A stretch of 64,000 nucleotides of DNA from Acidobacteriota bacterium (GTDB lineage Bacteria > Acidobacteriota > UBA6911 > RPQK01 > JAJDTT01). Below, piece after piece: positions 1 to 64,000 of the stretch. Each line of letters opens with the position of its first letter. Positions within the stretch are counted from its first letter, which is position 1. The notes beneath the pieces were generated by a model. That model had not been told where the DNA came from. It saw only the letters and a program-made list of their open reading frames with translations, and ran no database searches. Both the position numbers and the translations under genes were made by a program. The stretch covers positions 5,088,001-5,152,000 of the forward strand of contig OZ253580.1 of assembly GCA_965263035.1 (NCBI GenBank). The letters are read 5' to 3'.

Positions 1-1685
1 CCTCATTCAACCGATCCCTCCGCCTCGAGACCCGCCCCGAGTTGCTCAGTGCGGACACGGGAGCCCTGGTGCAACGGGAGATGATGGATCGTAGCGGCCT
101 CATCGACTGGTTGACCGGGCGGTTGCACGATCCGCGACACCCGAGTTCGATCCGCTATCCGCTGTCGGATCTGCTGCGGACTCGACTCCTGCTGCTGGGT
201 CAGGGCTGGCGCGACCAGTCCGACGCCGACCGCCTGCGTCAGGATCCGAGCTTGCGGGTGGCGAGCCGGACCCGTCGGGGCACGGCGGCCTTGGAGGAGG
301 GCCAGGGGCTGGCGTCGCAGCCGACCTTGTCCCGACTGCTGGACACGCTCAGCCGGGAGGAGAACCTTCCGGTCCTGCACCAGGCGGTGACGGAGCTGGC
401 GTGCCGTCGGATCGAGATGATCGAAGGCCGGCGGCGAAAACGGAGGGAAAAGACCCCACGGAAGAAGAGACGGAAAAAGACGATGGTCCTGGACGTGGAC
501 GGTCTCCCGGTCGAAGTCCATGGGCATCCCCCGGGAAGCGAATGGAACGGATACTATCGCCAGCGGATGTACCACGGGTTGGTGGCGAGTTGTGCCGAGA
601 CGGGGGACCTGATCGACGGGGAGATTTTTCCGGGAGCCAGCTACCTGGGGAAAAAGGCGCTGAAGTTGACGCTCCGGGTGGTGGACCACTGTCGCGGGCG
701 TCTGTGCGGCTCGATGATCGTGCGGATGGATGCGGGGTTCCCGGAGCCGGGGCTGCTGAAGGGGCTGGAGTCGAGAAGCGTGCCCTATATCGCTCGAATC
801 CGCAAGAATGAGGTCCTGAACCGGATGGCGAAGCCCTACTTGACCCAACCGGCGGGGCGATCCCCGGATGCACCACCGAGGCTCTGGTTCCATGAGCTGA
901 CCTATCAGGCGGAGAGTTGGGATCGGGCGCGCCGGGTGGTGCTGGTGGTGCGGGAGCGACCGGAGGAGTTGTATCCGGATCATTTCTGGTTGCTGACGAG
1001 CCTGAGCCGGAAACGATACCAGGCTCAGGAGTTGCTGGCACAGTATCGAAAGCGGGGGAAGGCGGAAGGGCACATGGGGGAGTTGATGGACGTGCTCGAT
1101 CCGGCCTTGTCCTCCGCGAGCCGGCCCAAGACGCACTATCGGGGCCAACCGCTGAAGTCGGAAGCCAAGCCGGAAGCGAGGACGGAGGCCGGGGTTCGAC
1201 CCCACAACGAAGTCTTGTTCCTGCTGAATCTTCTGGGGTACGAGATCCTGCACCTGGGTCGGGTGCTGATGGAGCAGGCGACGCGTCGGGGCTGGAGTCT
1301 GCGTCGTTTTCGCGAGCGGGTGTTGCGAGTGGCGAGTCGGGCGCTACGTCAGGGGAGGCGATTGATTTTCGTCATCAGTCAAGGGGCGACGGACTGGAAG
1401 GAGTTGTGGCAGAGACTGGCGCGGGTGTCCTGGGCGCCGGGATAGTGGACGGAGGAGGCATCGGGCCCGTGGAAGGGACCGAAACGGTGGGGATTTCTCA
1501 CCGGAAAGTCAACCTGTTGGCGGGTGACGGTCCCCCTGGCCGGAAAACGGTTAATGACTGGTTCAATCGTCCTGTTTTCGAGCCGATTCAGTCGAATCGA
1601 CAGAGGTTCAAGAGAAACCGGGCTCCGACCGCACGAAAACGCCGGGTTGGAAGCCCTTATCAACATGTCCCATGAATAATCTGGG
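1..1685 (+). mobile_element. IS1380-family insertion sequence (left end outside the window)
   Basis: Transposase ORF plus a right terminus ATGAATAATCTGGG (1672-1685) resembling IS1380 ends, followed by AT-rich TTAAT. Confidence 0.8.
42..1445 (+). CDS. IS1380-family DDE transposase (frame open from window start)
   Basis: LSADTG, LHDPR, LASQPTLSRL, LDVD..VHG, RMDAGF and YRKRGKAE motifs. Confidence 0.9.
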   Translation: MLSADTGALVQREMMDRSGLIDWLTGRLHDPRHPSSIRYPLSDLLRTRLLLLGQGWRDQSDADRLRQDPSLRVASRTRRGTAALEEGQGLASQPTLSRLLDTLSREENLPVLHQAVTELACRRIEMIEGRRRKRREKTPRKKRRKKTMVLDVDGLPVEVHGHPPGSEWNGYYRQRMYHGLVASCAETGDLIDGEIFPGASYLGKKALKLTLRVVDHCRGRLCGSMIVRMDAGFPEPGLLKGLESRSVPYIARIRKNEVLNRMAKPYLTQPAGRSPDAPPRLWFHELTYQAESWDRARRVVLVVRERPEELYPDHFWLLTSLSRKRYQAQELLAQYRKRGKAEGHMGELMDVLDPALSSASRPKTHYRGQPLKSEAKPEARTEAGVRPHNEVLFLLNLLGYEILHLGRVLMEQATRRGWSLRRFRERVLRVASRALRQGRRLIFVISQGATDWKELWQRLARVSWAPG

Positions 1686-1732
1686 TTAATTGACAGCACC
1701 TGACCGAGTCAGTAGGTTCCACTTGAGGAAAC

Positions 1733-2029
1733 ATGAGCGTCGATTTGATCAGCGTCCTCGTTGCGATGGCGGCGATTGGCGTCGCTTTGGCGGGGTTGAT
1801 CCTGACCACCAGCCGGGGTCTGCGTCAGGACATGGCCCGAATGGAGAAGCGGCTGGATGGCAGGATCGATGCCTTGGATGGGAGAATCGACGCTCTGGAA
1901 TCTCGAATCGATGAGTTTCAGTTCCGGATGGACCGTCAGATTGCTGCGCTCCGCGAGCGCATGGCGCATTTGGAAGGGATTCTGAAAGGACTTCAAGAAG
2001 CCATCGTCCTACGGTCAGTCGCGGACTAA
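1733..2029 (+). CDS. Small protein with an N-terminal TM helix and a coiled coil
   Basis: GAGGA RBS, hydrophobic N-terminus, LDGRIDA heptad repeats. Confidence 0.7.
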   Translation: MSVDLISVLVAMAAIGVALAGLILTTSRGLRQDMARMEKRLDGRIDALDGRIDALESRIDEFQFRMDRQIAALRERMAHLEGILKGLQEAIVLRSVAD

Positions 2030-2185
2030 CGAGGAAGAGAGGAACTACCCAACCGGGCGGTGTCCGGGGCAATCATGGGAGAAATAGAGCATCGGGTTAT
2101 TCTGGCGCAGTTGTCCGCTATACGATCATTTCCTTCTCTCTTTCCTCTTTCCTCAGGACTCGTGCCGGGAAAAGAGACGAAATAG

Positions 2186-3478
2186 ATGTGGGTTCGGATC
2201 TGTTTCCCGGTTCTCCTTTTGTTGTTGCTGGCTTCCACCCTTGGGGCGGTGCAGTCGCCGCCCGACCCTGACTTCAATCGAGATATCCTGCCCATCTTCC
2301 AGCGCGAGTGTGTGGGTTGCCACAGCTCGGCCCTCAAGCTGGGCGGATTGGTCCTGGAGAACTATCAGGACCTGATGAAGGGGGGAGAGCAGGGAACCCC
2401 TCTGGTGCCGGGTCACGCCGATCAGAGCCTGCTGGTGAGGATGCTGGAGGGAACGGCTGAGCCCAGAATGCCCCTCAACGGCCAGCTTCCGGCCGAACAG
2501 ATCCAACTGGTAAGAGCCTGGATCGACGCCAGCGCCCGGCCTCCGGTCACCCTGGCGACCGCCGACCATGAGGTTCCCATCCCGGATATCCGTCCCCGAG
2601 TCCACGTGGAGCCCCCGCTGGCGGCCCTGGCTTTCCATCCCCGGGAGAAGTGGCTGGCACGGGGAGGTTTCCGGCGGGTCGAGCTTCTGGACTTGACGGA
2701 GAATCGGACGATTCACAGCCTCGAAGGCCCTCCGGACCTGGTGCGGAGCCTCAGCTTCAGCCCCGACGGAAAGCTGCTGGCGGCAGGAGGTGGGGCTCCC
2801 GCCCGGCAAGGGGAAATTCGGGTCTGGAGTCTGAGCGAGGCTGTGCTCCAGATCGAGCTGAAGGGCCATTCCGACTGTGTCTATGCGTTGGATTTCAGTC
2901 CCGACAATCGGCTTCTGGCCAGCTCCAGTTATGATCGGCTGATCCAGTTGTGGGACGTCGAAACCGGGACCAGTCTCGGCACCCTGGAGGAACACAACGG
3001 CCCCGTCTATTCCATCGCTTTCCTGCCTTCGGGAAACGAACTCGTATCCGCTTCGGCGGATGGCACGGTGAAGGTCTGGGATGTCGTCTCGCGCCGGCGC
3101 CTCGTCACCCTGACCGGAGGCGAGGGTCCCCTCTACGGCGTGGCCGTCCATCCGGAAGGCGGCCAGTTTGCCACCGCGGGTGGCGACGGGACCATCCGGG
3201 TCTGGAACCGGGAAGGGGACGAGTGGCAGGTGAAACGCTCCGTCGTGGCGCATCGGAGCGGGACGGAGCACATCGTCTACTCCAGGGACGGCCGGAGGAT
3301 CGTGACCGGCGGAACCGATCGGGTGGTCAAGATCTGGGATTCGACCCCTCTGTCGCGCGTCGGGGCTTGGGATCCTGAGCCCGACTCCATCCTGGCTCTG
3401 GCCCTGTCCGCCGACGGAAGCCTCGCCCTGGGACGTTATGATGGAGCCCTGAAACTCGTGGCCAACGCTGTGGAATAG
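2186..3478 (+). CDS. Planctomycete-type cytochrome c domain plus WD40 repeats, secreted
   Basis: Signal peptide, DFNRDILPIF..CVGCH, PGHADQSLL..RMP, multiple GH...WD repeats. Confidence 0.9.
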   Translation: MWVRICFPVLLLLLLASTLGAVQSPPDPDFNRDILPIFQRECVGCHSSALKLGGLVLENYQDLMKGGEQGTPLVPGHADQSLLVRMLEGTAEPRMPLNGQLPAEQIQLVRAWIDASARPPVTLATADHEVPIPDIRPRVHVEPPLAALAFHPREKWLARGGFRRVELLDLTENRTIHSLEGPPDLVRSLSFSPDGKLLAAGGGAPARQGEIRVWSLSEAVLQIELKGHSDCVYALDFSPDNRLLASSSYDRLIQLWDVETGTSLGTLEEHNGPVYSIAFLPSGNELVSASADGTVKVWDVVSRRRLVTLTGGEGPLYGVAVHPEGGQFATAGGDGTIRVWNREGDEWQVKRSVVAHRSGTEHIVYSRDGRRIVTGGTDRVVKIWDSTPLSRVGAWDPEPDSILALALSADGSLALGRYDGALKLVANAVE

Positions 3479-3504
3479 CGGGACATCCTGGCAGCCGCCA
3501 CCTC

Positions 3505-3665
3505 GGAGCCTGCGCGGCAGAAATTGATCTACTGCGAAAGCGGTAGAATCGGTCCATATTTCCTCGATTTCTCGGCGAATAGAACGACTATGCACCTCCA
3601 AATCGAGAAAATCTGGCCTCGATTTCCCACTTTCTCGCTACGATCATTTCTACCGCGCAGACTCC
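3505..3665. mobile_element. MITE family A, copy 1 (161 bp)
   Basis: Terminal inverted repeats GGAGCCTGCGCGGCAGAAAT / ATTTCTACCGCGCAGACTCC; near-identical reverse-complement copy at 9928-10088. Confidence 0.85.
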
Positions 3666-3674
3666 TAGCGACGC

Positions 3675-5003
3675 ATGAACCGGCAGCCGGACGCGGGCGC
3701 CGGAGGGAGTGACCTGACCGTGGGCATGGATTTGTCGGCGTTCGGACGGCGGCTGTTGGGCGACTCGGGGACCTGGTCGCTGATGGACGACCTCGGCGGA
3801 ATTGCTGCGTCCGGCGGCTCGATCATGAATCTTGGAGGAGGCAATCCCAGCCTCGTCCCAGCCGCCGTAGCCCGGTTTCGCCGCCGCATGCAGGCACTGC
3901 TGGAGCGCGAAGGGGCGTTCGAGCAGGCGATCGGCTTCTACGGCGGGCCGGAGGGAGACCGGGATTTCGCCCGCGCGCTGGCCCGATTCCTGCGGAGAGA
4001 GGTCGGCTGGGAGATCAGTGAGCGCAACATCGCCCTGACCAACGGGAGCCAATCCGCCTTCCTGCCCCTGTTCAATCTCCTGGCCGGCCCGATGGAGGCC
4101 GGCCGGCCGATGCGCAGGATCCTGCTGCCGTTGGCGCCGGAGTACATCGGATACGCGGACCTGGGCCTCACGCCCGGTCTCTTGACCGCACGCCGTTCGA
4201 CCATCCATGAGCTGGACGACAAGCTCTTCAAATACGGGGTGGACTTCGAAGGACTGGACGGTGTCGAGGACATCGGAGCGATCTGCGTGTCCCGTCCGTC
4301 CAACCCGACCGGGAACGTGGTCACCGACATGGAGGTCGACCGGCTCCGCGCCGCCGCCCGTTCCCGCGGTGTGCCCCTCATCCTGGACACCGCCTACGGA
4401 TCGCCGTTCCCGGGCATCGTCTTCGGTCAGGAGACCCCCGTGTGGGACGAGCAGATGGTCGTCTGCATGAGTCTGTCGAAACTCGGACTTCCCGGATTGC
4501 GCACAGGCATCGTGATTGCGAGCGAGGAGATCGTCGCGGCGCTGGCCGCCGCCACGGCCATCTTCTGCCTGTCTCCGGGGCGGCTCGGACCCGCCCTCGC
4601 CACCGATCTCATCGAGAGCGGCGAGGTGCTGGCGCTCGTCCGGGAGATCATCCGGCCCCACTATGCGGTGCGCGCGGAGCGCGCCGTGGACCGGCTCCGC
4701 ACCGGGCTGGAGGACTACCCCATCCGGATCCACAAACCGGAGGGCGCATTCTTCCTCTGGCTCTGGATGCCGGGTCTCCCGATGGCCAACGCCGCGCTCT
4801 ACAAACAGCTCAAAGCGCGCGGCGTCATCGTCGTGTCGGGCCACTACTTCTTTCCGGGGCTCGAGGACGACGACTGGCCGCACAAACGGGAATGTATCCG
4901 CATCAGTTATGCCGACGACTGGGACCGAATCGAACGCGGGCTCGACATCATTGTGGAGGAAGTGCGCCGGGCATACGACGGATCGCCGCCGGCCTCCCCA
5001 TGA
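3675..5003 (+). CDS. avtA: Valine--pyruvate aminotransferase
   Basis: LMDDL, NLGGGNP, IALTNGSQSAF, LAPEYIGY, SRPSNPTGNV, SLSKLGLPG.R motifs. Confidence 0.9.
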   Translation: MNRQPDAGAGGSDLTVGMDLSAFGRRLLGDSGTWSLMDDLGGIAASGGSIMNLGGGNPSLVPAAVARFRRRMQALLEREGAFEQAIGFYGGPEGDRDFARALARFLRREVGWEISERNIALTNGSQSAFLPLFNLLAGPMEAGRPMRRILLPLAPEYIGYADLGLTPGLLTARRSTIHELDDKLFKYGVDFEGLDGVEDIGAICVSRPSNPTGNVVTDMEVDRLRAAARSRGVPLILDTAYGSPFPGIVFGQETPVWDEQMVVCMSLSKLGLPGLRTGIVIASEEIVAALAAATAIFCLSPGRLGPALATDLIESGEVLALVREIIRPHYAVRAERAVDRLRTGLEDYPIRIHKPEGAFFLWLWMPGLPMANAALYKQLKARGVIVVSGHYFFPGLEDDDWPHKRECIRISYADDWDRIERGLDIIVEEVRRAYDGSPPASP

Positions 5004-5098
5004 AGCTCATCGGCCTCATAGTCCACCCGCTTTGAAAATCATTCTGACGGCGGGGACCATCTCTGTTATCCTTCTGTCGAGCCGATAGAGCTTTAATC

Positions 5099-6109
5099 AT
5101 GGCTGATCAAATTTTCGAAATGCCCGAGTTTCGTCCTCCGCGGATCTCGTGGAGGCACGTCCGACTGGCCCTTCTGGTCATTTCGGTGGTGGTTCTGGCC
5201 TTTGGGACCGTCTATCAGGTGCAGCCGGAAGAAGTCGGAGTGGTCCTGTTTTTCGGGAAGCACGTTCGGACCACCCAGCCGGGACTTCGCTTCAAGCTCC
5301 CCTTTGTGGAAGACGTTCTGAAGGTCCCGGTGCAGCGCCAGCTCAAGCAGGAATTCGGGTTTCGGACCACCCAGCCGGAGATCCGGACCCGCTATGCATC
5401 CAAGCGTTTCCTTGATGAGTCGTTGATGCTCACCGGGGATCTGAACGTGGCGGTGGTGGAGTGGATCGTCCAGTACCGGATCACCGATCCATTCCTTTTT
5501 CTCTTCAGGGTCCGGAACGTTCAGGAGACGTTTCGTGACATGAACGAAGCGGTGATGCGCGAGGTGGTCGGGGATCGGACCGTCACCGAGGTCTTGACCG
5601 TTGGCCGCCAGGAAATCGAGGACATCGCGGAACAAAAGCTGCAGGAACTCTGCAGGCAGTATGAGACCGGCATCACGGTGGACCAGGTCGTGTTGCAGAA
5701 CGTGAACCCGCCCGATCCCGTCAAGCCGTCGTGGGACGAAGTGAACCAGGCTCAGCAACAGATGGACCGCCTCATCAACGAGGCTCGCGCCGAGTACAAC
5801 AAGGTGATCCCTCGGGCCAAGGGTGAAGCGGAACAGGCTGTCCTGCAGTCTCAGGGTTACGCACTCGAGCGCGTCAACGAGGCCAAGGGGGATGCCTCCC
5901 GCTTCAAGTCTTTGCACGATGCCTACCGCCGGGCGCCTGAGGTCACCAGGCGACGGATGTACCTGGAAACCATGCAGAAGATCCTGCCTCGTTCGGGCCG
6001 CAAACTATTTCTGGACGAGGATGCCGACGGCGTCATTCCGCTGCTGCCCATGGATTCTCTGGAGAAGATGATTTCGGGTCGTTCACAAGCGGAGGGATCG
6101 GGCCAATGA
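5099..6109 (+). CDS. hflK: FtsH protease modulator HflK
   Basis: SPFH domain, MLTGDLN, APEVTRRRMYLETM. Confidence 0.92.
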   Translation: MADQIFEMPEFRPPRISWRHVRLALLVISVVVLAFGTVYQVQPEEVGVVLFFGKHVRTTQPGLRFKLPFVEDVLKVPVQRQLKQEFGFRTTQPEIRTRYASKRFLDESLMLTGDLNVAVVEWIVQYRITDPFLFLFRVRNVQETFRDMNEAVMREVVGDRTVTEVLTVGRQEIEDIAEQKLQELCRQYETGITVDQVVLQNVNPPDPVKPSWDEVNQAQQQMDRLINEARAEYNKVIPRAKGEAEQAVLQSQGYALERVNEAKGDASRFKSLHDAYRRAPEVTRRRMYLETMQKILPRSGRKLFLDEDADGVIPLLPMDSLEKMISGRSQAEGSGQ

Positions 6110-7035
6110 AGCGCCGACATCTGTATCTACTCCTGGGTGCGGCCATCCTGGCCCTGGTGGTGGACGGCACCTACGTCACGAACGAAGCTGAGCAGGTCAT
6201 CATCACCCAGTTGGGTAGACCGGTCGGAGAGCCGGTCACCGATCCGGGTCTTCACCTGAAACTTCCCTTCATCCAGAAGGCCAACTATTTCGACAAGCGA
6301 TTCCTGGAGTGGGACGGCGACGCGGACCAGATGCCGACCAAGGACAAGCGATTCATCTGGGTGGACACCTACGCCAGGTGGCGCATCAGCGATCCTCTCC
6401 GGTTCCTGGAGAGGATGCGGGACGAACCCAGGGCCCAGTCCCGGCTGGACGATATTCTGGACGGCGAGACACGCAATGCCATCGCTCGCCACGAATTGGT
6501 GGAGGTGGTCCGAACCAGCAACCGGCAGCCCCAGGAACCCCAGGAGTCAGCCGAGGAGGAGACCTCGGTGCTCGCGAACATCGAGACCGGGCGCCAAGCA
6601 ATTACCCGGGCAATCCTGGAGACGGCCACTCCCAAGGTAGCCGACTTCGGGATCGAGCTCATCGATCTTCAGCTCAAGCGGATCAACTATGTGGAAGAGG
6701 TTCGGAAGGACGTCTTCGCCCGCATGATCGCCGAGCGCAACCGAATCGCGGAGCGCTACCGCTCGGAGGGTCAGGGCCAAGCCGCCCGGATCCGGGGCGA
6801 GCGGGAGAGGGAACTGCAGCGGATTCAGTCGGAAGCGTACAAGACCGCTCAGGAGACCCGAGGCAGGGCGGACGGAGAGGCCACTCAGATCTACGCCGAA
6901 GCGTACAACCGGGATGCCTCCTTTTACGCCTTCATGAAGAGCATGGAGACGTACGAGCGGGGCGTCGACTCCAAGACGATCTTGATCCTCACCACCAAGG
7001 GCGAGTTGCTCAGGCACATGCAACGTGCCCAATAG
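6106..7035 (+). CDS. hflC: FtsH protease modulator HflC
   Basis: PGLHLKLPF, RMIAER, FYAFMKSMETY; ATGA overlap with hflK. Confidence 0.92.
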   Translation: MKRRHLYLLLGAAILALVVDGTYVTNEAEQVIITQLGRPVGEPVTDPGLHLKLPFIQKANYFDKRFLEWDGDADQMPTKDKRFIWVDTYARWRISDPLRFLERMRDEPRAQSRLDDILDGETRNAIARHELVEVVRTSNRQPQEPQESAEEETSVLANIETGRQAITRAILETATPKVADFGIELIDLQLKRINYVEEVRKDVFARMIAERNRIAERYRSEGQGQAARIRGERERELQRIQSEAYKTAQETRGRADGEATQIYAEAYNRDASFYAFMKSMETYERGVDSKTILILTTKGELLRHMQRAQ

Positions 7036-7054
7036 GCGGAACCCCAACCCACAT

Positions 7055-7220
7055 TAACAGCCCGTGGCAAAAGTCGTCACGGCATTCGACCGTCCCTGCA
7101 TCGTGCGCGGACTGCGTTGCTATCGGCTCACATACTCCCGGTATGCTCCCTCCGTTGCGCCTGGTCCGGCGGGCGCAGGAACGGTTTCGGTGCTCGCGGG
7201 ACTTTCTCCACGGACTGTTA
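7055..7220. mobile_element. MITE family B, copy 1
   Basis: Terminal inverted repeats TAACAGCCCGTGGCAAAAGTC / GACTTTCTCCACGGACTGTTA; reverse-complement homolog at 63795-63958. Confidence 0.85.
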
Positions 7221-8675
7221 ATCATCGAATCGCCAGGCCGGAACCGGTTTTCCCGAGGAGTGGACCTCCTCGAGATAGGCCCCGGATTGGGGAGCCGGTC
7301 CCAACTGACGCACGATCTCTCCGTACTCCAGAATCCGGGTCACCATGACGTTGTGCCAGCGCCCGTCCCGCAGTCTCAGATTCAATGCCATGGGATGATC
7401 CACGTTCCAATTGGAGCCTCCGGGAGGAGTACCGAATTCGCTCCGGCAGTCGCGGGCGATGATGGGCGTCTCCAGGCCCGTTCGGTCCGCGCGCAGAGGC
7501 CACAGTGCCAGAGCTTCGCGCGACCAACCGCCGCCTCGTGGATTCCCCCGGCGGTCCCGGGGGAGGCGGTAGGTGTGGGGCCAGGGATGCATCTGAACCT
7601 GGTAGATGTTGGACGCCACGTAGAGACTGCCGTCGGTGGCCCGGTTCAGGCAGATGGGTGTGCTGCCCACGATCCCACGGACGTGGATGATCTTGTTCCA
7701 ACGCTGGCCCTGATCTCGGGAACGCCAGATGCGCACGTCGTTGTAATCCGGCTCCTTGCCGCCGCGCACGCAGAAGAGAAGGGAACCGTCCAGGTCGCGC
7801 GCCACGCTGGGTTCGAAGGAGTTGTCCCCTCCGGTCACGGGAATGATGTCCGCCGCTTCCCATCGTCCGTTCCGATGCTTCCAGCGCACCAGCACCGCTC
7901 CGGTGGGTTCTGACGGTACGGTACCGGAGGGAGGCAGAGGCGCCGCCACCATTCCCAGGATCAGGTCGTCTCCGTCTGGGATGGCCGGGCTCAGGCCGCG
8001 GTTCGTGACCCGCCAGCCGGAAATGAGTTCGGTTTGCCCCACTTTGCGGGTCTCCGCCACCCGGAACGCCTCGCCGTCGAACGCGTATTGTTGAACCTCG
8101 AAATAACTGTATTTCTCATCTCCCTCGAAGGGTTCGACCCCCCGAGGATTGTCGAAGCGCCAGACCTCGCCCCCGGACGGATCAGACTCGGCGGCCGGCC
8201 AGCCGATGGCGCTGGCCACGCCGAACCCGGTCCCGCCCTGTTCGTATTCGGACCCGTCCACCCGCCTTGCCCCCAGGGGAAAGAACCCGCCCTGGACCGG
8301 ATACTTGACCATGACGGCCGGTTTTCCGGGGGGGTGGGAGTTGGGATTGGGTTCGAGGTGATTTCGAGAGAGGACGACGGCCCGGGAGGCTCGGACGTCA
8401 GAGAGGTCGTCGAACAGGACCCCGTCGGTGCCGATCTCGAAATCGACTCCGGGACCATATTCTCGGCGGATGCCACAAAAAAGAATCGCTTGGCGAGGGC
8501 CGATTTGGTAGGTGGCGCCCAATCCGTATCGCCAAGTGGCATCGACAGGCTGGCTCGGCGGCACCTGAATGTCGGGGCCGCCCCGAGTGATGCTGATGAT
8601 GCCGGCCGCAGAAACCGGGACGGCCGCCATCATTCCGGAACAAAGACACAGTAGAACCGCAGTCTTTCTGCTCAT
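7218..8675 (-). CDS. Secreted BNR/Asp-box (sialidase-like) protein
   Basis: Signal peptide from MSRKTAVLL; FEPS, SRDQGQRW Asp-box. Confidence 0.65.
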   Translation of the reverse strand: MSRKTAVLLCLCSGMMAAVPVSAAGIISITRGGPDIQVPPSQPVDATWRYGLGATYQIGPRQAILFCGIRREYGPGVDFEIGTDGVLFDDLSDVRASRAVVLSRNHLEPNPNSHPPGKPAVMVKYPVQGGFFPLGARRVDGSEYEQGGTGFGVASAIGWPAAESDPSGGEVWRFDNPRGVEPFEGDEKYSYFEVQQYAFDGEAFRVAETRKVGQTELISGWRVTNRGLSPAIPDGDDLILGMVAAPLPPSGTVPSEPTGAVLVRWKHRNGRWEAADIIPVTGGDNSFEPSVARDLDGSLLFCVRGGKEPDYNDVRIWRSRDQGQRWNKIIHVRGIVGSTPICLNRATDGSLYVASNIYQVQMHPWPHTYRLPRDRRGNPRGGGWSREALALWPLRADRTGLETPIIARDCRSEFGTPPGGSNWNVDHPMALNLRLRDGRWHNVMVTRILEYGEIVRQLGPAPQSGAYLEEVHSSGKPVPAWRFDD

Positions 8676-8694
8676 TGCCGTCCTTCCTCTCCGT

Positions 8695-9870
8695 TCAGAA
8701 ATTTCGCTGCCTTTGCGGGGTTTCACTCCGGCCAAGGCCCGCCCAGTGGATGCGCGCGCTCCCGTGGTCGTACCTCCGGTAGTGATCCGCCAGGACGTCG
8801 AAGCCGAAGTCGTTCTCGTAGTCCCGCCAGACCGAATGACTGTGGTTGCTCAGGTTCTGGGTGTTGTCGTATTCGATGAGGAAGGTGGGCGCCTGGACGC
8901 GGTAGTAATTGCCCCTGGCCTCCCGGTTCCCGGTGGTCCTGCCGCCGATGGGAACGGCCTTGGGTTGGGGCCGGTCGATTTGCCCCGCCCAGGCGAAGTA
9001 GAGCTGATCCCGGGGCGTCTCCCGAGCGGTTTTCAGGCGGCGGGCCGCCACTTCCTGGGGCATGTTGCCGGCGTATTCACCGATGAGCTCCAGCAGGCTC
9101 TCATATTGAGACGGAGTCATCTTCGACGCCGGCAGCCCCTGGGGAGGGCCCTCCAGTTTGGCCCGGCGGTCCGCCATGGTCAGGATGTCCTCGGGCGCCG
9201 CTTCCTGGTAGATGGCCTGCCCCTGCCGCTCCGGATCCAGGCTCTTGAGCAAGGCGACCGCCAGATCCTCCTCCCTTTCCAGGACTCTCATCCCCTTGTG
9301 GGCTCCCTGGGCCACTTCATGGGGATTGGCTCCGAAGAAGGTGGGACTGGATGAGATGAGCTTGCCGTCCTGGAGGGTGTAGTGCACCGAGAGGTGGTGG
9401 CCCTCCACCCGCCAGCCCCAATTGCCCTTGTCCCCAGGGGTTCCGAAGATTGAGAAATGAAACCTCTCGGCGTCCCGGTGGCCCGTGTGATCGTCCTCGA
9501 TGGCTCGGATGATCTCTTCCATGCTCATGACCCGAGTCGCCTTGGCGAAACCGCTGCGGCTCAATCCCGAAGCCAGCAGGGCGCTGGCCAAGTGTTTCTG
9601 CATGGGGTTCATCTGTTTGAAGGTGATGCCGTTGCGGACATAGCCGTATATCCCAGTGAATCCCCCTTCGGGAAAGTAGTGCCAGTCGGCCCGGTGATCG
9701 GAATCGAACGGGAAGAGGGTGTAGGACCTCTGGACCCGATCCAGGGACTGGGACAGGACCTGGGCGGCGTCACGCATGAGCGCTTCGGTCGTCGGCGTTC
9801 CGTGGTTGGCCACCAGGGCGGCGCCGGAGAACAACAGAGCCGCCAACCAGATTCGCAAGTGATTTCTCAT
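8695..9870 (-). CDS. DUF3500-family protein
   Basis: WHYFP, FGTP..WGWRVEGHHLS, PTFFGANP, IEYDNTQ..NHSHSVWRD. Confidence 0.85.
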   Translation of the reverse strand: MRNHLRIWLAALLFSGAALVANHGTPTTEALMRDAAQVLSQSLDRVQRSYTLFPFDSDHRADWHYFPEGGFTGIYGYVRNGITFKQMNPMQKHLASALLASGLSRSGFAKATRVMSMEEIIRAIEDDHTGHRDAERFHFSIFGTPGDKGNWGWRVEGHHLSVHYTLQDGKLISSSPTFFGANPHEVAQGAHKGMRVLEREEDLAVALLKSLDPERQGQAIYQEAAPEDILTMADRRAKLEGPPQGLPASKMTPSQYESLLELIGEYAGNMPQEVAARRLKTARETPRDQLYFAWAGQIDRPQPKAVPIGGRTTGNREARGNYYRVQAPTFLIEYDNTQNLSNHSHSVWRDYENDFGFDVLADHYRRYDHGSARIHWAGLGRSETPQRQRNF

Positions 9871-9927
9871 GGTATTCCTCTCTCTGGGATCAGGTCCGGA
9901 TGTCGACGAATTGGACCCGGATAGTTA

Positions 9928-10088
9928 GGAGTCTGCGCGGTAGAAATGATCGTAGCGAGAAAGCGGGGAATCGAGGCCAGATTTTCTCGATTTGGAGGTG
10001 CATAGTTGTTCTATTCGCCGACAAATCGGGGAAATATGGACCGATTCTACCGCTTTCGCAGTAGATCAATTTCTGCCGCGCAGGCTCC
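9928..10088. mobile_element. MITE family A, copy 2
   Basis: Reverse complement of 3505-3665; TA on both flanks. Confidence 0.85.
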
Positions 10089-10126
10089 TAGCTCAGTCTA
10101 CCAGAGTCCCGCCCCTCCGACCCGCG

Positions 10127-10868
10127 TCAACCCTTCCGAAACCGGCGGAGCCATTGGTGAACGTAGCTCGCCAGACTTCCGACCAGAAGATTCGCCGCCA
10201 AGGCAAAAGGTCCGATCCAGATGAAGCTCACCGGGTCGTAGCCGGTCTCCGGATCGAATCCGAAGATGGGTCCGGAGTAGGCCACCAGGACGGCCGTCGT
10301 GATGCCGGCCACGGTGCCGCAGACGACTCCCAGGGGGGTGGCGAAGGGGACGAAGAAAGCGAAGAAGAAGAGAGCGAACAGTGGAGTCGAGAGCAGCCCC
10401 GACGTCTTCTGGCCGACCGCCCAGATGTTTCCTGGCACGTCGTCTATAAGGGAGCCGCCCACCACCACGATCGTACCGATGGAGAACGCCATGATCTTGG
10501 CCAAGCGGGTCCGGGCGCGCCGGCTGTCCGGCAATCTCCCGAAACGGTGCAGAAAATCGCGGCTGACCACGGCAGTAATGGAGTTGACGCCCGAGTCGAC
10601 GCTGGACATGGCGGCGGCGAAAATCGCCGACACCACGAGCCCCGAGACGCCGGGAGGCAGCACGTAGGCAATGAAATAGGGAAAGACATCGTCGGCCCCC
10701 TGGCCGACGTTGATGCTGGAGGGAAGTGTCTGAGCCGCCTGCTGCACGTACCCCAGGAGGGCGAGCCCGGTGGTCCAGAGAGTGAGCACGACAGCGAGAC
10801 CTGCAATGATATTGGCGATAAAGGAGCGCCGAGCGGCCTTCAGGCTCCCCGTGGCCATATATCTTTGG
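10127..10868 (-). pseudogene. Sodium:solute symporter, 3' half (split by element E1)
   Basis: Begins QRYMAT..AARRS; GLVVSAIFAAAMSSVDSGVNS; joins in frame to 20062-20852. Confidence 0.9.
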
Positions 10869-10873
10869 CCATG

Positions 10874-11030
10874 CGGTCCAGGTGAGACCATTTATCCCCA
10901 CGCCGAAGTACTATTTATTGAGGGGATGTTATGAGGGGTCAGCTTGGATATACGGTCCAGGTGAGACCATTTATCCCCACGCCGAAGTACTATTTATTGA
11001 GGGGGATGCAATGAGGGGTCAGTTTGGACA
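10874..11030 (+). repeat. Tandem duplication with a ~79 bp period at the E1 left end
   Basis: CGGTCCAGGTGAGACCATTTATCCCCACGCCGAAGTACTATTTATTGAGGGG starts at both 10874 and 10953. Confidence 0.95.
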
Positions 11031-12012
11031 GACCAACTGGGCGGTGGCCGTCAGTGAGGATGTTCAGAAAAGAAGGCGTCAGGCCATCTACGAGTCGGAA
11101 GAGGCGGAATGGGGAATCCATTTTGCCGAAATGAGCCTCAGTCGCAACACGCGGTCCTGCTACTGATCGGCGTTGAGGCGTTTCGATGCTTGGAGGAACA
11201 CAAAAGAGGTCTGTGACGCGCTGCTGGGACGGTACATCCTCGTCCTCCTGGATAAGGGGAAGAGCGCCAGCACGATCAAGAACAGTGTCAACGCCGTCAA
11301 GTTTCGGGAGGTGGAAGGCCTGGACCGGCCAAGTCCAAAAGGCCGCATTGTGAAACAGGCCATGAAGCGTGCCATGCGTGAAGCCACGGCCAGAAGGGGA
11401 CAAGCTCAGGGACTTGAAGAGGAACAGGTCAGGAGCATCATGGTTGCCGCCGGCGGCACGGCATGGGGTGTCCGCAATCGTGCTCTGATAGCACTGGCCT
11501 ATTATCGAGGTTTGCGGATCAGTGAGGTCGTGGCCGTCAACATTGAGGATCTGACGTTCTTCCCGTCCGGGTTTGGCAAGCTGAAAATCACACGCTCGAA
11601 AACAGATCAACAAGGCCGCGGCGTTGTCATGGATCTCTGCGACCTGTCCGTCGATCCTCTTCGGGAATGGATTGCAATCTCAGGTATTAGTAAGGGTCCA
11701 CTGTTCCGTATCGTCGAGTACGGTCTAGACCATGAGCCGGTCATCGGAGAGAAGAGGTTAAGCCGATGTCAGGCAGCCAAGACCATAAAGCGGTTGGGTC
11801 GCAAGGCGGGGTTCTCGATTTCCAGTCATAGTCTGAGAAGGTCTTTCGCGATGAGGTTGACTCGGCTGGGTTTCCCCATCCAGGTTGTTGCAATCGAGGG
11901 TCGATGGAGCACAACCGATCAGGTGCTCACCTATATACAGGGGATGGAATGCACGGACTCGGCTGTCTTGAAGGTCAGGAAACGTCAACAGTCAATCCGT
12001 TTGGTCAGTTGA
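11011..12012 (+). pseudogene. Cre-like tyrosine recombinase with an in-frame TGA at 11164-11166
   Basis: GLRISE, RSKTDQ, SHSLRR, GRW and LTY catalytic motifs; upstream SRNTRSCY*SALRRFDAW is in the same frame; RBS GAGGGGG before ATG 11011. Confidence 0.8.
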
Positions 12013-12023
12013 ACTGTCCCTTT

Positions 12024-12550
12024 GTTGTTTGAAATCCATTCCAAGGTGTGCATATACTTGAAACTGTGGTAGAGGTAAGGTTTCAGAATCTCACCGATTT
12101 CTCACAAACAGTTGGGCACGGAGACTCAGTTGGAAGAGTGGCGTGTCCTTGGTGGATTGCTTCAATAGATTTTAAATCTAACGGGTTCTACTGCAAATCT
12201 CTTGCCCGTCTGAGTGCTGCGCACCGCTGTTCATCCCAACACCTAAGAACTGTCCGTAGGAATGTAGATACAGTTCAGCGGGAAGAATCCCCCGTGCAAG
12301 TCTACCGGGTTACGTGGAGACGTGACTCGATGCAAACCCTCCAAAGAGTATGTAGTGAGGTAGGGTTGGGTTCCAAGGTTCCGTTCTCTCCAGGGTTGCA
12401 TAGTCGCCAACTTCATTGAACCTTTCAGTGAAGAGCACCTAGCAAACTGCGGAATCTGGCCGTCGCACGCTCTACAAGTTCATTGTTAGGTCGTCTTCGG
12501 GCAGTATCTCCTCATTGATTTGGGGGAATAAAGCCCGAAGACTGACCAAA
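12024..12550 (+). ncRNA. Candidate large structured RNA of E1
   Basis: Many stems with G-U pairs that favour the + strand (12247-12276, 12307-12328, 12411-12433, 12489-12547); no convincing ORF. Confidence 0.45.
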
Positions 12551-12763
12551 TTAGATACAATTCATTATATGTTTTCTAAATTCCCAATAGGGAAAAAAGA
12601 AAGAAAGAGGGAAAGGGAGAAAAGACAGGGGGGTCTAAGGGGGGAATAGAAAATGAAAAATGAAAATTTACAAAATGCCGAAAATATCAGTTTGGAAAAA
12701 TGGGCAAATCCTACTTTTTACAAACTTCGACCCTATGAGAACTGATAAATGGAAAGTTGTCAC

Positions 12764-12797
12764 TTAGTAAAAATACCGGTGGTGGTACTTTTACTAA
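12764..12797. promoter_or_regulatory. 34-bp imperfect palindrome (lox-like geometry or operator)
   Basis: TTAGTAAAAATACC-GGTGGT-GGTACTTTTACTAA; arms match 13/14. Confidence 0.5.
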
Positions 12798-12872
12798 CTG
12801 CCTGCTTCAGGAAATGAAAAGTGGTAGAAAGTGGTACCTCAGCGAATTTCAGCGTTTTGGGCTGATTCTTCC

Positions 12873-14396
12873 CTACATTACCAAGACTTCCTCCGATCCA
12901 TCACCACTTGCGAATGCATAGAATGAGGGAGCAGCATCTAGCTTCAACCTTCGTTTCCACTCGCCCACGGCTAGGATGAGGCTTTGGACAACATCATCCC
13001 TGGATGCGTTGGCGGTTGATTTTCGTAGTCTACAATTTCCACCATCGTCGGTTGCCACTTGTGCTACTGACAGGGACGCTTGAAGTAGACTTCTGCTTCC
13101 CACAGTGATGCTCAAGGGACCATCCGCGGCAGCCCGTCTCAATGATGTTATGTCCTCCGTTGCGGAGGACCATCTTTGTATTCTTGGAGTGACGTGGCAA
13201 GGGGGGTCAGTGTCGAACAATTCTGCCAGTCGGAAACGGTCGCACACAATGATCCGTGGATCCCATCCCCTCACGTAGTCCACCAAGGTCTCCAAAGAGG
13301 GAATCCGTTGTCCCTGAGCAACGATCAACGATCCCTGGTCCACAAGCCGGGCATAGGAACCAGGCTGCGCCATATCCCTTTTCTCCTGATCCCGGACACT
13401 GGGTATACCTGGGCATAGGGCGACAGCCTCACAACGTCCTGACGGCCATACAGCGGTCGCCGCAGACCATGCCCTGCTCCCTCCTGCATCAATCCCAACA
13501 ACCGGTTGTCCTGCCCTTGCAGGAACATCCCGGGCAAGCGTCCGTTTCCAATCCTCCACAGTGATGACCACACCGGTCTCATCCTTCGTGGCGACGTTCA
13601 GACGGTAGGACATGAACCGGGAGCGGAGACGTGGATCCAGTCGGGCCTTGTCCCGTTCCTCAAGTAGAACAGACCTAGACTCGGGGAAGTGAATCATCAA
13701 TGGATTGCATCGTTTGATGTTCGGCCACTTGTGCCATTCGTCAGGGTCGCTCGAACCTTGGAACAATGTCACGTGGACTGATCGACTACTCCCTGCCGAA
13801 AGCAAGTCTGTCCACCAATGCCCTTCACCTGCCGGCGCTTGTGTTCCTACAAAGAGCAATCTAAGACCACTTTGAGGCTTCCCCAATGCAGTAGTCAGGG
13901 CATCAAACATCAATTTCCCATCACCAACCTTCCAGGATGCCGGTTCATCACAGAAAATCCATTTGGAATTGACAATTCCCATGGCACTTTTCCCGCTGGC
14001 GGGCAAAACTGATAATTCTGTGCGTGTTTTGGGGTGCCTAATCCTTGCGGTCAAACTATTGTCAGCTATCAGATATTCTCCAGCGTTTGGTAGGGATTCA
14101 ACCATCCGACGAAGCACTCCGAAGGTGGTCCGGCGACATTGACCTAAACTAGCGGCAACAAGGTGATTTTCTGCCTTTGCCTGGAATAGAGGACTGCCCG
14201 GAACGAGGGTTTGCAGGGCCATCCATGCCATGAGGGTCGATTTACCCTGTCCTCTTGGCGTGCTTAGACACGACGTTAAAATCCCAGGTTTTAACATCCC
14301 TTTAAGGAATTTATGCTGGAATGGTCGAAGGTTGATTAAATCCGAGTGTTTCCAGTTCATACTAAGCAACTTTGGCTTTAAATATTGGAGACACAC
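12873..14396 (-). CDS. Terminase large subunit (E1)
   Basis: Walker A PRGQGKST, Walker B IFCDE, CNP, nuclease VGIDAG and DRFR, C-terminal RDDVVQSL. Confidence 0.88.
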   Translation of the reverse strand: MCLQYLKPKLLSMNWKHSDLINLRPFQHKFLKGMLKPGILTSCLSTPRGQGKSTLMAWMALQTLVPGSPLFQAKAENHLVAASLGQCRRTTFGVLRRMVESLPNAGEYLIADNSLTARIRHPKTRTELSVLPASGKSAMGIVNSKWIFCDEPASWKVGDGKLMFDALTTALGKPQSGLRLLFVGTQAPAGEGHWWTDLLSAGSSRSVHVTLFQGSSDPDEWHKWPNIKRCNPLMIHFPESRSVLLEERDKARLDPRLRSRFMSYRLNVATKDETGVVITVEDWKRTLARDVPARAGQPVVGIDAGGSRAWSAATAVWPSGRCEAVALCPGIPSVRDQEKRDMAQPGSYARLVDQGSLIVAQGQRIPSLETLVDYVRGWDPRIIVCDRFRLAELFDTDPPCHVTPRIQRWSSATEDITSLRRAAADGPLSITVGSRSLLQASLSVAQVATDDGGNCRLRKSTANASRDDVVQSLILAVGEWKRRLKLDAAPSFYAFASGDGSEEVLVM

Positions 14397-14547
14397 GGTA
14401 TGGGGCTATCCACCTATCGCCTCCAGGGGAGCCCCTATGCACCTATTCCATGCCATACGTCACTAAAATCACTCAGTTTTAATGATGTGTTGCTAACTAA
14501 GCCATCTAATGAGCATGGGTTCTATCACCTTATGGTCGAGCTCCTGG

Positions 14548-14934
14548 TCAATTTCGAGTCCAATACCGAATTCTGTGACCCATGCCCGCCGAATTGTCAG
14601 CCTTGCTCCGGTGCAACTCTGCCATGACCGATTCCTTTACTGCGTCGGATGACAACCCCAATATCCCACACACCCATTTGAAGCTGGCGGGGCCATTCTC
14701 GTCGGACTGAACCCACAACAACGCATCGTCCCTCAGGTGTTCCATTTTGTCCCTGGGAATCACGGGCGCGCATCCCAGAGAATCCTGGATGGCAAGGCGC
14801 AACATACGGGACCAAAGCGCTATCTCCTCAGCATGCTTTCCGGTACGTTGCCTCGGCATGGTCGAGGTCGAGGTCAGATCCCGCACGTATCGCTGTACAG
14901 ACTTACCTAAGTGCTCAACTGATCCCGAGAGCAT
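14548..14934 (-). CDS. Phage-type hypothetical protein (start may be 14859)
   Basis: LAIQD..DALLWV.SD..PASFKWVCGILGL pattern; upstream of terL on the same strand. Confidence 0.6.
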   Translation of the reverse strand: MLSGSVEHLGKSVQRYVRDLTSTSTMPRQRTGKHAEEIALWSRMLRLAIQDSLGCAPVIPRDKMEHLRDDALLWVQSDENGPASFKWVCGILGLSSDAVKESVMAELHRSKADNSAGMGHRIRYWTRN

Positions 14935-14950
14935 CCGTAAACTCCAAAGT

Positions 14951-15074
14951 TAAGTAGCATAGTGATATAAGGTGTGTCAACACTAATACAAAAGTCTGGA
15001 TAATGGACCGTCCATGACTCAATCGTAGAGATTTTGTCGTGCGGTTGTCAACCTGTCATTGTCTCATGTACTAT
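14951..15074. promoter_or_regulatory. Divergent sigma70-like promoters between the terL arm and the capsid arm
   Basis: Minus strand TTGACA(14980-14975)-18-TACTTA; plus strand TTGTCA(15045)-18-TACTAT(15069). Confidence 0.45.
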
Positions 15075-15083
15075 AGTCGTCGA

Positions 15084-15389
15084 ATGTCGAGACACCATCG
15101 TTCTCTGGGGCGCGATCAGCACCGTTTGAAGCAATGGGTATTGCGCCATCGTGCTCGATATCATTGTGAGAAGTGCGGGACCAGAATTGGTATGTCGAGG
15201 CTCCCACGTGCAGGTGTCAGTGTCAGTGAGCTGCACCACACAATCCCGCTCGCATGTGGTGGTTTTCACGTCAAGTCTAATGTGGAGCTTCTATGTCGTG
15301 AATGCCACGTAAACCACCACAAACAAAAGAGATTTCAAGAACTGTCGCCCGAACGCCGGGCATGGTCCGAATACCTATCATCATACTGA
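15084..15389 (+). CDS. HNH endonuclease (packaging-associated)
   Basis: CEKCG...ELHHTIPLACGG...NVELLCRECH. Confidence 0.9.
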   Translation: MSRHHRSLGRDQHRLKQWVLRHRARYHCEKCGTRIGMSRLPRAGVSVSELHHTIPLACGGFHVKSNVELLCRECHVNHHKQKRFQELSPERRAWSEYLSSY

Positions 15390-15398
15390 GGAAACAAC

Positions 15399-16592
15399 AT
15401 GAATTCCCTCCAACGTGTCCAGAAGAATTTGAGTGAGTCTAGAGAAAAGCTAAATCAGCTTTCCATGAAATCGGATCGTACTAAGGAAGAGGAAGCCCAG
15501 TTGCTAGAGCTTCGGGCCGCTCATTCCAAGTTGGAAACGGAGTACAGAACCGCCTTGGAAGCCTCCACCGAGCCGAAGGTGATCGTGAAGGATGCCGAGA
15601 CACGCGAACTTGATGGCTTGATCTTGAAGGCCAGCGTAGGCGACGTGCTCCATGCTGCCTTGGATCAGCGGAGCACGACTGGGGCAACTCACGAGCTACA
15701 GACTCATTATGGTCTGTCTCCGCATCAAGTCGCCCTGGAGCAACTGGAAACACGTGCTGTCACTCCGGCACCTACTGACGTGGGATCGAGCCAACAGCCG
15801 ATTATTGGGCAGATTTTCCCGGATTCAATCGCCAGCTTCTTGGGTGTGGGGATGCCGGTTGTTGGAACCGGGGAAGCAACATTCACGGTCCTGACCACGG
15901 GTGCTGACGTAGGTACTCCGGCCAATAATGCAATTCAAGTGGAAACTACAGGTGCTTTCACGGCTTCCGTATTGTCTCCCAAGAGGGCGCAGAGTTCATT
16001 TTTCTGGAGCATCGAGGACGAGGCTAGATTGAGCGGCATGGAAGATGCATTACGCTCGAATCTCGGAGCGGCGTTGTCCTCCAAGTTTGACAACCTGCTC
16101 TTGAACGATACCGACGAGGGCTTGCTTTCGGGCGGCCTGACGGAACCAAGCGGCACCCCGGAACTTGCTACCTGGGTGCTTTACAAAACTGCTCTAACCT
16201 CTCAGGTGGATGGCCATTTTGCGTCCACTCCCGATCAAATTCGCCTGGTTATAGGTGGCAAAACCTACGAACAAATGGAGACGGTTTATCGAGTTGAGCC
16301 GGCGAATGGCGGAACCAACGAAAGCGCTTTTGAGCTTCTGGTTCGGAAGTCCGGCGGCGTCAGGGTCAGCAGCCACGTAGCGGCACCGAGCTCTACCATT
16401 CAGGGTGCCATTGCAGTCCGGCGGCCCAGTGCGATCCATGCCGTGATGCCGGTTTGGCGGGGCGTGACTTTGATTCCGGATCGTATTACGAAGGCCGCAA
16501 GCGGTCAAGTGATTTTAACTGCCGTTGCCTTGTGGAGCTTGAAGGTTCTTCGGGCGGATGGCTTCGGACGATTGAAGATCAAAGTAGCTTGA
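15399..16592 (+). CDS. HK97-fold major capsid protein with a coiled-coil delta domain
   Basis: N-terminal coiled coil, LETRAVT, LSPKR, C-terminal IPDRITKAASGQVILTA..VLR; similar to 53181-54443. Confidence 0.85.
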   Translation: MNSLQRVQKNLSESREKLNQLSMKSDRTKEEEAQLLELRAAHSKLETEYRTALEASTEPKVIVKDAETRELDGLILKASVGDVLHAALDQRSTTGATHELQTHYGLSPHQVALEQLETRAVTPAPTDVGSSQQPIIGQIFPDSIASFLGVGMPVVGTGEATFTVLTTGADVGTPANNAIQVETTGAFTASVLSPKRAQSSFFWSIEDEARLSGMEDALRSNLGAALSSKFDNLLLNDTDEGLLSGGLTEPSGTPELATWVLYKTALTSQVDGHFASTPDQIRLVIGGKTYEQMETVYRVEPANGGTNESAFELLVRKSGGVRVSSHVAAPSSTIQGAIAVRRPSAIHAVMPVWRGVTLIPDRITKAASGQVILTAVALWSLKVLRADGFGRLKIKVA

Positions 16593-16594
16593 CC

Positions 16595-17050
16595 ATGAAA
16601 GCTGAGACTCTGGTATCCCTCCCGGTTGAAATCCGGGAGGGCCAAGACAAGCAACCTCAGATTGTTGGGACGATCATCCAGGAAGGGCGGGCGGGATCTA
16701 TCCGCCGTGAACTGTTCACCCCTGGGAGCGTCCTATGGCCTTTTGAGGGCGTCGGCATCCTGGTAGGGCATGGCGGCCCACTCGCCGGGACCGTGCAGCC
16801 TACAAGGGAGAAAAACGGAGAGATCCGCTTCTCTGCCCCGGCTTCCCCTCAGATGGTCAAGGCGGTCGAGGGCGGGCGTAAGGGCCTGTCGGTGGAGTTT
16901 GTCGCCCTGGCAGAGTCCCGAACGGCTGGCGGTATTCGTGAGGTCCGGCGGGCATTCGTCGGGGCAGCGGCTTTGGTCACATCTGCCGAGTACACACAAG
17001 CCAAGGCGGAAATCAGGGACCAAAAGCCGGTCCAAGTGTTCTTGTTATGA
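16595..17050 (+). CDS. HK97-family prohead protease
   Basis: ELFTPGS, His in LVGHG, Ser in GLSVEF, ALVTSAEY. Confidence 0.8.
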   Translation: MKAETLVSLPVEIREGQDKQPQIVGTIIQEGRAGSIRRELFTPGSVLWPFEGVGILVGHGGPLAGTVQPTREKNGEIRFSAPASPQMVKAVEGGRKGLSVEFVALAESRTAGGIREVRRAFVGAAALVTSAEYTQAKAEIRDQKPVQVFLL

Positions 17051-18048
17051 TTTCCTTGAACCTGTCCACCCCACATCGTGAGGTTCGGTCAGCTTCCCCT
17101 GGTGATGCCGTCATTGAGGCTGTACTAGGTGGGGGTGGGTACTCCGGTACTTCTGTCCCCGGTGTCTTGGGAGCCTGTACCAGCCGATTGAGCGGCGTCC
17201 TGGCCTCCGCTGATATCGACGTTGCCCTAGTCGGAATTCTCCCGTCAATTGCTCGGCAAATTGTTTGGACCGGCGAGGTCGTCCTCTTCCTCAATCCCGA
17301 TCTTAAGCTGGAAATTGTCACGTCCTACGACATGGCCGGGAGTGCTGAGAATCGCGTCTACACCATCGACATTAACGGACCTTCCCGGAGCTTGACCTAC
17401 AAGAACATCGGGCAGGATCAAATCTGTCATGCGATTGTCCGGCCTTCCTCTATGGCACCGTGGCGGGGTGAAGGCTGGCGACAAACAGCGGGCATTGTGG
17501 CGTCCCAACTGGCTGCCGTGGACGCCGCAATCGAGCAAGAGGGTAAACAACCTCGTGGATCTTTGTTGCCGGTTGTCGCCGCAGAGAGTCCCGAAAGATT
17601 GACAAAGTTGATGGGCGCATTGATGCGCTTGAAAGGTGGATTGAGTTCGCATCCGCTGCTAGGGAGGCAAGGCGAGAATCCCGGACCCAGCCCAACGCCG
17701 GTACGCTTGCAAACAAACAGCCTGGGAGAATTGTTAAAAGCACGTGAGGAGTTGAGCTCGGCCTTGTGCGAAGCCCTGGGCGTCCCGCGTGTTTTGGTAG
17801 GATTCGGGGCCGGCGGTCAAGTCTCCAGGCCGGACGCCTTGAGGAGCTGGATTGCAACCACTGTGGGAGCATGGGCGAATACCATCAAGAGCGAGCTAGC
17901 ACGGGTGCTGGAGCGACCGGTTGTCCTGGACTTGGAACCGATCCTGGCTGGCCTGGTTCCAGTTGGACTCCGAGTTGGTGCCGCTGCGCGACTGGTCAAG
18001 GCGGGCTGGAGCATAGCGGATGCAGAACGCATCGTGAGGTTGTCATGA
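17047..18048 (+). CDS. Phage portal protein (short, divergent)
   Basis: GEV, ICHAI..PWRG, LCEALGVP, IKSELARVL; similar to the E2 portal. Confidence 0.7.
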   Translation: MISLNLSTPHREVRSASPGDAVIEAVLGGGGYSGTSVPGVLGACTSRLSGVLASADIDVALVGILPSIARQIVWTGEVVLFLNPDLKLEIVTSYDMAGSAENRVYTIDINGPSRSLTYKNIGQDQICHAIVRPSSMAPWRGEGWRQTAGIVASQLAAVDAAIEQEGKQPRGSLLPVVAAESPERLTKLMGALMRLKGGLSSHPLLGRQGENPGPSPTPVRLQTNSLGELLKAREELSSALCEALGVPRVLVGFGAGGQVSRPDALRSWIATTVGAWANTIKSELARVLERPVVLDLEPILAGLVPVGLRVGAAARLVKAGWSIADAERIVRLS

Positions 18049-18596
18049 TTTCCACCGTCGAGACTCCGGCAAACTACGGCGGCCTTGTGGACGCGCAATT
18101 GGTCCGGGAGGCGTTGAACTTGGAAGCCTCCGCACCCTCCAACGCCGCTCTGATCTTCCGCATTGAGGAATCGGCCAAACGTATTGAGGGCCTGACCAGA
18201 TTGGTATTGGCTGAATCTGTTTGGTTGTATGAGATTTTCTACGAAGATTTTTTGGAGCATGGAACGCAACCCTCAGCGTTCCGCTTGCCGGGACTGTACG
18301 CGCCCACGGTAGACCCCACTGTCACGGTCACGGATGAGGACGGGTATGTCGTGGTGGTCACTTCCACGGTGGAAGGTATGGGGGATTCGATCCTCTTACG
18401 AACGACCACCGGCACGTTTCTGGACTACGAACTGCCGCTGACAATTGAGATCACACGTGGTGTCTCCGCTTCCCAGCTTCCAGGTGACTTGAGGGCGGCC
18501 GTCATAACTATGGTCGAGCAATTGAACGACGGTTTCAGCCCACTGGCCGAAGCCAGCATCGTCCGAATTTGCTCGCGGTATGGCTGGGTCGGCTGA
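18045..18596 (+). CDS. Head-tail connector (HK97 gp6-like)
   Basis: VREALNL..IEESAKRIEGLTRLVL...LPGDLRAAVITMV. Confidence 0.7.
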   Translation: MISTVETPANYGGLVDAQLVREALNLEASAPSNAALIFRIEESAKRIEGLTRLVLAESVWLYEIFYEDFLEHGTQPSAFRLPGLYAPTVDPTVTVTDEDGYVVVVTSTVEGMGDSILLRTTTGTFLDYELPLTIEITRGVSASQLPGDLRAAVITMVEQLNDGFSPLAEASIVRICSRYGWVG

Positions 18597-18943
18597 TGCG
18601 CGGGCATCTAGCATCCCCCCAGAGACGACGAATCCCGCGAGCCCGAGACCTGACCGAACGAATCACCATTCTTCGTATTGGGTATGACTCGAACGGCACT
18701 CCAACTGGTTCCTATTCAACACGGAAGAGCAATGTTCCTGCTCGTCTATTCCGTGCTACCGGAGACCAGATTTTTACTGAGGATACTCTCCGTTTGGAGA
18801 ATACCCTGAGCTTCCAGATTCGGTACATGAGCATGAACACCACGGATCGTGTCTTGTGGGCCGGGAAGGATCTGGAGATCCAGGCCATCATTGATGTTGT
18901 GCCGAGACGATGGCTGCAACTCGATTGCAGGGAATCGGAGTGA
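18596..18943 (+). CDS. Head-tail adaptor / head closure protein (SPP1 gp16-like)
   Basis: LTERITI..FQIRY..TDRVLWAGKDLEIQAI..RWLQLDC. Confidence 0.8.
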   Translation: MRGHLASPQRRRIPRARDLTERITILRIGYDSNGTPTGSYSTRKSNVPARLFRATGDQIFTEDTLRLENTLSFQIRYMSMNTTDRVLWAGKDLEIQAIIDVVPRRWLQLDCRESE

Positions 18944-19120
18944 GCTAAGGGACCGGAACGCACCCGCCGCCGACGGAAGGGGTCTTGATTCTTAATACCC
19001 TCCTGTAAGGGTTCGCGCATATCGCCGCCGTCGCCACGAACCGGGGCCGGAGGGTGAAGAAGAACGTCCGGCCTTTCTGACAAGAGAGGAATACGGGCAC
19101 GAACGAGCCCGGTAAGCGGG

Positions 19121-19576
19121 TCAATCGTCAACGAAGTTTTTCAGCTTCGAATACAGGTCTGTCAGCCTATCCACATGAAGCCATACGCCCGGGTTTTTCA
19201 CGAGCTGGAACAATTGAGCGTATTTTTTCTCCCCGGTGCTGCCTTGGGCGAATTCCGCGTATACCTCGGGTGTTTCCTTTATTGCGTTCGTCAACAGCTG
19301 CCGAAACTGGTCCAGCTCGTAGTCAACCCCCTTTTGGAAGTTTGGATATTCGCCACACGCATCCAACAGAGGCTGGACGTGCGTTTTGAACTTCTCCATA
19401 TCCTTCAGTTCTTCTTCCTGGTTGGGAACCCCGCCCGTATTCTTTTCCCAAAGTAGCGTCATAATATGGAAGTTAATCGCCAAAAGGAGATTGATCACAA
19501 GAACCTGGCCTTGGACTATTTGATTCGCTTCGTTAACTTCTTCAGCGAGTTCCGCCAAGGGACTCTTGTATGCCAT
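19121..19576 (-). CDS. Hypothetical cargo protein of E1
   Basis: 151-aa ORF with AGGAG RBS; no family recognised. Confidence 0.6.
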   Translation of the reverse strand: MAYKSPLAELAEEVNEANQIVQGQVLVINLLLAINFHIMTLLWEKNTGGVPNQEEELKDMEKFKTHVQPLLDACGEYPNFQKGVDYELDQFRQLLTNAIKETPEVYAEFAQGSTGEKKYAQLFQLVKNPGVWLHVDRLTDLYSKLKNFVDD

Positions 19577-20061
19577 CTCTACTCCTGTTCTGGTAAGCGG
19601 GGATGGGTGCCGGCGACACTACTCCCCCCAACCTGACCGGACTGTACTTTGGCCCCCTGACACTATGCTTGGCGCGTCCGCCGCAAGAGGCGGTGCCCAG
19701 CCTTTTAGATGCGTCACACGCCGTCTTTATACCCATCGGCAAACCCTTCCCGGTACTTCAGCAGTCCAACTCCTGACGCCTTCGTTTGATAATTGCCTTT
19801 CAGGGGAATATACTTACAGTCCTTTCGCTACCGTCAGGCCGGGACACGACGCCGGTAGGCGGGCCGAGGTTTTCTAACGTGGCCTCGGTGGTTGAGCCGC
19901 CCCTTCCTCGGTCGTAATCAGAGAATTTCACAATCTACGGTTTCGCACCCTGGGAGGGGTGAATCTCCCTCCCTTCCTTTCCCCTTGCGCCTTGTCATCC
20001 TGGCCTGTTACCCTCCCACGCAGTGTTAAAAGGGTAAACGGTCCCACCCCCAGCCAAATGG

Positions 20062-20852
20062 CTTTGGACATGGCTCTGGTCGGAGGCGGCTCCACAGATG
20101 CTCCCGAGGGTGACGTAGATCACCGAACCGAATACGGTGACCCGAACCGCCGGGTCGAAGCTGAACCAAGGCTGGTGGTCCCAATGAGGCTGCCAGGAGG
20201 TTGGGATCCAGGTGACGGCGCCCAGTTGGTAGGTCACGATCCCGATCACCAGCCAAGCTCCTCCCAGCATGAGGGTCAGTTGGAGGGTGTCCGTGATGAC
20301 GACGGTTCGCAGACCCCCGACCGACGTGTAGATCACGGCGACGAAACCCGTGACCAGGATGACGACTGGAATCCACGATTCGTCCACGCCCAACATGACG
20401 GTCATGGCCCGGGCCGACAGGTAGACGAGAAGCGACATCCAGATCAGGCGCGAAAAGAGAAATATGGCGGCGCCCAGGAGCCGGATCCGCAGACCCAGTC
20501 TCTCTTCCAGGTACTCGTAGGCACTGATGACGCGCCGGCGCATGTAGAGCGGAAGGAAGACGTATCCCATGACCAGGTAGAGGATGGGATAGACCATGAA
20601 GTTGTTGAACATGGCGCCCGGGCCCTTGCCGATGGCCTCGCCGGGGACCGACAGGTAGGAGATGGTGCTCAGACCGGTCGCGAAGATGGAGAACCCCACC
20701 AGGGTGGAATTCATGCGCCCGCTGCCGGTGAAGTATTCGTTGAGGCTGGTCTGACGGCGGCCGTAGAAATATCCCAAGGCGAGCGTGCCCAGCGCGTAGA
20801 GAGCGATGATCGCCCAGTCGATGACTGCGAGTCCCGCGCTCGGGCTATTCAC
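20062..20852 (-). pseudogene. Sodium:solute symporter, 5' half (split by E1)
   Basis: IDWAII..EYFTG..SAYEYLEERLG..GGLRTVVITDTLQ..SDQSHVQ, then foreign sequence. Confidence 0.9.
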
Positions 20853-21270
20853 GGAGGCCCTCCTGGCCTCCGGTGAGGACTTCGGCGTCGGTTGCGGCTT
20901 TCCGGGAGCGATCCCGCAAGGTGAGCCCGACGCCGCCGGCAACGGAGGTCAGGAAGGCGCCGGCGATGACAGGTTCCAACACCGGATCCGGTATCTCGAG
21001 ACCGGTTCCTTCCCGGATCAGAAAGCCGATGTAGTTGTGGGGCAGGTTGAGCTCACCCAGCGATCGCCGGACCTGCCAGTGCCAGTCGGTGCAGATGCAG
21101 TATCCCCACCCCCGCCAGTAGCCGAATCCGAACCAGGAAATAGCGGTCAGGGCCAGTGCCGCCAGGGTCAGCCGCCGGGTTCGGGGCCAGATCCAACCCA
21201 GAACCACCAGGAGGATCCAGAGGGAATGGAAAAGGAGAAAACAGACGTCCAGCAGTTGGAGAAAGCTCAT
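20845..21270 (-). CDS. DUF2784-family membrane protein
   Basis: FH..W, GWGYCICTDWHWQVR. Confidence 0.75.
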   Translation of the reverse strand: MSFLQLLDVCFLLFHSLWILLVVLGWIWPRTRRLTLAALALTAISWFGFGYWRGWGYCICTDWHWQVRRSLGELNLPHNYIGFLIREGTGLEIPDPVLEPVIAGAFLTSVAGGVGLTLRDRSRKAATDAEVLTGGQEGLRE

Positions 21271-21488
21271 CGTTCCCTTCCATCTGCGACGCCTCCTTGT
21301 CTTTCCACCCAATCCAACCAATCGTAGTCGAACGATACTGTCCGGCGTGTCCGTCCGCAAATCCGGCGCCGAGCCACCGGCAGAATCCGCACTTCTCCCA
21401 GCCGCCCGGAAGCCTTCTCTCTTCCCTCATTATCCGCATCGCCGCCTTGATTCCGCTTCGGGAAATATGACAAGATGCGCGCCCAAAT

Positions 21489-23198
21489 ATGGACGCATTG
21501 AAGTGTGATCTTCTGATCGTGGGCGGCGGGGCAGCCGGCCTGCGAGCCGCAGTGGCGGCGGTCGAGGTTCAGCCGGACCTGGACATCGTCGTCGTCTCCA
21601 AGGTCTATCCCATGCGTAGCCACACGGTGTCGGCCGAGGGCGGCACGGCGGCAGTGCTGCGGGAATACGACAGCCTGGAACTGCACTGCTTCGATACCAT
21701 CCGCGGAAGTGACTACTTGGCGGACCAGGACGCCGTCGAGCTGTTCGTCGACACGGCTCCCGACGAAGTTCTGCAGTTGGAGCACTGGGGATGTCCGTGG
21801 AGCCGGGACCGGGACGGGCGTATCAGCGTTCGGGCCTTCGGCGGCATGAGCGTCAAGCGCACCGTCTTCGCTTCGGACAAGACCGGCTTCCACATGCTCC
21901 ACAGCCTCTTCCAGCACTCGCTGCGGTATGCCAGGATCCGTCGCTATGACGAGTGGTTCGTCACCTCTCTCCTGGTGGACGACGGTAAATGCGTGGGTGT
22001 GACCGGCCTGGATCTGGCCACCGGACGGATTCAACCGATCCTGGCCAAGTCCGTGATGCTCTGCACGGGCGGAGGCGGCCGGATCTTCCCCTTCACCACC
22101 AACGGCAACATCAAGACCGGAGACGGGATGGCCATGGCCTACCGGGCCGGGGCGCCGCTGAAGGACATGGAGTTCGTCCAGTACCATCCCACGGGCCTGC
22201 CCGGGACCGGAATCCTGATTACGGAGGCCTCCCGGGGCGAAGGCGGGTATCTCTTCAACCGCGAGGGCGAGAGGTTCCTGGAGCGCTATATCCCCGGCAA
22301 GATGGAGCTGGGACCCAGGGACATCCTCTCCAGGGCCATCATTACCGAACGTCAGGCGGGCCGGACCTTCGAGGGCCGTCATGGAGAATATGTCCATCTC
22401 GACCTCACCCATCTGGGTGAGAAGGTCATCAACGAGAAGCTTCCCTTCGTTCGGGAGTTGGCGTCCAAGTACGTCGGGATCGACCCGGTGCATCAACCGA
22501 TTCCGGTCCGCCCCGTGGTGCACTACATGATGGGAGGCGTGAGTACCGCAAACGACGGGAGCACTCCCTTGGAGGGTCTCTACGCGGCCGGAGAAGTCGC
22601 CTGCGTGACCATCAACGGCGCCAATCGCCTGGGCTCCAATTCCCTGACCGAGTGCCTGGTCTTCGGCGGATTCGCCGGCGAGGCGGCCGCCCGCCACGCC
22701 GTCTCCAACGAGCTGGTCGATCCGGGCCGGGTCCAGGCGGCGGCCCGCAGGGAGGAGCAGCGGATCGAGCAGGGATTCCTCCGTCGGGAAGACGGGACCC
22801 AGCGCATCAGCGGTCTGCGGGGCGAGATGCAGTCCGCCATGGAGAAGGGGTGCGGAGTCTATCGGACCCGGGACAGTCTGCTGGAGACCACTATGGAACT
22901 GGCGGAGTTGAGAGAACGATTCGCCAACTTGCGCATCGACGACCGGGGCAAGGTCTTCAACACCGATCTGGTGGCGGCACTGGAACTGGATTTCATGCTG
23001 GACGTGGCCCGCTGCATCGCCGGCGCCGCGTTGACCCGCGAGGAGTCGCGCGGGGCTCAGGCCCGGGTCGACTTTCCCGAGCGCGACGACGAACGGTTCC
23101 TGCATCACCAGCTGTCTCTCTTCTCCGAGGAGGGTCCACGGTTGGAGACCCAGCCGGTGACCATCACCCGCTGGGCTCCCGAGGAGCGGAAATATTGA
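21489..23198 (+). CDS. frdA: Fumarate reductase flavoprotein subunit
   Basis: [44 protein letters not shown]. Confidence 0.93.
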
Positions 23199-23218
23199 GC
23201 CAGGAGCGAGATTCCGCG

Positions 23219-23956
23219 ATGAAGACCATCGACATCACCGTCACCCGGTTCGATCCGGAGAACAGTTCCGCCCCGTACGATCAGACGTACACCATCCCCT
23301 ACGACGACGAGATGGTGGTTCTGGACGGCCTCAACTACATCAAGGACCATGTGGACGGCAGCCTGACCTATCGCTGGTCCTGCCGAATGGGGGTCTGCGG
23401 GAGCTGCGGCATGATGGTCAACGGAGTGCCCGTACTGACCTGTGCCGTCTTCCTGAAGGACTATCCGCAGGGCGTGCGCGTGGGTCCGCTGGACCATTTC
23501 CCGGTAGTCCGGGATCTGGTCATCGAGATGGATGACTTCATGGACAAGCTCCGGGCGGTGAAGCCCTGGATGATTCGCGAGCAGGAGAAGCCGGTTCAGG
23601 AGGGCGAATATCTGCAATCCCCCGAGGAGCTGGAGCTCTTTCGACAGTTCAGCATGTGCATCAACTGCGCCCTCTGCTATGCGGCCTGTCCTGTCTACGC
23701 CGCGGACAAGACCTTCATCGGACCTGCCGCCATCGCCTTGGCGCACCGGTATGACATGGACTCCAGGGAAGAGGGCCAGGACCAGCGGGCCGAGGTCATC
23801 GGAAGCCACGAGGGGATCTGGGAATGCTCCTTCGTCGGCGAGTGCTCGGTGGTGTGTCCCAAGCACGTGGACCCGGCGGCGGCGATCCAGCGTTCCAAGG
23901 TGCGGCTGACGAAGGACCATATCCTTTCGTTGCTCTGGCCCTGGGGGAAATCGTGA
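23219..23956 (+). CDS. frdB: Fumarate reductase iron-sulfur subunit
   Basis: YRWSCRMGVCGSC, CINCALCYAACP, CSFVGECSVVCPK. Confidence 0.93.
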   Translation: MKTIDITVTRFDPENSSAPYDQTYTIPYDDEMVVLDGLNYIKDHVDGSLTYRWSCRMGVCGSCGMMVNGVPVLTCAVFLKDYPQGVRVGPLDHFPVVRDLVIEMDDFMDKLRAVKPWMIREQEKPVQEGEYLQSPEELELFRQFSMCINCALCYAACPVYAADKTFIGPAAIALAHRYDMDSREEGQDQRAEVIGSHEGIWECSFVGECSVVCPKHVDPAAAIQRSKVRLTKDHILSLLWPWGKS

Positions 23957-24357
23957 GCCTCCCTTCGTCGCAGCGTCCGCCTCGGTATCGGCCCCAGCGG
24001 TCGTCCCTCTGGTGGCTGAGCCAGGGACGGTATTTTCTGTTTATGCTCCGGGAGCTGTCGGCGGTGTTCGTCGCGCTCTATGTGCTCAGTTATCTGGTGG
24101 GCCTGTATCGGCTGTCTCAAGGGAAGGACAGCTATGAGGCCTACCTTTCCATGCTCCAGCACCCGGCCGTCCTCGTCTTCCTGGGAGTGGCCCTGGTCTT
24201 CTGCCTGTTGCACACGGTGACCTGGATCCACCTGACCCCCATCGTGATGGTGGTTCGGATGGGGCGGAAGGTGGTCCCGGCCAAGTTGGTGCTGGCGGCA
24301 AACTATCTGGCCTGGATCCTGGTTTCCGGGGTCCTCTGGTACTTGGTGGTGAACTGA
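23953..24357 (+). CDS. frdC: Fumarate reductase anchor subunit C
   Basis: WW...FMLRE, LLHTVTW, three TM helices. Confidence 0.85.
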   Translation: MSLPSSQRPPRYRPQRSSLWWLSQGRYFLFMLRELSAVFVALYVLSYLVGLYRLSQGKDSYEAYLSMLQHPAVLVFLGVALVFCLLHTVTWIHLTPIVMVVRMGRKVVPAKLVLAANYLAWILVSGVLWYLVVN

Positions 24358-24358
24358 G

Positions 24359-24712
24359 ATGGGTGTCCGGCTCAAGACGGCTGACCCCATCTGGTGGGGA
24401 CTCTTTTCGGCGGGCGGCACGGTGGCGGCCTTCCTGGTCCCGGTCCACATCCTGGTTACCGGCTTGGGCATCGGCTTGGGCTGGATTCCTCTCGAGACGC
24501 TCTCCTACGAGCGGGTTCGGGAACTCCTGGAGAACCCGCTGGTTCGGCTCTACCTTCTGGTTCTCATTTCCTTGCCTCTCTTCCACTCTGCTCACCGTCT
24601 CCGGCACATCCTGATCGACCTGGGACGCGGAGCCCTCAGGACGCCCATCTCGTTCCTCTGCTACGGTTGCGCCATTGCGGGAACGGCGGCCGCCGTCTGG
24701 CTACTGGTGTAG
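24359..24712 (+). CDS. frdD: Fumarate reductase anchor subunit D
   Basis: PIWWGLFSAGG, LPLFHSAHRLRH..DL, CYG. Confidence 0.88.
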   Translation: MGVRLKTADPIWWGLFSAGGTVAAFLVPVHILVTGLGIGLGWIPLETLSYERVRELLENPLVRLYLLVLISLPLFHSAHRLRHILIDLGRGALRTPISFLCYGCAIAGTAAAVWLLV

Positions 24713-24735
24713 GGAGGGGCGATTTCCAATCGCCC
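24713..24735 (+). repeat. REP-like palindrome
   Basis: GGAG-GGGCGATTTCCAATCGCCC; relatives at 32690-32712, 32762-32783, 38815-38838 and 47241-47264. Confidence 0.6.
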
Positions 24736-24891
24736 ATTCTGGACTGCAGAGGGGAGACTCCGTCCGCCCTGCTTCCCCCTGTCGGCGGCAAGGATGCCGC
24801 CGCTCCACCCCGCCGATCCTTTCGAAACGAAACCTTATTCCAGAAAAATCCGTCTACTAATCAGGACAGGTTCCAAGAACAGGAGACGGAA

Positions 24892-26412
24892 ATGAGAAAA
24901 TCCAGATTCGCAATGGCTGATGGAATGAACGGAACTGTTTTCGCGGGAACGGATCCCACGTGGCGCCGGAAGACGAATCCGAACCGGTGGGACCGGGATG
25001 AGATTCTGGAGCCGGAGCCGGCTGCGGCCCGGGGAGAGCACGGGGACGACACGATCTACGCCTACCTTAAGGAAATGGGTTCCATACCCTTGCTCACAGC
25101 CCGCCAGGAGGTCGAAGTCGCGCGCCGGTTGGCTAAGGGCCGGGAGCGGATCGCCGATTCTCTGTACCGTTGCCCCATCGCCGTCGGAGAGCTTCTGGTC
25201 TGGGGACAAAGGCTACAGGTCGGTGAGATGCGGATTCGCGAGATTGCCCGCCTGGATTCCGATGCCACCGCGGGAGTCGAACCGCTGGACTGGTTCCGGG
25301 CTCAACTGAGGGCCATTGCCCGCTTGGACCGCCACGCCCGACAGCTCTGGCGTCGTTGGCGGGAGGTGGTTCAACGAGGAGAGCCCGGCTTCCGGGAACT
25401 CCTGGGATTGGCTCGGGCACGCGGCGCGACCGCCGCACGGATTCGGAAGCTCGGTCTGAAGGAGGAAGCGCGAGCCCGGTTGCTCAAGTCGCTCAAGACC
25501 TCACTGGAACCGTTTCTGGACCTTATGAAGAAGAGCGAGAGTCTCCGGGAGGGCCAAACGGAACTGGACCGGGACCGGTATCGGCAGGTTTGCAGCGAAC
25601 TGGAGCAGTGGGAGCAGTCCCGGTACGTGACCCGGGAGCAGGTGCGCCGAACCTTCGGACGCATCTGCGACGCGGAGCGCCGGGCCGACGACGCCAAGCA
25701 GGAGCTGGTGCAGTCGAACCTGCGGTTGGTCGTGTCCGTGGCCAAGAAATACCGGGGCCGCGGGCTGGCCTTCCTGGATTTGATCCAGGAGGGGAACATC
25801 GGCCTGATGAAGGCGGTCGACCGCTTCAATCACCGTCTGGGATTCAAGTTCTCCACTTACGCCCACTGGTGGATCCGGCAGGCGATCCAGCGATCCATCT
25901 CCGAGAAGGGGAGAACGATTCGACTTCCTGTCCACATCTCCGAGGTCGTCTACAAATCCGTCCGGACGGCTCGCGAGTGGACCCGGGTCCATGGCCGCAA
26001 ACCCAGTACGGAAGAGATCGCCGGAGTCGTGGGACTGCCGGCGGAGCGGGTCCAGCGCATCCTGGATATCGCACGAAATCCGGTTTCCCTGGAAGTCCCG
26101 ATCGGCCGGGACGAGGAGGGTAAGCTGCAGGATGTCCTCGAGGACTGCACCAGCGAGTCTCCTTCCGAAGAACTGCTGCGTCAGAGCGTGGCGGACGAGA
26201 CCTCAGGCATCCTCATGAATCTGGACTCCCGGGAAGAGCGGGTGCTGCGCCTGAGGTTCGGCGTTGGGGAAGATAGCGGGCATACTCTGGAGCAGATCGG
26301 CCGCGTATTCTCCCTGACCCGGGAGCGGATCCGGCAGATCGAGGCCATGGCACTCCGCAGGTTGCGGCGGGCCTATGCCGGCCGGCACCCAGTCCAGGCT
26401 GCCCCAAGGTAA
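24892..26412 (+). CDS. Sigma70-family RpoD-like sigma factor lacking an obvious region 1.1
   Basis: YLKEMGSIPLL, NLRLVVSVAKKY, DLIQEGNIGLMKAV, WWIRQAI, TRERIRQIE. Confidence 0.9.
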   Translation: MRKSRFAMADGMNGTVFAGTDPTWRRKTNPNRWDRDEILEPEPAAARGEHGDDTIYAYLKEMGSIPLLTARQEVEVARRLAKGRERIADSLYRCPIAVGELLVWGQRLQVGEMRIREIARLDSDATAGVEPLDWFRAQLRAIARLDRHARQLWRRWREVVQRGEPGFRELLGLARARGATAARIRKLGLKEEARARLLKSLKTSLEPFLDLMKKSESLREGQTELDRDRYRQVCSELEQWEQSRYVTREQVRRTFGRICDAERRADDAKQELVQSNLRLVVSVAKKYRGRGLAFLDLIQEGNIGLMKAVDRFNHRLGFKFSTYAHWWIRQAIQRSISEKGRTIRLPVHISEVVYKSVRTAREWTRVHGRKPSTEEIAGVVGLPAERVQRILDIARNPVSLEVPIGRDEEGKLQDVLEDCTSESPSEELLRQSVADETSGILMNLDSREERVLRLRFGVGEDSGHTLEQIGRVFSLTRERIRQIEAMALRRLRRAYAGRHPVQAAPR

Positions 26413-26438
26413 GTCCCCGCCGGGGCCATCCGGCAAGG

Positions 26439-28829
26439 CTACTCGATGGTCACCAGGATGGGCCGGGAGGCGTAGTCGACCGACTCTTCCAGGATTCCCA
26501 AACCCCTCATCTTTTCGGTTCGCTCGCTACGGTGCCGGGTGACGACGTAGATGGGAACGGTCATGGGCTCCAGCGATTTCTCCGCCAGAATATTCAAGGT
26601 GCGGGAGTGTTCCCCCTTGCTGATGACCAGACCGGCATTGGTGGACCGTCCGTCAACGAAAAGGCCGGGGGGACGATTCTTAACTTCGATGCCCACCTCA
26701 TGGGCGAAGTCATCCGGACAGTCGATCCGCACATGGAGGCGGCCTTGGGTTCCACGCCGCAGGACCAGATGCTCCGGTTCCACCAGAGGCCGGATAGTGG
26801 GGGGAGGGACCAGGGAGACCAGGTTCAGCCCGCTGTCCGGGTCCACCGCGGGATGGATTCTTTCCGCACCGCCGATGCTGGCGCGCCCTTGGATCTTGAG
26901 CCTGTGATCAGGTCGTACCGGAGGTGCGGAGGAGTCCGCCGTTAAGATCAGGGTCGTCTGGAACTCGTCCCGGCGGATGGTCCCCGGCTCGGCCCGGATG
27001 CCGGGCGGAAGATCCAGGGCCTCGATTCGAATCTCGTCCCGAAACCCGTCGATCCGCAGGGCCGACACCACCAGAGGAACGCTCCCACCCAGGGGGACGT
27101 TGGGGCTCCTGGCTCCGGCTCCCCTCAGGTCCCGCTGTTGCATGAAACCGTCGTCAAGATAGAGCCGGAAATCGGGTCGCGCCGGACGGACCGTGAGACG
27201 GTACGCATGGTGGGGTCCTCCCGAGCCGTGCAGGTCCCGCAGCCGAACCAGGTATTCTCCGTCCGCCGGGGGGTCGAACAGGAGATACGAGTCCTTGCCG
27301 TAGACGGGACCGCCGTCGTCGTTCCGGTAGAAGAGGGTCAGGGTGGACGACCCTCCCGGGGCCGGAGCCTCGGGGGGGAGGATTTCCACCTTTCGGGCGT
27401 TGTAGTTCTTGGGGTGGTTCTGGGGACTGGTGCCCAACCAGGCCAGGCGCTGCCCCAAGAGGCCCTGGGCCAGGGAGAAGTCGTCCGAGTGGCGGAGTCC
27501 CTCTTCCAGGCGGACCAGCTCCCGCTCGCTCAGGAGGACGAAGTCTCGCCCCCGAAACGCCATTCCGCTGGCCAGGTCGAACCGCTGCAATTGCAGGGAA
27601 CGGGAGGCCAGGGGTTCCAGGTGGCTTCCTTCGAAGACGGTCCTGAGTCGGGCCCGGGGCAGGGAACGCCCTTGGAGGTCCAGGATTTCGATATGCGAAT
27701 CCAGGGGTGAATCGAGCCGTTGTGACACGACCTCCAAGGCCAGAGGTTGACCGTGGCGAGCCGGAAAGCGGAACACGTCGGCGTCCCGGGTCGAATCGAT
27801 CCGGCCGTTGACGGTGATCGGCACGGAGATCGGCTGAGCCGTCTCCGGGGCGTCGTTCTCCTCCAGTTCCAAAGTCTCACCGTGGCGTCCCACGGCGATC
27901 CTGACCGGGTTGAGGGCCGGACCCCGGGGCGTCCGGATCGTCAGGTCCCGAAAGCCGTCTTCTCGGGGTGGCCGATCCCCGCGGAGCCGAATCCTGGTTT
28001 GATCTCCCAGATTGAAGCCTTCCAACCGCGCTTCCACCTCTTCGCCCCGACGCCCGCCCGCGGGGAACAGTTGGGTCACATAGGGAATGGGCCCCATGGT
28101 GAGGCGGTAGAAACTCCGGGCGCCGCCTCCGCCTGCGAAATCGGTGACCCGGACCGTGTAGCGGCCCGATCGGGGCAGCCGCAATCCCAGCATGGCGTCG
28201 AGGTTTCGCGGAGAGGCGTTGTTGCTGCTGGCCAGGACGCGTCCCTCCGGTCCCGTGAGGGTAAGGGCGCCATCCAGCCGGGAACCCAGGGGGTGGGCCT
28301 GGAGTTGAAGCACCAACTCCTCGCCCCGGCGCCCTTCCAACTGGAAATAGTCCTCCTCTCCCCCTTTGGCGATGACGCCGTTCACCGTCACGGGCAGAGT
28401 CACCGGTTGGGCTCCGGCGAGGGTGCCGTTTCCGGCGGATTCGCGGACTTCGGGGAATCGCCCGACGGCGAAGGGAATCCAGTTGCTGGCACCGTGCCGG
28501 GTCTTGACTCGGAATCCGTAGATTGCGGGAGGCGTTGCCTCGTGAACGTCGACTTCCAGACGCAACCGCGCCAGCGGGGTCTGGAACCGGCCGTTGGGAC
28601 CGTCCCATTTCTCGCGGATGGTCGCCGTTATCTCCGACGTATTGAAAATTAGATTTTCAGCCTCTTTGAGGTGTAATCCCTCCAAAATGACTTGAACTCT
28701 GGATCCGGCCTGAGCCCCGGTAGGGTTGGCCACGTTGACCACCGGCGCGGAAGGGTAGTAGGTCGTAGCCAATCCCCAGGAAATGGCGGCGAAAAAGGTC
28801 AGGATCTGAGTTCCGGATTCCAGGCGCAT
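26439..28829 (-). CDS. PPC-domain (pre-peptidase C-terminal) repeat protein of the DUF1501 cluster
   Basis: LPVTVNGVI..EEDYF, LGSRLD, D..L.F.PPADGEYLVRLRD. Confidence 0.75.
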   Translation of the reverse strand: MRLESGTQILTFFAAISWGLATTYYPSAPVVNVANPTGAQAGSRVQVILEGLHLKEAENLIFNTSEITATIREKWDGPNGRFQTPLARLRLEVDVHEATPPAIYGFRVKTRHGASNWIPFAVGRFPEVRESAGNGTLAGAQPVTLPVTVNGVIAKGGEEDYFQLEGRRGEELVLQLQAHPLGSRLDGALTLTGPEGRVLASSNNASPRNLDAMLGLRLPRSGRYTVRVTDFAGGGGARSFYRLTMGPIPYVTQLFPAGGRRGEEVEARLEGFNLGDQTRIRLRGDRPPREDGFRDLTIRTPRGPALNPVRIAVGRHGETLELEENDAPETAQPISVPITVNGRIDSTRDADVFRFPARHGQPLALEVVSQRLDSPLDSHIEILDLQGRSLPRARLRTVFEGSHLEPLASRSLQLQRFDLASGMAFRGRDFVLLSERELVRLEEGLRHSDDFSLAQGLLGQRLAWLGTSPQNHPKNYNARKVEILPPEAPAPGGSSTLTLFYRNDDGGPVYGKDSYLLFDPPADGEYLVRLRDLHGSGGPHHAYRLTVRPARPDFRLYLDDGFMQQRDLRGAGARSPNVPLGGSVPLVVSALRIDGFRDEIRIEALDLPPGIRAEPGTIRRDEFQTTLILTADSSAPPVRPDHRLKIQGRASIGGAERIHPAVDPDSGLNLVSLVPPPTIRPLVEPEHLVLRRGTQGRLHVRIDCPDDFAHEVGIEVKNRPPGLFVDGRSTNAGLVISKGEHSRTLNILAEKSLEPMTVPIYVVTRHRSERTEKMRGLGILEESVDYASRPILVTIE

Positions 28830-31291
28830 CAGTGGTTGAAGAGGAATTCCTTGCTCATCATCAAGCCCGCCCAGAAATCTTCCAGGAGTTCCCGGCGCCC
28901 GGGTTGCCGGCCGGCGGTCGAGCCTCCATCCGGGCGGAGGTGCTCCAGGATTTCCGCCTCCTCCCCTGGGGAAGGCGGCCGGGAAAGCGAGCTCCAGAAG
29001 ATCCGGCGGACGATCTCCCGATCCGCGAGCCCCTCGTCGAGCATCCGCTGGAGGTTCCCTTGGGTGGAGCGGAGCTTGTCGCTCAGGAACTCCCCGTTGA
29101 GCAGGTGCAGGATCTGGGGAACCGTGGAGCTCCGGACCCGCTCCGAGTAGGCGTTGATTTCTCTGGCGGGGCGTCCAAACAGGGTCAGGGCGTAGGAGCT
29201 CACCCGGGAGTCGGGCAGTTGAAGGGCCCGCACGCCCTCAGGGTGTCCGGCGAAGCTCTCGGGCACTCCGAGAACCTGGGACACCACGTCCAGCAGGACC
29301 TCGGCGGGGAGCCTCCGGATCAGATAGTGGGAGTGATACTTCCGGTCGTGGCTGTTGCCTTGCGGCCGGGAGCTCCTCTGGTAGGTGGCCGAGTTCATTA
29401 CGGATCGGATCAGAGACTTGAGGTCGAATCCGCTCCGCACCAGTTCGCGCCCCAGCGCCTCCAGGAGGCGGGGGTTGGAAGCCGCGTTGGTTTCCCTCAT
29501 GTCGTCGGCGGGATGGACCAGGCCTCGGCCCATGAAGTGATGCCAGACGCGGTTCACCACGGCGCGGACGAAGTAACGATTTTCGCCCGACGTGAGCCAC
29601 TCGGCGAGAGGCAGCCGCCGGTCTCTCGCCGGACGGTCGCTGATCGTCTCCACCGACTCCAGAGGACGGGGAGGCAGGGGCCGGCCCAGGCGCGGATGGA
29701 TCACCTCGCCGCGGCTGGCAGTGAATATGGTGGTCTCTTTCAATGAGTTGGGATTGTCGGCAAAGCCGTAGCCCACGTCGTTCTTGCGGCCCACTCGGGA
29801 GAAGAAGCTGGAGAGGTGGTAGTAGTCGTCCTGGGTCCATTTGTCCAGGGGGTGGTTGTGGCAACGAGCGCAATTGATGGAGATCCCCATGAAGGTGAGG
29901 GTCATGTTCTCCGCCAGCACGGTGGGCTCGTCGTGCAGCAGATAGTAATTGGCGGCGCCGTTGCTCAGATTGCTTCCGGAAGCGGTGATGATCTCTTGGA
30001 CGAAGCGGTCCCAGGGTTTGTTCTCGGCCACGCTCCGCCGGATCCAGTCGTGGAAGGTCCGAGTGGCCGCAGGCGTGAGCTTGGAGCTGGAAACCAGGAG
30101 GAGGTCGGACCATTTGTAGGCCCAGAGATCCGCGAACTCGGACCGCTCCAGCAGCGAATCGACCAGCCGGCTTCGTTTTCGGGGATCCGGATCGGCCGCA
30201 AACCGTTCGGCTTCCTCGACGCTGGGCAGGATTCCCGCGGCGTCCAGGTGAGCCCGCCGGAGAAACTCCGAATCGGTACAGAGTTCCGACGGGGGGATCC
30301 GCATCCGCTTCAGCTTTTCCAGGACCGGATCGTCGACGAAATTCTGGCGGGTCGCGTTGCGAAAGACCTCTTCGGGGATCTCTCCCGGAAAGGGAACGGC
30401 GATTCTCGCCGAGGCGATCCGGTCCAGGTACCAGACCGACAGGATCGCCTCGCCGTGACCCGAAATCTCCACCCGTCCATCCTCTCCGACCTTGGCCACG
30501 GAGGCGTCGCTGCTCGCATATTTTCCCCAGCGACTGACGTCCTCGGTCCGCCCGTCGGAGAAGAAAGCCCGGACGACGAGCCGGTGCTGGTCTCCGGGGC
30601 GCAGTGTCGCCTGCGAGGGGAAGACCTCCAGACGCTCGATCCTGGGATCTTCGGGGGAGGGGCCTCGGGCTCCACCCGCGATCCAGTCGGCCAGGATCCG
30701 GTAGTCGAGGGAGTCGGTTTCCAGCAGCCTTCCGCCGCCATGGGAGACGGCCAGGGTGGGTTTGAGCAGAAGCAAACTCCGAGACGGTTCCTGGCGGGAG
30801 ATCCTGCGGCCCCCGGCCTCCCGCGTCAGAGCCCGATAATCCGCCTCCGGCGAATAACCTCGCAACGAGAGCTTGAAGAAGTTCTGTCCCGCACCGGCTC
30901 CGTGGCAGGCCCCCGAATTGCACCCCGTCTTGGTCATGACCGAGCGGACCTGGTTGCGAAAGTCCCGAGTCGGCGGTTGGCCGGCCGATTCCACCCGGAT
31001 TCGGGTCGTGGCCTGCCGGCCGTCGGGAAGCTGGGCGGTGATTCGGGTCTCTCCGTCTGCCACCGCGCGCACCACACCCTGAGCGTCCACTCGGGCCACC
31101 CCGGGAGACGACGAGGTGAAGGCGGCTTCCGGGGTCAGATCCCCCTTGGAACCGAGCTGAGGTGTCCGCCGGGTCAGGATCAGTTGCTGCGTTGCGTTCT
31201 GGCCCTGAAGCGTGGTCTCGGAAGGCAACAAAGCCAGTGAATCGGCGCTGGAAACCGAGATCGTCGAGGCCAGCAGGAGAGTAGCGATCAT
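28829..31291 (-). CDS. DUF1549/DUF1553 protein with Ig-like (Big_2) domains
   Basis: GCNSGACHG, NFVD..L, FLRRAHLD, CARCHNHPLDKWTQDDYY, NRVW..FMGRGLV. Confidence 0.88.
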   Translation of the reverse strand: MIATLLLASTISVSSADSLALLPSETTLQGQNATQQLILTRRTPQLGSKGDLTPEAAFTSSSPGVARVDAQGVVRAVADGETRITAQLPDGRQATTRIRVESAGQPPTRDFRNQVRSVMTKTGCNSGACHGAGAGQNFFKLSLRGYSPEADYRALTREAGGRRISRQEPSRSLLLLKPTLAVSHGGGRLLETDSLDYRILADWIAGGARGPSPEDPRIERLEVFPSQATLRPGDQHRLVVRAFFSDGRTEDVSRWGKYASSDASVAKVGEDGRVEISGHGEAILSVWYLDRIASARIAVPFPGEIPEEVFRNATRQNFVDDPVLEKLKRMRIPPSELCTDSEFLRRAHLDAAGILPSVEEAERFAADPDPRKRSRLVDSLLERSEFADLWAYKWSDLLLVSSSKLTPAATRTFHDWIRRSVAENKPWDRFVQEIITASGSNLSNGAANYYLLHDEPTVLAENMTLTFMGISINCARCHNHPLDKWTQDDYYHLSSFFSRVGRKNDVGYGFADNPNSLKETTIFTASRGEVIHPRLGRPLPPRPLESVETISDRPARDRRLPLAEWLTSGENRYFVRAVVNRVWHHFMGRGLVHPADDMRETNAASNPRLLEALGRELVRSGFDLKSLIRSVMNSATYQRSSRPQGNSHDRKYHSHYLIRRLPAEVLLDVVSQVLGVPESFAGHPEGVRALQLPDSRVSSYALTLFGRPAREINAYSERVRSSTVPQILHLLNGEFLSDKLRSTQGNLQRMLDEGLADREIVRRIFWSSLSRPPSPGEEAEILEHLRPDGGSTAGRQPGRRELLEDFWAGLMMSKEFLFNH

Positions 31292-32640
31292 GCGGCGCCA
31301 AAGAGCTCCCGGATCGGCTCCACCCCGATATCCACCACGGGAACGGGCCGGTTCCCCGGTCCGTCCAGCTCGGTGTGCATGCTGACGCCGAGGGCCTGAT
31401 AGAGGGTAGCCAGAATCTCCATGGGGCGGACGGGCCGATCCCTGGGTTCGCTGGCCGTGCCATTGGAGGAACCGATGACCTGGCCCCCCACGATTCCTCC
31501 GCCGGCGAGGATGAGTGTGCCGCAGGCCGGCCAGTGATCTCGTCCGCCCGCCGGATTGATCTTGGGGGACCGGCCGAACTCTCCCATGGCCACCACCAGG
31601 GTCTGTTCCAGGAGGCCCCGCTGGTGGAGGTCCTCCAGCAGGGAAGAGAAGGCATGGTCAAACATGGGTCCAAGGGTGTCGAGTGCGCTCAGAGAGGTGA
31701 AGGGCGCTTGTCCATGAATGTCCCAGGACCCGGCCAGATCGTCGAACATGTTGACGGTCACGAAGCGGACACCCCGTTCCACGAGCCTGCGGGCCAGGAG
31801 GCAGCTCTGGCCGAAACGGTTCATGCCGTAGCTCTGGCGGAGCTTGTCCGGCTCGCCGGTCAGGTCGAAGGACTGACGAGCCTGGCGGGAGGAGACGATC
31901 CGATAGGCCTGGGAGAAGTTGGCGTCCAGGAGCCGGCTCTCGGCGCAGTTCTTTTCGAAATCAAGAAAGCTCCGGTCGATGAGCCGGCGGAAGGAGACCC
32001 GTCGCTGGGCTCGAACCGCCGAGATGTAATCGGGCGGCCTCAGGTCCCGGACCCGGAACGAAGGATCGGAAGGGTCGGAGTCGATGACGAAGGGCTCGTG
32101 GGTCTTGCCCAGAAAGCCGGGCCCCTGGCCCTTGTCGGGCTTGAAGGGAAGCAGGACGTGCGCGGGCAGGTCACCTCGGGCTCCCTTGAGCTTGTCGATG
32201 ACACAACCCAAGTGCGGGTACTGGATTCCAGGCAGGGGAGGATGTCCGGTCTGCATCCAGGTCTTGGCCTGGGGATGGGCCGGATTGGTGTGGTAGTAGG
32301 AGCGGATCAACGCGAATTTATCCGCATGACGAGCCATTCGGGGAAACAGCTCGGTGACCCGGATCCCGGCCACGTTGGTGGCCATGGGCTTGTAGGGTCC
32401 CCGAATCTCGGCCGGAGCATCCGGCTTCGGGTCCCAGGTGTCCATTTGGGGCGCGCCCCCTTCCAGGAACAGAAGAATGCAGTTCACGTCCTTGTCGGGA
32501 GTGGTCCGGCCTGCCGCTCTCAGCTCCAGGAAACCGGGTAGGGTGAGACCCAGGAAGGCCAGGGAGCCGGCATGAAGGAAGTCCCGGCGGTGAACTTCCT
32601 GGCAGAGATGAGGAGTTGAGGGGCCATCGAGTCGAAGCAT
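31288..32640 (-). CDS. DUF1501 protein (Tat signal)
   Basis: RRDFL, LEGG..QMDTWDPKP, LLARRLVERGV, GEFGRSP, GRDHWP. Confidence 0.9.
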   Translation of the reverse strand: MLRLDGPSTPHLCQEVHRRDFLHAGSLAFLGLTLPGFLELRAAGRTTPDKDVNCILLFLEGGAPQMDTWDPKPDAPAEIRGPYKPMATNVAGIRVTELFPRMARHADKFALIRSYYHTNPAHPQAKTWMQTGHPPLPGIQYPHLGCVIDKLKGARGDLPAHVLLPFKPDKGQGPGFLGKTHEPFVIDSDPSDPSFRVRDLRPPDYISAVRAQRRVSFRRLIDRSFLDFEKNCAESRLLDANFSQAYRIVSSRQARQSFDLTGEPDKLRQSYGMNRFGQSCLLARRLVERGVRFVTVNMFDDLAGSWDIHGQAPFTSLSALDTLGPMFDHAFSSLLEDLHQRGLLEQTLVVAMGEFGRSPKINPAGGRDHWPACGTLILAGGGIVGGQVIGSSNGTASEPRDRPVRPMEILATLYQALGVSMHTELDGPGNRPVPVVDIGVEPIRELFGAA

Positions 32641-32689
32641 CGTTCCGACTTCCAAGTTTAGACTTTAATCCTTCCCGGTGGAAGTCGCC

Positions 32690-32783
32690 GGAGCGGCGGT
32701 TTCTAACCGCCGAACTCCGGACGAAGCATGGGGAGCGGGCGCACGGGGGAAAGGAGGAATCGGCGACTGGAGATCGCCCCGCC
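32690..32783. repeat. Inverted pair of REP-like palindromes
   Basis: GGAGCGGCGGTTTCTAACCGCCG ... GGCGACTGGAGATCGCCCCGCC. Confidence 0.55.
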
Positions 32784-32871
32784 ACGTCGCCCCGGCATGT
32801 TCTTTGGAAACCGCCATGGAACGGAGCAGGCCCAGAGTCCCCATGCTATGATCCCCGCCGGGAGTGACGGC

Positions 32872-34374
32872 ATGAAAATGAAATCCAGTTTCTGCCTGGC
32901 AATTTTCCTTGGGGGCGTCCTGTTGCCGGGAGTCACCTGCGCTCCGGGTCCTGAAGCGGACCCTCCCATCCGGCTGGACGATCGAGTCCAACTGTTCGTC
33001 GATGACCTGCTCATCGAACGGATGGACCGGGTCTGGCGAAGTTTGGGCCGGGGAGGAAAGGTAGCCGGGAACCCCCTGATCCGGCCAGACCGGCCCTGGG
33101 AGGGTTACCTGATCCTTCAACCGGGGAGCGTGATCTACGATCCGGAAAAGGAAATTTTCCAGATGTGGTACAACACGCTGCCCCGAACCGGCGACGCCGA
33201 CATCGAGCAGTTCGTCTGTTATGCCACCTCCAAGGACGGGATCCGGTGGGAGAAGCCGGAGTTGAATCACATGGAGTTCCGCGGCTCCAAGGCCAACAAC
33301 ATCGTCCTGCGCTGGAACAACTGGAACCATTCGGTGATCCGGGATCCGGAGGACCCGGACCCCGACCGCCGGTACAAGATGGGCTATTGGCAGACCAGGG
33401 ATCGGGAACGCTGCGGTATCTGGGCCGCCTTCTCACCTGACGGCATCCGCTGGACCGACTACGAAAAGAACCCGGTGGTGCCCTGCTGGGCAACGGGAGA
33501 CACGTTCGCGGTGATGAGGGATCCCGTCTCCCGGCAGTATTGGCTCTATCACAAGACCAATCCCGGAGGTCCCAGAAAGGTGTCGCGGCTGGTCAGCGAC
33601 GACTTCATTCATTGGACCGATGATCGCCTGGTCCTGGAGCCGGACATCCACGACCGTCCCGGGACCGAGTTCTACGGACTCTCGGCCTTCCCCTACGGCA
33701 GCCAGACCCTGGGATTGCTCTGGGTCTTTCATACCAACATTCAGACCATGGACGTCCAACTGGTCTCCAGCCGGGACGGCGTCGAGTGGGACCGTAGCGT
33801 GTACCGGCGGCCCCTGATCTACCTGGGCTACCAGAGAAACGAGTATTCGGGAAAGAGCTTCGACAGCGGGATGATCTGGCCCATTACGGCTCCCGTGGTC
33901 AAGGATGGACAGGTCTGGATCTACTACTCCGGATTCGACAATCTTCACAACGCCCCGTCGGCGGATCACACCGGGGAGATCGGATTGGCCCGCTTGCGGC
34001 AGGACGGCTTCGTCTCCGTCGACGCCACCGCCGAGGGCTTGGTCCTGACCCGGCCCCTGCAGTTCTCGGGGAGCACGCTCCAGGTCAACGCCCGTCTTCT
34101 GAAGAGGGAGGGGGACGCGTCGACGGCGCCGGGAGAAGTGACCTTCAACGACAGCCCGAACCAGGAGGGGTACCTGAAGGTGGAGGTCCAGGACATCGCG
34201 GGCAACGCCATTCCCGGTTATGAAGCCGACAGTTCCAGTCTGGCCCCCGCAGAGGGGGTCTACTCCAAGGTCTCCTGGGAGGGAAAGGAGAGCCTGGAGG
34301 AGCTTCAGGATCGGCCGGTTCGATTGAAGTTCATTCTGAGCCGAACCCGCCTATATTCCTTCCTGATCAACTGA
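32872..34374 (+). CDS. Secreted beta-propeller glycoside hydrolase-like protein
   Basis: QLFVDD, PDRPWE, YATSKDGIRWEKP, SRDGVEW, LRQDGFVS. Confidence 0.7.
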   Translation: MKMKSSFCLAIFLGGVLLPGVTCAPGPEADPPIRLDDRVQLFVDDLLIERMDRVWRSLGRGGKVAGNPLIRPDRPWEGYLILQPGSVIYDPEKEIFQMWYNTLPRTGDADIEQFVCYATSKDGIRWEKPELNHMEFRGSKANNIVLRWNNWNHSVIRDPEDPDPDRRYKMGYWQTRDRERCGIWAAFSPDGIRWTDYEKNPVVPCWATGDTFAVMRDPVSRQYWLYHKTNPGGPRKVSRLVSDDFIHWTDDRLVLEPDIHDRPGTEFYGLSAFPYGSQTLGLLWVFHTNIQTMDVQLVSSRDGVEWDRSVYRRPLIYLGYQRNEYSGKSFDSGMIWPITAPVVKDGQVWIYYSGFDNLHNAPSADHTGEIGLARLRQDGFVSVDATAEGLVLTRPLQFSGSTLQVNARLLKREGDASTAPGEVTFNDSPNQEGYLKVEVQDIAGNAIPGYEADSSSLAPAEGVYSKVSWEGKESLEELQDRPVRLKFILSRTRLYSFLIN

Positions 34375-34582
34375 ATCGATCCTTTATCCTGTAGCGAAGA
34401 GTTGTCCCGACTCCGGTCCTGACGGTACCTGTCCGGTCCGCTGTCAGGGGAATCGGTTCAGTCGCTGAAGCAGGCCGGGATCGACCGGAACTTCGTCTTC
34501 AGCAGCAGTCCCAGCAAATTCCAAGCGCCGTTTTTCGGTTCTCATACCGGACTGTCGCCGGATGTGAGACATTGGAATCACG

Positions 34583-37015
34583 TTGCTGGTGTCGAAGAAG
34601 CATCCTTCCATGGCGTTCCGGATCTTGCGATCCCTGACCTTGGTTCTGGGATTCACCCAGACCTGGGTCGGCGCGCGGGCGACTGATCACGCGTACACGG
34701 TGGACCTTCGCATCACCTCGCCCCTCCCGTTCGCCCAGATTCCCGTCGACCCCTGGATCGACTTCGCCTCCTTGGCCACGGAGGCCGGAGTCAAGGGTGT
34801 TCTGGATCCCAACTCGATCCAGGTTCTGGATGCGGTGTCGGACAGTCCCCTGCCGCACGCCCTGAGCCGCCACTTCCACCACGGCCAACAGGGAAGGGTC
34901 CAGTGGGTGGTGGCGGATCCGGAGCGGAGAAACTATCGGATCCGCTTTCGGATGGGAGCCGTCCGGCCGCCGCTGGATCCTCGTCCAAACGTCCCCATGA
35001 TCGGCACCGGCGAGCTGCTTCGCTACAACGCGGGGGAGCCGAAACCCATATCTCTTCCCATCCTGGGCGCCCTCGTGGACCTGACGGGAGACGGAAAGCG
35101 GGATCTTGTGGGAACGGTCATCTACACTTATTCGCCTGATCGTCCGCCTGGAGGAATCGTCTGCTACCCCCGGGTCGGTGGCACCGGCGAGTTCCGGTTC
35201 GGGGACCCCGTGGCGATCCGATACCTGGAGGCGTCCGGCGCTTCGGAACCGCGGCATCTGCGGGCCGGCTACCTCCACCTGGACGCGGGAGACCTCAACG
35301 GCGACGGCCTGGTCGACCTGGTCTATGCCTCGCCCGCCGACGGCTCGCACCAGAATCCCCGCAGCGCCGGAGATTGGATCGTCTTCCTTCTCAACACCGG
35401 CCGACGAGACGACGGAGGACTTCCCATCTTCCGGGACCACGGCCGAATCTCCCGTCCCCGGGACTGGTGGGGGCCGGTGAGAATCGTGGACCTGGACCGG
35501 GACGGTGTTCTCGACCTGGTGGTGGGGTCCATGTTTCGAGGCAACCGAATTCCCCCCGACGGCCGCGGGTACTTCATTCGGAATACCAATCCCGGAGGCT
35601 GGCCGTTTCAGCCTGCACCTCCCGCTCGAATCGATCCGGGAGTGAGAGCCAGCTTTGTTGACCTGGACAGTGATGGTCTCCCGGACAGTATTTGCCTGGT
35701 TCATGACCCCGAGTCCGAGAGGAAGAAGTATTTCAAACGGGTGGCCTGGCGCCGGAACCTGGGTGGGACGGTTCCCCGCTTCGGTCCGCCCCGCCTGCTG
35801 GAACAGATCGACGTTCGGGCTGCCTTCTTCACCGCGTCCGTGCCCTCGGGTCCGCGCCGGGGATTGCTGGTGGCCTACGATCACTTCCGAAAGTTGGCTT
35901 TCTTCGAGCAGGTTCGAAGCGGTCCCGAAAAGGAACCGGCTTTCCGCCGCCAGGAGGCGCTGTCGCTTTCCGCTCACGCGATCCTGGGAGAGCAGTCCAC
36001 CCCCTATCCCTGCGACTGGGACGGAGACGGGGACTGGGACCTGCTGGCCGGCGACGGATTCGGCTTCGTCCGCGTCCTCATCAATGAGGGCTCCGGCACT
36101 CAACCCGTCTTTCTCCGGGAGCAACCGGTCCGATCCCAGGGGGAGCCCATCCGCCTCTTCATGAGCCAGGTCTTTCCCGGCCTGGAGGAATACGGCCACA
36201 ACATGGGGTACACGCACCCGGTCTACGTCGATTGGGACGGAGACCAACTGCCGGACCTGATGCTGCCCAACCTCACCAACCGGATCTACTGGTACCGGAA
36301 CGTCGGCACCCGGAGCCGGCCCCGGTTCGGGCCGAGACTCCAGGTCCTCTGCGAGGGCTATCCCGACGGAAAGGATCTCTTGGCCGCGACCGCCAAGCTC
36401 CTGGGCGCCGGCACCGGACAGTGGAAGAAGCGGGTTCCCAACCGTCACCAGCCGTTCCGCTGGAGGGCCCGGGCCGCCTTCGCCGATCTGGACGGGAACG
36501 GTCTCACCGATCTGTTCACCGCTGCCGCCGTCACCCGGGAGGCCCACCTGTTCCGGAGGTTCCAGGACCGGGAGGGTTCGCTTCTGCTCCGGGACGACGG
36601 ACCCTTTCGACTCCCCGATGGGGACACCATCCAGGGGGTCGATTTCCAGCCGACCCAGTTCTTCCTGGTGGACTGGAACGGGGACGGCCTGCTGGACCTC
36701 TTCTTCAATGAATGCCGGCGCAAGTCGGGTGAGTGGGATCATAATCCGACCCGGCCTCTCATCTATCCCAACGTCGGCACCCGGACCGAACCGCGCTTCG
36801 GCCGGCCTCAGGTTCTGGCCCTCTTCGGAAAACCGTTGGAAGGGCTTGGCTCACACGGTCCCTACTACGGCTTTCGGGACCTGGACGGAGACGGCAAACC
36901 CGACATCCTGGCCTCTCCCGAAATGGGGACCTATTTTTTCTACCGGCACACGGCGCTGGAACTGGACGCCCGTCCGAACGTCCGATTGGGCCGGGCTGTC
37001 GTATTGGACCGTTGA
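34583..37015 (+). CDS. FG-GAP/VCBS repeat protein
   Basis: Repeated D[LW][DN]GDG..DL motifs and YRNVGT..PRF; start may be 34610. Confidence 0.85.
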   Translation: MLVSKKHPSMAFRILRSLTLVLGFTQTWVGARATDHAYTVDLRITSPLPFAQIPVDPWIDFASLATEAGVKGVLDPNSIQVLDAVSDSPLPHALSRHFHHGQQGRVQWVVADPERRNYRIRFRMGAVRPPLDPRPNVPMIGTGELLRYNAGEPKPISLPILGALVDLTGDGKRDLVGTVIYTYSPDRPPGGIVCYPRVGGTGEFRFGDPVAIRYLEASGASEPRHLRAGYLHLDAGDLNGDGLVDLVYASPADGSHQNPRSAGDWIVFLLNTGRRDDGGLPIFRDHGRISRPRDWWGPVRIVDLDRDGVLDLVVGSMFRGNRIPPDGRGYFIRNTNPGGWPFQPAPPARIDPGVRASFVDLDSDGLPDSICLVHDPESERKKYFKRVAWRRNLGGTVPRFGPPRLLEQIDVRAAFFTASVPSGPRRGLLVAYDHFRKLAFFEQVRSGPEKEPAFRRQEALSLSAHAILGEQSTPYPCDWDGDGDWDLLAGDGFGFVRVLINEGSGTQPVFLREQPVRSQGEPIRLFMSQVFPGLEEYGHNMGYTHPVYVDWDGDQLPDLMLPNLTNRIYWYRNVGTRSRPRFGPRLQVLCEGYPDGKDLLAATAKLLGAGTGQWKKRVPNRHQPFRWRARAAFADLDGNGLTDLFTAAAVTREAHLFRRFQDREGSLLLRDDGPFRLPDGDTIQGVDFQPTQFFLVDWNGDGLLDLFFNECRRKSGEWDHNPTRPLIYPNVGTRTEPRFGRPQVLALFGKPLEGLGSHGPYYGFRDLDGDGKPDILASPEMGTYFFYRHTALELDARPNVRLGRAVVLDR

Positions 37016-37021
37016 AAAGGT

Positions 37022-38704
37022 ATGCGCGTTCCTGAGAAACACCCACTTGAGTCCCGGAAGCCGATCGTCACAGCAAGCAGGGTTCTCCGGACACTACTGT
37101 GGGTCATTCTCAGCGGCTCGTTGGGCTGGGCCTCGACTCCGCCCCGTCCCAACATCATCCTGATCATGGCGGACGATCTGGGCTACTCGGACCTGGGTTG
37201 CTACGGAAGCGAGATCCGAACCCCGAATCTGGACCATCTGGCTCGCAACGGGCTTCGCTTTTCCCAGTTCTACAACAACGCCATCTGTCCCGCGAGCCGG
37301 GCGTCGCTGCTCAGCGGACTCTACTCCCAGCAAGTGGGAAGCAGCCGATTCCTGGGATGCGTCACCTTGGCGGAAGGGCTCCGGGCCGCCGGGTACCGGA
37401 CCCTCATGTCGGGCAAGTGGCACTTGGACGGCCACCCCTTGAAACGGGGTTTCGAGCGTTACTATGGACTCCTGACGGGGACCTGCAACCACTTCAATCC
37501 GGGTCGGCGCAGACCGGGAGAGCCGGAACCGGGCAAGAAATTCCCCGACGACGATCAACCCTTTTCTGTCGACGGGAAGGTGATCCGCCCCTACACGCCG
37601 GAAGATCGCCGCTTCTACAGCACCGACGCCTTCACCGATCGCGCCATCCGCTACCTGGAGCAGTACGGCCGGGAGGACCGCCCCTTCTTCCTCTATCTCG
37701 CCTATACCGTGCCCCACTACCCACTCCATGCCTGGCCTGAAGACATCGTCCGCTACCGGGGCCGATTCATGGCCGGTTGGGATGCTCTCCGCCGGGAACG
37801 CCACCGGCGTCTGGTCCGGGAGGGGCTGATCTCGGAGCAATCCGAACTTTCCGTGCGCAGTTCCCACTCCCCCGCCTGGGACGAAGTGGCGGACAAACAG
37901 GCCTGGGATCTCAAGATGGCGGTCTATGCCGCCATGGTGGACCGCATGGACCAGAACATCGGCCGCCTTCTGGAGACCGTACGTGCACTGGGCAAGGAGA
38001 GCAACACCCTGGTTCTGTTCCTGTCCGACAACGGTGCCAGCGACGAGGACCGCACCCGGACCCCCGACCTGCCGCCCGGTCCGGTGGAATCCTACCGATC
38101 GGTGGATCTTCCCTGGGCCAATCTCAGCAACACGCCATTTCGCCAATTCAAGCGATGGAATCACGAAGGGGGCATCGCCACGCCCCTGGTGGCCTACTGG
38201 CCCCGGGGCATCGCGCAGCCGGGAAGGGTCAGTTCGGAGGTCGGCCACCTCATCGACATCATGGCCACCTGTCTGGAGGTTGCGGGAGCCGACTATCCGT
38301 CGGAGGTCAACGGGATGAAGATCCCGCCGCTCGAGGGCCGGAGCCTGCTTCCCATCTTCCGGGGAAAAACCCGCGCGGGCCATGAGACGCTCTTCTGGAA
38401 TCAGCGTGGCCTCTGGCGGGCGGTCCGGCAGGGAAGGTGGAAACTGGTCTCTCCCGATCATTGGATTCGCTACGAGCCCTGGCGGCAGGCGGGGTCGGAC
38501 AAGACGGTCCCACCAACCCCGGGGGATCGGGAAGAACTGTGGCAACTCTACGACATGGATTCCGACCGCACCGAGGAGCGAGACCTCTCGTCCCGCTATC
38601 CGGACCGCGTGAAGGCAATGGGCCGTCTCTATAAAGCGTGGAATCAGAGGGTTTCGGAGGACTGGGAATCGGCCCTGGAAGGAGAAGTGAGAGTTGAGAA
38701 GTAA
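37022..38704 (+). CDS. Arylsulfatase
   Basis: PNIILIMADDLG, CPASRASLLSG, GKWHL, SDNG, HEGGIATP. Confidence 0.92.
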   Translation: MRVPEKHPLESRKPIVTASRVLRTLLWVILSGSLGWASTPPRPNIILIMADDLGYSDLGCYGSEIRTPNLDHLARNGLRFSQFYNNAICPASRASLLSGLYSQQVGSSRFLGCVTLAEGLRAAGYRTLMSGKWHLDGHPLKRGFERYYGLLTGTCNHFNPGRRRPGEPEPGKKFPDDDQPFSVDGKVIRPYTPEDRRFYSTDAFTDRAIRYLEQYGREDRPFFLYLAYTVPHYPLHAWPEDIVRYRGRFMAGWDALRRERHRRLVREGLISEQSELSVRSSHSPAWDEVADKQAWDLKMAVYAAMVDRMDQNIGRLLETVRALGKESNTLVLFLSDNGASDEDRTRTPDLPPGPVESYRSVDLPWANLSNTPFRQFKRWNHEGGIATPLVAYWPRGIAQPGRVSSEVGHLIDIMATCLEVAGADYPSEVNGMKIPPLEGRSLLPIFRGKTRAGHETLFWNQRGLWRAVRQGRWKLVSPDHWIRYEPWRQAGSDKTVPPTPGDREELWQLYDMDSDRTEERDLSSRYPDRVKAMGRLYKAWNQRVSEDWESALEGEVRVEK

Positions 38705-38912
38705 GAAGCTCCGATCTCATTTTTAGGAATTTGTCCCACACGACCCGTAGCGGTGACCCTTGTGGGTGCCCTCTTCCGTCCAATACAGGGCAAGATGCGA
38801 CCAATATGAAGATTCGGGGACTGGAAAGCCCCCGCTCCGGGGGAGAACTTTTGGTTCCGGCTACACCGGGTTGGGAATTTGGAATTGGTGTTTTCTCCCA
38901 GATGGGAGGGGT

Positions 38913-40757
38913 ATGTATCAAGCGTTGTTAAGTCTTTACGGAATATCTACTGAGAACGTTTCGAGATTCCTGACCGGAACGATCTGCCATCTTGTGTCCG
39001 TCCTCACGCTGGGGACCTGCCTGTTCGCCGGGATCCAGCTCGAACCCGAAGCGCCTCGATGGGGTCAAGACTTTTTCGTACGGATCACTCCGGAATTCCC
39101 CCGGGGGCGCCTTTATCCAGACGATCGCGTGTTCGTCAACTTGTCGACTTGGCATCAAGATGTCCTCTCCACCGTCAACGAGAAGGCCGTTTGGGACGGA
39201 GAGGCTTTCGTCGCTCGGCTGACGTTACCTGATAACTGCGAATGGGCCTCAATCAGGATCCGGACACCGGAAAGGTTTTTTCGTGGCATGGGTTTTGCGC
39301 CTCGAACGGATGCCGGTGAAATGCTGCCCGGAACCCGGGTCATGGCGTCATGCAGACTGCGTACGGACCTCTCGGCGTGTAACGAGGCCATCGACCGTGC
39401 ACTCACTGAGAACCCGGATCTGTGGTGGATCTACCCGAAGGTCTGGGGGCTGAGAGAAAGGATCTTGAAGAATCTCGACAGCAATGAAGTCATTTCGCAG
39501 CTCCGCAGGATGGAGTCGCACCAGAAGAGGCCATCACTGCTTCGGACCCTGGCTGTCGGTTATTGGCTCGCAAAGCGGTCCGACCGCGCGTTTGAGAGTT
39601 TGACCGAACTCTGCACTCGGTTTCCTGGGTCGAGATACTCCGTCCAAGCGCTGAACGAAGCCATTTACTGGATTTCGACTCAGGGTTTGGACCCATTGAG
39701 CGCTCCGTTGGAGAAACTGCAGGCGAAGGTCGTAGACGAGGCGCCGACGAATCCACGTCTGTGGAAGGACAGGAGATCCGTCCTCTGGCTCCGGAGTAAT
39801 TCAAGAGTGAGCCTGGACGCCATGCGCAGCTTGTTCGAAGCCTGGGTCGAAGAGGACCCGGTCGATCCCCATCCGTATTTGCTGCTGGCGAACGCTCTGT
39901 CCAGGGAGGGGACCTCGGACGAAGAAGCCGGTCGACTCATCGACCGGTCCCTTGATCTCTATTACACGCCGCGAGCCTTTGTTGCCGACAAGCACCTGCG
40001 GGATCTGGCCTACAGGGTTCGTGCCCGGCTTCGGCTCCGGAACGGGGATGCCGAAGGGGCACTGGCCGACATCGAGATGGCTCGAGCAGACGGACAAGGC
40101 CGATCGGCGGAGACCCTCGAAATCGAGGCGGCAATCTGGAAAAGCATTGGCCATCTCCGTCGGGCCGAAGAGATCCTCGTGGACGCCTACCGAATGGGAT
40201 CCGCGACGGCCGAGGAGCTGTTGAAGAACGCCTACGTGGCCCGCACGGGCGACAAACACGGTTTTAAAGATTACGTCATGACGCGGTTGACCCGGAACAT
40301 GCCGGAACCGGAATCCGCTCCGGAGATCGAAGGGACGACCCTGGACGGCATCGCACTGACTTCCAAATCACTGAAGGGGAAGCCAGTGGTCGTAAATTTC
40401 TGGTTCACCAGTTGCGGCCCCTGTATCAAGGAAATCCCCGAGCTGAACGACTTGGCGGACGAGTTTGCGGGGAAGGCCAGATTCCTGGCCTTCGCCACGG
40501 ATGACCAGGAACCGATCAAGGAGTTCCTGAAGGGCCGGGAGTTCCGGTACGAGATCGTTCCATCCTCCAGCCGCCTGGCACGGGCGTTCGGAGTAGAGGC
40601 CTACCCGAGCCACTACATCATCGACGGCGAAGGCAACATCGTCTGGAGCGCCCTTGGAGCCGCCCCGAAAACCGTCGAGATCCTGGGAGACATTCTACAG
40701 AGACTGTTTAGGGGAAAGCCGATTCCGGTGAAAGGTCCCAGACAACGGCGAGGGTAG
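38913..40757 (+). CDS. TPR-containing TlpA-family thiol-disulfide oxidoreductase
   Basis: C-terminal VVNFWFTSCGPCIKEIP and YPSH; helical repeats; start uncertain. Confidence 0.75.
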   Translation: MYQALLSLYGISTENVSRFLTGTICHLVSVLTLGTCLFAGIQLEPEAPRWGQDFFVRITPEFPRGRLYPDDRVFVNLSTWHQDVLSTVNEKAVWDGEAFVARLTLPDNCEWASIRIRTPERFFRGMGFAPRTDAGEMLPGTRVMASCRLRTDLSACNEAIDRALTENPDLWWIYPKVWGLRERILKNLDSNEVISQLRRMESHQKRPSLLRTLAVGYWLAKRSDRAFESLTELCTRFPGSRYSVQALNEAIYWISTQGLDPLSAPLEKLQAKVVDEAPTNPRLWKDRRSVLWLRSNSRVSLDAMRSLFEAWVEEDPVDPHPYLLLANALSREGTSDEEAGRLIDRSLDLYYTPRAFVADKHLRDLAYRVRARLRLRNGDAEGALADIEMARADGQGRSAETLEIEAAIWKSIGHLRRAEEILVDAYRMGSATAEELLKNAYVARTGDKHGFKDYVMTRLTRNMPEPESAPEIEGTTLDGIALTSKSLKGKPVVVNFWFTSCGPCIKEIPELNDLADEFAGKARFLAFATDDQEPIKEFLKGREFRYEIVPSSSRLARAFGVEAYPSHYIIDGEGNIVWSALGAAPKTVEILGDILQRLFRGKPIPVKGPRQRRG

Positions 40758-40910
40758 TCCGTCGGCGCCACCGCAGTATCGAAGCAGAGGGTTTCGAAGA
40801 GCGGATATCTGGGCAGCGATCCAGCTATAGATTCCCCAGGGCATTCCCGAAGTGATTTCCAGAATTATTTTTTTGTTGAACTAAGGTAACTAACGTACTA
40901 ATCTATACGT

Positions 40911-41282
40911 ATGTCGAAATCCTTAAGTCGACAGGAACTGGAAATCATGAAACTGATCTGGCGTCTGGGCAGGGACGAGATCACCGTCCGCGACGTCTAT
41001 GAGGAACTGCGCCTGCGGCGCCGGATCGCGTACACGTCGGTCATGGGCACGATGCAGAACCTGGATCGAAAGGGATTCCTCCGGAAGTGGAAAGAGGGCC
41101 GGGCTCACATCTACCAGCCCACTCGTCCCCGGGAAGAGATCATCCGGGAGGTGGTGGCGGATCTGGTAGAGCGGGTATTCGGCGGGTCCAGCGAGGCGCT
41201 GATGCTGCATCTGGTCCAACGCCACGACATTTCCAGGGACAAGCTCCGGGAACTGGAAGAGATGATCGAGGAGGAGGAATGA
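40911..41282 (+). CDS. BlaI/MecI/CopY-family repressor
   Basis: LSRQELEIMKLIW, AYTSV, GRAHIY, FGGS. Confidence 0.9.
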   Translation: MSKSLSRQELEIMKLIWRLGRDEITVRDVYEELRLRRRIAYTSVMGTMQNLDRKGFLRKWKEGRAHIYQPTRPREEIIREVVADLVERVFGGSSEALMLHLVQRHDISRDKLRELEEMIEEEE

Positions 41283-42949
41283 GCCTGGAAATCTGGCTCT
41301 CCAATCTCTGGTTCTACAGCCTCCAGACCGGAATCCTGATTCTGGTGGGTGGGCTCCTCGCCTGGATCTTTCGTCTCCGCGAACCCGGCGGCATCCACCT
41401 CTACTGGCGTCTCCTGCTGGCGGGGTGCCTGATGCTGGCGTTTCAGCCTGGGGTGCCGGAATCCTTGCCTGATCCTGCGATCGCGCTTACGCTCGGAGAA
41501 TCTGTGTTTCCCGTCTCTCCGGTGGGGAACGTACAGGCCCGCCCCGTCGCCAATATGTATCCGTGGCTGGGGGGATTGCTGATTTCTGGCATCCTTCTCC
41601 GCCTGGTCTGGCTGGGAATCGGTTTCCGCCGGCTTCACCGCTTGAAGCTAAGAACCCGGCATCTGCCCCTTCCGAGGCATCTGCGGATGATGAAGGAGAG
41701 GTTGGACGTCTCCGCGAGGTTTCGTGTTTCCTCCGAGGTGAGCGGTCCCATCACCTTCGGCATTCTGCAACCCGTTGTCGTCTTTCCTGAGGCGTTTACG
41801 GAATTGGACGAGAGCATGCAGAGTGCTGTTGCCTGCCATGAGCTTTTGCACGTGAAAAGAAGGGATTGGGTATGGAACACCTTGGACGAATTGGTGCGGA
41901 CTTTCTTTTGGTTCCACCCCGGCTTCCATTGGCTCGTCGGCCGCATTCAGCTAACCCGAGAACAGGTAGTGGACGAGCAGGCCGTGACCCTGTTGGGTTC
42001 CAGGCAGATCTATCTTCGATCCCTGGTAGAGATCGCGAAACGGCGTAACAGCACCGCTTTGCCGGCTCCACTGTTTCTCAAGGAATCGCAGCTAAGTCGC
42101 CGCGTGCAGCTTCTGCTCAGACTCCGGGAGGTGAGAATGTCCAAGGCGAGAAAGAATATATCTATGGCCGTCGGTCTTGCATTGCTGGCTGTGATCGGAT
42201 GGTGGAGCTTGTCTGCATTGCCTTTGACGGCCGCTCAGTCGACCCGACTTCCAGAGTCGGAACCTGCGGTTCAGGAGCCGATTCTTGTGGGCAGTAACGT
42301 GATGAAAAGGAAACTGATCCACCGGGTTGATCCCGAGTACCTGTCTCACCTGACTATCGCTCGACCATCGGGTCTCGTCATATTATCCGTCGTGGTCGGC
42401 AAGCAAGGAGAAGTTCAGCAGGTCGAGGTTGTACAGCCCGATAAAGACAAACCTGCCATGGACTCCGCGGCGATGGACGCAGTTAGACAGTGGCGCTATG
42501 AACCGTATTTGTTAGATGGTCAGCCGATTCGTGTCAGGACCACGGTCTTCCTTCGCTTCCCTCCATCCGGAATCTTTCCTCAAATTTTCAAGGTCAAGAA
42601 AGAGATCTGGCGCGAGACTGAATCGGCGCTCAAGAACACTGAAAGAGTGCTAAGGAACACTGAATACCTAATGAATGGGATAGCTCAGGTTTTCCCCCAT
42701 GCCATGGGTGAGAAGGAGGAGATCCGGGGCGAGTTTGAAAGGGTGCGGAAGAAATTTGAGCGTGTCGCGAGCGAGATGGCTAGGATCGATCTTCAGATGT
42801 TGTTGGACAAGAGGAAAGTGGTTCTAGGGGAGATGGCGAGGGCACGGAAGGTCATGGATGGGGTTCGGAGGGAAATAGAGCGCGTCACAAGTGAGATGAC
42901 AGGGCTTGCCTTGGAAACCCGGGAATCGGGAAATAGTTCCGGACCCTAG
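41279..42949 (+). CDS. BlaR1-like M56 peptidase fused to a TonB C-terminal domain
   Basis: HELLHVKRRD, FWFHP, RVDPEY..G.V..AVRQWRYEP. Confidence 0.88.
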   Translation: MSLEIWLSNLWFYSLQTGILILVGGLLAWIFRLREPGGIHLYWRLLLAGCLMLAFQPGVPESLPDPAIALTLGESVFPVSPVGNVQARPVANMYPWLGGLLISGILLRLVWLGIGFRRLHRLKLRTRHLPLPRHLRMMKERLDVSARFRVSSEVSGPITFGILQPVVVFPEAFTELDESMQSAVACHELLHVKRRDWVWNTLDELVRTFFWFHPGFHWLVGRIQLTREQVVDEQAVTLLGSRQIYLRSLVEIAKRRNSTALPAPLFLKESQLSRRVQLLLRLREVRMSKARKNISMAVGLALLAVIGWWSLSALPLTAAQSTRLPESEPAVQEPILVGSNVMKRKLIHRVDPEYLSHLTIARPSGLVILSVVVGKQGEVQQVEVVQPDKDKPAMDSAAMDAVRQWRYEPYLLDGQPIRVRTTVFLRFPPSGIFPQIFKVKKEIWRETESALKNTERVLRNTEYLMNGIAQVFPHAMGEKEEIRGEFERVRKKFERVASEMARIDLQMLLDKRKVVLGEMARARKVMDGVRREIERVTSEMTGLALETRESGNSSGP

Positions 42950-43014
42950 CGATCCTTGAAAAGAATTCTTTGGTTAGTCCCCGCTGTCAATCGGACAACC
43001 GGTCGATGCGTTAC

Positions 43015-43563
43015 TTATCCCTCGTAATCGCTGCTGTAGGTGACCTGGAGGGCGTTGTTGAACAGGTTCAGAAGCTGAATGAGCCCGATCAGAAACGTCA
43101 GCTCCACGATCTCCTCGTCCGAGAACTCTTGTCGGAGCCGATCGAAAAAGGCCTCCTCGATACCCTTGGCGTCCCGGATCGCCCGGGCAGTGTAATCCAC
43201 CGCCAACGCTTCTCTGCGGGTCAGATGTTCCGGCGCTTCGAGATCCTCGATCTTAGGATCCGGAATGCCGATCATCCGCATGATGGCCCGGTGGGAGTGG
43301 ATACAGAACTGGCATTCGTTGAGAAGCGAGGCTTTCAGGATCACCTTTTCCTTCAGAGCCCGCTCCAGAATCCCGCCGGGGTAGACGCCTTCTCCGGTGG
43401 CTCCGAAGGCCTTCAGAATCTCCGGCCGCAACGACATGGCCTGAAGCATTTCGACCGGCAGTCCACCAGCCTCGGCGAGAGCCCGGCTCTCTTGGAACGC
43501 GGATGAACCTCTCAATTCCCGAAAGACGCGCTTGACTTGATCGGGATCGACAGTGACTCGCAT
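43015..43563 (-). CDS. AhpD/carboxymuconolactone decarboxylase-family protein
   Basis: SLLNECQFCIHSH, FSDEEIVEL. Confidence 0.85.
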   Translation of the reverse strand: MRVTVDPDQVKRVFRELRGSSAFQESRALAEAGGLPVEMLQAMSLRPEILKAFGATGEGVYPGGILERALKEKVILKASLLNECQFCIHSHRAIMRMIGIPDPKIEDLEAPEHLTRREALAVDYTARAIRDAKGIEEAFFDRLRQEFSDEEIVELTFLIGLIQLLNLFNNALQVTYSSDYEG

Positions 43564-43694
43564 ACGACGCCTCCGGTTGAAAGGTTCCTGCCCGGGGACC
43601 GAAACACTGGAATTCTCTCAGGTTCGGATTTAGCATTCATACAGGGCGACGGTACAGTCCTTTTTCCGGTCCACACAGCCGAGGAGGTGAACAG

Positions 43695-44993
43695 ATGTCC
43701 GCTTCGAATCGTCGAGCTTTCTTGAAGGAATCGGGTCTCGGTCTGACGGCGGCCGCCGTCGGGTTGACTCCCGCGGTGGGCAGCGTTCTGGGAGCCAACG
43801 ATCGCCTCCACGTGGGGGTCATCGGCTGCGGCGGCCGGGGGCGGCGGCTGGGCGAGAACTTCGCCGCCCTGGAGGGCTGCCGGGTGACCCACGTCTGCGA
43901 CCCGGACTCCCAGCGCGTGGCGCAGGCCATCGAGCAGACCGGCGCGACTCACGGGGTCGCAGACCTCCGCTACATCCTGGACGATCCGGAGGTGGATGCG
44001 GTGGTCATCGCCACCTGCGATCATTGGCACGCTCCGGCAGCCATCCTAGCCTGCCAGGCCGGCAAGCACGTCTACGTGGAGAAGCCCTGCTCCCACAACG
44101 TCCGGGAGGGACGCCAGATGATCGAGGCCGCCCGCCGTCACGGCCGGGTGATGCAACATGGCACCCAGAGCCGGTCCAGCTCCGGCGTGATCCGAGCCAT
44201 CGGGATGCTCCGGGAAGGAGTGATCGGCGAAGTCCTGGTGGCCAAGCACGTGAACAGCCAGAAACGGCGCAATATCGGGCACGAAAAGCCGTCCCGTCCG
44301 CCTGAGCACCTGGACTACGATCTCTGGGTCGGCCCCGCTGAATGGGCCGAGTACCAGGCCAACTACGTCCACTACCACTGGCACTGGTTCTACAATTTCG
44401 GCACCGGGGACATCGGTAACGACGGCGTCCATGGCATCGACCTCGCCCGCTGGGGGCTCGGCGTTGAGACCCACCCCGGTCTGGTGACCGGCTACGGGTC
44501 CAAGCTCTTCTTCGACGACGATCAGGAATTCCCCGACACCTACACGGTGACGTTCGTCTATCCCGGGGGCGCCGGCGACTCGCGGGAGCGCCTGCTGGTC
44601 TACGAGCAGCGTATCTGGTCGCCCTATCGAAACGACGCTCAGGACAACAGCCTCTACTTCTACGGCACCGAGGGGATGATGACGCTGGGAGGGCAGGGAA
44701 TCCGGATCTACGGCAAGAAGAACGAGCTGATCCGCCAGGAGGAACGGTATGAGCTCACCAGGGGAGTTCACCAGAAGGACTTCCTGGACGCCATTCGATC
44801 CGGTGGACGCCCAGTGGCGGATATCGAGGTCGGCCACCTCTCCTCCACTCTCCCCCATCTGGGGAACATCGTGGCCCGGACGAATCGAAGCGTCCGCTTC
44901 GACGCGGATCGGGAGCGGATCGTGGGAGACGACGAGGCCAACGCGCTGCTGGCCCGCCGCTACCGGCCCGGCCACTGGGCCGTGCCGAGCTGA
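43695..44993 (+). CDS. Gfo/Idh/MocA oxidoreductase (Tat signal)
   Basis: RRAFL, IGCGGRG, DHWH, VYVEKP. Confidence 0.9.
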   Translation: MSASNRRAFLKESGLGLTAAAVGLTPAVGSVLGANDRLHVGVIGCGGRGRRLGENFAALEGCRVTHVCDPDSQRVAQAIEQTGATHGVADLRYILDDPEVDAVVIATCDHWHAPAAILACQAGKHVYVEKPCSHNVREGRQMIEAARRHGRVMQHGTQSRSSSGVIRAIGMLREGVIGEVLVAKHVNSQKRRNIGHEKPSRPPEHLDYDLWVGPAEWAEYQANYVHYHWHWFYNFGTGDIGNDGVHGIDLARWGLGVETHPGLVTGYGSKLFFDDDQEFPDTYTVTFVYPGGAGDSRERLLVYEQRIWSPYRNDAQDNSLYFYGTEGMMTLGGQGIRIYGKKNELIRQEERYELTRGVHQKDFLDAIRSGGRPVADIEVGHLSSTLPHLGNIVARTNRSVRFDADRERIVGDDEANALLARRYRPGHWAVPS

Positions 44994-45003
44994 GGCGCAA
45001 TGA

Positions 45004-45339
45004 TCAGGCCTTCAGCGAGACCGTGGCTATAAGCTGACACTCGGCCCCGGCTGGAAGTTCCGCTCGGAGCCGCAGGTAGGTGCCGAAGTGGAGAACCCGG
45101 CAGAAGGTCAACTCGCCCACCCGGCCGGGCAGGGCGAGGGTAGTGCCCTCATCGACCCAATGCACACCGTCGGGCGAGATCTGGACCGCGGCGCGAGCGT
45201 CGTCGACTTCTCCCTGCACTCGTAGGGCTCGAAGAAAGAAGATGACTTCCGAGGCCCAGGCGGCTTCGTAGGGCTCGGTCGCGACCTCGTTCTGCCAGTC
45301 TTCGCCCAGCGAGAGAATTGCCGTGTGACTCTCTCGCAA
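45004..45339 (-). CDS. DUF6385-like small protein
   Basis: TEPYEAAWASE, QISPDGVHWVDEG, HFG.YLRL; TTG start inferred. Confidence 0.65.
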   Translation of the reverse strand: MRESHTAILSLGEDWQNEVATEPYEAAWASEVIFFLRALRVQGEVDDARAAVQISPDGVHWVDEGTTLALPGRVGELTFCRVLHFGTYLRLRAELPAGAECQLIATVSLKA

Positions 45340-45341
45340 CC

Positions 45342-46235
45342 TCAATCCCAGTCTCCCGACAAGATCACGGAGTCGACGTAGTAGAAGGCCCTCTTGTCCA
45401 CGTCCGTCTCGACGAAGAAGGCGACATTGAGCATGTTCCTCAGATTGGGCATGGCGGGAATGACGATGGGGTCGATGCCGTCCATGTCGTAAGCCATGCC
45501 GTTGCAGCGGAAATGCGTGTAGCGCATGCTCCGCAAGTCGAACCCCACCTTGACATAGTGCCAGTTCACCTTGGTCGGAATCTCGTTGTAGCACAGCTCC
45601 TGACCGCGGTCCGAGAGGGGGCGCCAGTCCCGGTCGGCCAGGTGATGATGCGTGACCGTCTTCTCACCCACGCGGACGAAATCGACGGTCTGCTTCTTGT
45701 ACTGCCAGCGTTGCACCCTCCGGCCGTCCCTGGCGTTGAGGTATCTCAGGTGCGGCATCACGCGATGGGTATCGTCCTGGAGGTCGAACAGGACGCCTAC
45801 GGAGCGAACGTCCAGGTCCGAGAGCCGGAGCTCGGAGGCCTCGGGCTTGAAGGTGAAGAAGAACTCCAACTGGATGGGACAGGGTCTGGAGAAGGTCACC
45901 CGTTTGATGGCGACTCCCTGGGCGCCGCTCTGAGGACGAGTGGCCATCTTCAGTGCGTAGCTGCCGCTCATGGCCCCATGGGTTCCCCCGTCCCAGTGGG
46001 TCAGGTTGCTCAGCATCGGCTGGGTCAGGGACCTGTAGCCGGGATGCATGCGGTCGAGGCTTCCCTCGTAATTGCCGATCAGCGCCGTCCAACCATTCAT
46101 TCCCTGGTTGAAATCGTCGTAATAAAAGATCCGCGGCAGCGGATCGAAGCGGCTCAGAGAGGGGTGGGAACGAAAGGGGAGACTATGCGGTGACCCCATC
46201 CAACATCCCTGCGCCCGAGAAAACGGGCGGCTCAT
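45342..46235 (-). CDS. DUF6772-like protein
   Basis: DDFNQG.NGW, GTHGAMSGSYALK.AT, YNEIPTKVNWHY. Confidence 0.65.
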   Translation of the reverse strand: MSRPFSRAQGCWMGSPHSLPFRSHPSLSRFDPLPRIFYYDDFNQGMNGWTALIGNYEGSLDRMHPGYRSLTQPMLSNLTHWDGGTHGAMSGSYALKMATRPQSGAQGVAIKRVTFSRPCPIQLEFFFTFKPEASELRLSDLDVRSVGVLFDLQDDTHRVMPHLRYLNARDGRRVQRWQYKKQTVDFVRVGEKTVTHHHLADRDWRPLSDRGQELCYNEIPTKVNWHYVKVGFDLRSMRYTHFRCNGMAYDMDGIDPIVIPAMPNLRNMLNVAFFVETDVDKRAFYYVDSVILSGDWD

Positions 46236-46449
46236 GACTTGCGATCATCCCGCGGGGCTACTTCCTGATGCCGCGAAGTATACGCGCCTCGTATGACCGG
46301 AAGACCCAGTCACGTAAGTCACCTGTCAATGGCCACTGAGAATTGCACACATCGCAGGAGGCCGAGACGTTGACTCCAGACATCTCTGAGTTCAGGGTGG
46401 TGAAGCGCGAGCCGAGGCTCGTCGGACGGAGTTTCGGGAGGGACGATGC

Positions 46450-47193
46450 ATGGACTACGAAGCGATTGCGCTTGAATACCACGAGAACGGATTCGGGGTC
46501 GTGCCCGGGTTCTTCTCATCCGAGGAACTGGCTGTAGTGGACCGGAAACTCCGCCTCTTTCTGCAGGAATCCCTTTCCGATCTGGAAGCCGGCGAAGCCT
46601 ACTTTGAGGATGGCGACGATGGTGCGGTGCGGTGCGTTTTCAGGATCAACCAACGCTCCGACTTTTTTGCAAGCCTGATGTGGGATCCTCGTCTGATTGC
46701 GCTCGTCGAGGCGCTCTATCCCGGCTTGGCGGCGGAGGCGGACGGCGTGATGCTGATCGACAAGGCCCCCTACGCCACCTACCAGTTCCCCTATCATCAG
46801 GACAATGCCTACCAGTTCTGGAACCCGGCGGAGGCCGTCGCCGTCACCTTGGCCCTGGACGAGGCCAATGACCGGAACGGGTCCATCGTCTGCCTGAAGG
46901 GCTCGCACAACGCTCCCATCCTGCCGCACCGGGCTTCGGGAGTCACCGGCGCCAGCCTGGGCCTGATGGAGAAGCCGGACCTCGGCCGCCACCCTGAGGT
47001 GTCACTCGACCTGAAGCCCGGGGATCTTTCGCTCCACCACGTCAACGTGATCCATCGTACCGGACCGAATCGCACTGCCGATCACAGGCGCAACCTCGGC
47101 TTCGCCTACCACTCTTCCCGGGCCCGGCGGGACCGGGAGGCCCACGCCCGCTACCAGGAACATCTGGGCCGGATCAACACCTCGATCGGGTAG
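46450..47193 (+). CDS. Phytanoyl-CoA dioxygenase-family Fe/2OG enzyme
   Basis: YHQDNAY, ALDEA..NG, GD..LHH..IH..GPN..R. Confidence 0.88.
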   Translation: MDYEAIALEYHENGFGVVPGFFSSEELAVVDRKLRLFLQESLSDLEAGEAYFEDGDDGAVRCVFRINQRSDFFASLMWDPRLIALVEALYPGLAAEADGVMLIDKAPYATYQFPYHQDNAYQFWNPAEAVAVTLALDEANDRNGSIVCLKGSHNAPILPHRASGVTGASLGLMEKPDLGRHPEVSLDLKPGDLSLHHVNVIHRTGPNRTADHRRNLGFAYHSSRARRDREAHARYQEHLGRINTSIG

Positions 47194-47291
47194 GCGAACT
47201 GAACAGTCGATGCTATCGGCGTGAGAGCCGATCGGGGCGTGGGCGACTGGCAGATCGCCCCTCCGGGTCGCCTTGATCGGCTTCGGACGCT

Positions 47292-48434
47292 GTGCCATTC
47301 TCGCGGCGAGTGACACAGACCTCGCCCAACACCACCTCATCGCCCCGAAACATCACCAGGAAACGCCTGACGCGGGATCTCATTCGACTTGGGGTCCGCC
47401 GGGGGGACTGCGTCATGCTTCACAGCTCCCTGAGCAGCCTGGGGTGGGTTGACGGGGGTGCGGCGACGGTGGTGGAGGCGTTCCTGGACGCCATGGGACC
47501 GGAGGGGACGTTGCTGACGCCGGCCTTTACGGGAGGAGCCTGGACCGAGTACATGGCCCTTCCGGACTGCCGCGACGTCTGCCCCCAGCCCTTCTGTCCC
47601 AGCCAGTGGGCCAGCCGGGAGGGAGCGATCCCGAACGCCGCCCTGCAGCGCCCCGGTCGTCTCCGAGGGTGCCATCCCACCCACTCCTGGATCGCCAACG
47701 GGGCGCGGCGCCAGGAGGCGCTACGCGGTCAACGGGACTGTCCGACTCCCTGCGGCCGAGGGAATCCGTTCGAGAAGGTGGTGGAGTGGGACGGCTGCAT
47801 CGTCATCCTGGGAGTCGGCGTCGACACCATCACGCTCTGGCACTATTACGAGGATCTCTTGGATGTGGACTATCTGGGCTACTACCATCCGGAGGCGCGG
47901 CATCTCTCCTACTGCGCCACCGGAAAGCGGATTCAATACGACTTCCCCGGGATCATGCAGGACGTGGTCCGAGCCTCCACGATCATGACTGTGGGAAAGG
48001 TCGGGAGAAGCGAGTCGGGGTTGATCCGGGCTCGCGTCTTCCGCCGGTTCATGGCCACCATCATGGCCGACGATCCCGATTGTTTCGTGTTGAGACCGGC
48101 GGATGCGGCAAACGGGGACTTGGCCGCCGACGCATTGGCCAAGGGATCCGCCATGCTCCGGGCCTGGCGCCGGGGTCCCGTTGAATTGCCCGTGCGGATC
48201 GACCTGCCGCAAGGCTACGACGATCTGGTCCGGGAGGACTGCCCCTCTTTTGCCGGCTACCACGAGGCGGTCGGCCGGCGATGGCCTCTCTGCTGGGCCA
48301 ACGACCGGCATCCGGAGTTGCACCACCACGGAGGAATCTTCGATCGTCTGGGAAAGACCTGCTGTGGCCGGTGTTCCTGGCACCATCGCTATCCGGAGGG
48401 ATCGGCCCGGTCGGAGAACGAAGGTCAAGGTTAG
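47292..48434 (+). CDS. AAC(3)-family N-acetyltransferase-like protein with a Cys-rich tail
   Basis: LGVRRGD.VMLHSSLSSLGWVDGGA, HPTHS, LGVG..T..HYYE. Confidence 0.75.
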   Translation: MPFSRRVTQTSPNTTSSPRNITRKRLTRDLIRLGVRRGDCVMLHSSLSSLGWVDGGAATVVEAFLDAMGPEGTLLTPAFTGGAWTEYMALPDCRDVCPQPFCPSQWASREGAIPNAALQRPGRLRGCHPTHSWIANGARRQEALRGQRDCPTPCGRGNPFEKVVEWDGCIVILGVGVDTITLWHYYEDLLDVDYLGYYHPEARHLSYCATGKRIQYDFPGIMQDVVRASTIMTVGKVGRSESGLIRARVFRRFMATIMADDPDCFVLRPADAANGDLAADALAKGSAMLRAWRRGPVELPVRIDLPQGYDDLVREDCPSFAGYHEAVGRRWPLCWANDRHPELHHHGGIFDRLGKTCCGRCSWHHRYPEGSARSENEGQG

Positions 48435-48444
48435 CCGGAACTTC

Positions 48445-49162
48445 TCACCGGGATTCGAACCGAAAGGCGAACAGGTCCGCGTCCTTCAGGACGAAGCGAA
48501 GACGCACATCTCGTCCGGCCAGCTCGCCGACGTCCGGACCCTCCGTCCAGCGGACCTCCCGCTCCAGCTCGTCCCCGAACGTGGGCGGGCAATCCTCCAG
48601 GCTGTAGCCTTCCAAGGGATTTCCCGCGGCGTCCTGGATCTCCACGCGAAGGCTCCCCGCCGCCGAAGTGGAGAAGTTCAGCAGCAGCCGATCCCCCAGG
48701 AAGCGAATGGGGCGAGTGACGATCTCCCCGCCCGACATGGGTGCCGAGACCGTCACGAACCCGTCCAACCTCAGGGTGTAACGCCGCAGGTTGAGACTCT
48801 CGCCTGTCCAGTACCCCTCGGTGGCGTAGATCGAAATCTCGTTGGGAGCTCCCTCGATGTGGCTTCGGGTCTCCACCAGACCCCAGTTCTGATTGTTGTC
48901 CCCGTAGACCCAGTTATCCACCGGTCTCAGACCAGGACGGATGAAGGCTTCCCGCCAGCGGTGGAAGTGGATCCGGTCGCGGCTTGCCATCAGGAGACCG
49001 TCGGTGAGGCCGGTTCCGTAACGGAGGCTGACGCCGGCTCGCAGCCGGCGATGCTCCAATCCCGGGAGGGCTCTCATGGAATCGGACCATCCCCGCTCAA
49101 GGTAGCGGTTGGGAAACCCCAGCAGGATGTGAGGGGCCCGGTGGTAGGGAATGATCTGGTTG
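48445..49162 (-). pseudogene. Glycoside hydrolase-like propeller gene, 3' part (split by E2)
   Basis: NQIIPYHRAPH..SRD..FIRPG..LRLDGFV; continues from 61381-62212. Confidence 0.88.
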
Positions 49163-49211
49163 TTATGCACATGTTCCCGTCATATGAATCTGTTACTATA
49201 TGGAGGAACAC

Positions 49212-50174
49212 ATGAGCATAAACCTAGCAGAATCAAGACTTTCCATTGTCCCAAAGATGGAACAGGATGCTACGCTATCCAAGCTTCTGTCTCAATCCCA
49301 CAGCATTAACACGCTCAAGGCATATAATGGACAGGTGAACGTTGCCAAGCGCCGGGGACTTGATACTGACAACCTCACAGACTATTCCATCGCTCGATAT
49401 GTCGCCCTCATGATGGACAAGGGGACCGCCTATGCCAGCGCCTACAATGCCGTGAAAAGCTTGAACTGGTATTGGAGAGAAACCCATGGGCGCAAGGCTA
49501 CTGGCCCCATGACGAAAAAAGCCCTCGAAGGATTCCACCGAGACCATGAAGCGCAGAAGCGAGGCTACGGCCAAGTGGACGGGATCACCTGGAAAATGGC
49601 CGATCAGGTCTGTTCTAGGCTGGATCAACTCCGGACCCTGACCGCCCTTCGAGATTCCATGATCTTCGGCATTATGTCGGATGCCCTTCTCAGAGCTTCC
49701 GAGATGGTCAACGTGAGAGTAGAAGATATCGTGAGAGATCCATCCGGTTCCGGACTGGTAATCATCCGCCGATCTAAAACAGACCAGTACGCCGAAGGGG
49801 ACACCCGATATCTCAGGGCCGAGACTCTGAAACGGATAGACACCTTCCTGGATAGAGTCGGCATCACGTCAGGTCATATCGCCGTCAGGTTCCATTCCAA
49901 CCGGTACACCCGAGCAGTCATGGTAAAGTCTCAGAAGCCACTCAAGACACCTGGAATCCGCCAACTCACCGTCCGAAGGTTGACTCAAGCTGGATACCAT
50001 GGCCGGTTCGGTTCGCACTCGTTCCGAGTAGGGTCCGCTCAGGAACTCGCCCGCAATGGTGCCGGAGATATTGACATCATGAGAGCAGGTGGATGGAAGA
50101 GAGCCGACACCGCCGCGAGATACACAAGGAACGTTGAGGCTGGTAGATCCGCAATGGCGAGACTCAGGGGATAG
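49212..50174 (+). CDS. Cre-like tyrosine recombinase (apparently intact)
   Basis: GGAGG RBS; SINTLKAY, LLRASE, RSKTDQ, SHSFRVG, GGW, ARY. Confidence 0.92.
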   Translation: MSINLAESRLSIVPKMEQDATLSKLLSQSHSINTLKAYNGQVNVAKRRGLDTDNLTDYSIARYVALMMDKGTAYASAYNAVKSLNWYWRETHGRKATGPMTKKALEGFHRDHEAQKRGYGQVDGITWKMADQVCSRLDQLRTLTALRDSMIFGIMSDALLRASEMVNVRVEDIVRDPSGSGLVIIRRSKTDQYAEGDTRYLRAETLKRIDTFLDRVGITSGHIAVRFHSNRYTRAVMVKSQKPLKTPGIRQLTVRRLTQAGYHGRFGSHSFRVGSAQELARNGAGDIDIMRAGGWKRADTAARYTRNVEAGRSAMARLRG

Positions 50175-50181
50175 GAGAAAA

Positions 50182-50694
50182 TCAAGCCCCTGTAGGCCAC
50201 TTAGTACTCACGTAACGATATGACCTAGCGCGTTTTAGATTGCCCACCCTTGCCCACGCTTCGAAGAAGGGCAGAACGCGCCACCACTGTTCCAAGTCAT
50301 TTAACTTGGGATATTGAATCCCGAGTCTGTCCAGCTTATGTGTGACCGTCAACAGTGTCGTCCTCAAATCAGGAGAAATCCGAGGCTTTTGTGGATCGTT
50401 AGAAACTTCGAGCGTGTACTCAACTCCATTCCTCAGATGGTGGATGTCGTCCTCTAGAGCACGAAACTTGTTCTTAGGTCTCCACAAACGGACAGCGTCC
50501 CAACAGAAATTGATGGGAAGCACAATTGAAAACACCACCGCTATACAGGCCAGTAACAGGAAGAAAGGCGGGTGGATTTCTAAGTTTCCTAGCACCTTCC
50601 TCGGACCACTGTGAAGGGTCGAAACAAACATCCAGATTGCCCATATATCGATTCCCATAAAACTAGCAATCGTGGCAATTCTTCGAATCCGCAC
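50182..50694 (-). CDS. Hypothetical membrane cargo protein (2 TM)
   Basis: 170-aa ORF with two hydrophobic segments. Confidence 0.55.
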   Translation of the reverse strand: MRIRRIATIASFMGIDIWAIWMFVSTLHSGPRKVLGNLEIHPPFFLLLACIAVVFSIVLPINFCWDAVRLWRPKNKFRALEDDIHHLRNGVEYTLEVSNDPQKPRISPDLRTTLLTVTHKLDRLGIQYPKLNDLEQWWRVLPFFEAWARVGNLKRARSYRYVSTKWPTGA

Positions 50695-50844
50695 CCAAGC
50701 ACTCTACACCCTATCCCGTATTTGCGTCGAGTGAACAATCACCCATGAACCGGCCCGGCCCATGCTCTGGTACTCGTGAATCAGGGGAGCCAAGAGAGAG
50801 CCTGTCAGAGCCCCTAGAATCGACGTTCTACCGGGAGACGGCCC

Positions 50845-51927
50845 CTAGCCTCCCTCCATATCAAATCCGCAGATCCTCGCCGCCTGTTCCGCCGTCAGGT
50901 TTCCGTCAGTTCCCGTCATCGAACTGAAAGCCCTCGCCCGGCCTTGTAGGTCGCTGGCAAAAAGCCCGGCAAATCCAAGACTGATTTTCGTATCCAGCTT
51001 GGTAGACAACTCAGATTCGATGATCCGAGAACACGGCTTTAGACTTCCATGAAGAAATCTGCGCCAGCTTTCTCGCTGGGACGATCCCTCCGCTGACGCA
51101 TCCGCCAGCGCTGGCGGTATGCCGTTAGCTGCTAGGATCACTCGGCCCACGTCGCTCCATAAATCTACGTTTCCTTGCGGAATTTTGGCTCCCAATCTCT
51201 GCGGCACCCAGTCTCTTTGCGGAGCACTTCCGCGCCCTTCCGACCATCCGCCGGAAGTCGTCTCAACTAGGCTAATGCCGCCGCTCAAAGCTGCTAGGTC
51301 TGTTCTAAGCTGTTTCAATGGGTCCGAGTCTGTACCGTCTCCGCCATCGCTAGGAATCGGCAGAACGTAGCCAACTGGTCCGGATGTTTCTTCCCCTAGT
51401 CTCGTTTCCAGGTTCGCCCCGAGACTGCCCGTAGAACAGGCAAACGAAAGGGGAGAGATCCCTTTCCAGGGGGAGGACGGATGGACCGCAAACCGCACAT
51501 GGACGACTGAGGATGCCGGATAGGTTCGGGAAGTGGTAGAGCTAGGGCCGGGAAGATCAACTCTGTAGATCCAGGATTCCGGATCATAGGAACCTTCCAC
51601 TTGCCAGCCGGACCCCTCGATTAACCTAACCTGTCCACTCGGCTTGATCTCAATTACAAATAGAACCTCGCCGCGCCGGACCATTCCCCGGCCCATAGAC
51701 GCCAGCACAGCGGGAGACAGTGCCGCAGTGACCGGAGACCCTACCGGAGAAATATCAGCACTTGCCAGACCCCGAGACCATACGCCCGCCGCCACTTCCA
51801 AAGCGCCCAGGCCGTCAGGGTCCGGAGTTATTCCCGTCGCCCTGTCTTGAATCGCCTTAACAATGGCATCCGTATAGGTTTCACTAGAACGAGTTTCGAG
51901 ACCTACAATCCGCCGCCAGTTGAACAT
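50845..51927 (-). CDS. Phage portal protein (E2)
   Basis: GLETRS, RRGEV, VVHVR..PWKGISPL, ILAANGIPP, IESELSTKL, RARAF. Confidence 0.82.
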   Translation of the reverse strand: MFNWRRIVGLETRSSETYTDAIVKAIQDRATGITPDPDGLGALEVAAGVWSRGLASADISPVGSPVTAALSPAVLASMGRGMVRRGEVLFVIEIKPSGQVRLIEGSGWQVEGSYDPESWIYRVDLPGPSSTTSRTYPASSVVHVRFAVHPSSPWKGISPLSFACSTGSLGANLETRLGEETSGPVGYVLPIPSDGGDGTDSDPLKQLRTDLAALSGGISLVETTSGGWSEGRGSAPQRDWVPQRLGAKIPQGNVDLWSDVGRVILAANGIPPALADASAEGSSQRESWRRFLHGSLKPCSRIIESELSTKLDTKISLGFAGLFASDLQGRARAFSSMTGTDGNLTAEQAARICGFDMEGG

Positions 51928-52292
51928 CACGCAATTACCCCGGCCCTTCTGACCTTCCACGGATTCAGAAGTGATCCCGCTCCCGAGTATTTCAACGCGC
52001 CCAGTTCATCCCGGAAGCGTCTTGAGGATATTTCCGTATTTGCCGTCTTGATCGTTTTTCCCCTGGACGCATCCGCCAGCCATGAAACGATCCTCAAAAC
52101 CGATTCGTCTTTGATAGGGTCCGGAGCTAGGCTTGCATATCGCTCTACCAGTTCCGCCGCTACCGGACCGAACCGAAGCGCCCGAGACTGCCCGGACGAT
52201 CCCGAATCGTTAAAGGCTGACGTGGCAATCCGCATAACTGCGGCATCCTGATCTAGAATATCAACCGGCCAAGGTGCGAGATTCACAGCCAA
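51927..52292 (-). CDS. Putative head-tail connector
   Basis: AAELVERYA..APDPIKDESVLRI..SGAGSLLNPW; position between protease and portal. Confidence 0.65.
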   Translation of the reverse strand: MAVNLAPWPVDILDQDAAVMRIATSAFNDSGSSGQSRALRFGPVAAELVERYASLAPDPIKDESVLRIVSWLADASRGKTIKTANTEISSRRFRDELGALKYSGAGSLLNPWKVRRAGVIA

Positions 52293-52735
52293 ATTCTACG
52301 CCTCCCTTGCCGGTTCCTCAGTTCCGCCTTTCCCTGAGAATATTCCGGAGCCTTCACAATCGCGACCGCTTCCAAGAACGCGGAATTGATCTCCCGGACG
52401 CCGGAGCCGTTGCGCTTCTCTTTCAGGCTGTAGAATTCGATGCTGGCACCCCGGACCCCAGCCGCTAGAGCCTGGATTATCTCGGAAGTGGGATTTTCAG
52501 AACTGACTTGGATTCTGCCGTCCGGTAGTCGTACCGGCATCGACCTTAATTCTTCACGGTTTCCGTGACCTAGCCTGATAGCGATACCATCAGATCCCCA
52601 TTGCATCGAGCCGGGAGCAAACAATTCTTTTAATCCGCTTGCTATTCTTCCCTCTTGTAGCGCCGTCACTATCAACTTGGATTTTCCCGAATCTTCCCGA
52701 ATCTCACAATTTCCAGCTACTTGTAATTCTCTCAA
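52283..52735 (-). CDS. HK97-family prohead protease (E2)
   Basis: QEGR, ELFAPGS, RLGHG, GASIEF, GVREI; clear homolog of 16595-17050. Confidence 0.8.
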   Translation of the reverse strand: MRELQVAGNCEIREDSGKSKLIVTALQEGRIASGLKELFAPGSMQWGSDGIAIRLGHGNREELRSMPVRLPDGRIQVSSENPTSEIIQALAAGVRGASIEFYSLKEKRNGSGVREINSAFLEAVAIVKAPEYSQGKAELRNRQGRRRIWL

Positions 52736-53181
52736 CTTGATCTCCCATACCAGCGCCGAAGCGCTTTAGCGCACTCGGGAGACAATTCTCCCGAAGAATC
52801 CGCCAGCCGAGACGCCGCTACCGCTTCCCCTGGATCTACCGTTACAATCCGCCCTAAAGTGCCAGAGCCGCCAGCCGAGATGATCCGTTCCCGGATACGC
52901 TCAACGGCAAGTGGAGAGCTAGAGCTAGTCGTCGCCCAGCCGTTGAGACCCACACTTGCCGCGAATCTTATAGCAGTCGATTTCAAGTAAAGCGCCATTC
53001 TCAAACCGGGATCGGTAGCAAGCCGGATCGGATATCGTTTCGTAACAGGGTCCCTTTCTATTCCGAGAATCGACGACCAGATAGCCGTAACATCAAAGAG
53101 ATGGTCATCGCTGGACCTGTTCTCTTCGTACCATTTCGATTTACCGGCACCAGCCGGTCCCCTGATTATTCCTATCGGCAT
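52732..53181 (-). CDS. Small P-loop NTPase/kinase-like protein
   Basis: IIRGPAGAGKS; VDPGE..RL. Confidence 0.7.
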   Translation of the reverse strand: MPIGIIRGPAGAGKSKWYEENRSSDDHLFDVTAIWSSILGIERDPVTKRYPIRLATDPGLRMALYLKSTAIRFAASVGLNGWATTSSSSPLAVERIRERIISAGGSGTLGRIVTVDPGEAVAASRLADSSGELSPECAKALRRWYGRSS

Positions 53182-54443
53182 TAGACAAGTTTGAACGCCC
53201 GGAGATCAAAAGAATCTTCTCTAATCACTTTGAAATTCCAGAGACTAATTATCGTCAAAGCAACTTGACCGGATGCCGCCGCCGTATACGGATCTCGAAC
53301 GATCTCCACACCTTCCCAGATCGGAGCCACAGCGCCGGTAGCTAGTCGTCTCGTAACAATCGCCGTAGAAACATCCTTATCGGGTCCGGTTGTAGGAGCA
53401 ACCGGAAGATTTCCAGAAACACGAACGCTGGAAAGATCGGCCAAGTATTCCAGAGCCGTTCTAGTCACTCCCGCTGTCATGGTCTTTGTACTCAATTCTG
53501 GATAAAGATCGGAAGGGACCAACAGCCCCACGTCTGCCGCAGTTGCCGCATATTTTCCGTCCACCGCCCCAGTGACGGATTTCACGGCATCCGCCCACGT
53601 AAAAACATCGCTAGGAGTCGTCGGAGCCGTGATCGTTGTAAGGATTCCGGAGACATTAGGTGCCGTTCCGTTTCCCGTAATGGATTGAAGATCAATTGCA
53701 TCAGATACAGTGCTTGATAAGTCTGCCCTCAGAGTATCGTCCATCCCGTCCAACTGCGCCGAATCCTCCACAGAGAACAGATACCGCGCCGTGATCCTGG
53801 TAGGCGTCAGCACTGAGCTACTGAACGTCGCCGCTACCGCATTCTGAGCCACGCCCCGAGTCTTATTCTCTGCCGTAGCACCGGCAGTCAGAAGCGGATA
53901 TGCCGTGGTCCCAGTTGGGACCGTCGGCATGGAAACTCCGAGAAACTGCGCCGCAGAAGCGGCAAAGACTCTCCGGATTATTTGAGTCTGCCGATTCGGG
54001 AAATTTAAAGCCCCTAGAGCCGTCGCCACGTCTGACCGCTTCTCAGGTTCAAGCGCTTCCGGACCCGCCAGAGCAGCCCAGGGGAAGCGCCCAGGGGCTG
54101 CTTTCTCGCCTAACATGGCCGTCCGTAATTCAGACTCGGGAGAAGATTCGGCAAGCGGATTCTGTCCCCATGCTTCCAGCACGTAGCTAGAGAGTTTCGC
54201 TTTCCGAATGAGAGACCGAATTTCCGCTCCCTCGCCGTCTTCTCTATCAACCGGCGGGATAGCCTCATTCTCCGCGATGATGGCCGCTCTATGCCTAGCT
54301 TCAAGATCGGAAAACTCTTTCCGCAGGGTCTCGCCCTCAGATCTAATATCCTCAGTAAAGTCTGCCCCGGATAATCCAGCTATGGAATTCAGTCTTTCGC
54401 GCACCTCAGAAATTCGCAGTGTTATTTTCTGGCTTGTAGTCAT
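53181..54443 (-). CDS. HK97-fold major capsid protein (E2)
   Basis: Coiled-coil N-terminus, FLGVSMP, LTPTR, GNGTAPN..GI, VRDPYTAAASGQV. Confidence 0.88.
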   Translation of the reverse strand: MTTSQKITLRISEVRERLNSIAGLSGADFTEDIRSEGETLRKEFSDLEARHRAAIIAENEAIPPVDREDGEGAEIRSLIRKAKLSSYVLEAWGQNPLAESSPESELRTAMLGEKAAPGRFPWAALAGPEALEPEKRSDVATALGALNFPNRQTQIIRRVFAASAAQFLGVSMPTVPTGTTAYPLLTAGATAENKTRGVAQNAVAATFSSSVLTPTRITARYLFSVEDSAQLDGMDDTLRADLSSTVSDAIDLQSITGNGTAPNVSGILTTITAPTTPSDVFTWADAVKSVTGAVDGKYAATAADVGLLVPSDLYPELSTKTMTAGVTRTALEYLADLSSVRVSGNLPVAPTTGPDKDVSTAIVTRRLATGAVAPIWEGVEIVRDPYTAAASGQVALTIISLWNFKVIREDSFDLRAFKLV

Positions 54444-54459
54444 TTTTTATCACCTTTAG

Positions 54460-54765
54460 TTATAAATAGTTATCAGTTATGCTTATTCTAGTCGTTTTAT
54501 TTGAAAGTGTCGTTAAATACTCTCGCCATTCTACACTATCGGGGCTGATACGTGTATTATTTTCCTTGCGAGTTTTGGAAATATGACAGGGTACACATAA
54601 AGACTGGATATTGGATCTCCCATACAGAGAACCGCCAGCATTTCTAGGCTTGATATGATCCGCTTCCAGCTTCCCGCGTTTCCCGCAGCGCTGGCACTTA
54701 AAGCCCGCTTCCCGTAAGACTCGCCAGCGCAGCCGCTCCCACCTTCTGCCCTTCAATCCGCTCAT
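54460..54765 (-). CDS. HNH endonuclease (E2)
   Basis: RWERLR..CQRCG..LEADHI.P..GG..NIQSLCVPCH..KT. Confidence 0.9.
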   Translation of the reverse strand: MSGLKGRRWERLRWRVLREAGFKCQRCGKRGKLEADHIKPRNAGGSLYGRSNIQSLCVPCHISKTRKENNTRISPDSVEWREYLTTLSNKTTRISITDNYL

Positions 54766-56864
54766 GCCGCCCGTACCACTCCGCCATTCCGCCATGATCC
54801 GCCAGAATTCTTTATCCTCATGGTCTCGGCCAATCCAGCCGCAATAACTGCCGCTGAGAGACTGTCTATCCTCGATAATCCGGACCTTTTATCTAATGCC
54901 GGATTTCCGGCACCGTCATAGCGGAGACGGGAGCCAGCTACCGCACTCGACAGCATCATCGAATCGCCGTGAAATAGTTTCTTTTCCATCACGAACCGCT
55001 GGAATGCTCGAACGTCATGGGAGCCATCCGCTGTAGCACTCGCCCCGGTTCCGCGCCAGACAACCGGAGACCGGGAGCCAGCATCCGCTAGAGCCTGTTC
55101 CGTCTCTGCCCGCCGGTATCTATCCGCCCCGATCACTAGCACTCGTTCGCCAGCCAGTTTCGATAGGACAGACTGCAAAAAGACTCCGACCCGGACCATA
55201 CGCCCCTGATGGAGATTCAATTCTCCAGACTTCCTCATTAGGTCATATCGGATGCCGTCTCGACGTTGCCGAGCTTCGATCCCGGGCATCGACGGAAAAG
55301 CCCCAAAAACTTCGATCCGACCAGTTCCAGGCCATAAGGCTGTTGCGGCAGTCATAGAAGCGGACCCGCCTAGATCAATGCCCAAAACACATTTCCCGTC
55401 TCTTTCCGGTTGCGGACCGCTGCAACGCTTCCAGTCTGAAGGGGAAACGATCCTTTCCACGGATGGCGACCCCGGCAGATTCAAGTCTTGAGACCTAAAG
55501 AAAATTTCATCAGATGGAGTCGATTTAGCCCGCCTGGATTCATGCTCCATATACGCCGTGGCTTTGATGGTCCCTAGACCTGGATTAGCGTTTTCCCACT
55601 CAATTCGGTTCAGTAGGTCGCAATCCTTACTAGATGCCTGGAACAGATGCGCGACAACGCCAGCGGCTTCCCGCCTTTTCATAATTTCGGGAATGTAGGG
55701 ACCGCTCCCCCATATGGACAACGCTATAAATTTCCCGTTTTTCGCCGATACCGCAGCCCTCATGCTGGCGACTAGTTCCCGATCTCGTTCGGATAGCAAG
55801 CCCAGTTCGTCAACAATCGCTAGATCCAAGCTGGCGGAATGCCCGCCCATGCCCGAGTCACCAGCCAAAATCTCAACCTGACCATGCTTACTAACAATCT
55901 TTCCAGGCCATGGACTTCTCTTAAACAATAATGTTCTGGATAGTCCACTTGCTCCCGCTATTTGCTCAATTTGTTTCGTTAGTTCCCTCGCTTTAGCCTT
56001 GTTAACACTGCAAATTCCAGCCCGCCACCCACCTTTAACGTTTCTTAATGGCCCTACCAAGTGACCTAGGCAGAATACGGCAACTATTGCGGATTTAGCA
56101 TTCTTTCTAGCGAGACAGAGCAGCGCTTCTCTTGTCGATGGCTTTAAGCAATCACCTAGAAAATTGCGTCCAAAAGGTGGCAAAGCCATAGGCAGACCCT
56201 CTTTAGGATGCCCAGGGGGAACTATTAATGTCTCTTCTGCCCATGCTGACAACCGTTCTATCTTGGATTTCTTCCGTTTAACACTGCTACTCGGCCCTTT
56301 TCCCGGTATAACGTTGTTTTTCCGGTTGATTTTCCTCCAGGCACGAGCATTACACGCCCTAGTAGCATACTTTTTAGGTTTTTTGGTATTCTGTATCAAT
56401 TCAACGCCGCAGCCACAAGCACAGTATTTAAGTCTATTCCCTACTAGGCCAAGTCGCTTATTAGTAAGAAAAGCCTGAATTCTGCAATTATCGGTAGCGT
56501 ATAGAGTAGGTATCCCGTGGAGTTTATGTATCCGAGCTGGACGACCGCACCCGCAAGCGCAGTCCGGACCAGGATTCGGCTTTTCGTAAACCGTTTGATA
56601 TGATGCCCGATGCCGACAATTTTTTGAAGCGAATCCAGTCCATTTCCTCAGTGACTTCTCAGAGCGTGAAACCGGTTCACCACAACCGCCCCGGCAACGT
56701 GGTCTAGTCTCTGGTCTCAGTGAGTCTAGGCCACCCCTCGATCCCCCCGGTTCGGATGGATTCGGAACAGGGTCCCGGACCATTTTTTGATCCATATTCT
56801 CGTATGTACAAATTTTTGGATCATCCCCTTTGACCATCTTCGATCGAGAACCGACAAGCATCAA
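54762..56864 (-). CDS. Terminase large subunit with three N-terminal zinc-finger-like repeats
   Basis: ARKNAKS, IVDELG, WENANPGL, GIDLG, DRYR, RID; three C-x-[CG]-G-C-G...A[ST]xxC repeats. Confidence 0.88.
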   Translation of the reverse strand: MMLVGSRSKMVKGDDPKICTYENMDQKMVRDPVPNPSEPGGSRGGLDSLRPETRPRCRGGCGEPVSRSEKSLRKWTGFASKNCRHRASYQTVYEKPNPGPDCACGCGRPARIHKLHGIPTLYATDNCRIQAFLTNKRLGLVGNRLKYCACGCGVELIQNTKKPKKYATRACNARAWRKINRKNNVIPGKGPSSSVKRKKSKIERLSAWAEETLIVPPGHPKEGLPMALPPFGRNFLGDCLKPSTREALLCLARKNAKSAIVAVFCLGHLVGPLRNVKGGWRAGICSVNKAKARELTKQIEQIAGASGLSRTLLFKRSPWPGKIVSKHGQVEILAGDSGMGGHSASLDLAIVDELGLLSERDRELVASMRAAVSAKNGKFIALSIWGSGPYIPEIMKRREAAGVVAHLFQASSKDCDLLNRIEWENANPGLGTIKATAYMEHESRRAKSTPSDEIFFRSQDLNLPGSPSVERIVSPSDWKRCSGPQPERDGKCVLGIDLGGSASMTAATALWPGTGRIEVFGAFPSMPGIEARQRRDGIRYDLMRKSGELNLHQGRMVRVGVFLQSVLSKLAGERVLVIGADRYRRAETEQALADAGSRSPVVWRGTGASATADGSHDVRAFQRFVMEKKLFHGDSMMLSSAVAGSRLRYDGAGNPALDKRSGLSRIDSLSAAVIAAGLAETMRIKNSGGSWRNGGVVRAA

Positions 56865-57301
56865 CGACCACTCCCGCCACGTCTCTCGAAATTTCCACGA
56901 CGTAGCCTATCCGTCACCACTCGCACCGTTCCAGCTACCGCCCTTTGGACAAAAGCGGCAGGGACACCAAGCCGAGCCGATCCTGATGCGTTTAATTTCT
57001 CGATATGCCGCAGCCCATTAGAAACGTAGGTTTTTCCTCGTTCCAACTTGTAGCCAGTAAGGATAGCCCCGGAGGACGTTAGCCTATTCTCCCGAGCCTC
57101 CCGCAGCCCTCGAACTGTCCCATCCCCTTGCCCGCCCATCGACGGATTCCAGTTACTTGCCGTCCACGTCGATTCTTTAGGGCATTTATTATAAAGCTGG
57201 CGTGACGCTTCAAGTGTGGCGTTTACTACAGTGTTTTCGACAATTCGCCTAATCTCTTTGCGGATTGCCTGGATTTGAGCCTTTTCGCTTGCCGTGGGCA
57301 T
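56861..57301 (-). CDS. HK97 gp10-like neck/tail-completion protein
   Basis: CPKESTWTASNW..YVSNGLRHIEKLN..GS..PAAFV pattern. Confidence 0.6.
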   Translation of the reverse strand: MPTASEKAQIQAIRKEIRRIVENTVVNATLEASRQLYNKCPKESTWTASNWNPSMGGQGDGTVRGLREARENRLTSSGAILTGYKLERGKTYVSNGLRHIEKLNASGSARLGVPAAFVQRAVAGTVRVVTDRLRRGNFERRGGSGR

Positions 57302-57352
57302 ATTTTGACTCTTGGAAACGGAACAGTTACAGGGGAATGGTCATTGACCTAG

Positions 57353-59117
57353 CCCGGATATCTCATCAGAAAGATTGATAAAGGCCGCGTTTTCTGCTAT
57401 AAGTGTTGTGTAATCAATAACTTACAAAGCAGAAGGGACGCGACCTTATGACCGCAGAGTGTACCAGAATAAAGCTCAGATTTCAGGGCCTGGACGGACG
57501 GGATGTCGTGGGCCGGTTCGACGGCGGCGAGATCACCTCCGACGCCGGTGGCGTGCTCCTGCGCGAAGTGGAGCAGCGGACCCGGATTCTGGGTCGTCTG
57601 AGCGAATGCTTCACCGACTATCGAGACTCGGATCGAGTCGAACACCCGGTGGAGGCGTTGATCAAACAGCGGGTGCTGGGGCTGTGCCTGGGCTACGAGG
57701 ACCTCAACGACCACGACGAGTTGTGCCGGGACCGGCTCTTGGCGCTGTTGTGTGATCGAGATGATCTGACGGGGGAGTTCCGGCGCGTGGAGTCGGATCG
57801 AGGCAAGCCGCTGGCAGGCAAGAGCACCCTGAACCGACTGGAGCGGACTCCGTTGGAGGGACCGGAGGGCGCGTACAAGAAGATCGTGGCCGACCCGGCG
57901 GGGATGGACGAGCTGCTGCTGGAGGTGTTTGTGGAAGCGCATCCGGAGCCCCCGGAGGAGGTGATCCTGGATGTAGACGCCACGGACGATCCGCTGCATG
58001 GGAAGCAGGAGGGACGGTTCTTCCACGGCTATTACAAACGCTACTGCTACCTGCCGCTGTACGTCTTCTGTGGGGAACACCTGTTGCGTGCGCGGCTGCG
58101 CACGGCGGATCGAGGCGCGGCCCACGGGGTGGTGGCGGAGTTGGAACCAATCGTGAGGCGGCTGCGTGAAGCGTGGCCCCAGGTGCGGATCACGGTTCGA
58201 GGGGACAGTGCCTTCTCCAACGACGAGTTGATGGTCTGGTGCGAGAAGGAAGGGATCGATTACGTCCTGGGGTTGGCGCAGAACGATCGGCTGAAGCGGA
58301 GGATCGCGACCCGGATGGAGACCGTCCGGCAGTTGCAGCGGGCGATCGGGAAGGCCGTGAGGCAGTTCCAGGAACTGCGCTATCAGACGCACAAGAGTTG
58401 GTCGTGCGAGCGCCGGGTGGTGGCGAAGGTGGAGCACCTGCCCCGGGGAAAGAACCCGCGATTCATCGTGACTTCGGTCCCGGTCCAGGAATGCGATGGG
58501 CGAAGATTGTACGAGGAGGTCTACTGCGCGCGGGGAGACATGGAGAATCGGATAAAGGAACAGCAGATGGGTCTGTTTGCGGACCGCACGTCGACCCGGA
58601 AGCTGGCGGGGAATCAACTGCGGTTGTATTTCTCGGCATTCGCCTACGTGATGATGGAGACGTTGCGACGGGTGGGGCTGGCGGGGACGAAGCTGGCGCG
58701 GGCGCAGAGCTGGACCCTGCGGGTGAGATTGCTGAAGATCGGGGCACAGGTCCGGATCACCAGCCGCAAGGTCTGGTTGTCCTTTTCCGAGAGCTATCCG
58801 TATGCGGCGCTGTTGAGGACGGCTCTGACGCAAGTGCAAGCCCTCCCGCTTCGCTGTTAGCAACGGATGGAAAGAACTCTTTGGACGATGGCGACTTGGG
58901 AGTCCCCAGGATGGACTGCGCCCCGGAGTGGGCACCGGGTCGAGAGTCGTCGCTCAGAAGCGCAGGATGGGCGTCAAAAGGCTCTGGAGAAGCGCTGCAT
59001 CTGGCCGTTGGTCGGCACGTTCGAGCACGAAAACTGCCTCTTGAACTCGTATGGATAAAGAATCACCCAGACGACGGTTCAACTTCCGTTTATTGTTCTA
59101 CTGATGAGAAATGCAGG
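57353..59117 (+). mobile_element. IS1380-family element inserted into E2
   Basis: Terminal inverted repeats CCCGGATATCTCATCAG / CTGATGAGAAATGCAGG (14/17); CTAG on both flanks. Confidence 0.92.
57448..58860 (+). CDS. IS1380-family transposase
   Basis: FDGGEITSDAG, GYEDLNDH, LDVDATDDPLHG, RGDSAF, YCARGDMENRIKE. Confidence 0.95.
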   Translation: MTAECTRIKLRFQGLDGRDVVGRFDGGEITSDAGGVLLREVEQRTRILGRLSECFTDYRDSDRVEHPVEALIKQRVLGLCLGYEDLNDHDELCRDRLLALLCDRDDLTGEFRRVESDRGKPLAGKSTLNRLERTPLEGPEGAYKKIVADPAGMDELLLEVFVEAHPEPPEEVILDVDATDDPLHGKQEGRFFHGYYKRYCYLPLYVFCGEHLLRARLRTADRGAAHGVVAELEPIVRRLREAWPQVRITVRGDSAFSNDELMVWCEKEGIDYVLGLAQNDRLKRRIATRMETVRQLQRAIGKAVRQFQELRYQTHKSWSCERRVVAKVEHLPRGKNPRFIVTSVPVQECDGRRLYEEVYCARGDMENRIKEQQMGLFADRTSTRKLAGNQLRLYFSAFAYVMMETLRRVGLAGTKLARAQSWTLRVRLLKIGAQVRITSRKVWLSFSESYPYAALLRTALTQVQALPLRC

Positions 59118-59426
59118 CTAGGGGAAAAGGCTCCATTCCCCTGCAACAAGGAGATATCAAAGACAGTATAGCAAAAAGATATGACTATTTATTGGGAATA
59201 TAGCCTCGAAGCCATAGTAAACAATGAAGGTAGGCTATTCACTACTGACAGTATCACTAAGGACACTCCAAATTAAGGCTCCGAGACTATAGGGTGATGA
59301 ATCCAACTGCATTATCTCATAAAAGGTATGACTAAAAATCTTTCCAGACCAAAGAGAATAGATAAAGCGTCAGCTTATAAACGATATGCCACAACGCCAA
59401 GAATATCAGCACGAGTACAAGCAACG

Positions 59427-59663
59427 TCACCGAGACGCCACTCTCCAGCGACGATCAAGCCGGGAGCCATCGACCCACCGCCAAGCTTGTATCCCTTCCA
59501 ATGGCCCCCAGTGCAAGGTAGCGATCTCTGCCCCATTGCCTTTTAGGATCAGCCTACCGCGCATCCGATCCCACTCTACAGCCGTCGCCCTGTAGATTCG
59601 GCAGTCATTCGATTTCCCCTGGAATTGCACTTGAACCGACTTGATCTTGATTTTTTGCATCAA
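59427..59663 (-). CDS. Small hypothetical protein (E2)
   Basis: 78-aa ORF co-oriented with its neighbours. Confidence 0.35.
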   Translation of the reverse strand: MMQKIKIKSVQVQFQGKSNDCRIYRATAVEWDRMRGRLILKGNGAEIATLHWGPLEGIQAWRWVDGSRLDRRWRVASR

Positions 59664-59691
59664 GTGAGTCTAGTGTACCAGGGAGACAGCG

Positions 59692-60105
59692 TCAGTCGTC
59701 GTGGTGTCCAGCGATCCGCGTCAAATCACGATAAAGGTCCCAAATATCACGAGCGATCATTGCCCCAGTTTTTCGGATAATTCTTCTCATCGTAGCTTCA
59801 ATTCGACCCTCACTAGGAGGACGGATTCCCGGAGGAAGGGTCTCGATGGGATACACATACGATTTATGTAAGTCGCTTCCATCATACTTTGTTGATTGTT
59901 CCATTATTTTTCTGAATTTATGTCTTAAGCCATCTGGAAAATCTTGTTCTCTCAGTGAAGATAGGTGGTAAATCAGCGCGTCTTTCAATCTATTCCTCAC
60001 ATCTCCCTTCCCAACGCACATAGTTTCAATCGCTAAAGTTACTCGTTCAAGAACGTCCTTTGCTTTTTCTTTGTTTCCCATCGGAACTAGACCCCCGTAA
60101 GCCAT
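59692..60105 (-). CDS. Hypothetical cargo protein (E2)
   Basis: 137-aa helical ORF closely following 60109-60513. Confidence 0.65.
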   Translation of the reverse strand: MAYGGLVPMGNKEKAKDVLERVTLAIETMCVGKGDVRNRLKDALIYHLSSLREQDFPDGLRHKFRKIMEQSTKYDGSDLHKSYVYPIETLPPGIRPPSEGRIEATMRRIIRKTGAMIARDIWDLYRDLTRIAGHHDD

Positions 60106-60108
60106 CCC

Positions 60109-60513
60109 TCACTTAGTGGCATCTCCGCAATCTTTCATGACCCGACATATATCGCTCATAGACTCTTTGATTCTTATAATTTTCATTGATTGCGATTTAT
60201 TGAGTTTACGGAGCACAGTCGCTTCGGACTGTGAAACCTTGTCGTCTGGAAACTGTTGGGATGGAATATTTGCATTATAAAACCGGATGTTTTCGCATCG
60301 GTCCAGCAATACTGGCCGTGGCTTATTCGATGACATCTCAGGTCGGAGTTCAAATTTTTTGGATTCCAAATTTTCATACCAAACATGCTGGGCAACTACT
60401 GTGACCAGCAAATACCTTGGATCAGCATCACAGGGCTTTTCAGCCTGCACCAGACCCGTGAACAGAACCGCCAGCAATGCAAAATTCTTGCCAAAGTTGC
60501 AGCCCTCACTCAT
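60109..60513 (-). CDS. Hypothetical secreted Cys-containing protein (E2)
   Basis: GGAAGGGG RBS; signal-like FALLAVLFTGLVQA. Confidence 0.6.
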   Translation of the reverse strand: MSEGCNFGKNFALLAVLFTGLVQAEKPCDADPRYLLVTVVAQHVWYENLESKKFELRPEMSSNKPRPVLLDRCENIRFYNANIPSQQFPDDKVSQSEATVLRKLNKSQSMKIIRIKESMSDICRVMKDCGDATK

Positions 60514-60779
60514 GTTCCCCTTCCTTCCTTCTCGCCCTAGTCTCCAAAATTTGCCGTATCCGCTCACGGGATATCCCGAACCGGCCACCGATCCTCTCTA
60601 ACGTCTAATCCGCAGCCCGAAGGGACCGGATGACCCGGTTCCGTATTGGCCGATGGTGTGGAACTGCTTTTTTCATGCCGCTTTATTCAGGATTTCTTCT
60701 TTTTTTATTTTTAACACTTCAACCTATAAAGTGAAACAACTTAACGATGCTTTCTCTAGTCTGGAAGATACTCAGGAAG

Positions 60780-61250
60780 GATTCTCACTCGGCCCCTTCT
60801 CTCTCCCCCTATAGATCCTGTTTCGATTACCCTGGATAGATTCAGGCAGAGAACTATCTAGCACTGTGCATGCGTTAGGAAAATACCTTCCGCACACACA
60901 GTCCTGTTCCTTGTCTGAATCTATGATCCCGCTCCGATCAGAGCCTATCAAGACCCAGGCAGAGACCCAAAAGTTGTGGATCTCATGGCGTCAGCTACTT
61001 TATCGCGGAGCAACTTCTCACACGTCATGCTCCCCTTCCGACGCTCCGAACTGGGGAAGAATCCTAGTGCATGATGCACGGCAGTGGATTCATTTTTTGC
61101 GGATTACTTACTTCCTCGATCCCTGCCGCCAAGCGGTTCGAGAAAGGTGCAATGTCACGCCCGCTCCAATCTTGAATCCAGCCTCAAGACTCCGAGTGGA
61201 TCAGACCCGGTATCCCAATCGCCTTAAGGCTGGATTCGATGGAGGGAGTA
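60780..61250 (+). ncRNA. Candidate large structured RNA of E2
   Basis: Stems 60836-60854/60906-60924 (with G-U pairs), ~61079-61128 and 61174-61184/61227-61237; motif shared with the E1 region. Confidence 0.45.
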
Positions 61251-61330
61251 TAGCAGATAGGTCTGTAAAAAAGAAGCGTTTTTCCAACTTTTTATCATAC
61301 CATTGTAAATTTAATGCTCAATGCCGAGGC

Positions 61331-61359
61331 TTGACACTGGAAAGGGAATTTAGTACAAT
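61331..61359 (+). promoter_or_regulatory. Outward-facing sigma70 promoter at the E2 right end
   Basis: TTGACA-17 bp-TACAAT, 21 bp before the crossover core. Confidence 0.75.
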
Positions 61360-61380
61360 AGGCGAGTAGTAGGGAACATA

Positions 61381-62212
61381 CTGGTTGGTGTAGAGATGCT
61401 CGTCCGGAGAACCGGTGGTAGTTGAGCCAGACCGGATCGGTCCAATTCAGAAAATCCTGGGAAGTTCCGGTCATGACGTCCCGGATACCCTTGGTTCTCG
61501 GCTGATTCTCCGCAGTCTGCCTGAAGTCGCGGTGGTATTCGCGGTACTCGTTTCTGACCGAATCCCAGAAAGCCAGGTTCTGGGAGTCGAAGTAGCCCTT
61601 GGTGATAACCGGGCGGTCCGCCATCAACTCCCAGTGGATGGCGTCGGCCGACTTCCAGGCGTAGAGTCCCCATTTACGGCTCAAGGAGAAGGCCTTGTAG
61701 CGCGCGTCGGGCGAGGCCGCCGGATTTGCGTCCTTGAAAGGGACGAAGTTCCGAATCGTATCCCCGTTTGGGAGCCGATCCAGGAGGATGTTGTTCCGCT
61801 TCGACCCCTCGAACTCGACCAGGCCCAGTTGGGGCCGGTACCAGTGGATCCCGTCCAGACTCTCGGCGTAACAGGTCACCTGCCGGCGTGGGAACTCGAG
61901 CTTCTTCCCGGTCACGAAGTGCCAGCCCCGGTAGTACATGCGATAGCGGTTTTCATCCTGGAAGATAGTGAAAGTGAAGCAGGCATTCCCCTCCCACGGA
62001 CGATCGGTCACCAGGGCCACTCCTTGGGGAATCGGGCGTTGCAACCGGAGTCGAGCCTCGCCCCGGAGTTCTTCCACCAAGCTCGGTTCCACGAACAACT
62101 CCAGCCGGGAACCGATGTCCAGGACCTCCGAGTGGAGGCTCCAGCAGAGCATGGGGAAGAGCATTGCGAGGATCCGCGGCCTACTGAAAAGCGACGTCAA
62201 GGTCCGGTTCAT
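61381..62212 (-). pseudogene. Glycoside hydrolase-like propeller gene, 5' part, with a +1 frameshift near 61416
   Basis: Signal peptide, RLELFVE, DRPWEG, YAESLDGIHW, FDSQNLAFWD; GSPDEHLYTNQ lies in a shifted frame. Confidence 0.85.
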
Positions 62213-62232
62213 TCCTGTTTCTTCCTTTCGCT

Positions 62233-63738
62233 TCAGTCCGAGGTGCGGGCCGGGAAGATCCGCGACAGCACCAGAGCCGATCCGAACGTGATCAGCGAGG
62301 AGACCGGGATCACCCACATCCAGGCCAACCGGGGGAGGCCGAAGAGCCAGTGGCCCTGGGCCCAGACCAGGCCCGCCGACATTCCCGCCAGCGCCGATAA
62401 GATGACCGCCCGGCCGCTGGCCGGAACCTTCAGTATGGCCAGAAACATCATGGCCCCCAGAGTGCCCACCAGGAAGCTGCTGATGCGACCCGTCAGGTCG
62501 AAGAGGTTCCCCCGCTGATCGTCGGGAATCGAATCCAGAAGGAAGCAGGTCAGTATGGCCACGACTCCCGCCGCCACGGTGACGGCGCGCGCCAGGATCA
62601 TCTCGGCGCGGGGACCGGCAACCGTCCTGCGCAGGCGCCTGTAGTAGTCGGTGATGATCACGGACGAGATGGAGTTGATTCCCGAATCCAGGCTCGACAT
62701 GGCGGCGGAGAAGAGGGCGGCCACCACCAACCCGGCCAGGCCCCGGGGGAGGACGTGGCCGATGAAGTGGGGGAAGACGCTGTCCGTGTCCGCGGGGAGA
62801 TGGGTCCGGTAGTAGGAGTAGAGAGCCATGCCGCACAGGCTCAGGAGGAGGGTGATGACGACGCTCGCCGTCAGGTTGCAGGCGAAGGAGCGGCGGGCCG
62901 ACCTGGCCGAGTCGGTGCTGAGGTAGCGTTGCACGGCCACCTGGTCTCCGGCCGCGGTGCAGATCCACCAGAAGAAGGTCCAGGTGATCATTCCGAACCA
63001 GCTCAACCGGACCGTCGGATCGAGGCTGAAGAGCGGTTGCGGTTCCATCTCAGCCGCCGCCATTTCCTGGTACCAGGTGATCGGTCCGGTCCCGGCGTCG
63101 AAGGCGATGTAGCCGATGGTGAAGAGGGCGCCCCCCAGGAGAATGAAGAACTGGACCACGTCGGTCCAGATGACGGCGCGGATTCCCCCCAAAGTCGTGT
63201 AGAGGGTTCCCACGGCCGCCACCCCCAGGACCACGGTCGCGAAGGGCAGGCCGCTGATGGTCGCCAGTGCGCCGGCCGCCGTGAAGACGATGGTGCCCAT
63301 CCACGCCAACCGGATCAGGACGAAGATGGAGGCCCCGAAGAGGCGCGTGGGCAGATCGAACTGCCGCTCCAGGCATTCGTAGGCCGAGGTGATCTTCAAT
63401 TTCATCAGGAAGGGGACCACCAGGTAGCCCACCAGTACAAAGACCAGGGGATAGGAGAGCAGCTGCGAGTTGGCGCCCAGGCCGTGCTTGATGATCTCAC
63501 CGGGGTGGGAGAGATAGGTGATGGTGGAGATGATCGAAGCCAGCAGGCTCAGTCCGACCGCGAACCAGGGCATGTTCCGCCCCGCCAGGAAGTACTCCTC
63601 GGTGTCGCTCTGGCGCCGGCTGAAGTAGTAGCCGAGGAGGACCACGGCGGCCAGGTAGAGGAGAATGGCCGCGTAGTCGATGCCGTGGAGCCCCTGAAAT
63701 CGGTCGGGCGGACCGCCCAGGGCCAGCAAGGTGCTCAT
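62233..63738 (-). CDS. Sodium:solute symporter
   Basis: EYFLAGR.MPW, GGIRAVIWTDVVQ, DQVAVQRYL, AAMSSLDSGINS. Confidence 0.93.
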   Translation of the reverse strand: MSTLLALGGPPDRFQGLHGIDYAAILLYLAAVVLLGYYFSRRQSDTEEYFLAGRNMPWFAVGLSLLASIISTITYLSHPGEIIKHGLGANSQLLSYPLVFVLVGYLVVPFLMKLKITSAYECLERQFDLPTRLFGASIFVLIRLAWMGTIVFTAAGALATISGLPFATVVLGVAAVGTLYTTLGGIRAVIWTDVVQFFILLGGALFTIGYIAFDAGTGPITWYQEMAAAEMEPQPLFSLDPTVRLSWFGMITWTFFWWICTAAGDQVAVQRYLSTDSARSARRSFACNLTASVVITLLLSLCGMALYSYYRTHLPADTDSVFPHFIGHVLPRGLAGLVVAALFSAAMSSLDSGINSISSVIITDYYRRLRRTVAGPRAEMILARAVTVAAGVVAILTCFLLDSIPDDQRGNLFDLTGRISSFLVGTLGAMMFLAILKVPASGRAVILSALAGMSAGLVWAQGHWLFGLPRLAWMWVIPVSSLITFGSALVLSRIFPARTSD

Positions 63739-63794
63739 GGCCCGGTTCTCCGCTTGGAGCCGCGGCTATCAGCCATCAACCCTCCGGCCCGCCG

Positions 63795-63958
63795 TAGCAG
63801 TCCGTGGTGAAAGTCCCGCGAGCACCGAGACCGTTCCTGCGCCCGCCGGACAAGGCGCGATGAGGGAGCATACCGGGAGTATGTGACCGAATCGCAACGC
63901 AGTCCGCCGGGATGCAGGGACGGTCGAATGCCGTGACGACTTTTGCCACGGGCTGGTA
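63795..63958. mobile_element. MITE family B, copy 2
   Basis: Diverged reverse complement of 7055-7220. Confidence 0.85.
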
Positions 63959-64000
63959 GAGCCAGTCCCTGGTGACGATCTTGATCTTGGTGGCATGGGC

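Follow-up and report, generated by a model that had tools for sequence, protein, structure and literature searches.

The window, a 64,000-nucleotide stretch from a soil Acidobacteriota genome (6.2 Mb, a single contig, 97% complete), raises the question of what kind of mobile unit encodes phage heads and a recombinase but no recognisable tail. It contains two such units, E1 and E2; genome-wide there are at least seven such small mobile elements, these two included. On balance, E1 and E2 appear to represent a minimal, capsid-forming, helper-dependent satellite lineage of 9-10.6-kb integrative elements. The make-up of the elements is simple: one Cre-like recombinase and a full set of genes for building heads and packaging DNA (TerL, HNH endonuclease, HK97-type capsid with its own protease, and portal, joined in some members by head-completion proteins), with little else.

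Clustering of twelve elements from six genomes showed that TerL, capsid, protease and portal are each encoded by all twelve, the HNH endonuclease by 11 and the Cre-like recombinase by ten, while each of the other protein families is common to no more than five; no tail gene was found inside any bounded unit. The recurring content spans two phyla, with proteins only 25-70% identical. The sequence-only reading had proposed a distinct satellite-like family with heads of its own and no tail or Rep genes, and this recurrence supports it. E1 and E2, taken there for two copies of one element, are both real, yet they are two of seven diverged recombinase-plus-head elements, the proteins of which are 25-73% identical in a genome-wide comparison. 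The same genome also harbours remnants, namely isolated portal and recombinase pieces, with portal fragments at five places. At the genus level, elements were found in five of nine genomes.

Five elements of the studied genome (G000) could be bounded by an uninterrupted site in a sister genome: E1 (9,199 bp), E2 (12,225 bp, or 10,451 bp without its insertion sequence), B (10,556 bp), D (9,314 bp) and F (9,897 bp), which gives a range of 9.2-10.6 kb with E2 counted without the insertion sequence. None of the five is common to the sister genomes searched, and frequent gain is therefore implied.

Borders and gene content of E1 and E2

The left and right att cores of E1 (CTTTGG, positions 10863-10868 and 20062-20067) were located by comparing attL and attR with the empty site of a sister genome; these three share nothing but this hexamer. 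On the element side, the attL and attR arms form an imperfect inverted repeat about the 6-bp core (21 of 30 columns). E1 breaks a sodium:solute symporter gene that is intact in all eight sister genomes; its C-terminal half lies at 10127-10862 on the reverse strand (PF00474 profile positions 223-406) and its N-terminal half at 20068-20942 (positions 1-172). At the left end of E1 (10865-11033, forward; repeat families D1 and D2), a ~79-bp unit occurs twice in tandem. Each copy holds a recombinase half-site-like arm (..CGGTCCAGGTGAGACC..), and an exact pattern of 38 nt has two occurrences here (none expected from shuffles). The start codon of the Cre-like tyrosine recombinase (11011-12012, forward) falls in the second copy. 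The recombinase frame is 333 codons long but is interrupted by an in-frame TGA (11164-11166), and the open ORF from TTG 11173 to 12012 encodes 279 aa (PF00589, E 1.9e-19). Conserved N-terminal residues lie upstream of the TGA in an alignment with seven homologues. Because of this codon, E1 may no longer move.

The large terminase TerL of E1 (507 aa, 12873-14396, reverse; phrog_9, E 6.8e-41) is preceded by a 128-aa ORF in the TerS position (14548-14934, reverse), with homologues at the same position in four of the twelve elements and three more in the protein collection; its predicted model is helical (pLDDT 74.7) and gave no fold match at E<=0.001. On the forward strand follow the HNH endonuclease (15039-15389; PF01844, E 2.8e-8, and matches to fifteen PHROG HNH families) and the HK97-type major capsid protein (397 aa, 15399-16592), which has an N-terminal coiled-coil region, shares 31.5% identity with the E2 capsid (E 1e-45) and has no match among 50,697 phage records. 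The prohead protease (16454-17050, forward; start likely near 16592) is 41.5% identical to that of E2 and clusters with L035:11308-11898, a match to Peptidase_S78 (E 1.9e-12). The portal (333 aa, 17047-18048, forward) matches PF04860 weakly (E 0.0041) and clusters with the portals of all twelve elements. Next to it, a 183-aa ORF (18045-18596, forward) is by its position a candidate head-tail adaptor, with neither a family match nor a profile match to the 121-aa family of E2, and it is followed by a head-completion/head-closure protein (18569-18943, forward; PF05521 Phage_HCP, E 3.6e-9, 37.6 bits against a Pfam cut-off of 25; phrog_25, head closure Hc1). A 151-aa orphan ORF (19121-19576, reverse), conceivably cargo, had no match in Pfam, PHROGs or PADLOC.

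In the case of E2, the three-way comparison with the empty site placed the cores (CTGGTTG) at 49156-49162 and 61381-61387. The split gene, without a Pfam family match, is contiguous in sister genomes, and its C-terminal and N-terminal halves lie at 48445-49162 (reverse) and 61388-62242. The recombinase of E2 (324 aa, 49200-50174, forward; PF00589, E 6e-13) is open, and its motifs RRSKTDQ, HxxR, GGW and Y line up with those of the recombinase family. The remaining genes of the element itself lie on the reverse strand. A 170-aa ORF with hydrophobic N-terminal segments (50182-50694), matching no family, encodes a predicted membrane protein and might be a lysis or exclusion gene. It is followed by the portal (371 aa, 50845-51960; PF04860, E 1.4e-8; phrog_12) and, between portal and protease, by a 121-aa ORF (51927-52292) whose homologues were aligned from eight elements; this conserved protein is a putative, unproven head-tail adaptor, and its family gave no PDB sequence match and no fold match. 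The prohead protease (150 aa, 52283-52735) clusters with the S78-type protease of L035. A small P-loop protein (GPAGAGKS; 52732-53181), AAA_33- or zeta-type-kinase-like, was found in five of the twelve elements; the Atlas clusters closest to it belong to AAA_33 and are for the most part viral, a lead and no more, and its homologue in L075 matches PF13671 weakly (E 2.8e-4). Beyond it are the major capsid protein (420 aa, 53181-54443; PF05065, E 3.7e-8), the HNH endonuclease (54460-54795; PF01844, E 2.4e-10; phrog_589, E 4.5e-21) and TerL (700 aa, 54762-56864; phrog_9, E 4.4e-48 over residues 165-689; PF20441). The N-terminal ~200 aa of this TerL form a Cys-rich extension with three CxCGCG...C..A repeats, possibly a fused DNA-recognition (TerS-like) domain, for which neither the remaining elements nor the rest of the genome yielded a homologue. 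A 146-aa ORF (56861-57301) is weakly neck- or tail-completion-like (phrog_169, E 0.0017). Just upstream of this late block, a 1,774-bp insertion sequence (57349-59122, forward), with a DDE_Tnp_1_4 transposase at 57448-58860 (PF13701, E 2.6e-148) and thirteen further full-length copies in the genome, cuts the block off from its upstream DNA. Two orphan ORFs of 137 and 159 aa (59692-60588), again conceivably cargo, matched nothing in Pfam, PHROGs or PADLOC.

Family searches thus bore out the gene content first read from the letters, and the uninterrupted sites in sister genomes did the same for the exact ends. The description of E1 and E2 as divergent homologs with different gene order likewise stands (proteins 24.8-41.5% identical). 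The list of missing modules has to be modified: no tail or Rep match was obtained, but TerS is only not recognisable and a lysis candidate exists in the 170-aa ORF of E2. The unknown ORFs, which might have proved to be Rep or TerS, gave no match to either.

Tails and probable helper dependence

Excision, packaging, small heads and helper dependence are inferences. To judge from the att anatomy, the recombinase would recombine a lox-like attP with a single specific site in the chromosome and would release the element in circular form. Once induced, probably through infection by a helper phage, the element would make small procapsids, for which the size of the element genome would fit T=4. TerL and HNH would then cut the DNA of the element at a site of the cos type for packaging, the filled heads would receive tails from a helper phage not resident in the genome, and release would probably proceed through lysis functions supplied by the helper; replication of the element, if any, would depend on host or helper. 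Searches of Pfam, PHROGs and NCBIfam recognised neither a TerS, AlpA/Xis or repressor nor a Rep in the elements, so induction, packaging specificity and copy amplification are without assigned genes.

Since E1 and E2 carry only a Cre-like integrase and genes for building and filling heads, their tails are probably borrowed from a helper phage not encoded in the genome. The tail markers PF10145, PF04984, PF04865 and PF05709 had no match in the whole 97%-complete genome, while control genomes do match, and the tape-measure family PF10145, the sole tail marker searched across the genus, was found in none of nine genomes. The same absence would suit transfer without a helper, by tail-less DNA-filled heads or gene-transfer-agent-like particles carrying element or host DNA through another entry route, the more so as five of the nine genus genomes still carry elements, the five bounded ones are unshared and apparently gained often, and most members have no recognisable tail-docking proteins (no head-completion or adaptor protein was recognised in B, D and F, and only a weak one in E2). 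Nevertheless, such transfer seems unlikely. Tail-less DNA delivery is not known from bacterial viruses or gene transfer agents equipped with a portal, terminase and HK97 capsid, and a virulent helper would leave the genome without a trace. Head-completion proteins prepare the portal vertex for tail attachment, and E1 encodes one, the docking part, above the Pfam cut-off. Moreover, gene transfer agents are vertically fixed, whereas these units are not, because sister species have empty sites.

Recombinases and integration sites

The closest solved relatives of the E1 recombinase are Cre and Tre (E 7e-14, or about 1e-13), ahead of a Xer-like protein (7e-10), and all eight aligned recombinases (E1 and seven homologues) keep the residues R, K, H, R, W and Y. 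The low target specificity of a transposon-like element, as the sequence-only reading had it, could be argued from several features: E1, E2 and F break protein-coding rather than tRNA genes, their identity cores are as short as 6-7 bp, the seven elements sit at seven different places, and Cre-type enzymes have no arm-binding domain. However, the recombinases of the seven elements match that of E1 at only 27-42%, and with such divergence different sites are expected from different specificities; each diverged recombinase has its own att site. For each of the five elements with resolved borders (E1, E2, B, D and F), which are those covered by the att analysis, attP resembles attB over about 20-38 bp around a core of 6-11 bp. 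In E2, both hold GTAGGGAA..CTGGTTG..ATGTTC and match at about 24 of 38 positions, counted by eye; D and B have 11-bp cores with further matching stretches on the flanks, and clear inverted arms were seen in E1 only. No transposon-type target-site duplication flanks the five elements, and no two near-identical copies were seen at different sites. Hence, this part of the earlier interpretation is not supported, and a transposon-like element is quite improbable. The interruption of genes by E1, E2 and F is real, but it comes from specific sites that lie within conserved coding motifs.

Known satellites and distant relatives of the head cassette

The satellite lineage favoured here resembles cf-PICIs in its presumed way of working, an own head and a borrowed tail. 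Ordinary membership of the described cf-PICI family is nevertheless highly doubtful. Six core functions are in common (integrase, TerL, HNH, capsid, protease and portal), with a connector protein in E1 as well, and the lack of tail and holin genes is what the model calls for (PMC10085698). On the other hand, AlpA or another regulator, a primase-replicase and TerS were not found with Pfam, PHROGs and NCBIfam, and therefore about 7 of 11 core components are present, against the 9-11 needed by published cf-PICI types (PMC10085698). The Cre-like integrase, the gene order (TerL, HNH, capsid, protease, portal) and the E1 capsid unmatched in phage records also argue against membership. The possibility, raised with the first reading, that the elements classify as standard cf-PICIs is thus not borne out by the component count; the lineage would be cf-PICI-like in working and outside the standard family.

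Equally hard to sustain is the view of the elements as decayed remnants of ordinary tailed prophages that have lost their tail, lysis and replication modules. Decay is visible in some copies (A is broken, C and E2 carry insertion sequences, the recombinase of E1 contains a TGA, and pieces of portal genes are scattered over five places), and one relative, L059, adjoins a tail block containing a tape-measure gene. Against this, the same content recurs in all twelve diverged elements across two phyla, the five bounded units measure 9.2-10.6 kb, and their exact borders leave no space for lost modules, because the recombinase at one end and the head cassette at the other each directly adjoin the att site. 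As to the proviso that homologous head modules might usually sit in full tailed prophages, the tail genes of L059 fall outside the unit common to L059 and its sister copy; the two copies in genome G389 have in common only TerL-to-portal and the integrase, the tail block not being shared.

More distant relatives keep the head cassette with different partners: P4-type integrases in L034, L035, L059-L062, L071 and L074, AAA_25 helicases in L035 and L073, and, in a contig of 9,490 bp that bears a terminal repeat of 99 bp, a PF03090 plasmid replicase and no integrase. This 9.49-kb relative is episomal and has the same cassette, which also speaks against decay. The E1 capsid profile detected 323 relatives at E<=1e-20, and among the 118 capsid relatives listed, the longest contig measured 9-10 kb in 19 cases, 8-9 kb in five and 10-11 kb in two.

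Borders, genes and integration of E1 and E2

The ends of E1 and E2, the two head-only elements of the window, were defined by aligning the closest sister genome to it. E1 comprises 9,199 bp flanked by two CTTTGG cores, and E2 comprises 12,225 bp flanked by two CTGGTTG cores, or 10,451 bp once a 1,774-bp IS is subtracted; the sizes estimated for both in the sequence-only reading agree with these empty-site borders. E1 interrupts a sodium:solute symporter gene, the halves of which match positions 1-172 and 223-406 of PF00474, and E2 interrupts a gene of no assigned family. Both genes are uninterrupted in all eight sister genomes of the genus. The G+C content of the window is ~63%, with two islands of lower G+C at ~11-20 kb and ~49-61 kb.

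E1 harbours a tyrosine recombinase and, on the opposite strand, TerL preceded by a 128-aa ORF. It further encodes HNH, capsid, protease and portal, then a 183-aa ORF, a protein for head completion that exceeds the PF05521 cut-off and, as an orphan, an ORF of 151 aa. In E2, the recombinase is accompanied by a 170-aa membrane ORF, the IS and two orphan ORFs, and on the minus strand a weak neck-like ORF is followed by the genes for TerL (700 aa), HNH, capsid and a P-loop protein and then by protease, the 121-aa ORF and portal. Homologous proteins of the two elements share 24.8-41.5% identity. The ORF lists and family searches bear out the gene list that had been proposed for the pair (recombinase, TerL, HNH, capsid, protease, portal and neck proteins). 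Among the ORFs searched, no match to tail, Rep, AlpA, TerS, lysis or defence families was found in Pfam, PHROGs, NCBIfam or PADLOC, and the claim that Rep and tail genes are missing holds within the bounded units. The related claim of a missing TerS stands in so far as none is recognisable, but there are two candidates for packaging specificity: the 128-aa ORF of E1, a candidate TerS by its position upstream of TerL, and a private 200-aa N-terminal extension of the E2 TerL with three Cys-rich repeats. The predicted model of the 128-aa ORF is helical (pLDDT 74.7), and a fold search with it gave no match at E ≤ 0.001.

The head-completion protein of E1 implies a vertex prepared for a tail. Head-tail joining in E2 is represented by a weak match to phrog_169 alone (E = 0.0017), and no such protein was recognised by Pfam, PHROGs or NCBIfam in B, D and F, three further elements of the same genome. 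The conserved 121-aa family yielded a predicted fold of pLDDT 65, for which the structure search was without a match; searches of PDB sequences with profiles of this family and of the capsid gave nothing useful, and a profile comparison revealed no relationship of the family to the 183-aa ORF of E1. Orphan ORFs of E1, E2, B, D and F matched nothing in Pfam, PHROGs or PADLOC except one PHROG of unknown function, and Atlas look-ups provided leads only. There is no Rfam match and no tRNA gene within the window, and Tandem Repeats Finder detected no iteron-like array in E1 or E2.

Both recombinases match PF00589, and neither matches Arm-DNA-bind. Their nearest solved proteins are Cre and Tre, an engineered Cre (E values of 7e-14 to 1e-12), with a Xer-like protein ranking behind, and the residues R, K (in RSKTDQ), H, R, W and Y are invariant in eight aligned family members. 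Hence, the label 'Cre-like', first attached to these enzymes from the sequence, proved to be right. The likeness to Cre/loxP includes a Trp replacing the second His, the RSKTDQ lysine hairpin and, in E1, arms inverted around a 6-bp spacer; unlike P1 Cre, however, the enzyme serves here as the integrase of a chromosomal element and has low identity to Cre, and unlike loxP, the E1 site has extra tandem arm copies. The family is small, with 41 proteins in the protein collection at E ≤ 1e-10, the window's own included, the best other being 42% identical. The recombinase frame of E1 truly starts near 11011 and contains an in-frame TGA at 11164-11166 (codon 52 of 333), a position occupied by R, K, N, Q or L in homologues. 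Because of this codon, a nonsense mutation or else a site of readthrough, the E1 enzyme is truncated or readthrough-dependent. The Cre-like recombinases and their natural attP/attB pairs are directly assayable and may furnish orthogonal recombination tools.

Empty sites in sister genomes also delimited B, D and F as units of 10,556, 9,314 and 9,897 bp, respectively; G+C content failed to delimit these three as well as A and C, the other two elements of the genome. In all five elements with a sister empty site, attL, attR and the empty site have a common core of 6-11 bp, and the element-borne att sequence resembles the target on either side of that core. No transposon-type target duplication is present at any of the five. 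Judged by their sequences, the att sites argue for site-specific integration, and the low-specificity, transposon-like integration envisaged in the sequence-only reading is not supported by them. The element-side arms of E1 flank the 6-bp core as inverted repeats that match in 21 of 30 columns, in the manner of a lox site; at the att sites of E2, B, D and F the symmetry is weak, short or offset. E1 also contains two tandem copies of a 79-bp unit, each with one arm. This repeat was dropped as a possible replication origin, since there are two copies only and they overlap the recombinase start and an att arm.

The head cassette in the genome, the genus and beyond

The 6.2-Mb genome was searched with the capsid and recombinase of E1 and then with all E1 and E2 proteins, and it harbours seven recombinase-plus-head elements. 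At the protein level, the additional five (A, B, C, D and F) share 25-73% identity with E1 or E2. The 'two copies' reported from the window alone are confirmed as elements, but they are actually two of seven diverged ones. Element C (~11.9 kb) holds the same IS as E2, and an IS together with a small repeat disrupts A. The five bounded elements (E1, E2, B, D and F) are absent at the same sites in the sister genomes searched. Isolated portal fragments occur at five places in the same genome, as do extra recombinase genes.

Clustering covered the ORFs of at least 45 aa in twelve elements, of which seven belong to this genome and five to others. TerL, capsid, protease and portal are present in all twelve, HNH in 11, the Cre-like recombinase in ten, the P-loop protein in five and the 128-aa ORF in four; all remaining ORF families occur in one or two elements only or are overlapping-frame artefacts. 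The HNH gene adjoins the TerL or capsid gene in 11/12 elements. Cos-type cutting with an HNH protein encoded beside TerL is known from HK97-like phages, and by analogy the HNH gene adjoining TerL suggests the same mode of cutting here; no cos site was found in these elements.

Within the genus the capsid was detected in 5/9 genomes, and the cassette is always accompanied by the Cre-like recombinase. The closest pair is formed by A and E1, with capsids 73% identical (4989-10674 of L024, the locus holding A, versus window 11011-18048). Relative to the recombinase, their head blocks face opposite ways, and the adaptor and head-completion genes of E1 are absent from A. In the E2-like group the recombinase lies on either side of the cassette. 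The locus L032 of a sister genome is a mosaic, its capsid being E1-like (61%) and its TerL, P-loop protein, protease and portal E2-like (40-60%), a pattern of sequence identities that points to recombination between sub-lineages.

The capsid is rare in the samples taken, being found in 5/41 related genomes and, with four candidates per genome scored, in 6/401 genomes sampled from the phylum. Loci were located with two capsid alignments of closer sequences, A2 and A7. The species-level genome collection yielded five loci (Acidobacteriota, Bryobacterales and one Dehalococcoidia), and IMG/VR yielded six contigs of 5.4-13.6 kb with related loci; the E2 capsid alone had no match in IMG/VR. The metagenome scan gave three short loci with A7 and no match with A2. 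In the phage records, no match was obtained with the E1 capsid, and all matches of the E2 TerL were below 60% identity. Sequencing runs holding E1 were found by a run search. A profile search revealed at least 323 capsid relatives at E ≤ 1e-20 among 8,000 candidates scored. Among the 118 matches listed from outside this genome, the longest contig measures 9-10 kb in 19, with 5 and 2 in the neighbouring 1-kb bins, and this peak fits a discrete 9-10-kb free form.

Outside the genus, the cassette lies beside P4-type integrases with Arm-DNA-bind_3 (L034, L035, L059-L062, L071, L074), and some cassettes are accompanied by an AAA_25 helicase (L035, L073). L060 carries a DNA methylase as cargo. In locus L075, on a contig of 9,490 bp with a 99-bp terminal repeat, a PF03090 replicase is present and the integrase is missing. 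Repeated contig ends are the usual sign of a closed circle or of terminal redundancy. L075 is an episome-like relative and shares the head cassette, to which a 252-aa AAA_33-like protein belongs. L069 was also considered as a wrap-around circle and dropped, its ends being similar, not identical. One head cassette thus combines with at least four different maintenance modules.

Comparison with known elements and the source of tails

The satellite-like reading put forward from the sequence is supported by gene content and anatomy, which follow the strategy of the capsid-forming PICIs (cf-PICIs). On this basis we infer excision, induction, replication, packaging and tail capture: the element would make its own small head, package itself and borrow a tail. 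As far as the cf-PICIs are described in the available text of PMC10085698, the likeness lies in an integrated element of ~10-15 kb with its own TerL, HNH, HK97-type capsid, protease, portal and head-tail joining, without tail or holin genes and in need of a helper phage for tails. The units described here, however, are smaller (9.2-10.6 kb), carry the portal after capsid and protease and use a Cre-like recombinase instead of a phage-type integrase; moreover, tail-marker searches found no resident helper, and the host phylum, Acidobacteriota, is unnamed among the cfPICI host groups in that text.

In SatelliteFinder, as presented in the same text, cfPICIs have 11 core components, and the types hold 9-11 of them (PMC10085698). 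E1 and E2 possess an integrase (PF00589), of the Cre-like type and with a TGA in the frame of E1, as well as TerL, HNH, capsid, prohead protease and portal. Neither tail nor holin genes occur in the bounded units, the membrane ORF of E2 having no family match. An AlpA/MerR/Stl-type regulator was not matched among ORFs of at least 50 aa (Pfam, PHROGs, NCBIfam), and a primase-replicase was not found in E1, E2, B, D or F. In total, about 7 of the 11 components as listed in that text are present, with regulator, primase-replicase and TerS not recognised. Since the types need 9-11, the E1/E2 family is probably not to be filed under cf-PICIs, yet it probably works like them.

Mulch/Flayer satellites are reportedly devoid of key replication genes, isolated as free virulent particles and dependent on a known helper. 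In the elements of the window, integration is the task of a recombinase, and no helper is known. What the two have in common is that these Streptomyces systems, according to the available text, encode encapsidation machinery (PMC10690885). Another group to be compared is that of the 'twilight-zone' metagenome genomes, 5-11.6 kb in length, with a mini HK97-fold capsid gene, often with an integrase or RepA and without tail genes, for which a satellite hypothesis has been raised and a T=4 capacity of ~10 kb projected in the main text of PMC13669383. The 9.2-10.6-kb units fit this projected capacity; no description of the head-only lineage was found in that main text. In contrast to the group described there in detail, which is encapsulin-like and has no portal, terminase or packaging genes, the units described here possess TerL, HNH and portal. 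Gene transfer agents of the RcGTA type resemble the units in assembling a small HK97-type head from one compact gene cluster (TerL, portal, protease and capsid). Such agents encode tails, have no integrase, occupy a vertically inherited fixed locus and package host DNA, whereas the units described here combine mobility, seen in the empty sites of sister species, with a recombinase and a lack of tail genes.

The genome, a single contig of 97% completeness, gave no match to the tail markers PF10145 (tape measure), PF04984 (sheath), PF04865 (Baseplate_J) and PF05709 (Sipho_tail), all in searches that do give matches in control genomes. Nor was the tape-measure family PF10145 found in any of the nine genomes of the genus. 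These results make a resident helper unlikely, although the four marker families do not represent every kind of tail. With seven copies in a single genome, and no tail gene detected in the genus, the source of tails becomes a sharp, testable question.

Counter to this pattern, tail genes were found close to one relative, L059 of genome G389, in which a tape-measure gene and four tail-like ORFs lie just past the integrase and an extra HK97-like capsid ORF lies just before TerL. The extra capsid ORF (6233-7537) and the tail block (16400-24900) are of equally high G+C, with the cassette between them. The cassette may be embedded in a helper-like prophage or lie beside one. L060 of the same genome has in common with L059 only the TerL-to-portal region (86-91% DNA identity) and the integrase (79%), not the tail block, and homologues of the L059 tail proteins are absent from the window's genome and from the other loci. 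The tail block is best read as a neighbour, perhaps a helper or what is left of one; less probably, L059 is a composite phage.

As for the wider meaning of the satellite-like elements, one joint reading can be put forward, though we consider it rather improbable as a whole. The cassette (TerL, HNH, capsid, optional AAA_33-like P-loop protein, protease, 121-aa protein and portal) would represent a widespread, unnamed lineage of 9-10-kb 'head-only' replicons, in which maintenance modules (Cre-like recombinase, P4-type integrase, plasmid replicase, helicase) are freely swapped. Its efficient spread in the genus, where one genome would have acquired it seven times independently and no tail genes were found, would then call for tails captured outside the cell from unrelated, non-resident phages or for an unknown tail-independent route, and the targets of the Cre-like enzymes would be conserved coding motifs in gene families of many copies, such as sodium:solute symporters. 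No description of this head-only lineage was found in the open-access literature, nor was any paper describing phage satellites in Acidobacteriota, one of the most abundant soil phyla, found in open-access main text. No capsid-forming mobile elements smaller than these units of 9.2-10.6 kb would be known to date, and their gene set would be close to the minimum for building and filling a phage head. It is this minimal gene set, the module swapping, the seven copies in this one genome and the origin of the tails that are of main interest.

Symporter contexts, remnants and repeats

Three sodium:solute symporter genes are associated with the element family. E1 lies inside one (10127-10862 with 20068-20942), F lies inside another at a different motif (L028 3461-3770 with 13661-15289), and a portal remnant is located just 3' of the third (genome ~2,068,758-2,071,380). 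The gene has many paralogues in this genome, and the insertions may reflect chance or targeting. The loci L029 and L030 (genome ~5,643,000-5,662,000) contain three more Cre-like recombinase genes and a portal fragment, an island that looks like a graveyard or hotspot of the head-only family.

The 1,774-bp IS of E2 (57349-59122), which encodes a DDE_Tnp_1_4 transposase, has 13 more full-length copies in the genome and is also found within A and C. A miniature-inverted-repeat-like repeat of ~170 bp is present in 172 copies in this genome, including those at 3502-3669 and 9926-10092 of the window and at 2998-3166, 7029-7200 and 12457-12625 of L024. Each of the five sister genomes searched contains copies of 96-98% identity, and one copy of the repeat splits the portal gene of element A.

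Follow-up and report, generated by a model that had tools for sequence, protein, structure and literature searches.

Which gene is served by a near-consensus promoter that stands at the very end of a mobile island and points out of it? The question is raised by island E2 in the window, i.e., the whole 64,000-nt stretch of Acidobacteriota DNA analysed here. E2, an integrated phage-like island, spans 12.2 kb (10.4 kb without its insertion sequence, IS), with an integrase gene at its left end and such a promoter at its right end. A sequence-only reading had proposed that this promoter would reach the recombinase gene only after circularisation. We hold with moderate confidence that the right-end promoter of E2 is the integrase promoter of the circular form. 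This reading is supported by the anatomy of the element, the use of the consensus promoter by the host, and the recurrence of the arrangement in related islands.

Island E2 and its attachment site

Apart from the integrase gene, E2 carries a head and packaging module and an IS (Table 1). Tail, lysis and replication genes were not recognised by Pfam and PHROGs among the 17-21 ORFs scanned, and neither an alpA-type regulator nor a primase or replicase had a match in E2 with the same two libraries. The IS, which has ~14 times the chromosomal depth in the strain's own runs and at which the contig breaks, may have destroyed a gene in 57349-59690. The host gene split by E2 belongs to a large family with ~70 matches in each of 15 genomes (the genus and a sister genus) and proteins of 500-540 aa. 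Its 5′ part contains an additional T (61416) that neither six sister genomes nor the empty-site contigs X6 and X7 share, a frameshift gained later, in an already broken gene. The IS-bearing copy of E2 in this frameshifted gene may still be able to move, or it may be an immobile relic. This genome and related ones hold well over 100 copies of a ~165-nt repeat, a miniature transposon, some of them in the window itself.

Table 1. Features of island E2, its surroundings and related loci (window positions unless stated otherwise)
Feature	Position	Strand	Description and basis
Split host gene, 3′ part	48445-49162	-	No Pfam match
attL core CTGGTTG	49156-49162		Alignment A1, 6 orthologous loci; empty-site contigs X6, X7
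E2 body	49163-61380		12,218 nt between cores; GC 46-57 % against ~65 % in the flanks
ATGTTCCC, right inverted-repeat arm	49171-49178		8 nt within the left end
TGTTACTAT, extended -10-like element	49191-49199	+	Candidate weak local promoter; sequence
Ribosome-binding site GGAGGA	49202-49207	+	4 nt upstream of the integrase ATG
Integrase gene	49212-50174	+	320-aa tyrosine recombinase, inward from the left end; Pfam Phage_integrase PF00589, E = 6e-13
Portal-like gene	50845-51960	-	Pfam, PHROGs
Three small ORFs	51927-53181	-	In head/packaging module (50845-56864)
Capsid gene	53181-54443	-	Pfam, PHROGs
HNH gene	54460-54795	-	Pfam, PHROGs
Large terminase (TerL) gene	54762-56864	-	Pfam, PHROGs
Insertion sequence	57349-59122 (approx.)	+	Transposase ORF 57448-58860, Pfam DDE_Tnp_1_4
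Open frame of 167 codons	60866-61369	+	Covers the outward promoter; no match in Pfam or PHROGs
Leftward promoter-like site	61294-61321	-	TTGAGC-16-TATGAT with TG, 9/12
Outward sigma-70-type promoter	61331-61359	+	-35 TTGACA 61331-61336, 17-nt spacer, -10 TACAAT 61354-61359
GGGAACAT, left inverted-repeat arm	61372-61379		Complete repeat only in the joined (attP) form
attR core CTGGTTG	61381-61387		Alignment A1, 6 orthologous loci; empty-site contigs X6, X7
Split host gene, 5′ part	61381-62212	-	Start 62212, 20 nt after SSF transporter ORF; no Pfam match
~165-nt repeat copies	3502-3667, 7055-7220, 9926-10091, 63795-63958; L065 16065-16232		
Paralogous integrase gene	Genome 5,660,883-5,661,912 (L036 15871-16912)	-	38 % identical to the E2 integrase
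E1 outward site	19786-20067 (site to core)		TTGATA-17-TATACT, 10/12, 248 nt from the core
E3 tRNA-Leu(taa) gene	L130 1537-1622; genome 5,348,837-5,348,922		68 nt within the far end, strand opposite the outward promoter
L063 TATAACA heptamers	~16655-16695 (three); ~8378-8384 (one)		Near the far end; between core and integrase start

The ends of E2 were located by comparison with uninterrupted loci. Six loci of the same genus (85-96 % DNA identity) match attL up to CTGGTTG and attR from CTGGTTG onwards, and contigs of other public runs, X6 and X7, fuse 49155 to 61381. These contigs skip 12,225 bases and leave seven letters that fit both sides, hence the assignment of CTGGTTG as the core. The empty sites in other strains show a single precise insertion. 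Contigs of X1 and X2, the strain's own runs, contain neither the circle junction nor the empty site; rare forms are dropped from contigs. Two further candidates were rejected. A joint of 49149 to 61380 with five extra letters, considered as an excision scar, is a paralogous gene at ~4,422,088, and the 10-bp repeat CCGGTGGTAG (49137-49146 and 61410-61419), considered as an alternative crossover, is produced by the extra T at 61416.

When the ends are joined, the sequence becomes GGGAACAT-A-CTGGTTG-TTATGCAC-ATGTTCCC, i.e., GGGAACAT-16-ATGTTCCC. The inverted repeat that the sequence-only reading had described around the core of the circle is indeed there, in the joined form only. Its 8-bp arms enclose a 16-bp spacer and are placed asymmetrically about the 7-bp core (1 nt on one side, 8 nt on the other); as 40 of 1000 shuffles reach 8 bp across the join, the repeat alone is only modestly significant, suggestive rather than strong. 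The target in sister genomes resembles the joined site over ~40 bp, including an ATGTTC equally far from the core, a likeness that would fit recognition by the recombinase.

The outward promoter and the start of the integrase gene

A TTGACA-17-TACAAT promoter facing out of the right end of E2 and a recombinase ATG 50 bp inside the left end were the starting points of the proposal. Both held on re-examination: the coordinates and the strand of the promoter were verified, and the ATG at 49212 lies 50 nt past the core. With a score of 11/12 against the consensus, the promoter is the sole site at that score in E2; among the seven promoter-like sites (at least 9/12) in 48500-62500, it alone exceeds 9/12. 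Its -10 hexamer ends 21 nt ahead of the attR core, 22 nt separate the promoter from the island end, and the predicted transcription start is ~61366. In the integrated state the promoter is, as had been claimed, antisense to the host, pointing into the 5′ part of the split gene (61388-62212, minus strand) and then into the SSF transporter gene. Rfam gave no match in 48400-62300. The leftward promoter-like site nearby has its -35 hexamer back to back with that of the outward promoter, 10 nt apart, and the two may form a shared control region.

At the other end of the island, the order is CTGGTTG, TTATGCAC, ATGTTCCC, TGTTACTAT, GGAGGA and ATG, and there is no other gene between the attL core and the integrase start. 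A second in-frame ATG, at 49200, is not preceded by a ribosome-binding site. The distance from the core to the ribosome-binding site is 39 nt, too short for a full promoter with a leader, and between 40 nt before and 110 nt after the attL core the highest score of a full promoter is 8/12. The local element that the earlier reading had named as a competing source of expression is present as TGTTACTAT and could give some integrase expression; the start predicted for it (~49206) lies within the ribosome-binding site.

The closest solved relative of the E2 integrase is Cre (E = 2.8e-15, residues 130-318). The integrase motifs LLRASE, RRSKT, HSFRVG, GGW and RY align opposite the Cre motifs LLR..E, K, H..R, W and Y, and we take them to be the catalytic R, E, K, H-R, W and Y (Cre residue numbering).

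Use of the consensus promoter by the host

The 6.2-Mb genome was scanned for TTGACA-N16-18-TATAAT, scored out of 12. Thirty-six sites reach at least 11/12, five of which are perfect, compared with ~0.3 perfect sites and 12-14 sites at 11/12 expected from local composition; three of the five perfect sites are copies of one IS1595-type element. Sites with at least 11/12 stand 7-225 nt ahead of ORFs, and Pfam matches were obtained for 14 of the 15 such ORFs checked. The names include S21, L21, S20, GroES and HU, as well as ketol-acid reductoisomerase (IlvC), CarD, ferritin and IS1595 transposases. The host demonstrably uses a TTGACA/TATAAT-type consensus. Further, the paralogous integrase gene listed in Table 1 has a perfect TTGACA-18-TATAAT 7 nt before its ATG, from which it follows that consensus promoters drive this kind of gene in this host; the spacing suggests a leaderless transcript for the paralogue. 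At 18 of the 36 near-consensus sites an ORF starts 24-37 nt past the -10 hexamer (13 of them at 24-26 nt), and such uniform spacing implies short, uniform leaders of ~18 nt.

Recurrence in related islands

Close relatives of E2 were sought in several collections. Among 61 related genomes, the integrase has no close orthologue (the best are 38-40 % identical) and the right-end DNA is unique to this genome. Viral contigs gave no close relative by integrase or large terminase, and metagenome contigs gave only integrases that are 26-32 % identical. Low-depth pieces in X6 and X7, 92-95 % like parts of E2, stop at 61223, short of the promoter. The E2 promoter is therefore without an orthologous copy for comparison.

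E2 belongs to a family of 8.5-12-kb islands that share the order terminase-HNH-capsid-three small genes-portal and a tyrosine integrase. Seven of them were compared (Table 2), the integrases of the others being 25-37 % identical to that of E2. A fixed rule was applied throughout: at the end away from the integrase gene, the outward strand of the 80 nt adjoining the core was searched for its best hexamer match. The share of an island's 80-nt windows that score at or above the site was taken as a measure of rarity, windows holding the site itself included.

Table 2. Best outward hexamer match at the end opposite the integrase gene in seven islands
Island	Location, core and basis of the ends	Best match	Score	Window share	Shuffles reaching the score
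E2	This genome; see Table 1	TTGACA-17-TACAAT	11/12	0.001	4/2000
E3	Same genome; inserted at CTTCAA in an SSF transporter gene, whose two parts match SSF profile positions 1-65 and 119-345	TGGACC-16-TATAAT	10/12	0.002	1/2000
L065	Genome G007; core GGATAGCAGGTG; empty site in the genome of E2 at 5,377,958-78	TTGATA-17-CATAAT	10/12	0.001	5/2000
L064	Genome G001; core TATCTTTTTT, inferred from a 10-nt direct repeat only	TTGAGG-18-TATATT	9/12	0.007	135/2000
L063	Genome G001; core CCCATCAG; empty site in the genome of E2 at 3,988,993-3,989,000	TTTACA-17-TAGGAT	9/12	0.002	32/2000
E1	In the window; core CTTTGG 10863-10868 and 20062-20067; empty site in five sister genomes	No site in last 80 nt	7/12	0.683	
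L087	Genome labelled Latescibacterota, another phylum; ends inferred from an 11-nt repeat	No site in last 80 nt	8/12	0.161	

Five of the seven islands fit a far-end outward promoter, E1 does so partly and L087 does not. The sites of the five (E2, E3, L065, L064 and L063) rank in the top 0.1-0.7 % of each island's 80-nt windows, and the five control windows taken in each island (far end, inward strand; integrase end, both strands; the two host flanks) score 6-8/12. In these five islands the -10 hexamer ends 21-33 nt ahead of the core. All five integrase genes, each with a ribosome-binding site, begin 43-101 nt past the core; the best promoter score near their starts is 7-8/12, and the predicted leaders in the circle are 71-124 nt. 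Beside E2, the fitting islands have integrases 25-31 % identical to that of E2 and differ in their cores and target sites, and the promoter flanks of all five are unalignable by eye. It should be noted that the compared islands are related and hence not fully independent. In all four islands whose flanking host gene has a known orientation, the outward promoter points antisense to that gene, which argues that the promoter does not serve host gene expression.

Several islands have features of their own. Between the outward site of E1 (Table 1) and its core lie ~250 nt that contain several hairpin-like, G+C-rich repeats and may represent a small RNA or a structured leader. In L063 the integrase is cut short by a stop after 200 codons, so this copy may be decaying; the heptamer TATAACA, found three times near its far end and once between the core and the integrase start, is a candidate protein-binding site that the circle would bring together. 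A tRNA-Leu(taa) gene lies just within the far end of E3.

Other islands and integrases were left out of the counts: E4 (~17.5-20.6 kb of genome), E5, E6, E7, the G003 island and two G403 copies. In E5, E6 and E7 the integrase gene is co-oriented with the structural genes; for E6 only the left boundary was found, with three competing repeats for the right end, and no integrase was detected in the two G403 copies. The integrases 38-40 % identical to that of E2 (L037-L045) were also set aside because their ends were not found. Ten of these eleven genes have no promoter of at least 10/12 within 420 nt upstream, the eleventh being the paralogue with the perfect promoter. Most integrase genes of this group (L020-L030) are preceded by a conserved stretch with ATGTTCCCG or a close variant, the letters of the E2 right arm; at 10 loci of the group, a scan of the far side gave no matching arm.

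The portal gene leads to a wider set of relatives (L066-L129), with 34-53 % identity in the best segment. They come from genomes labelled Vicinamibacterales/Acidobacteriota, Latescibacterota, Spirochaetia, Gemmatimonadetes, Chloroflexota/Dehalococcoidia, Alpha- and Gammaproteobacteria, and Thermodesulfobacteriota. A tyrosine integrase like the queries was found in 3 of these 64 portal loci at E <= 1e-8 and in 5 at E <= 0.01. In L095 (1-10929), a 49-nt terminal overlap makes a circle of ~10,880 bp with genes for TerL, capsid, prohead protease and portal; none of its 13 ORFs scanned is an integrase, and it is thus uninformative on the junction. In L073 and L074, the first 40 nt are repeated after ~10.3 and ~10.5 kb, respectively, in a concatemer-like manner. 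All three may be episomal forms of the island family.

Alternative explanations

Other uses of the promoter have to be weighed against its proposed role in the circle. It could be active for the integrated state, either giving antisense RNA that silences the host fragment or the SSF operon or giving a short outward transcript, with the integrase expressed from the weak local element or by read-through from the left flank. We regard this as unlikely. The antisense orientation in four of four islands and the extended -10-like TGTTACTAT ahead of the integrase gene speak for it, but the targets vary from a paralog-family gene to an SSF transporter, an outer-membrane-like ORF and the end of an L,D-transpeptidase-like gene, which makes a shared antisense purpose difficult to envisage. 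Common to the islands is instead an integrase gene directly across the core, and the local element would initiate within the ribosome-binding site. It is less plausible still that the promoter is part of a right-end regulatory region, paired with the 61321-61294 site or belonging to the ORF at 60866-61369, and that its reading across the junction is incidental. The back-to-back 9/12 site only 10 nt away on the other strand and the 167-codon frame that covers the promoter speak for such a region. However, the frame has no Pfam or PHROGs match, the 22 nt up to the island end hold nothing to transcribe, and the outward promoter recurs in islands whose far ends have other content, e.g., the tRNA-Leu gene of E3, on the opposite strand.

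Finally, the match could be an inactive chance product of an A+T-rich island end, which seems very improbable. The GC content around the promoter is indeed only 0.39-0.44, ~12-14 sites at 11/12 are expected genome-wide, and sites of at least 9/12 are not enriched in 48500-62500 (7 against 7.4 ± 2.9 in shuffles). Yet by chance the final 100-150 nt of E2 would carry a site of at least 11/12 on their outward strand with a probability of only ~2-4 × 10^-3, shuffles of its last 80 nt reach 11/12 in 4 of 2000 cases, and the feature recurs in four other islands whose flanks cannot be aligned.

Proposed mechanism and implications

If the right-end promoter is the integrase promoter of the circle, the attachment site would sit in the integrase 5′ leader, with the promoter on one side and the ribosome-binding site on the other. 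In the free circle, a transcript from ~61366 would pass through the core and a 71-nt leader to the integrase ATG, and strong integrase synthesis would promote integration into a CTGGTTG target. Integration would sever the promoter from the integrase gene, leaving at most the weak extended -10 element, and the strong promoter would then read outward, antisense to the split host gene. Excision would rebuild the promoter-integrase unit, raise integrase levels and favour re-integration. The main effect would be a burst of integrase in the free circle and its shut-off upon integration, which would serve re-integration following excision and also the first integration in a new cell. As the integrase is Cre-like, it may need no directionality factor, and the split could thus bias the reaction towards the integrated state. 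The activity of the promoter, the junction-spanning transcript, the low expression in the integrated state and the effect on directionality are what we infer from this arrangement.

A broader version of the idea is that the split is the operating principle of the whole family of tail-less capsid islands, transcription alone directing a reversible, Cre-like recombinase. The integrase gene would be on only in the circle and its own reaction would cut off its promoter, a transcriptional ratchet that would substitute for a directionality factor. We consider this generalisation possible but rather doubtful.

Should the proposal be true, a mobile element would sense its own state, circular or integrated, through the position of its attachment site, and this would be readable from sequence. 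The underlying rule (the island's top sigma-70 match lies opposite the integrase end, at 20-35 nt from the core) may help to locate the ends and attachment sites of islands in uncultured genomes. Further, were the Cre-like enzyme to work without a directionality factor, the arrangement would also point to an integration cassette that is compact and self-limiting.

Comparison with known systems

Like the Cre/loxP site, the joined site of E2, with a total length of 32 bp, is a short inverted repeat surrounding the crossover. It differs from the loxP layout in that the arms match over the outer 8 bp only and are asymmetric around the 7-bp identity. Cre of phage P1 resolves plasmid-prophage dimers, without integrating into a chromosomal gene. 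For phage P2, Bertani is said to have put forward a split-operon idea; a paper on it was not found in our literature search.

As an element, E2 is close to the phage-inducible chromosomal islands (PICIs), for which an integrase facing inward is described as a trait (PMC10111431). Like a capsid-forming PICI or phage satellite, it is small, has an inward integrase and itself encodes capsid, portal, HNH and terminase proteins; tail and lysis genes were not recognised. Its content of integrase, capsid, portal and terminase, with neither tail nor lysis genes, agrees with that of PICIs of ~10-15 kb. In contrast to PICIs, no alpA-like gene and no primase or replicase were recognised in E2, and the host is an acidobacterium. 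We know of no helper phage for E2.

In its regulation, E2 may be likened to ICEclc of Pseudomonas knackmussii B13, whose Pcirc/Pint pair likewise has a promoter opposite the integrase end, facing out. Pcirc is described as a strong promoter that faces outward from the end opposite the integrase gene when the element is integrated and comes to lie upstream of that gene in the circle, where it is thought to raise integrase levels and aid re-integration (PMC5812530). However, ICEclc is a conjugative element of the 100-kb class that targets tRNA-Gly genes and has a P4-type integrase with a characterised, regulated local promoter Pint. E2 is a capsid-encoding island of ~10 kb with a Cre-like integrase, inserted in a protein-coding gene, with only 39 nt from core to ribosome-binding site.

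In Tn916, according to the same paper, promoterless genes are transcribed only once the element is circular, from promoters at the other end (PMC5812530). There the transfer genes are turned on and the integrase gene is upstream of the joint, whereas in E2 the integrase gene itself would be turned on. For IS2 and IS911, a strong recombinase promoter, Pjunc, is described that is present in the circle alone and disappears upon insertion (PMC3299598). Pjunc takes its -35 and -10 hexamers from different ends, and the recombinases are DDE transposases; E2 has both hexamers at its right end, so that it lacks the hallmark of an IS-type Pjunc, and a tyrosine recombinase. In our literature search, circularisation-dependent recombinase promoters were found only for ICEclc, Tn916 and the IS cases, with none for small capsid islands or Acidobacteriota. 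The type of regulation proposed for E2 is already known; the type of element and the phylum are new among the reports found.
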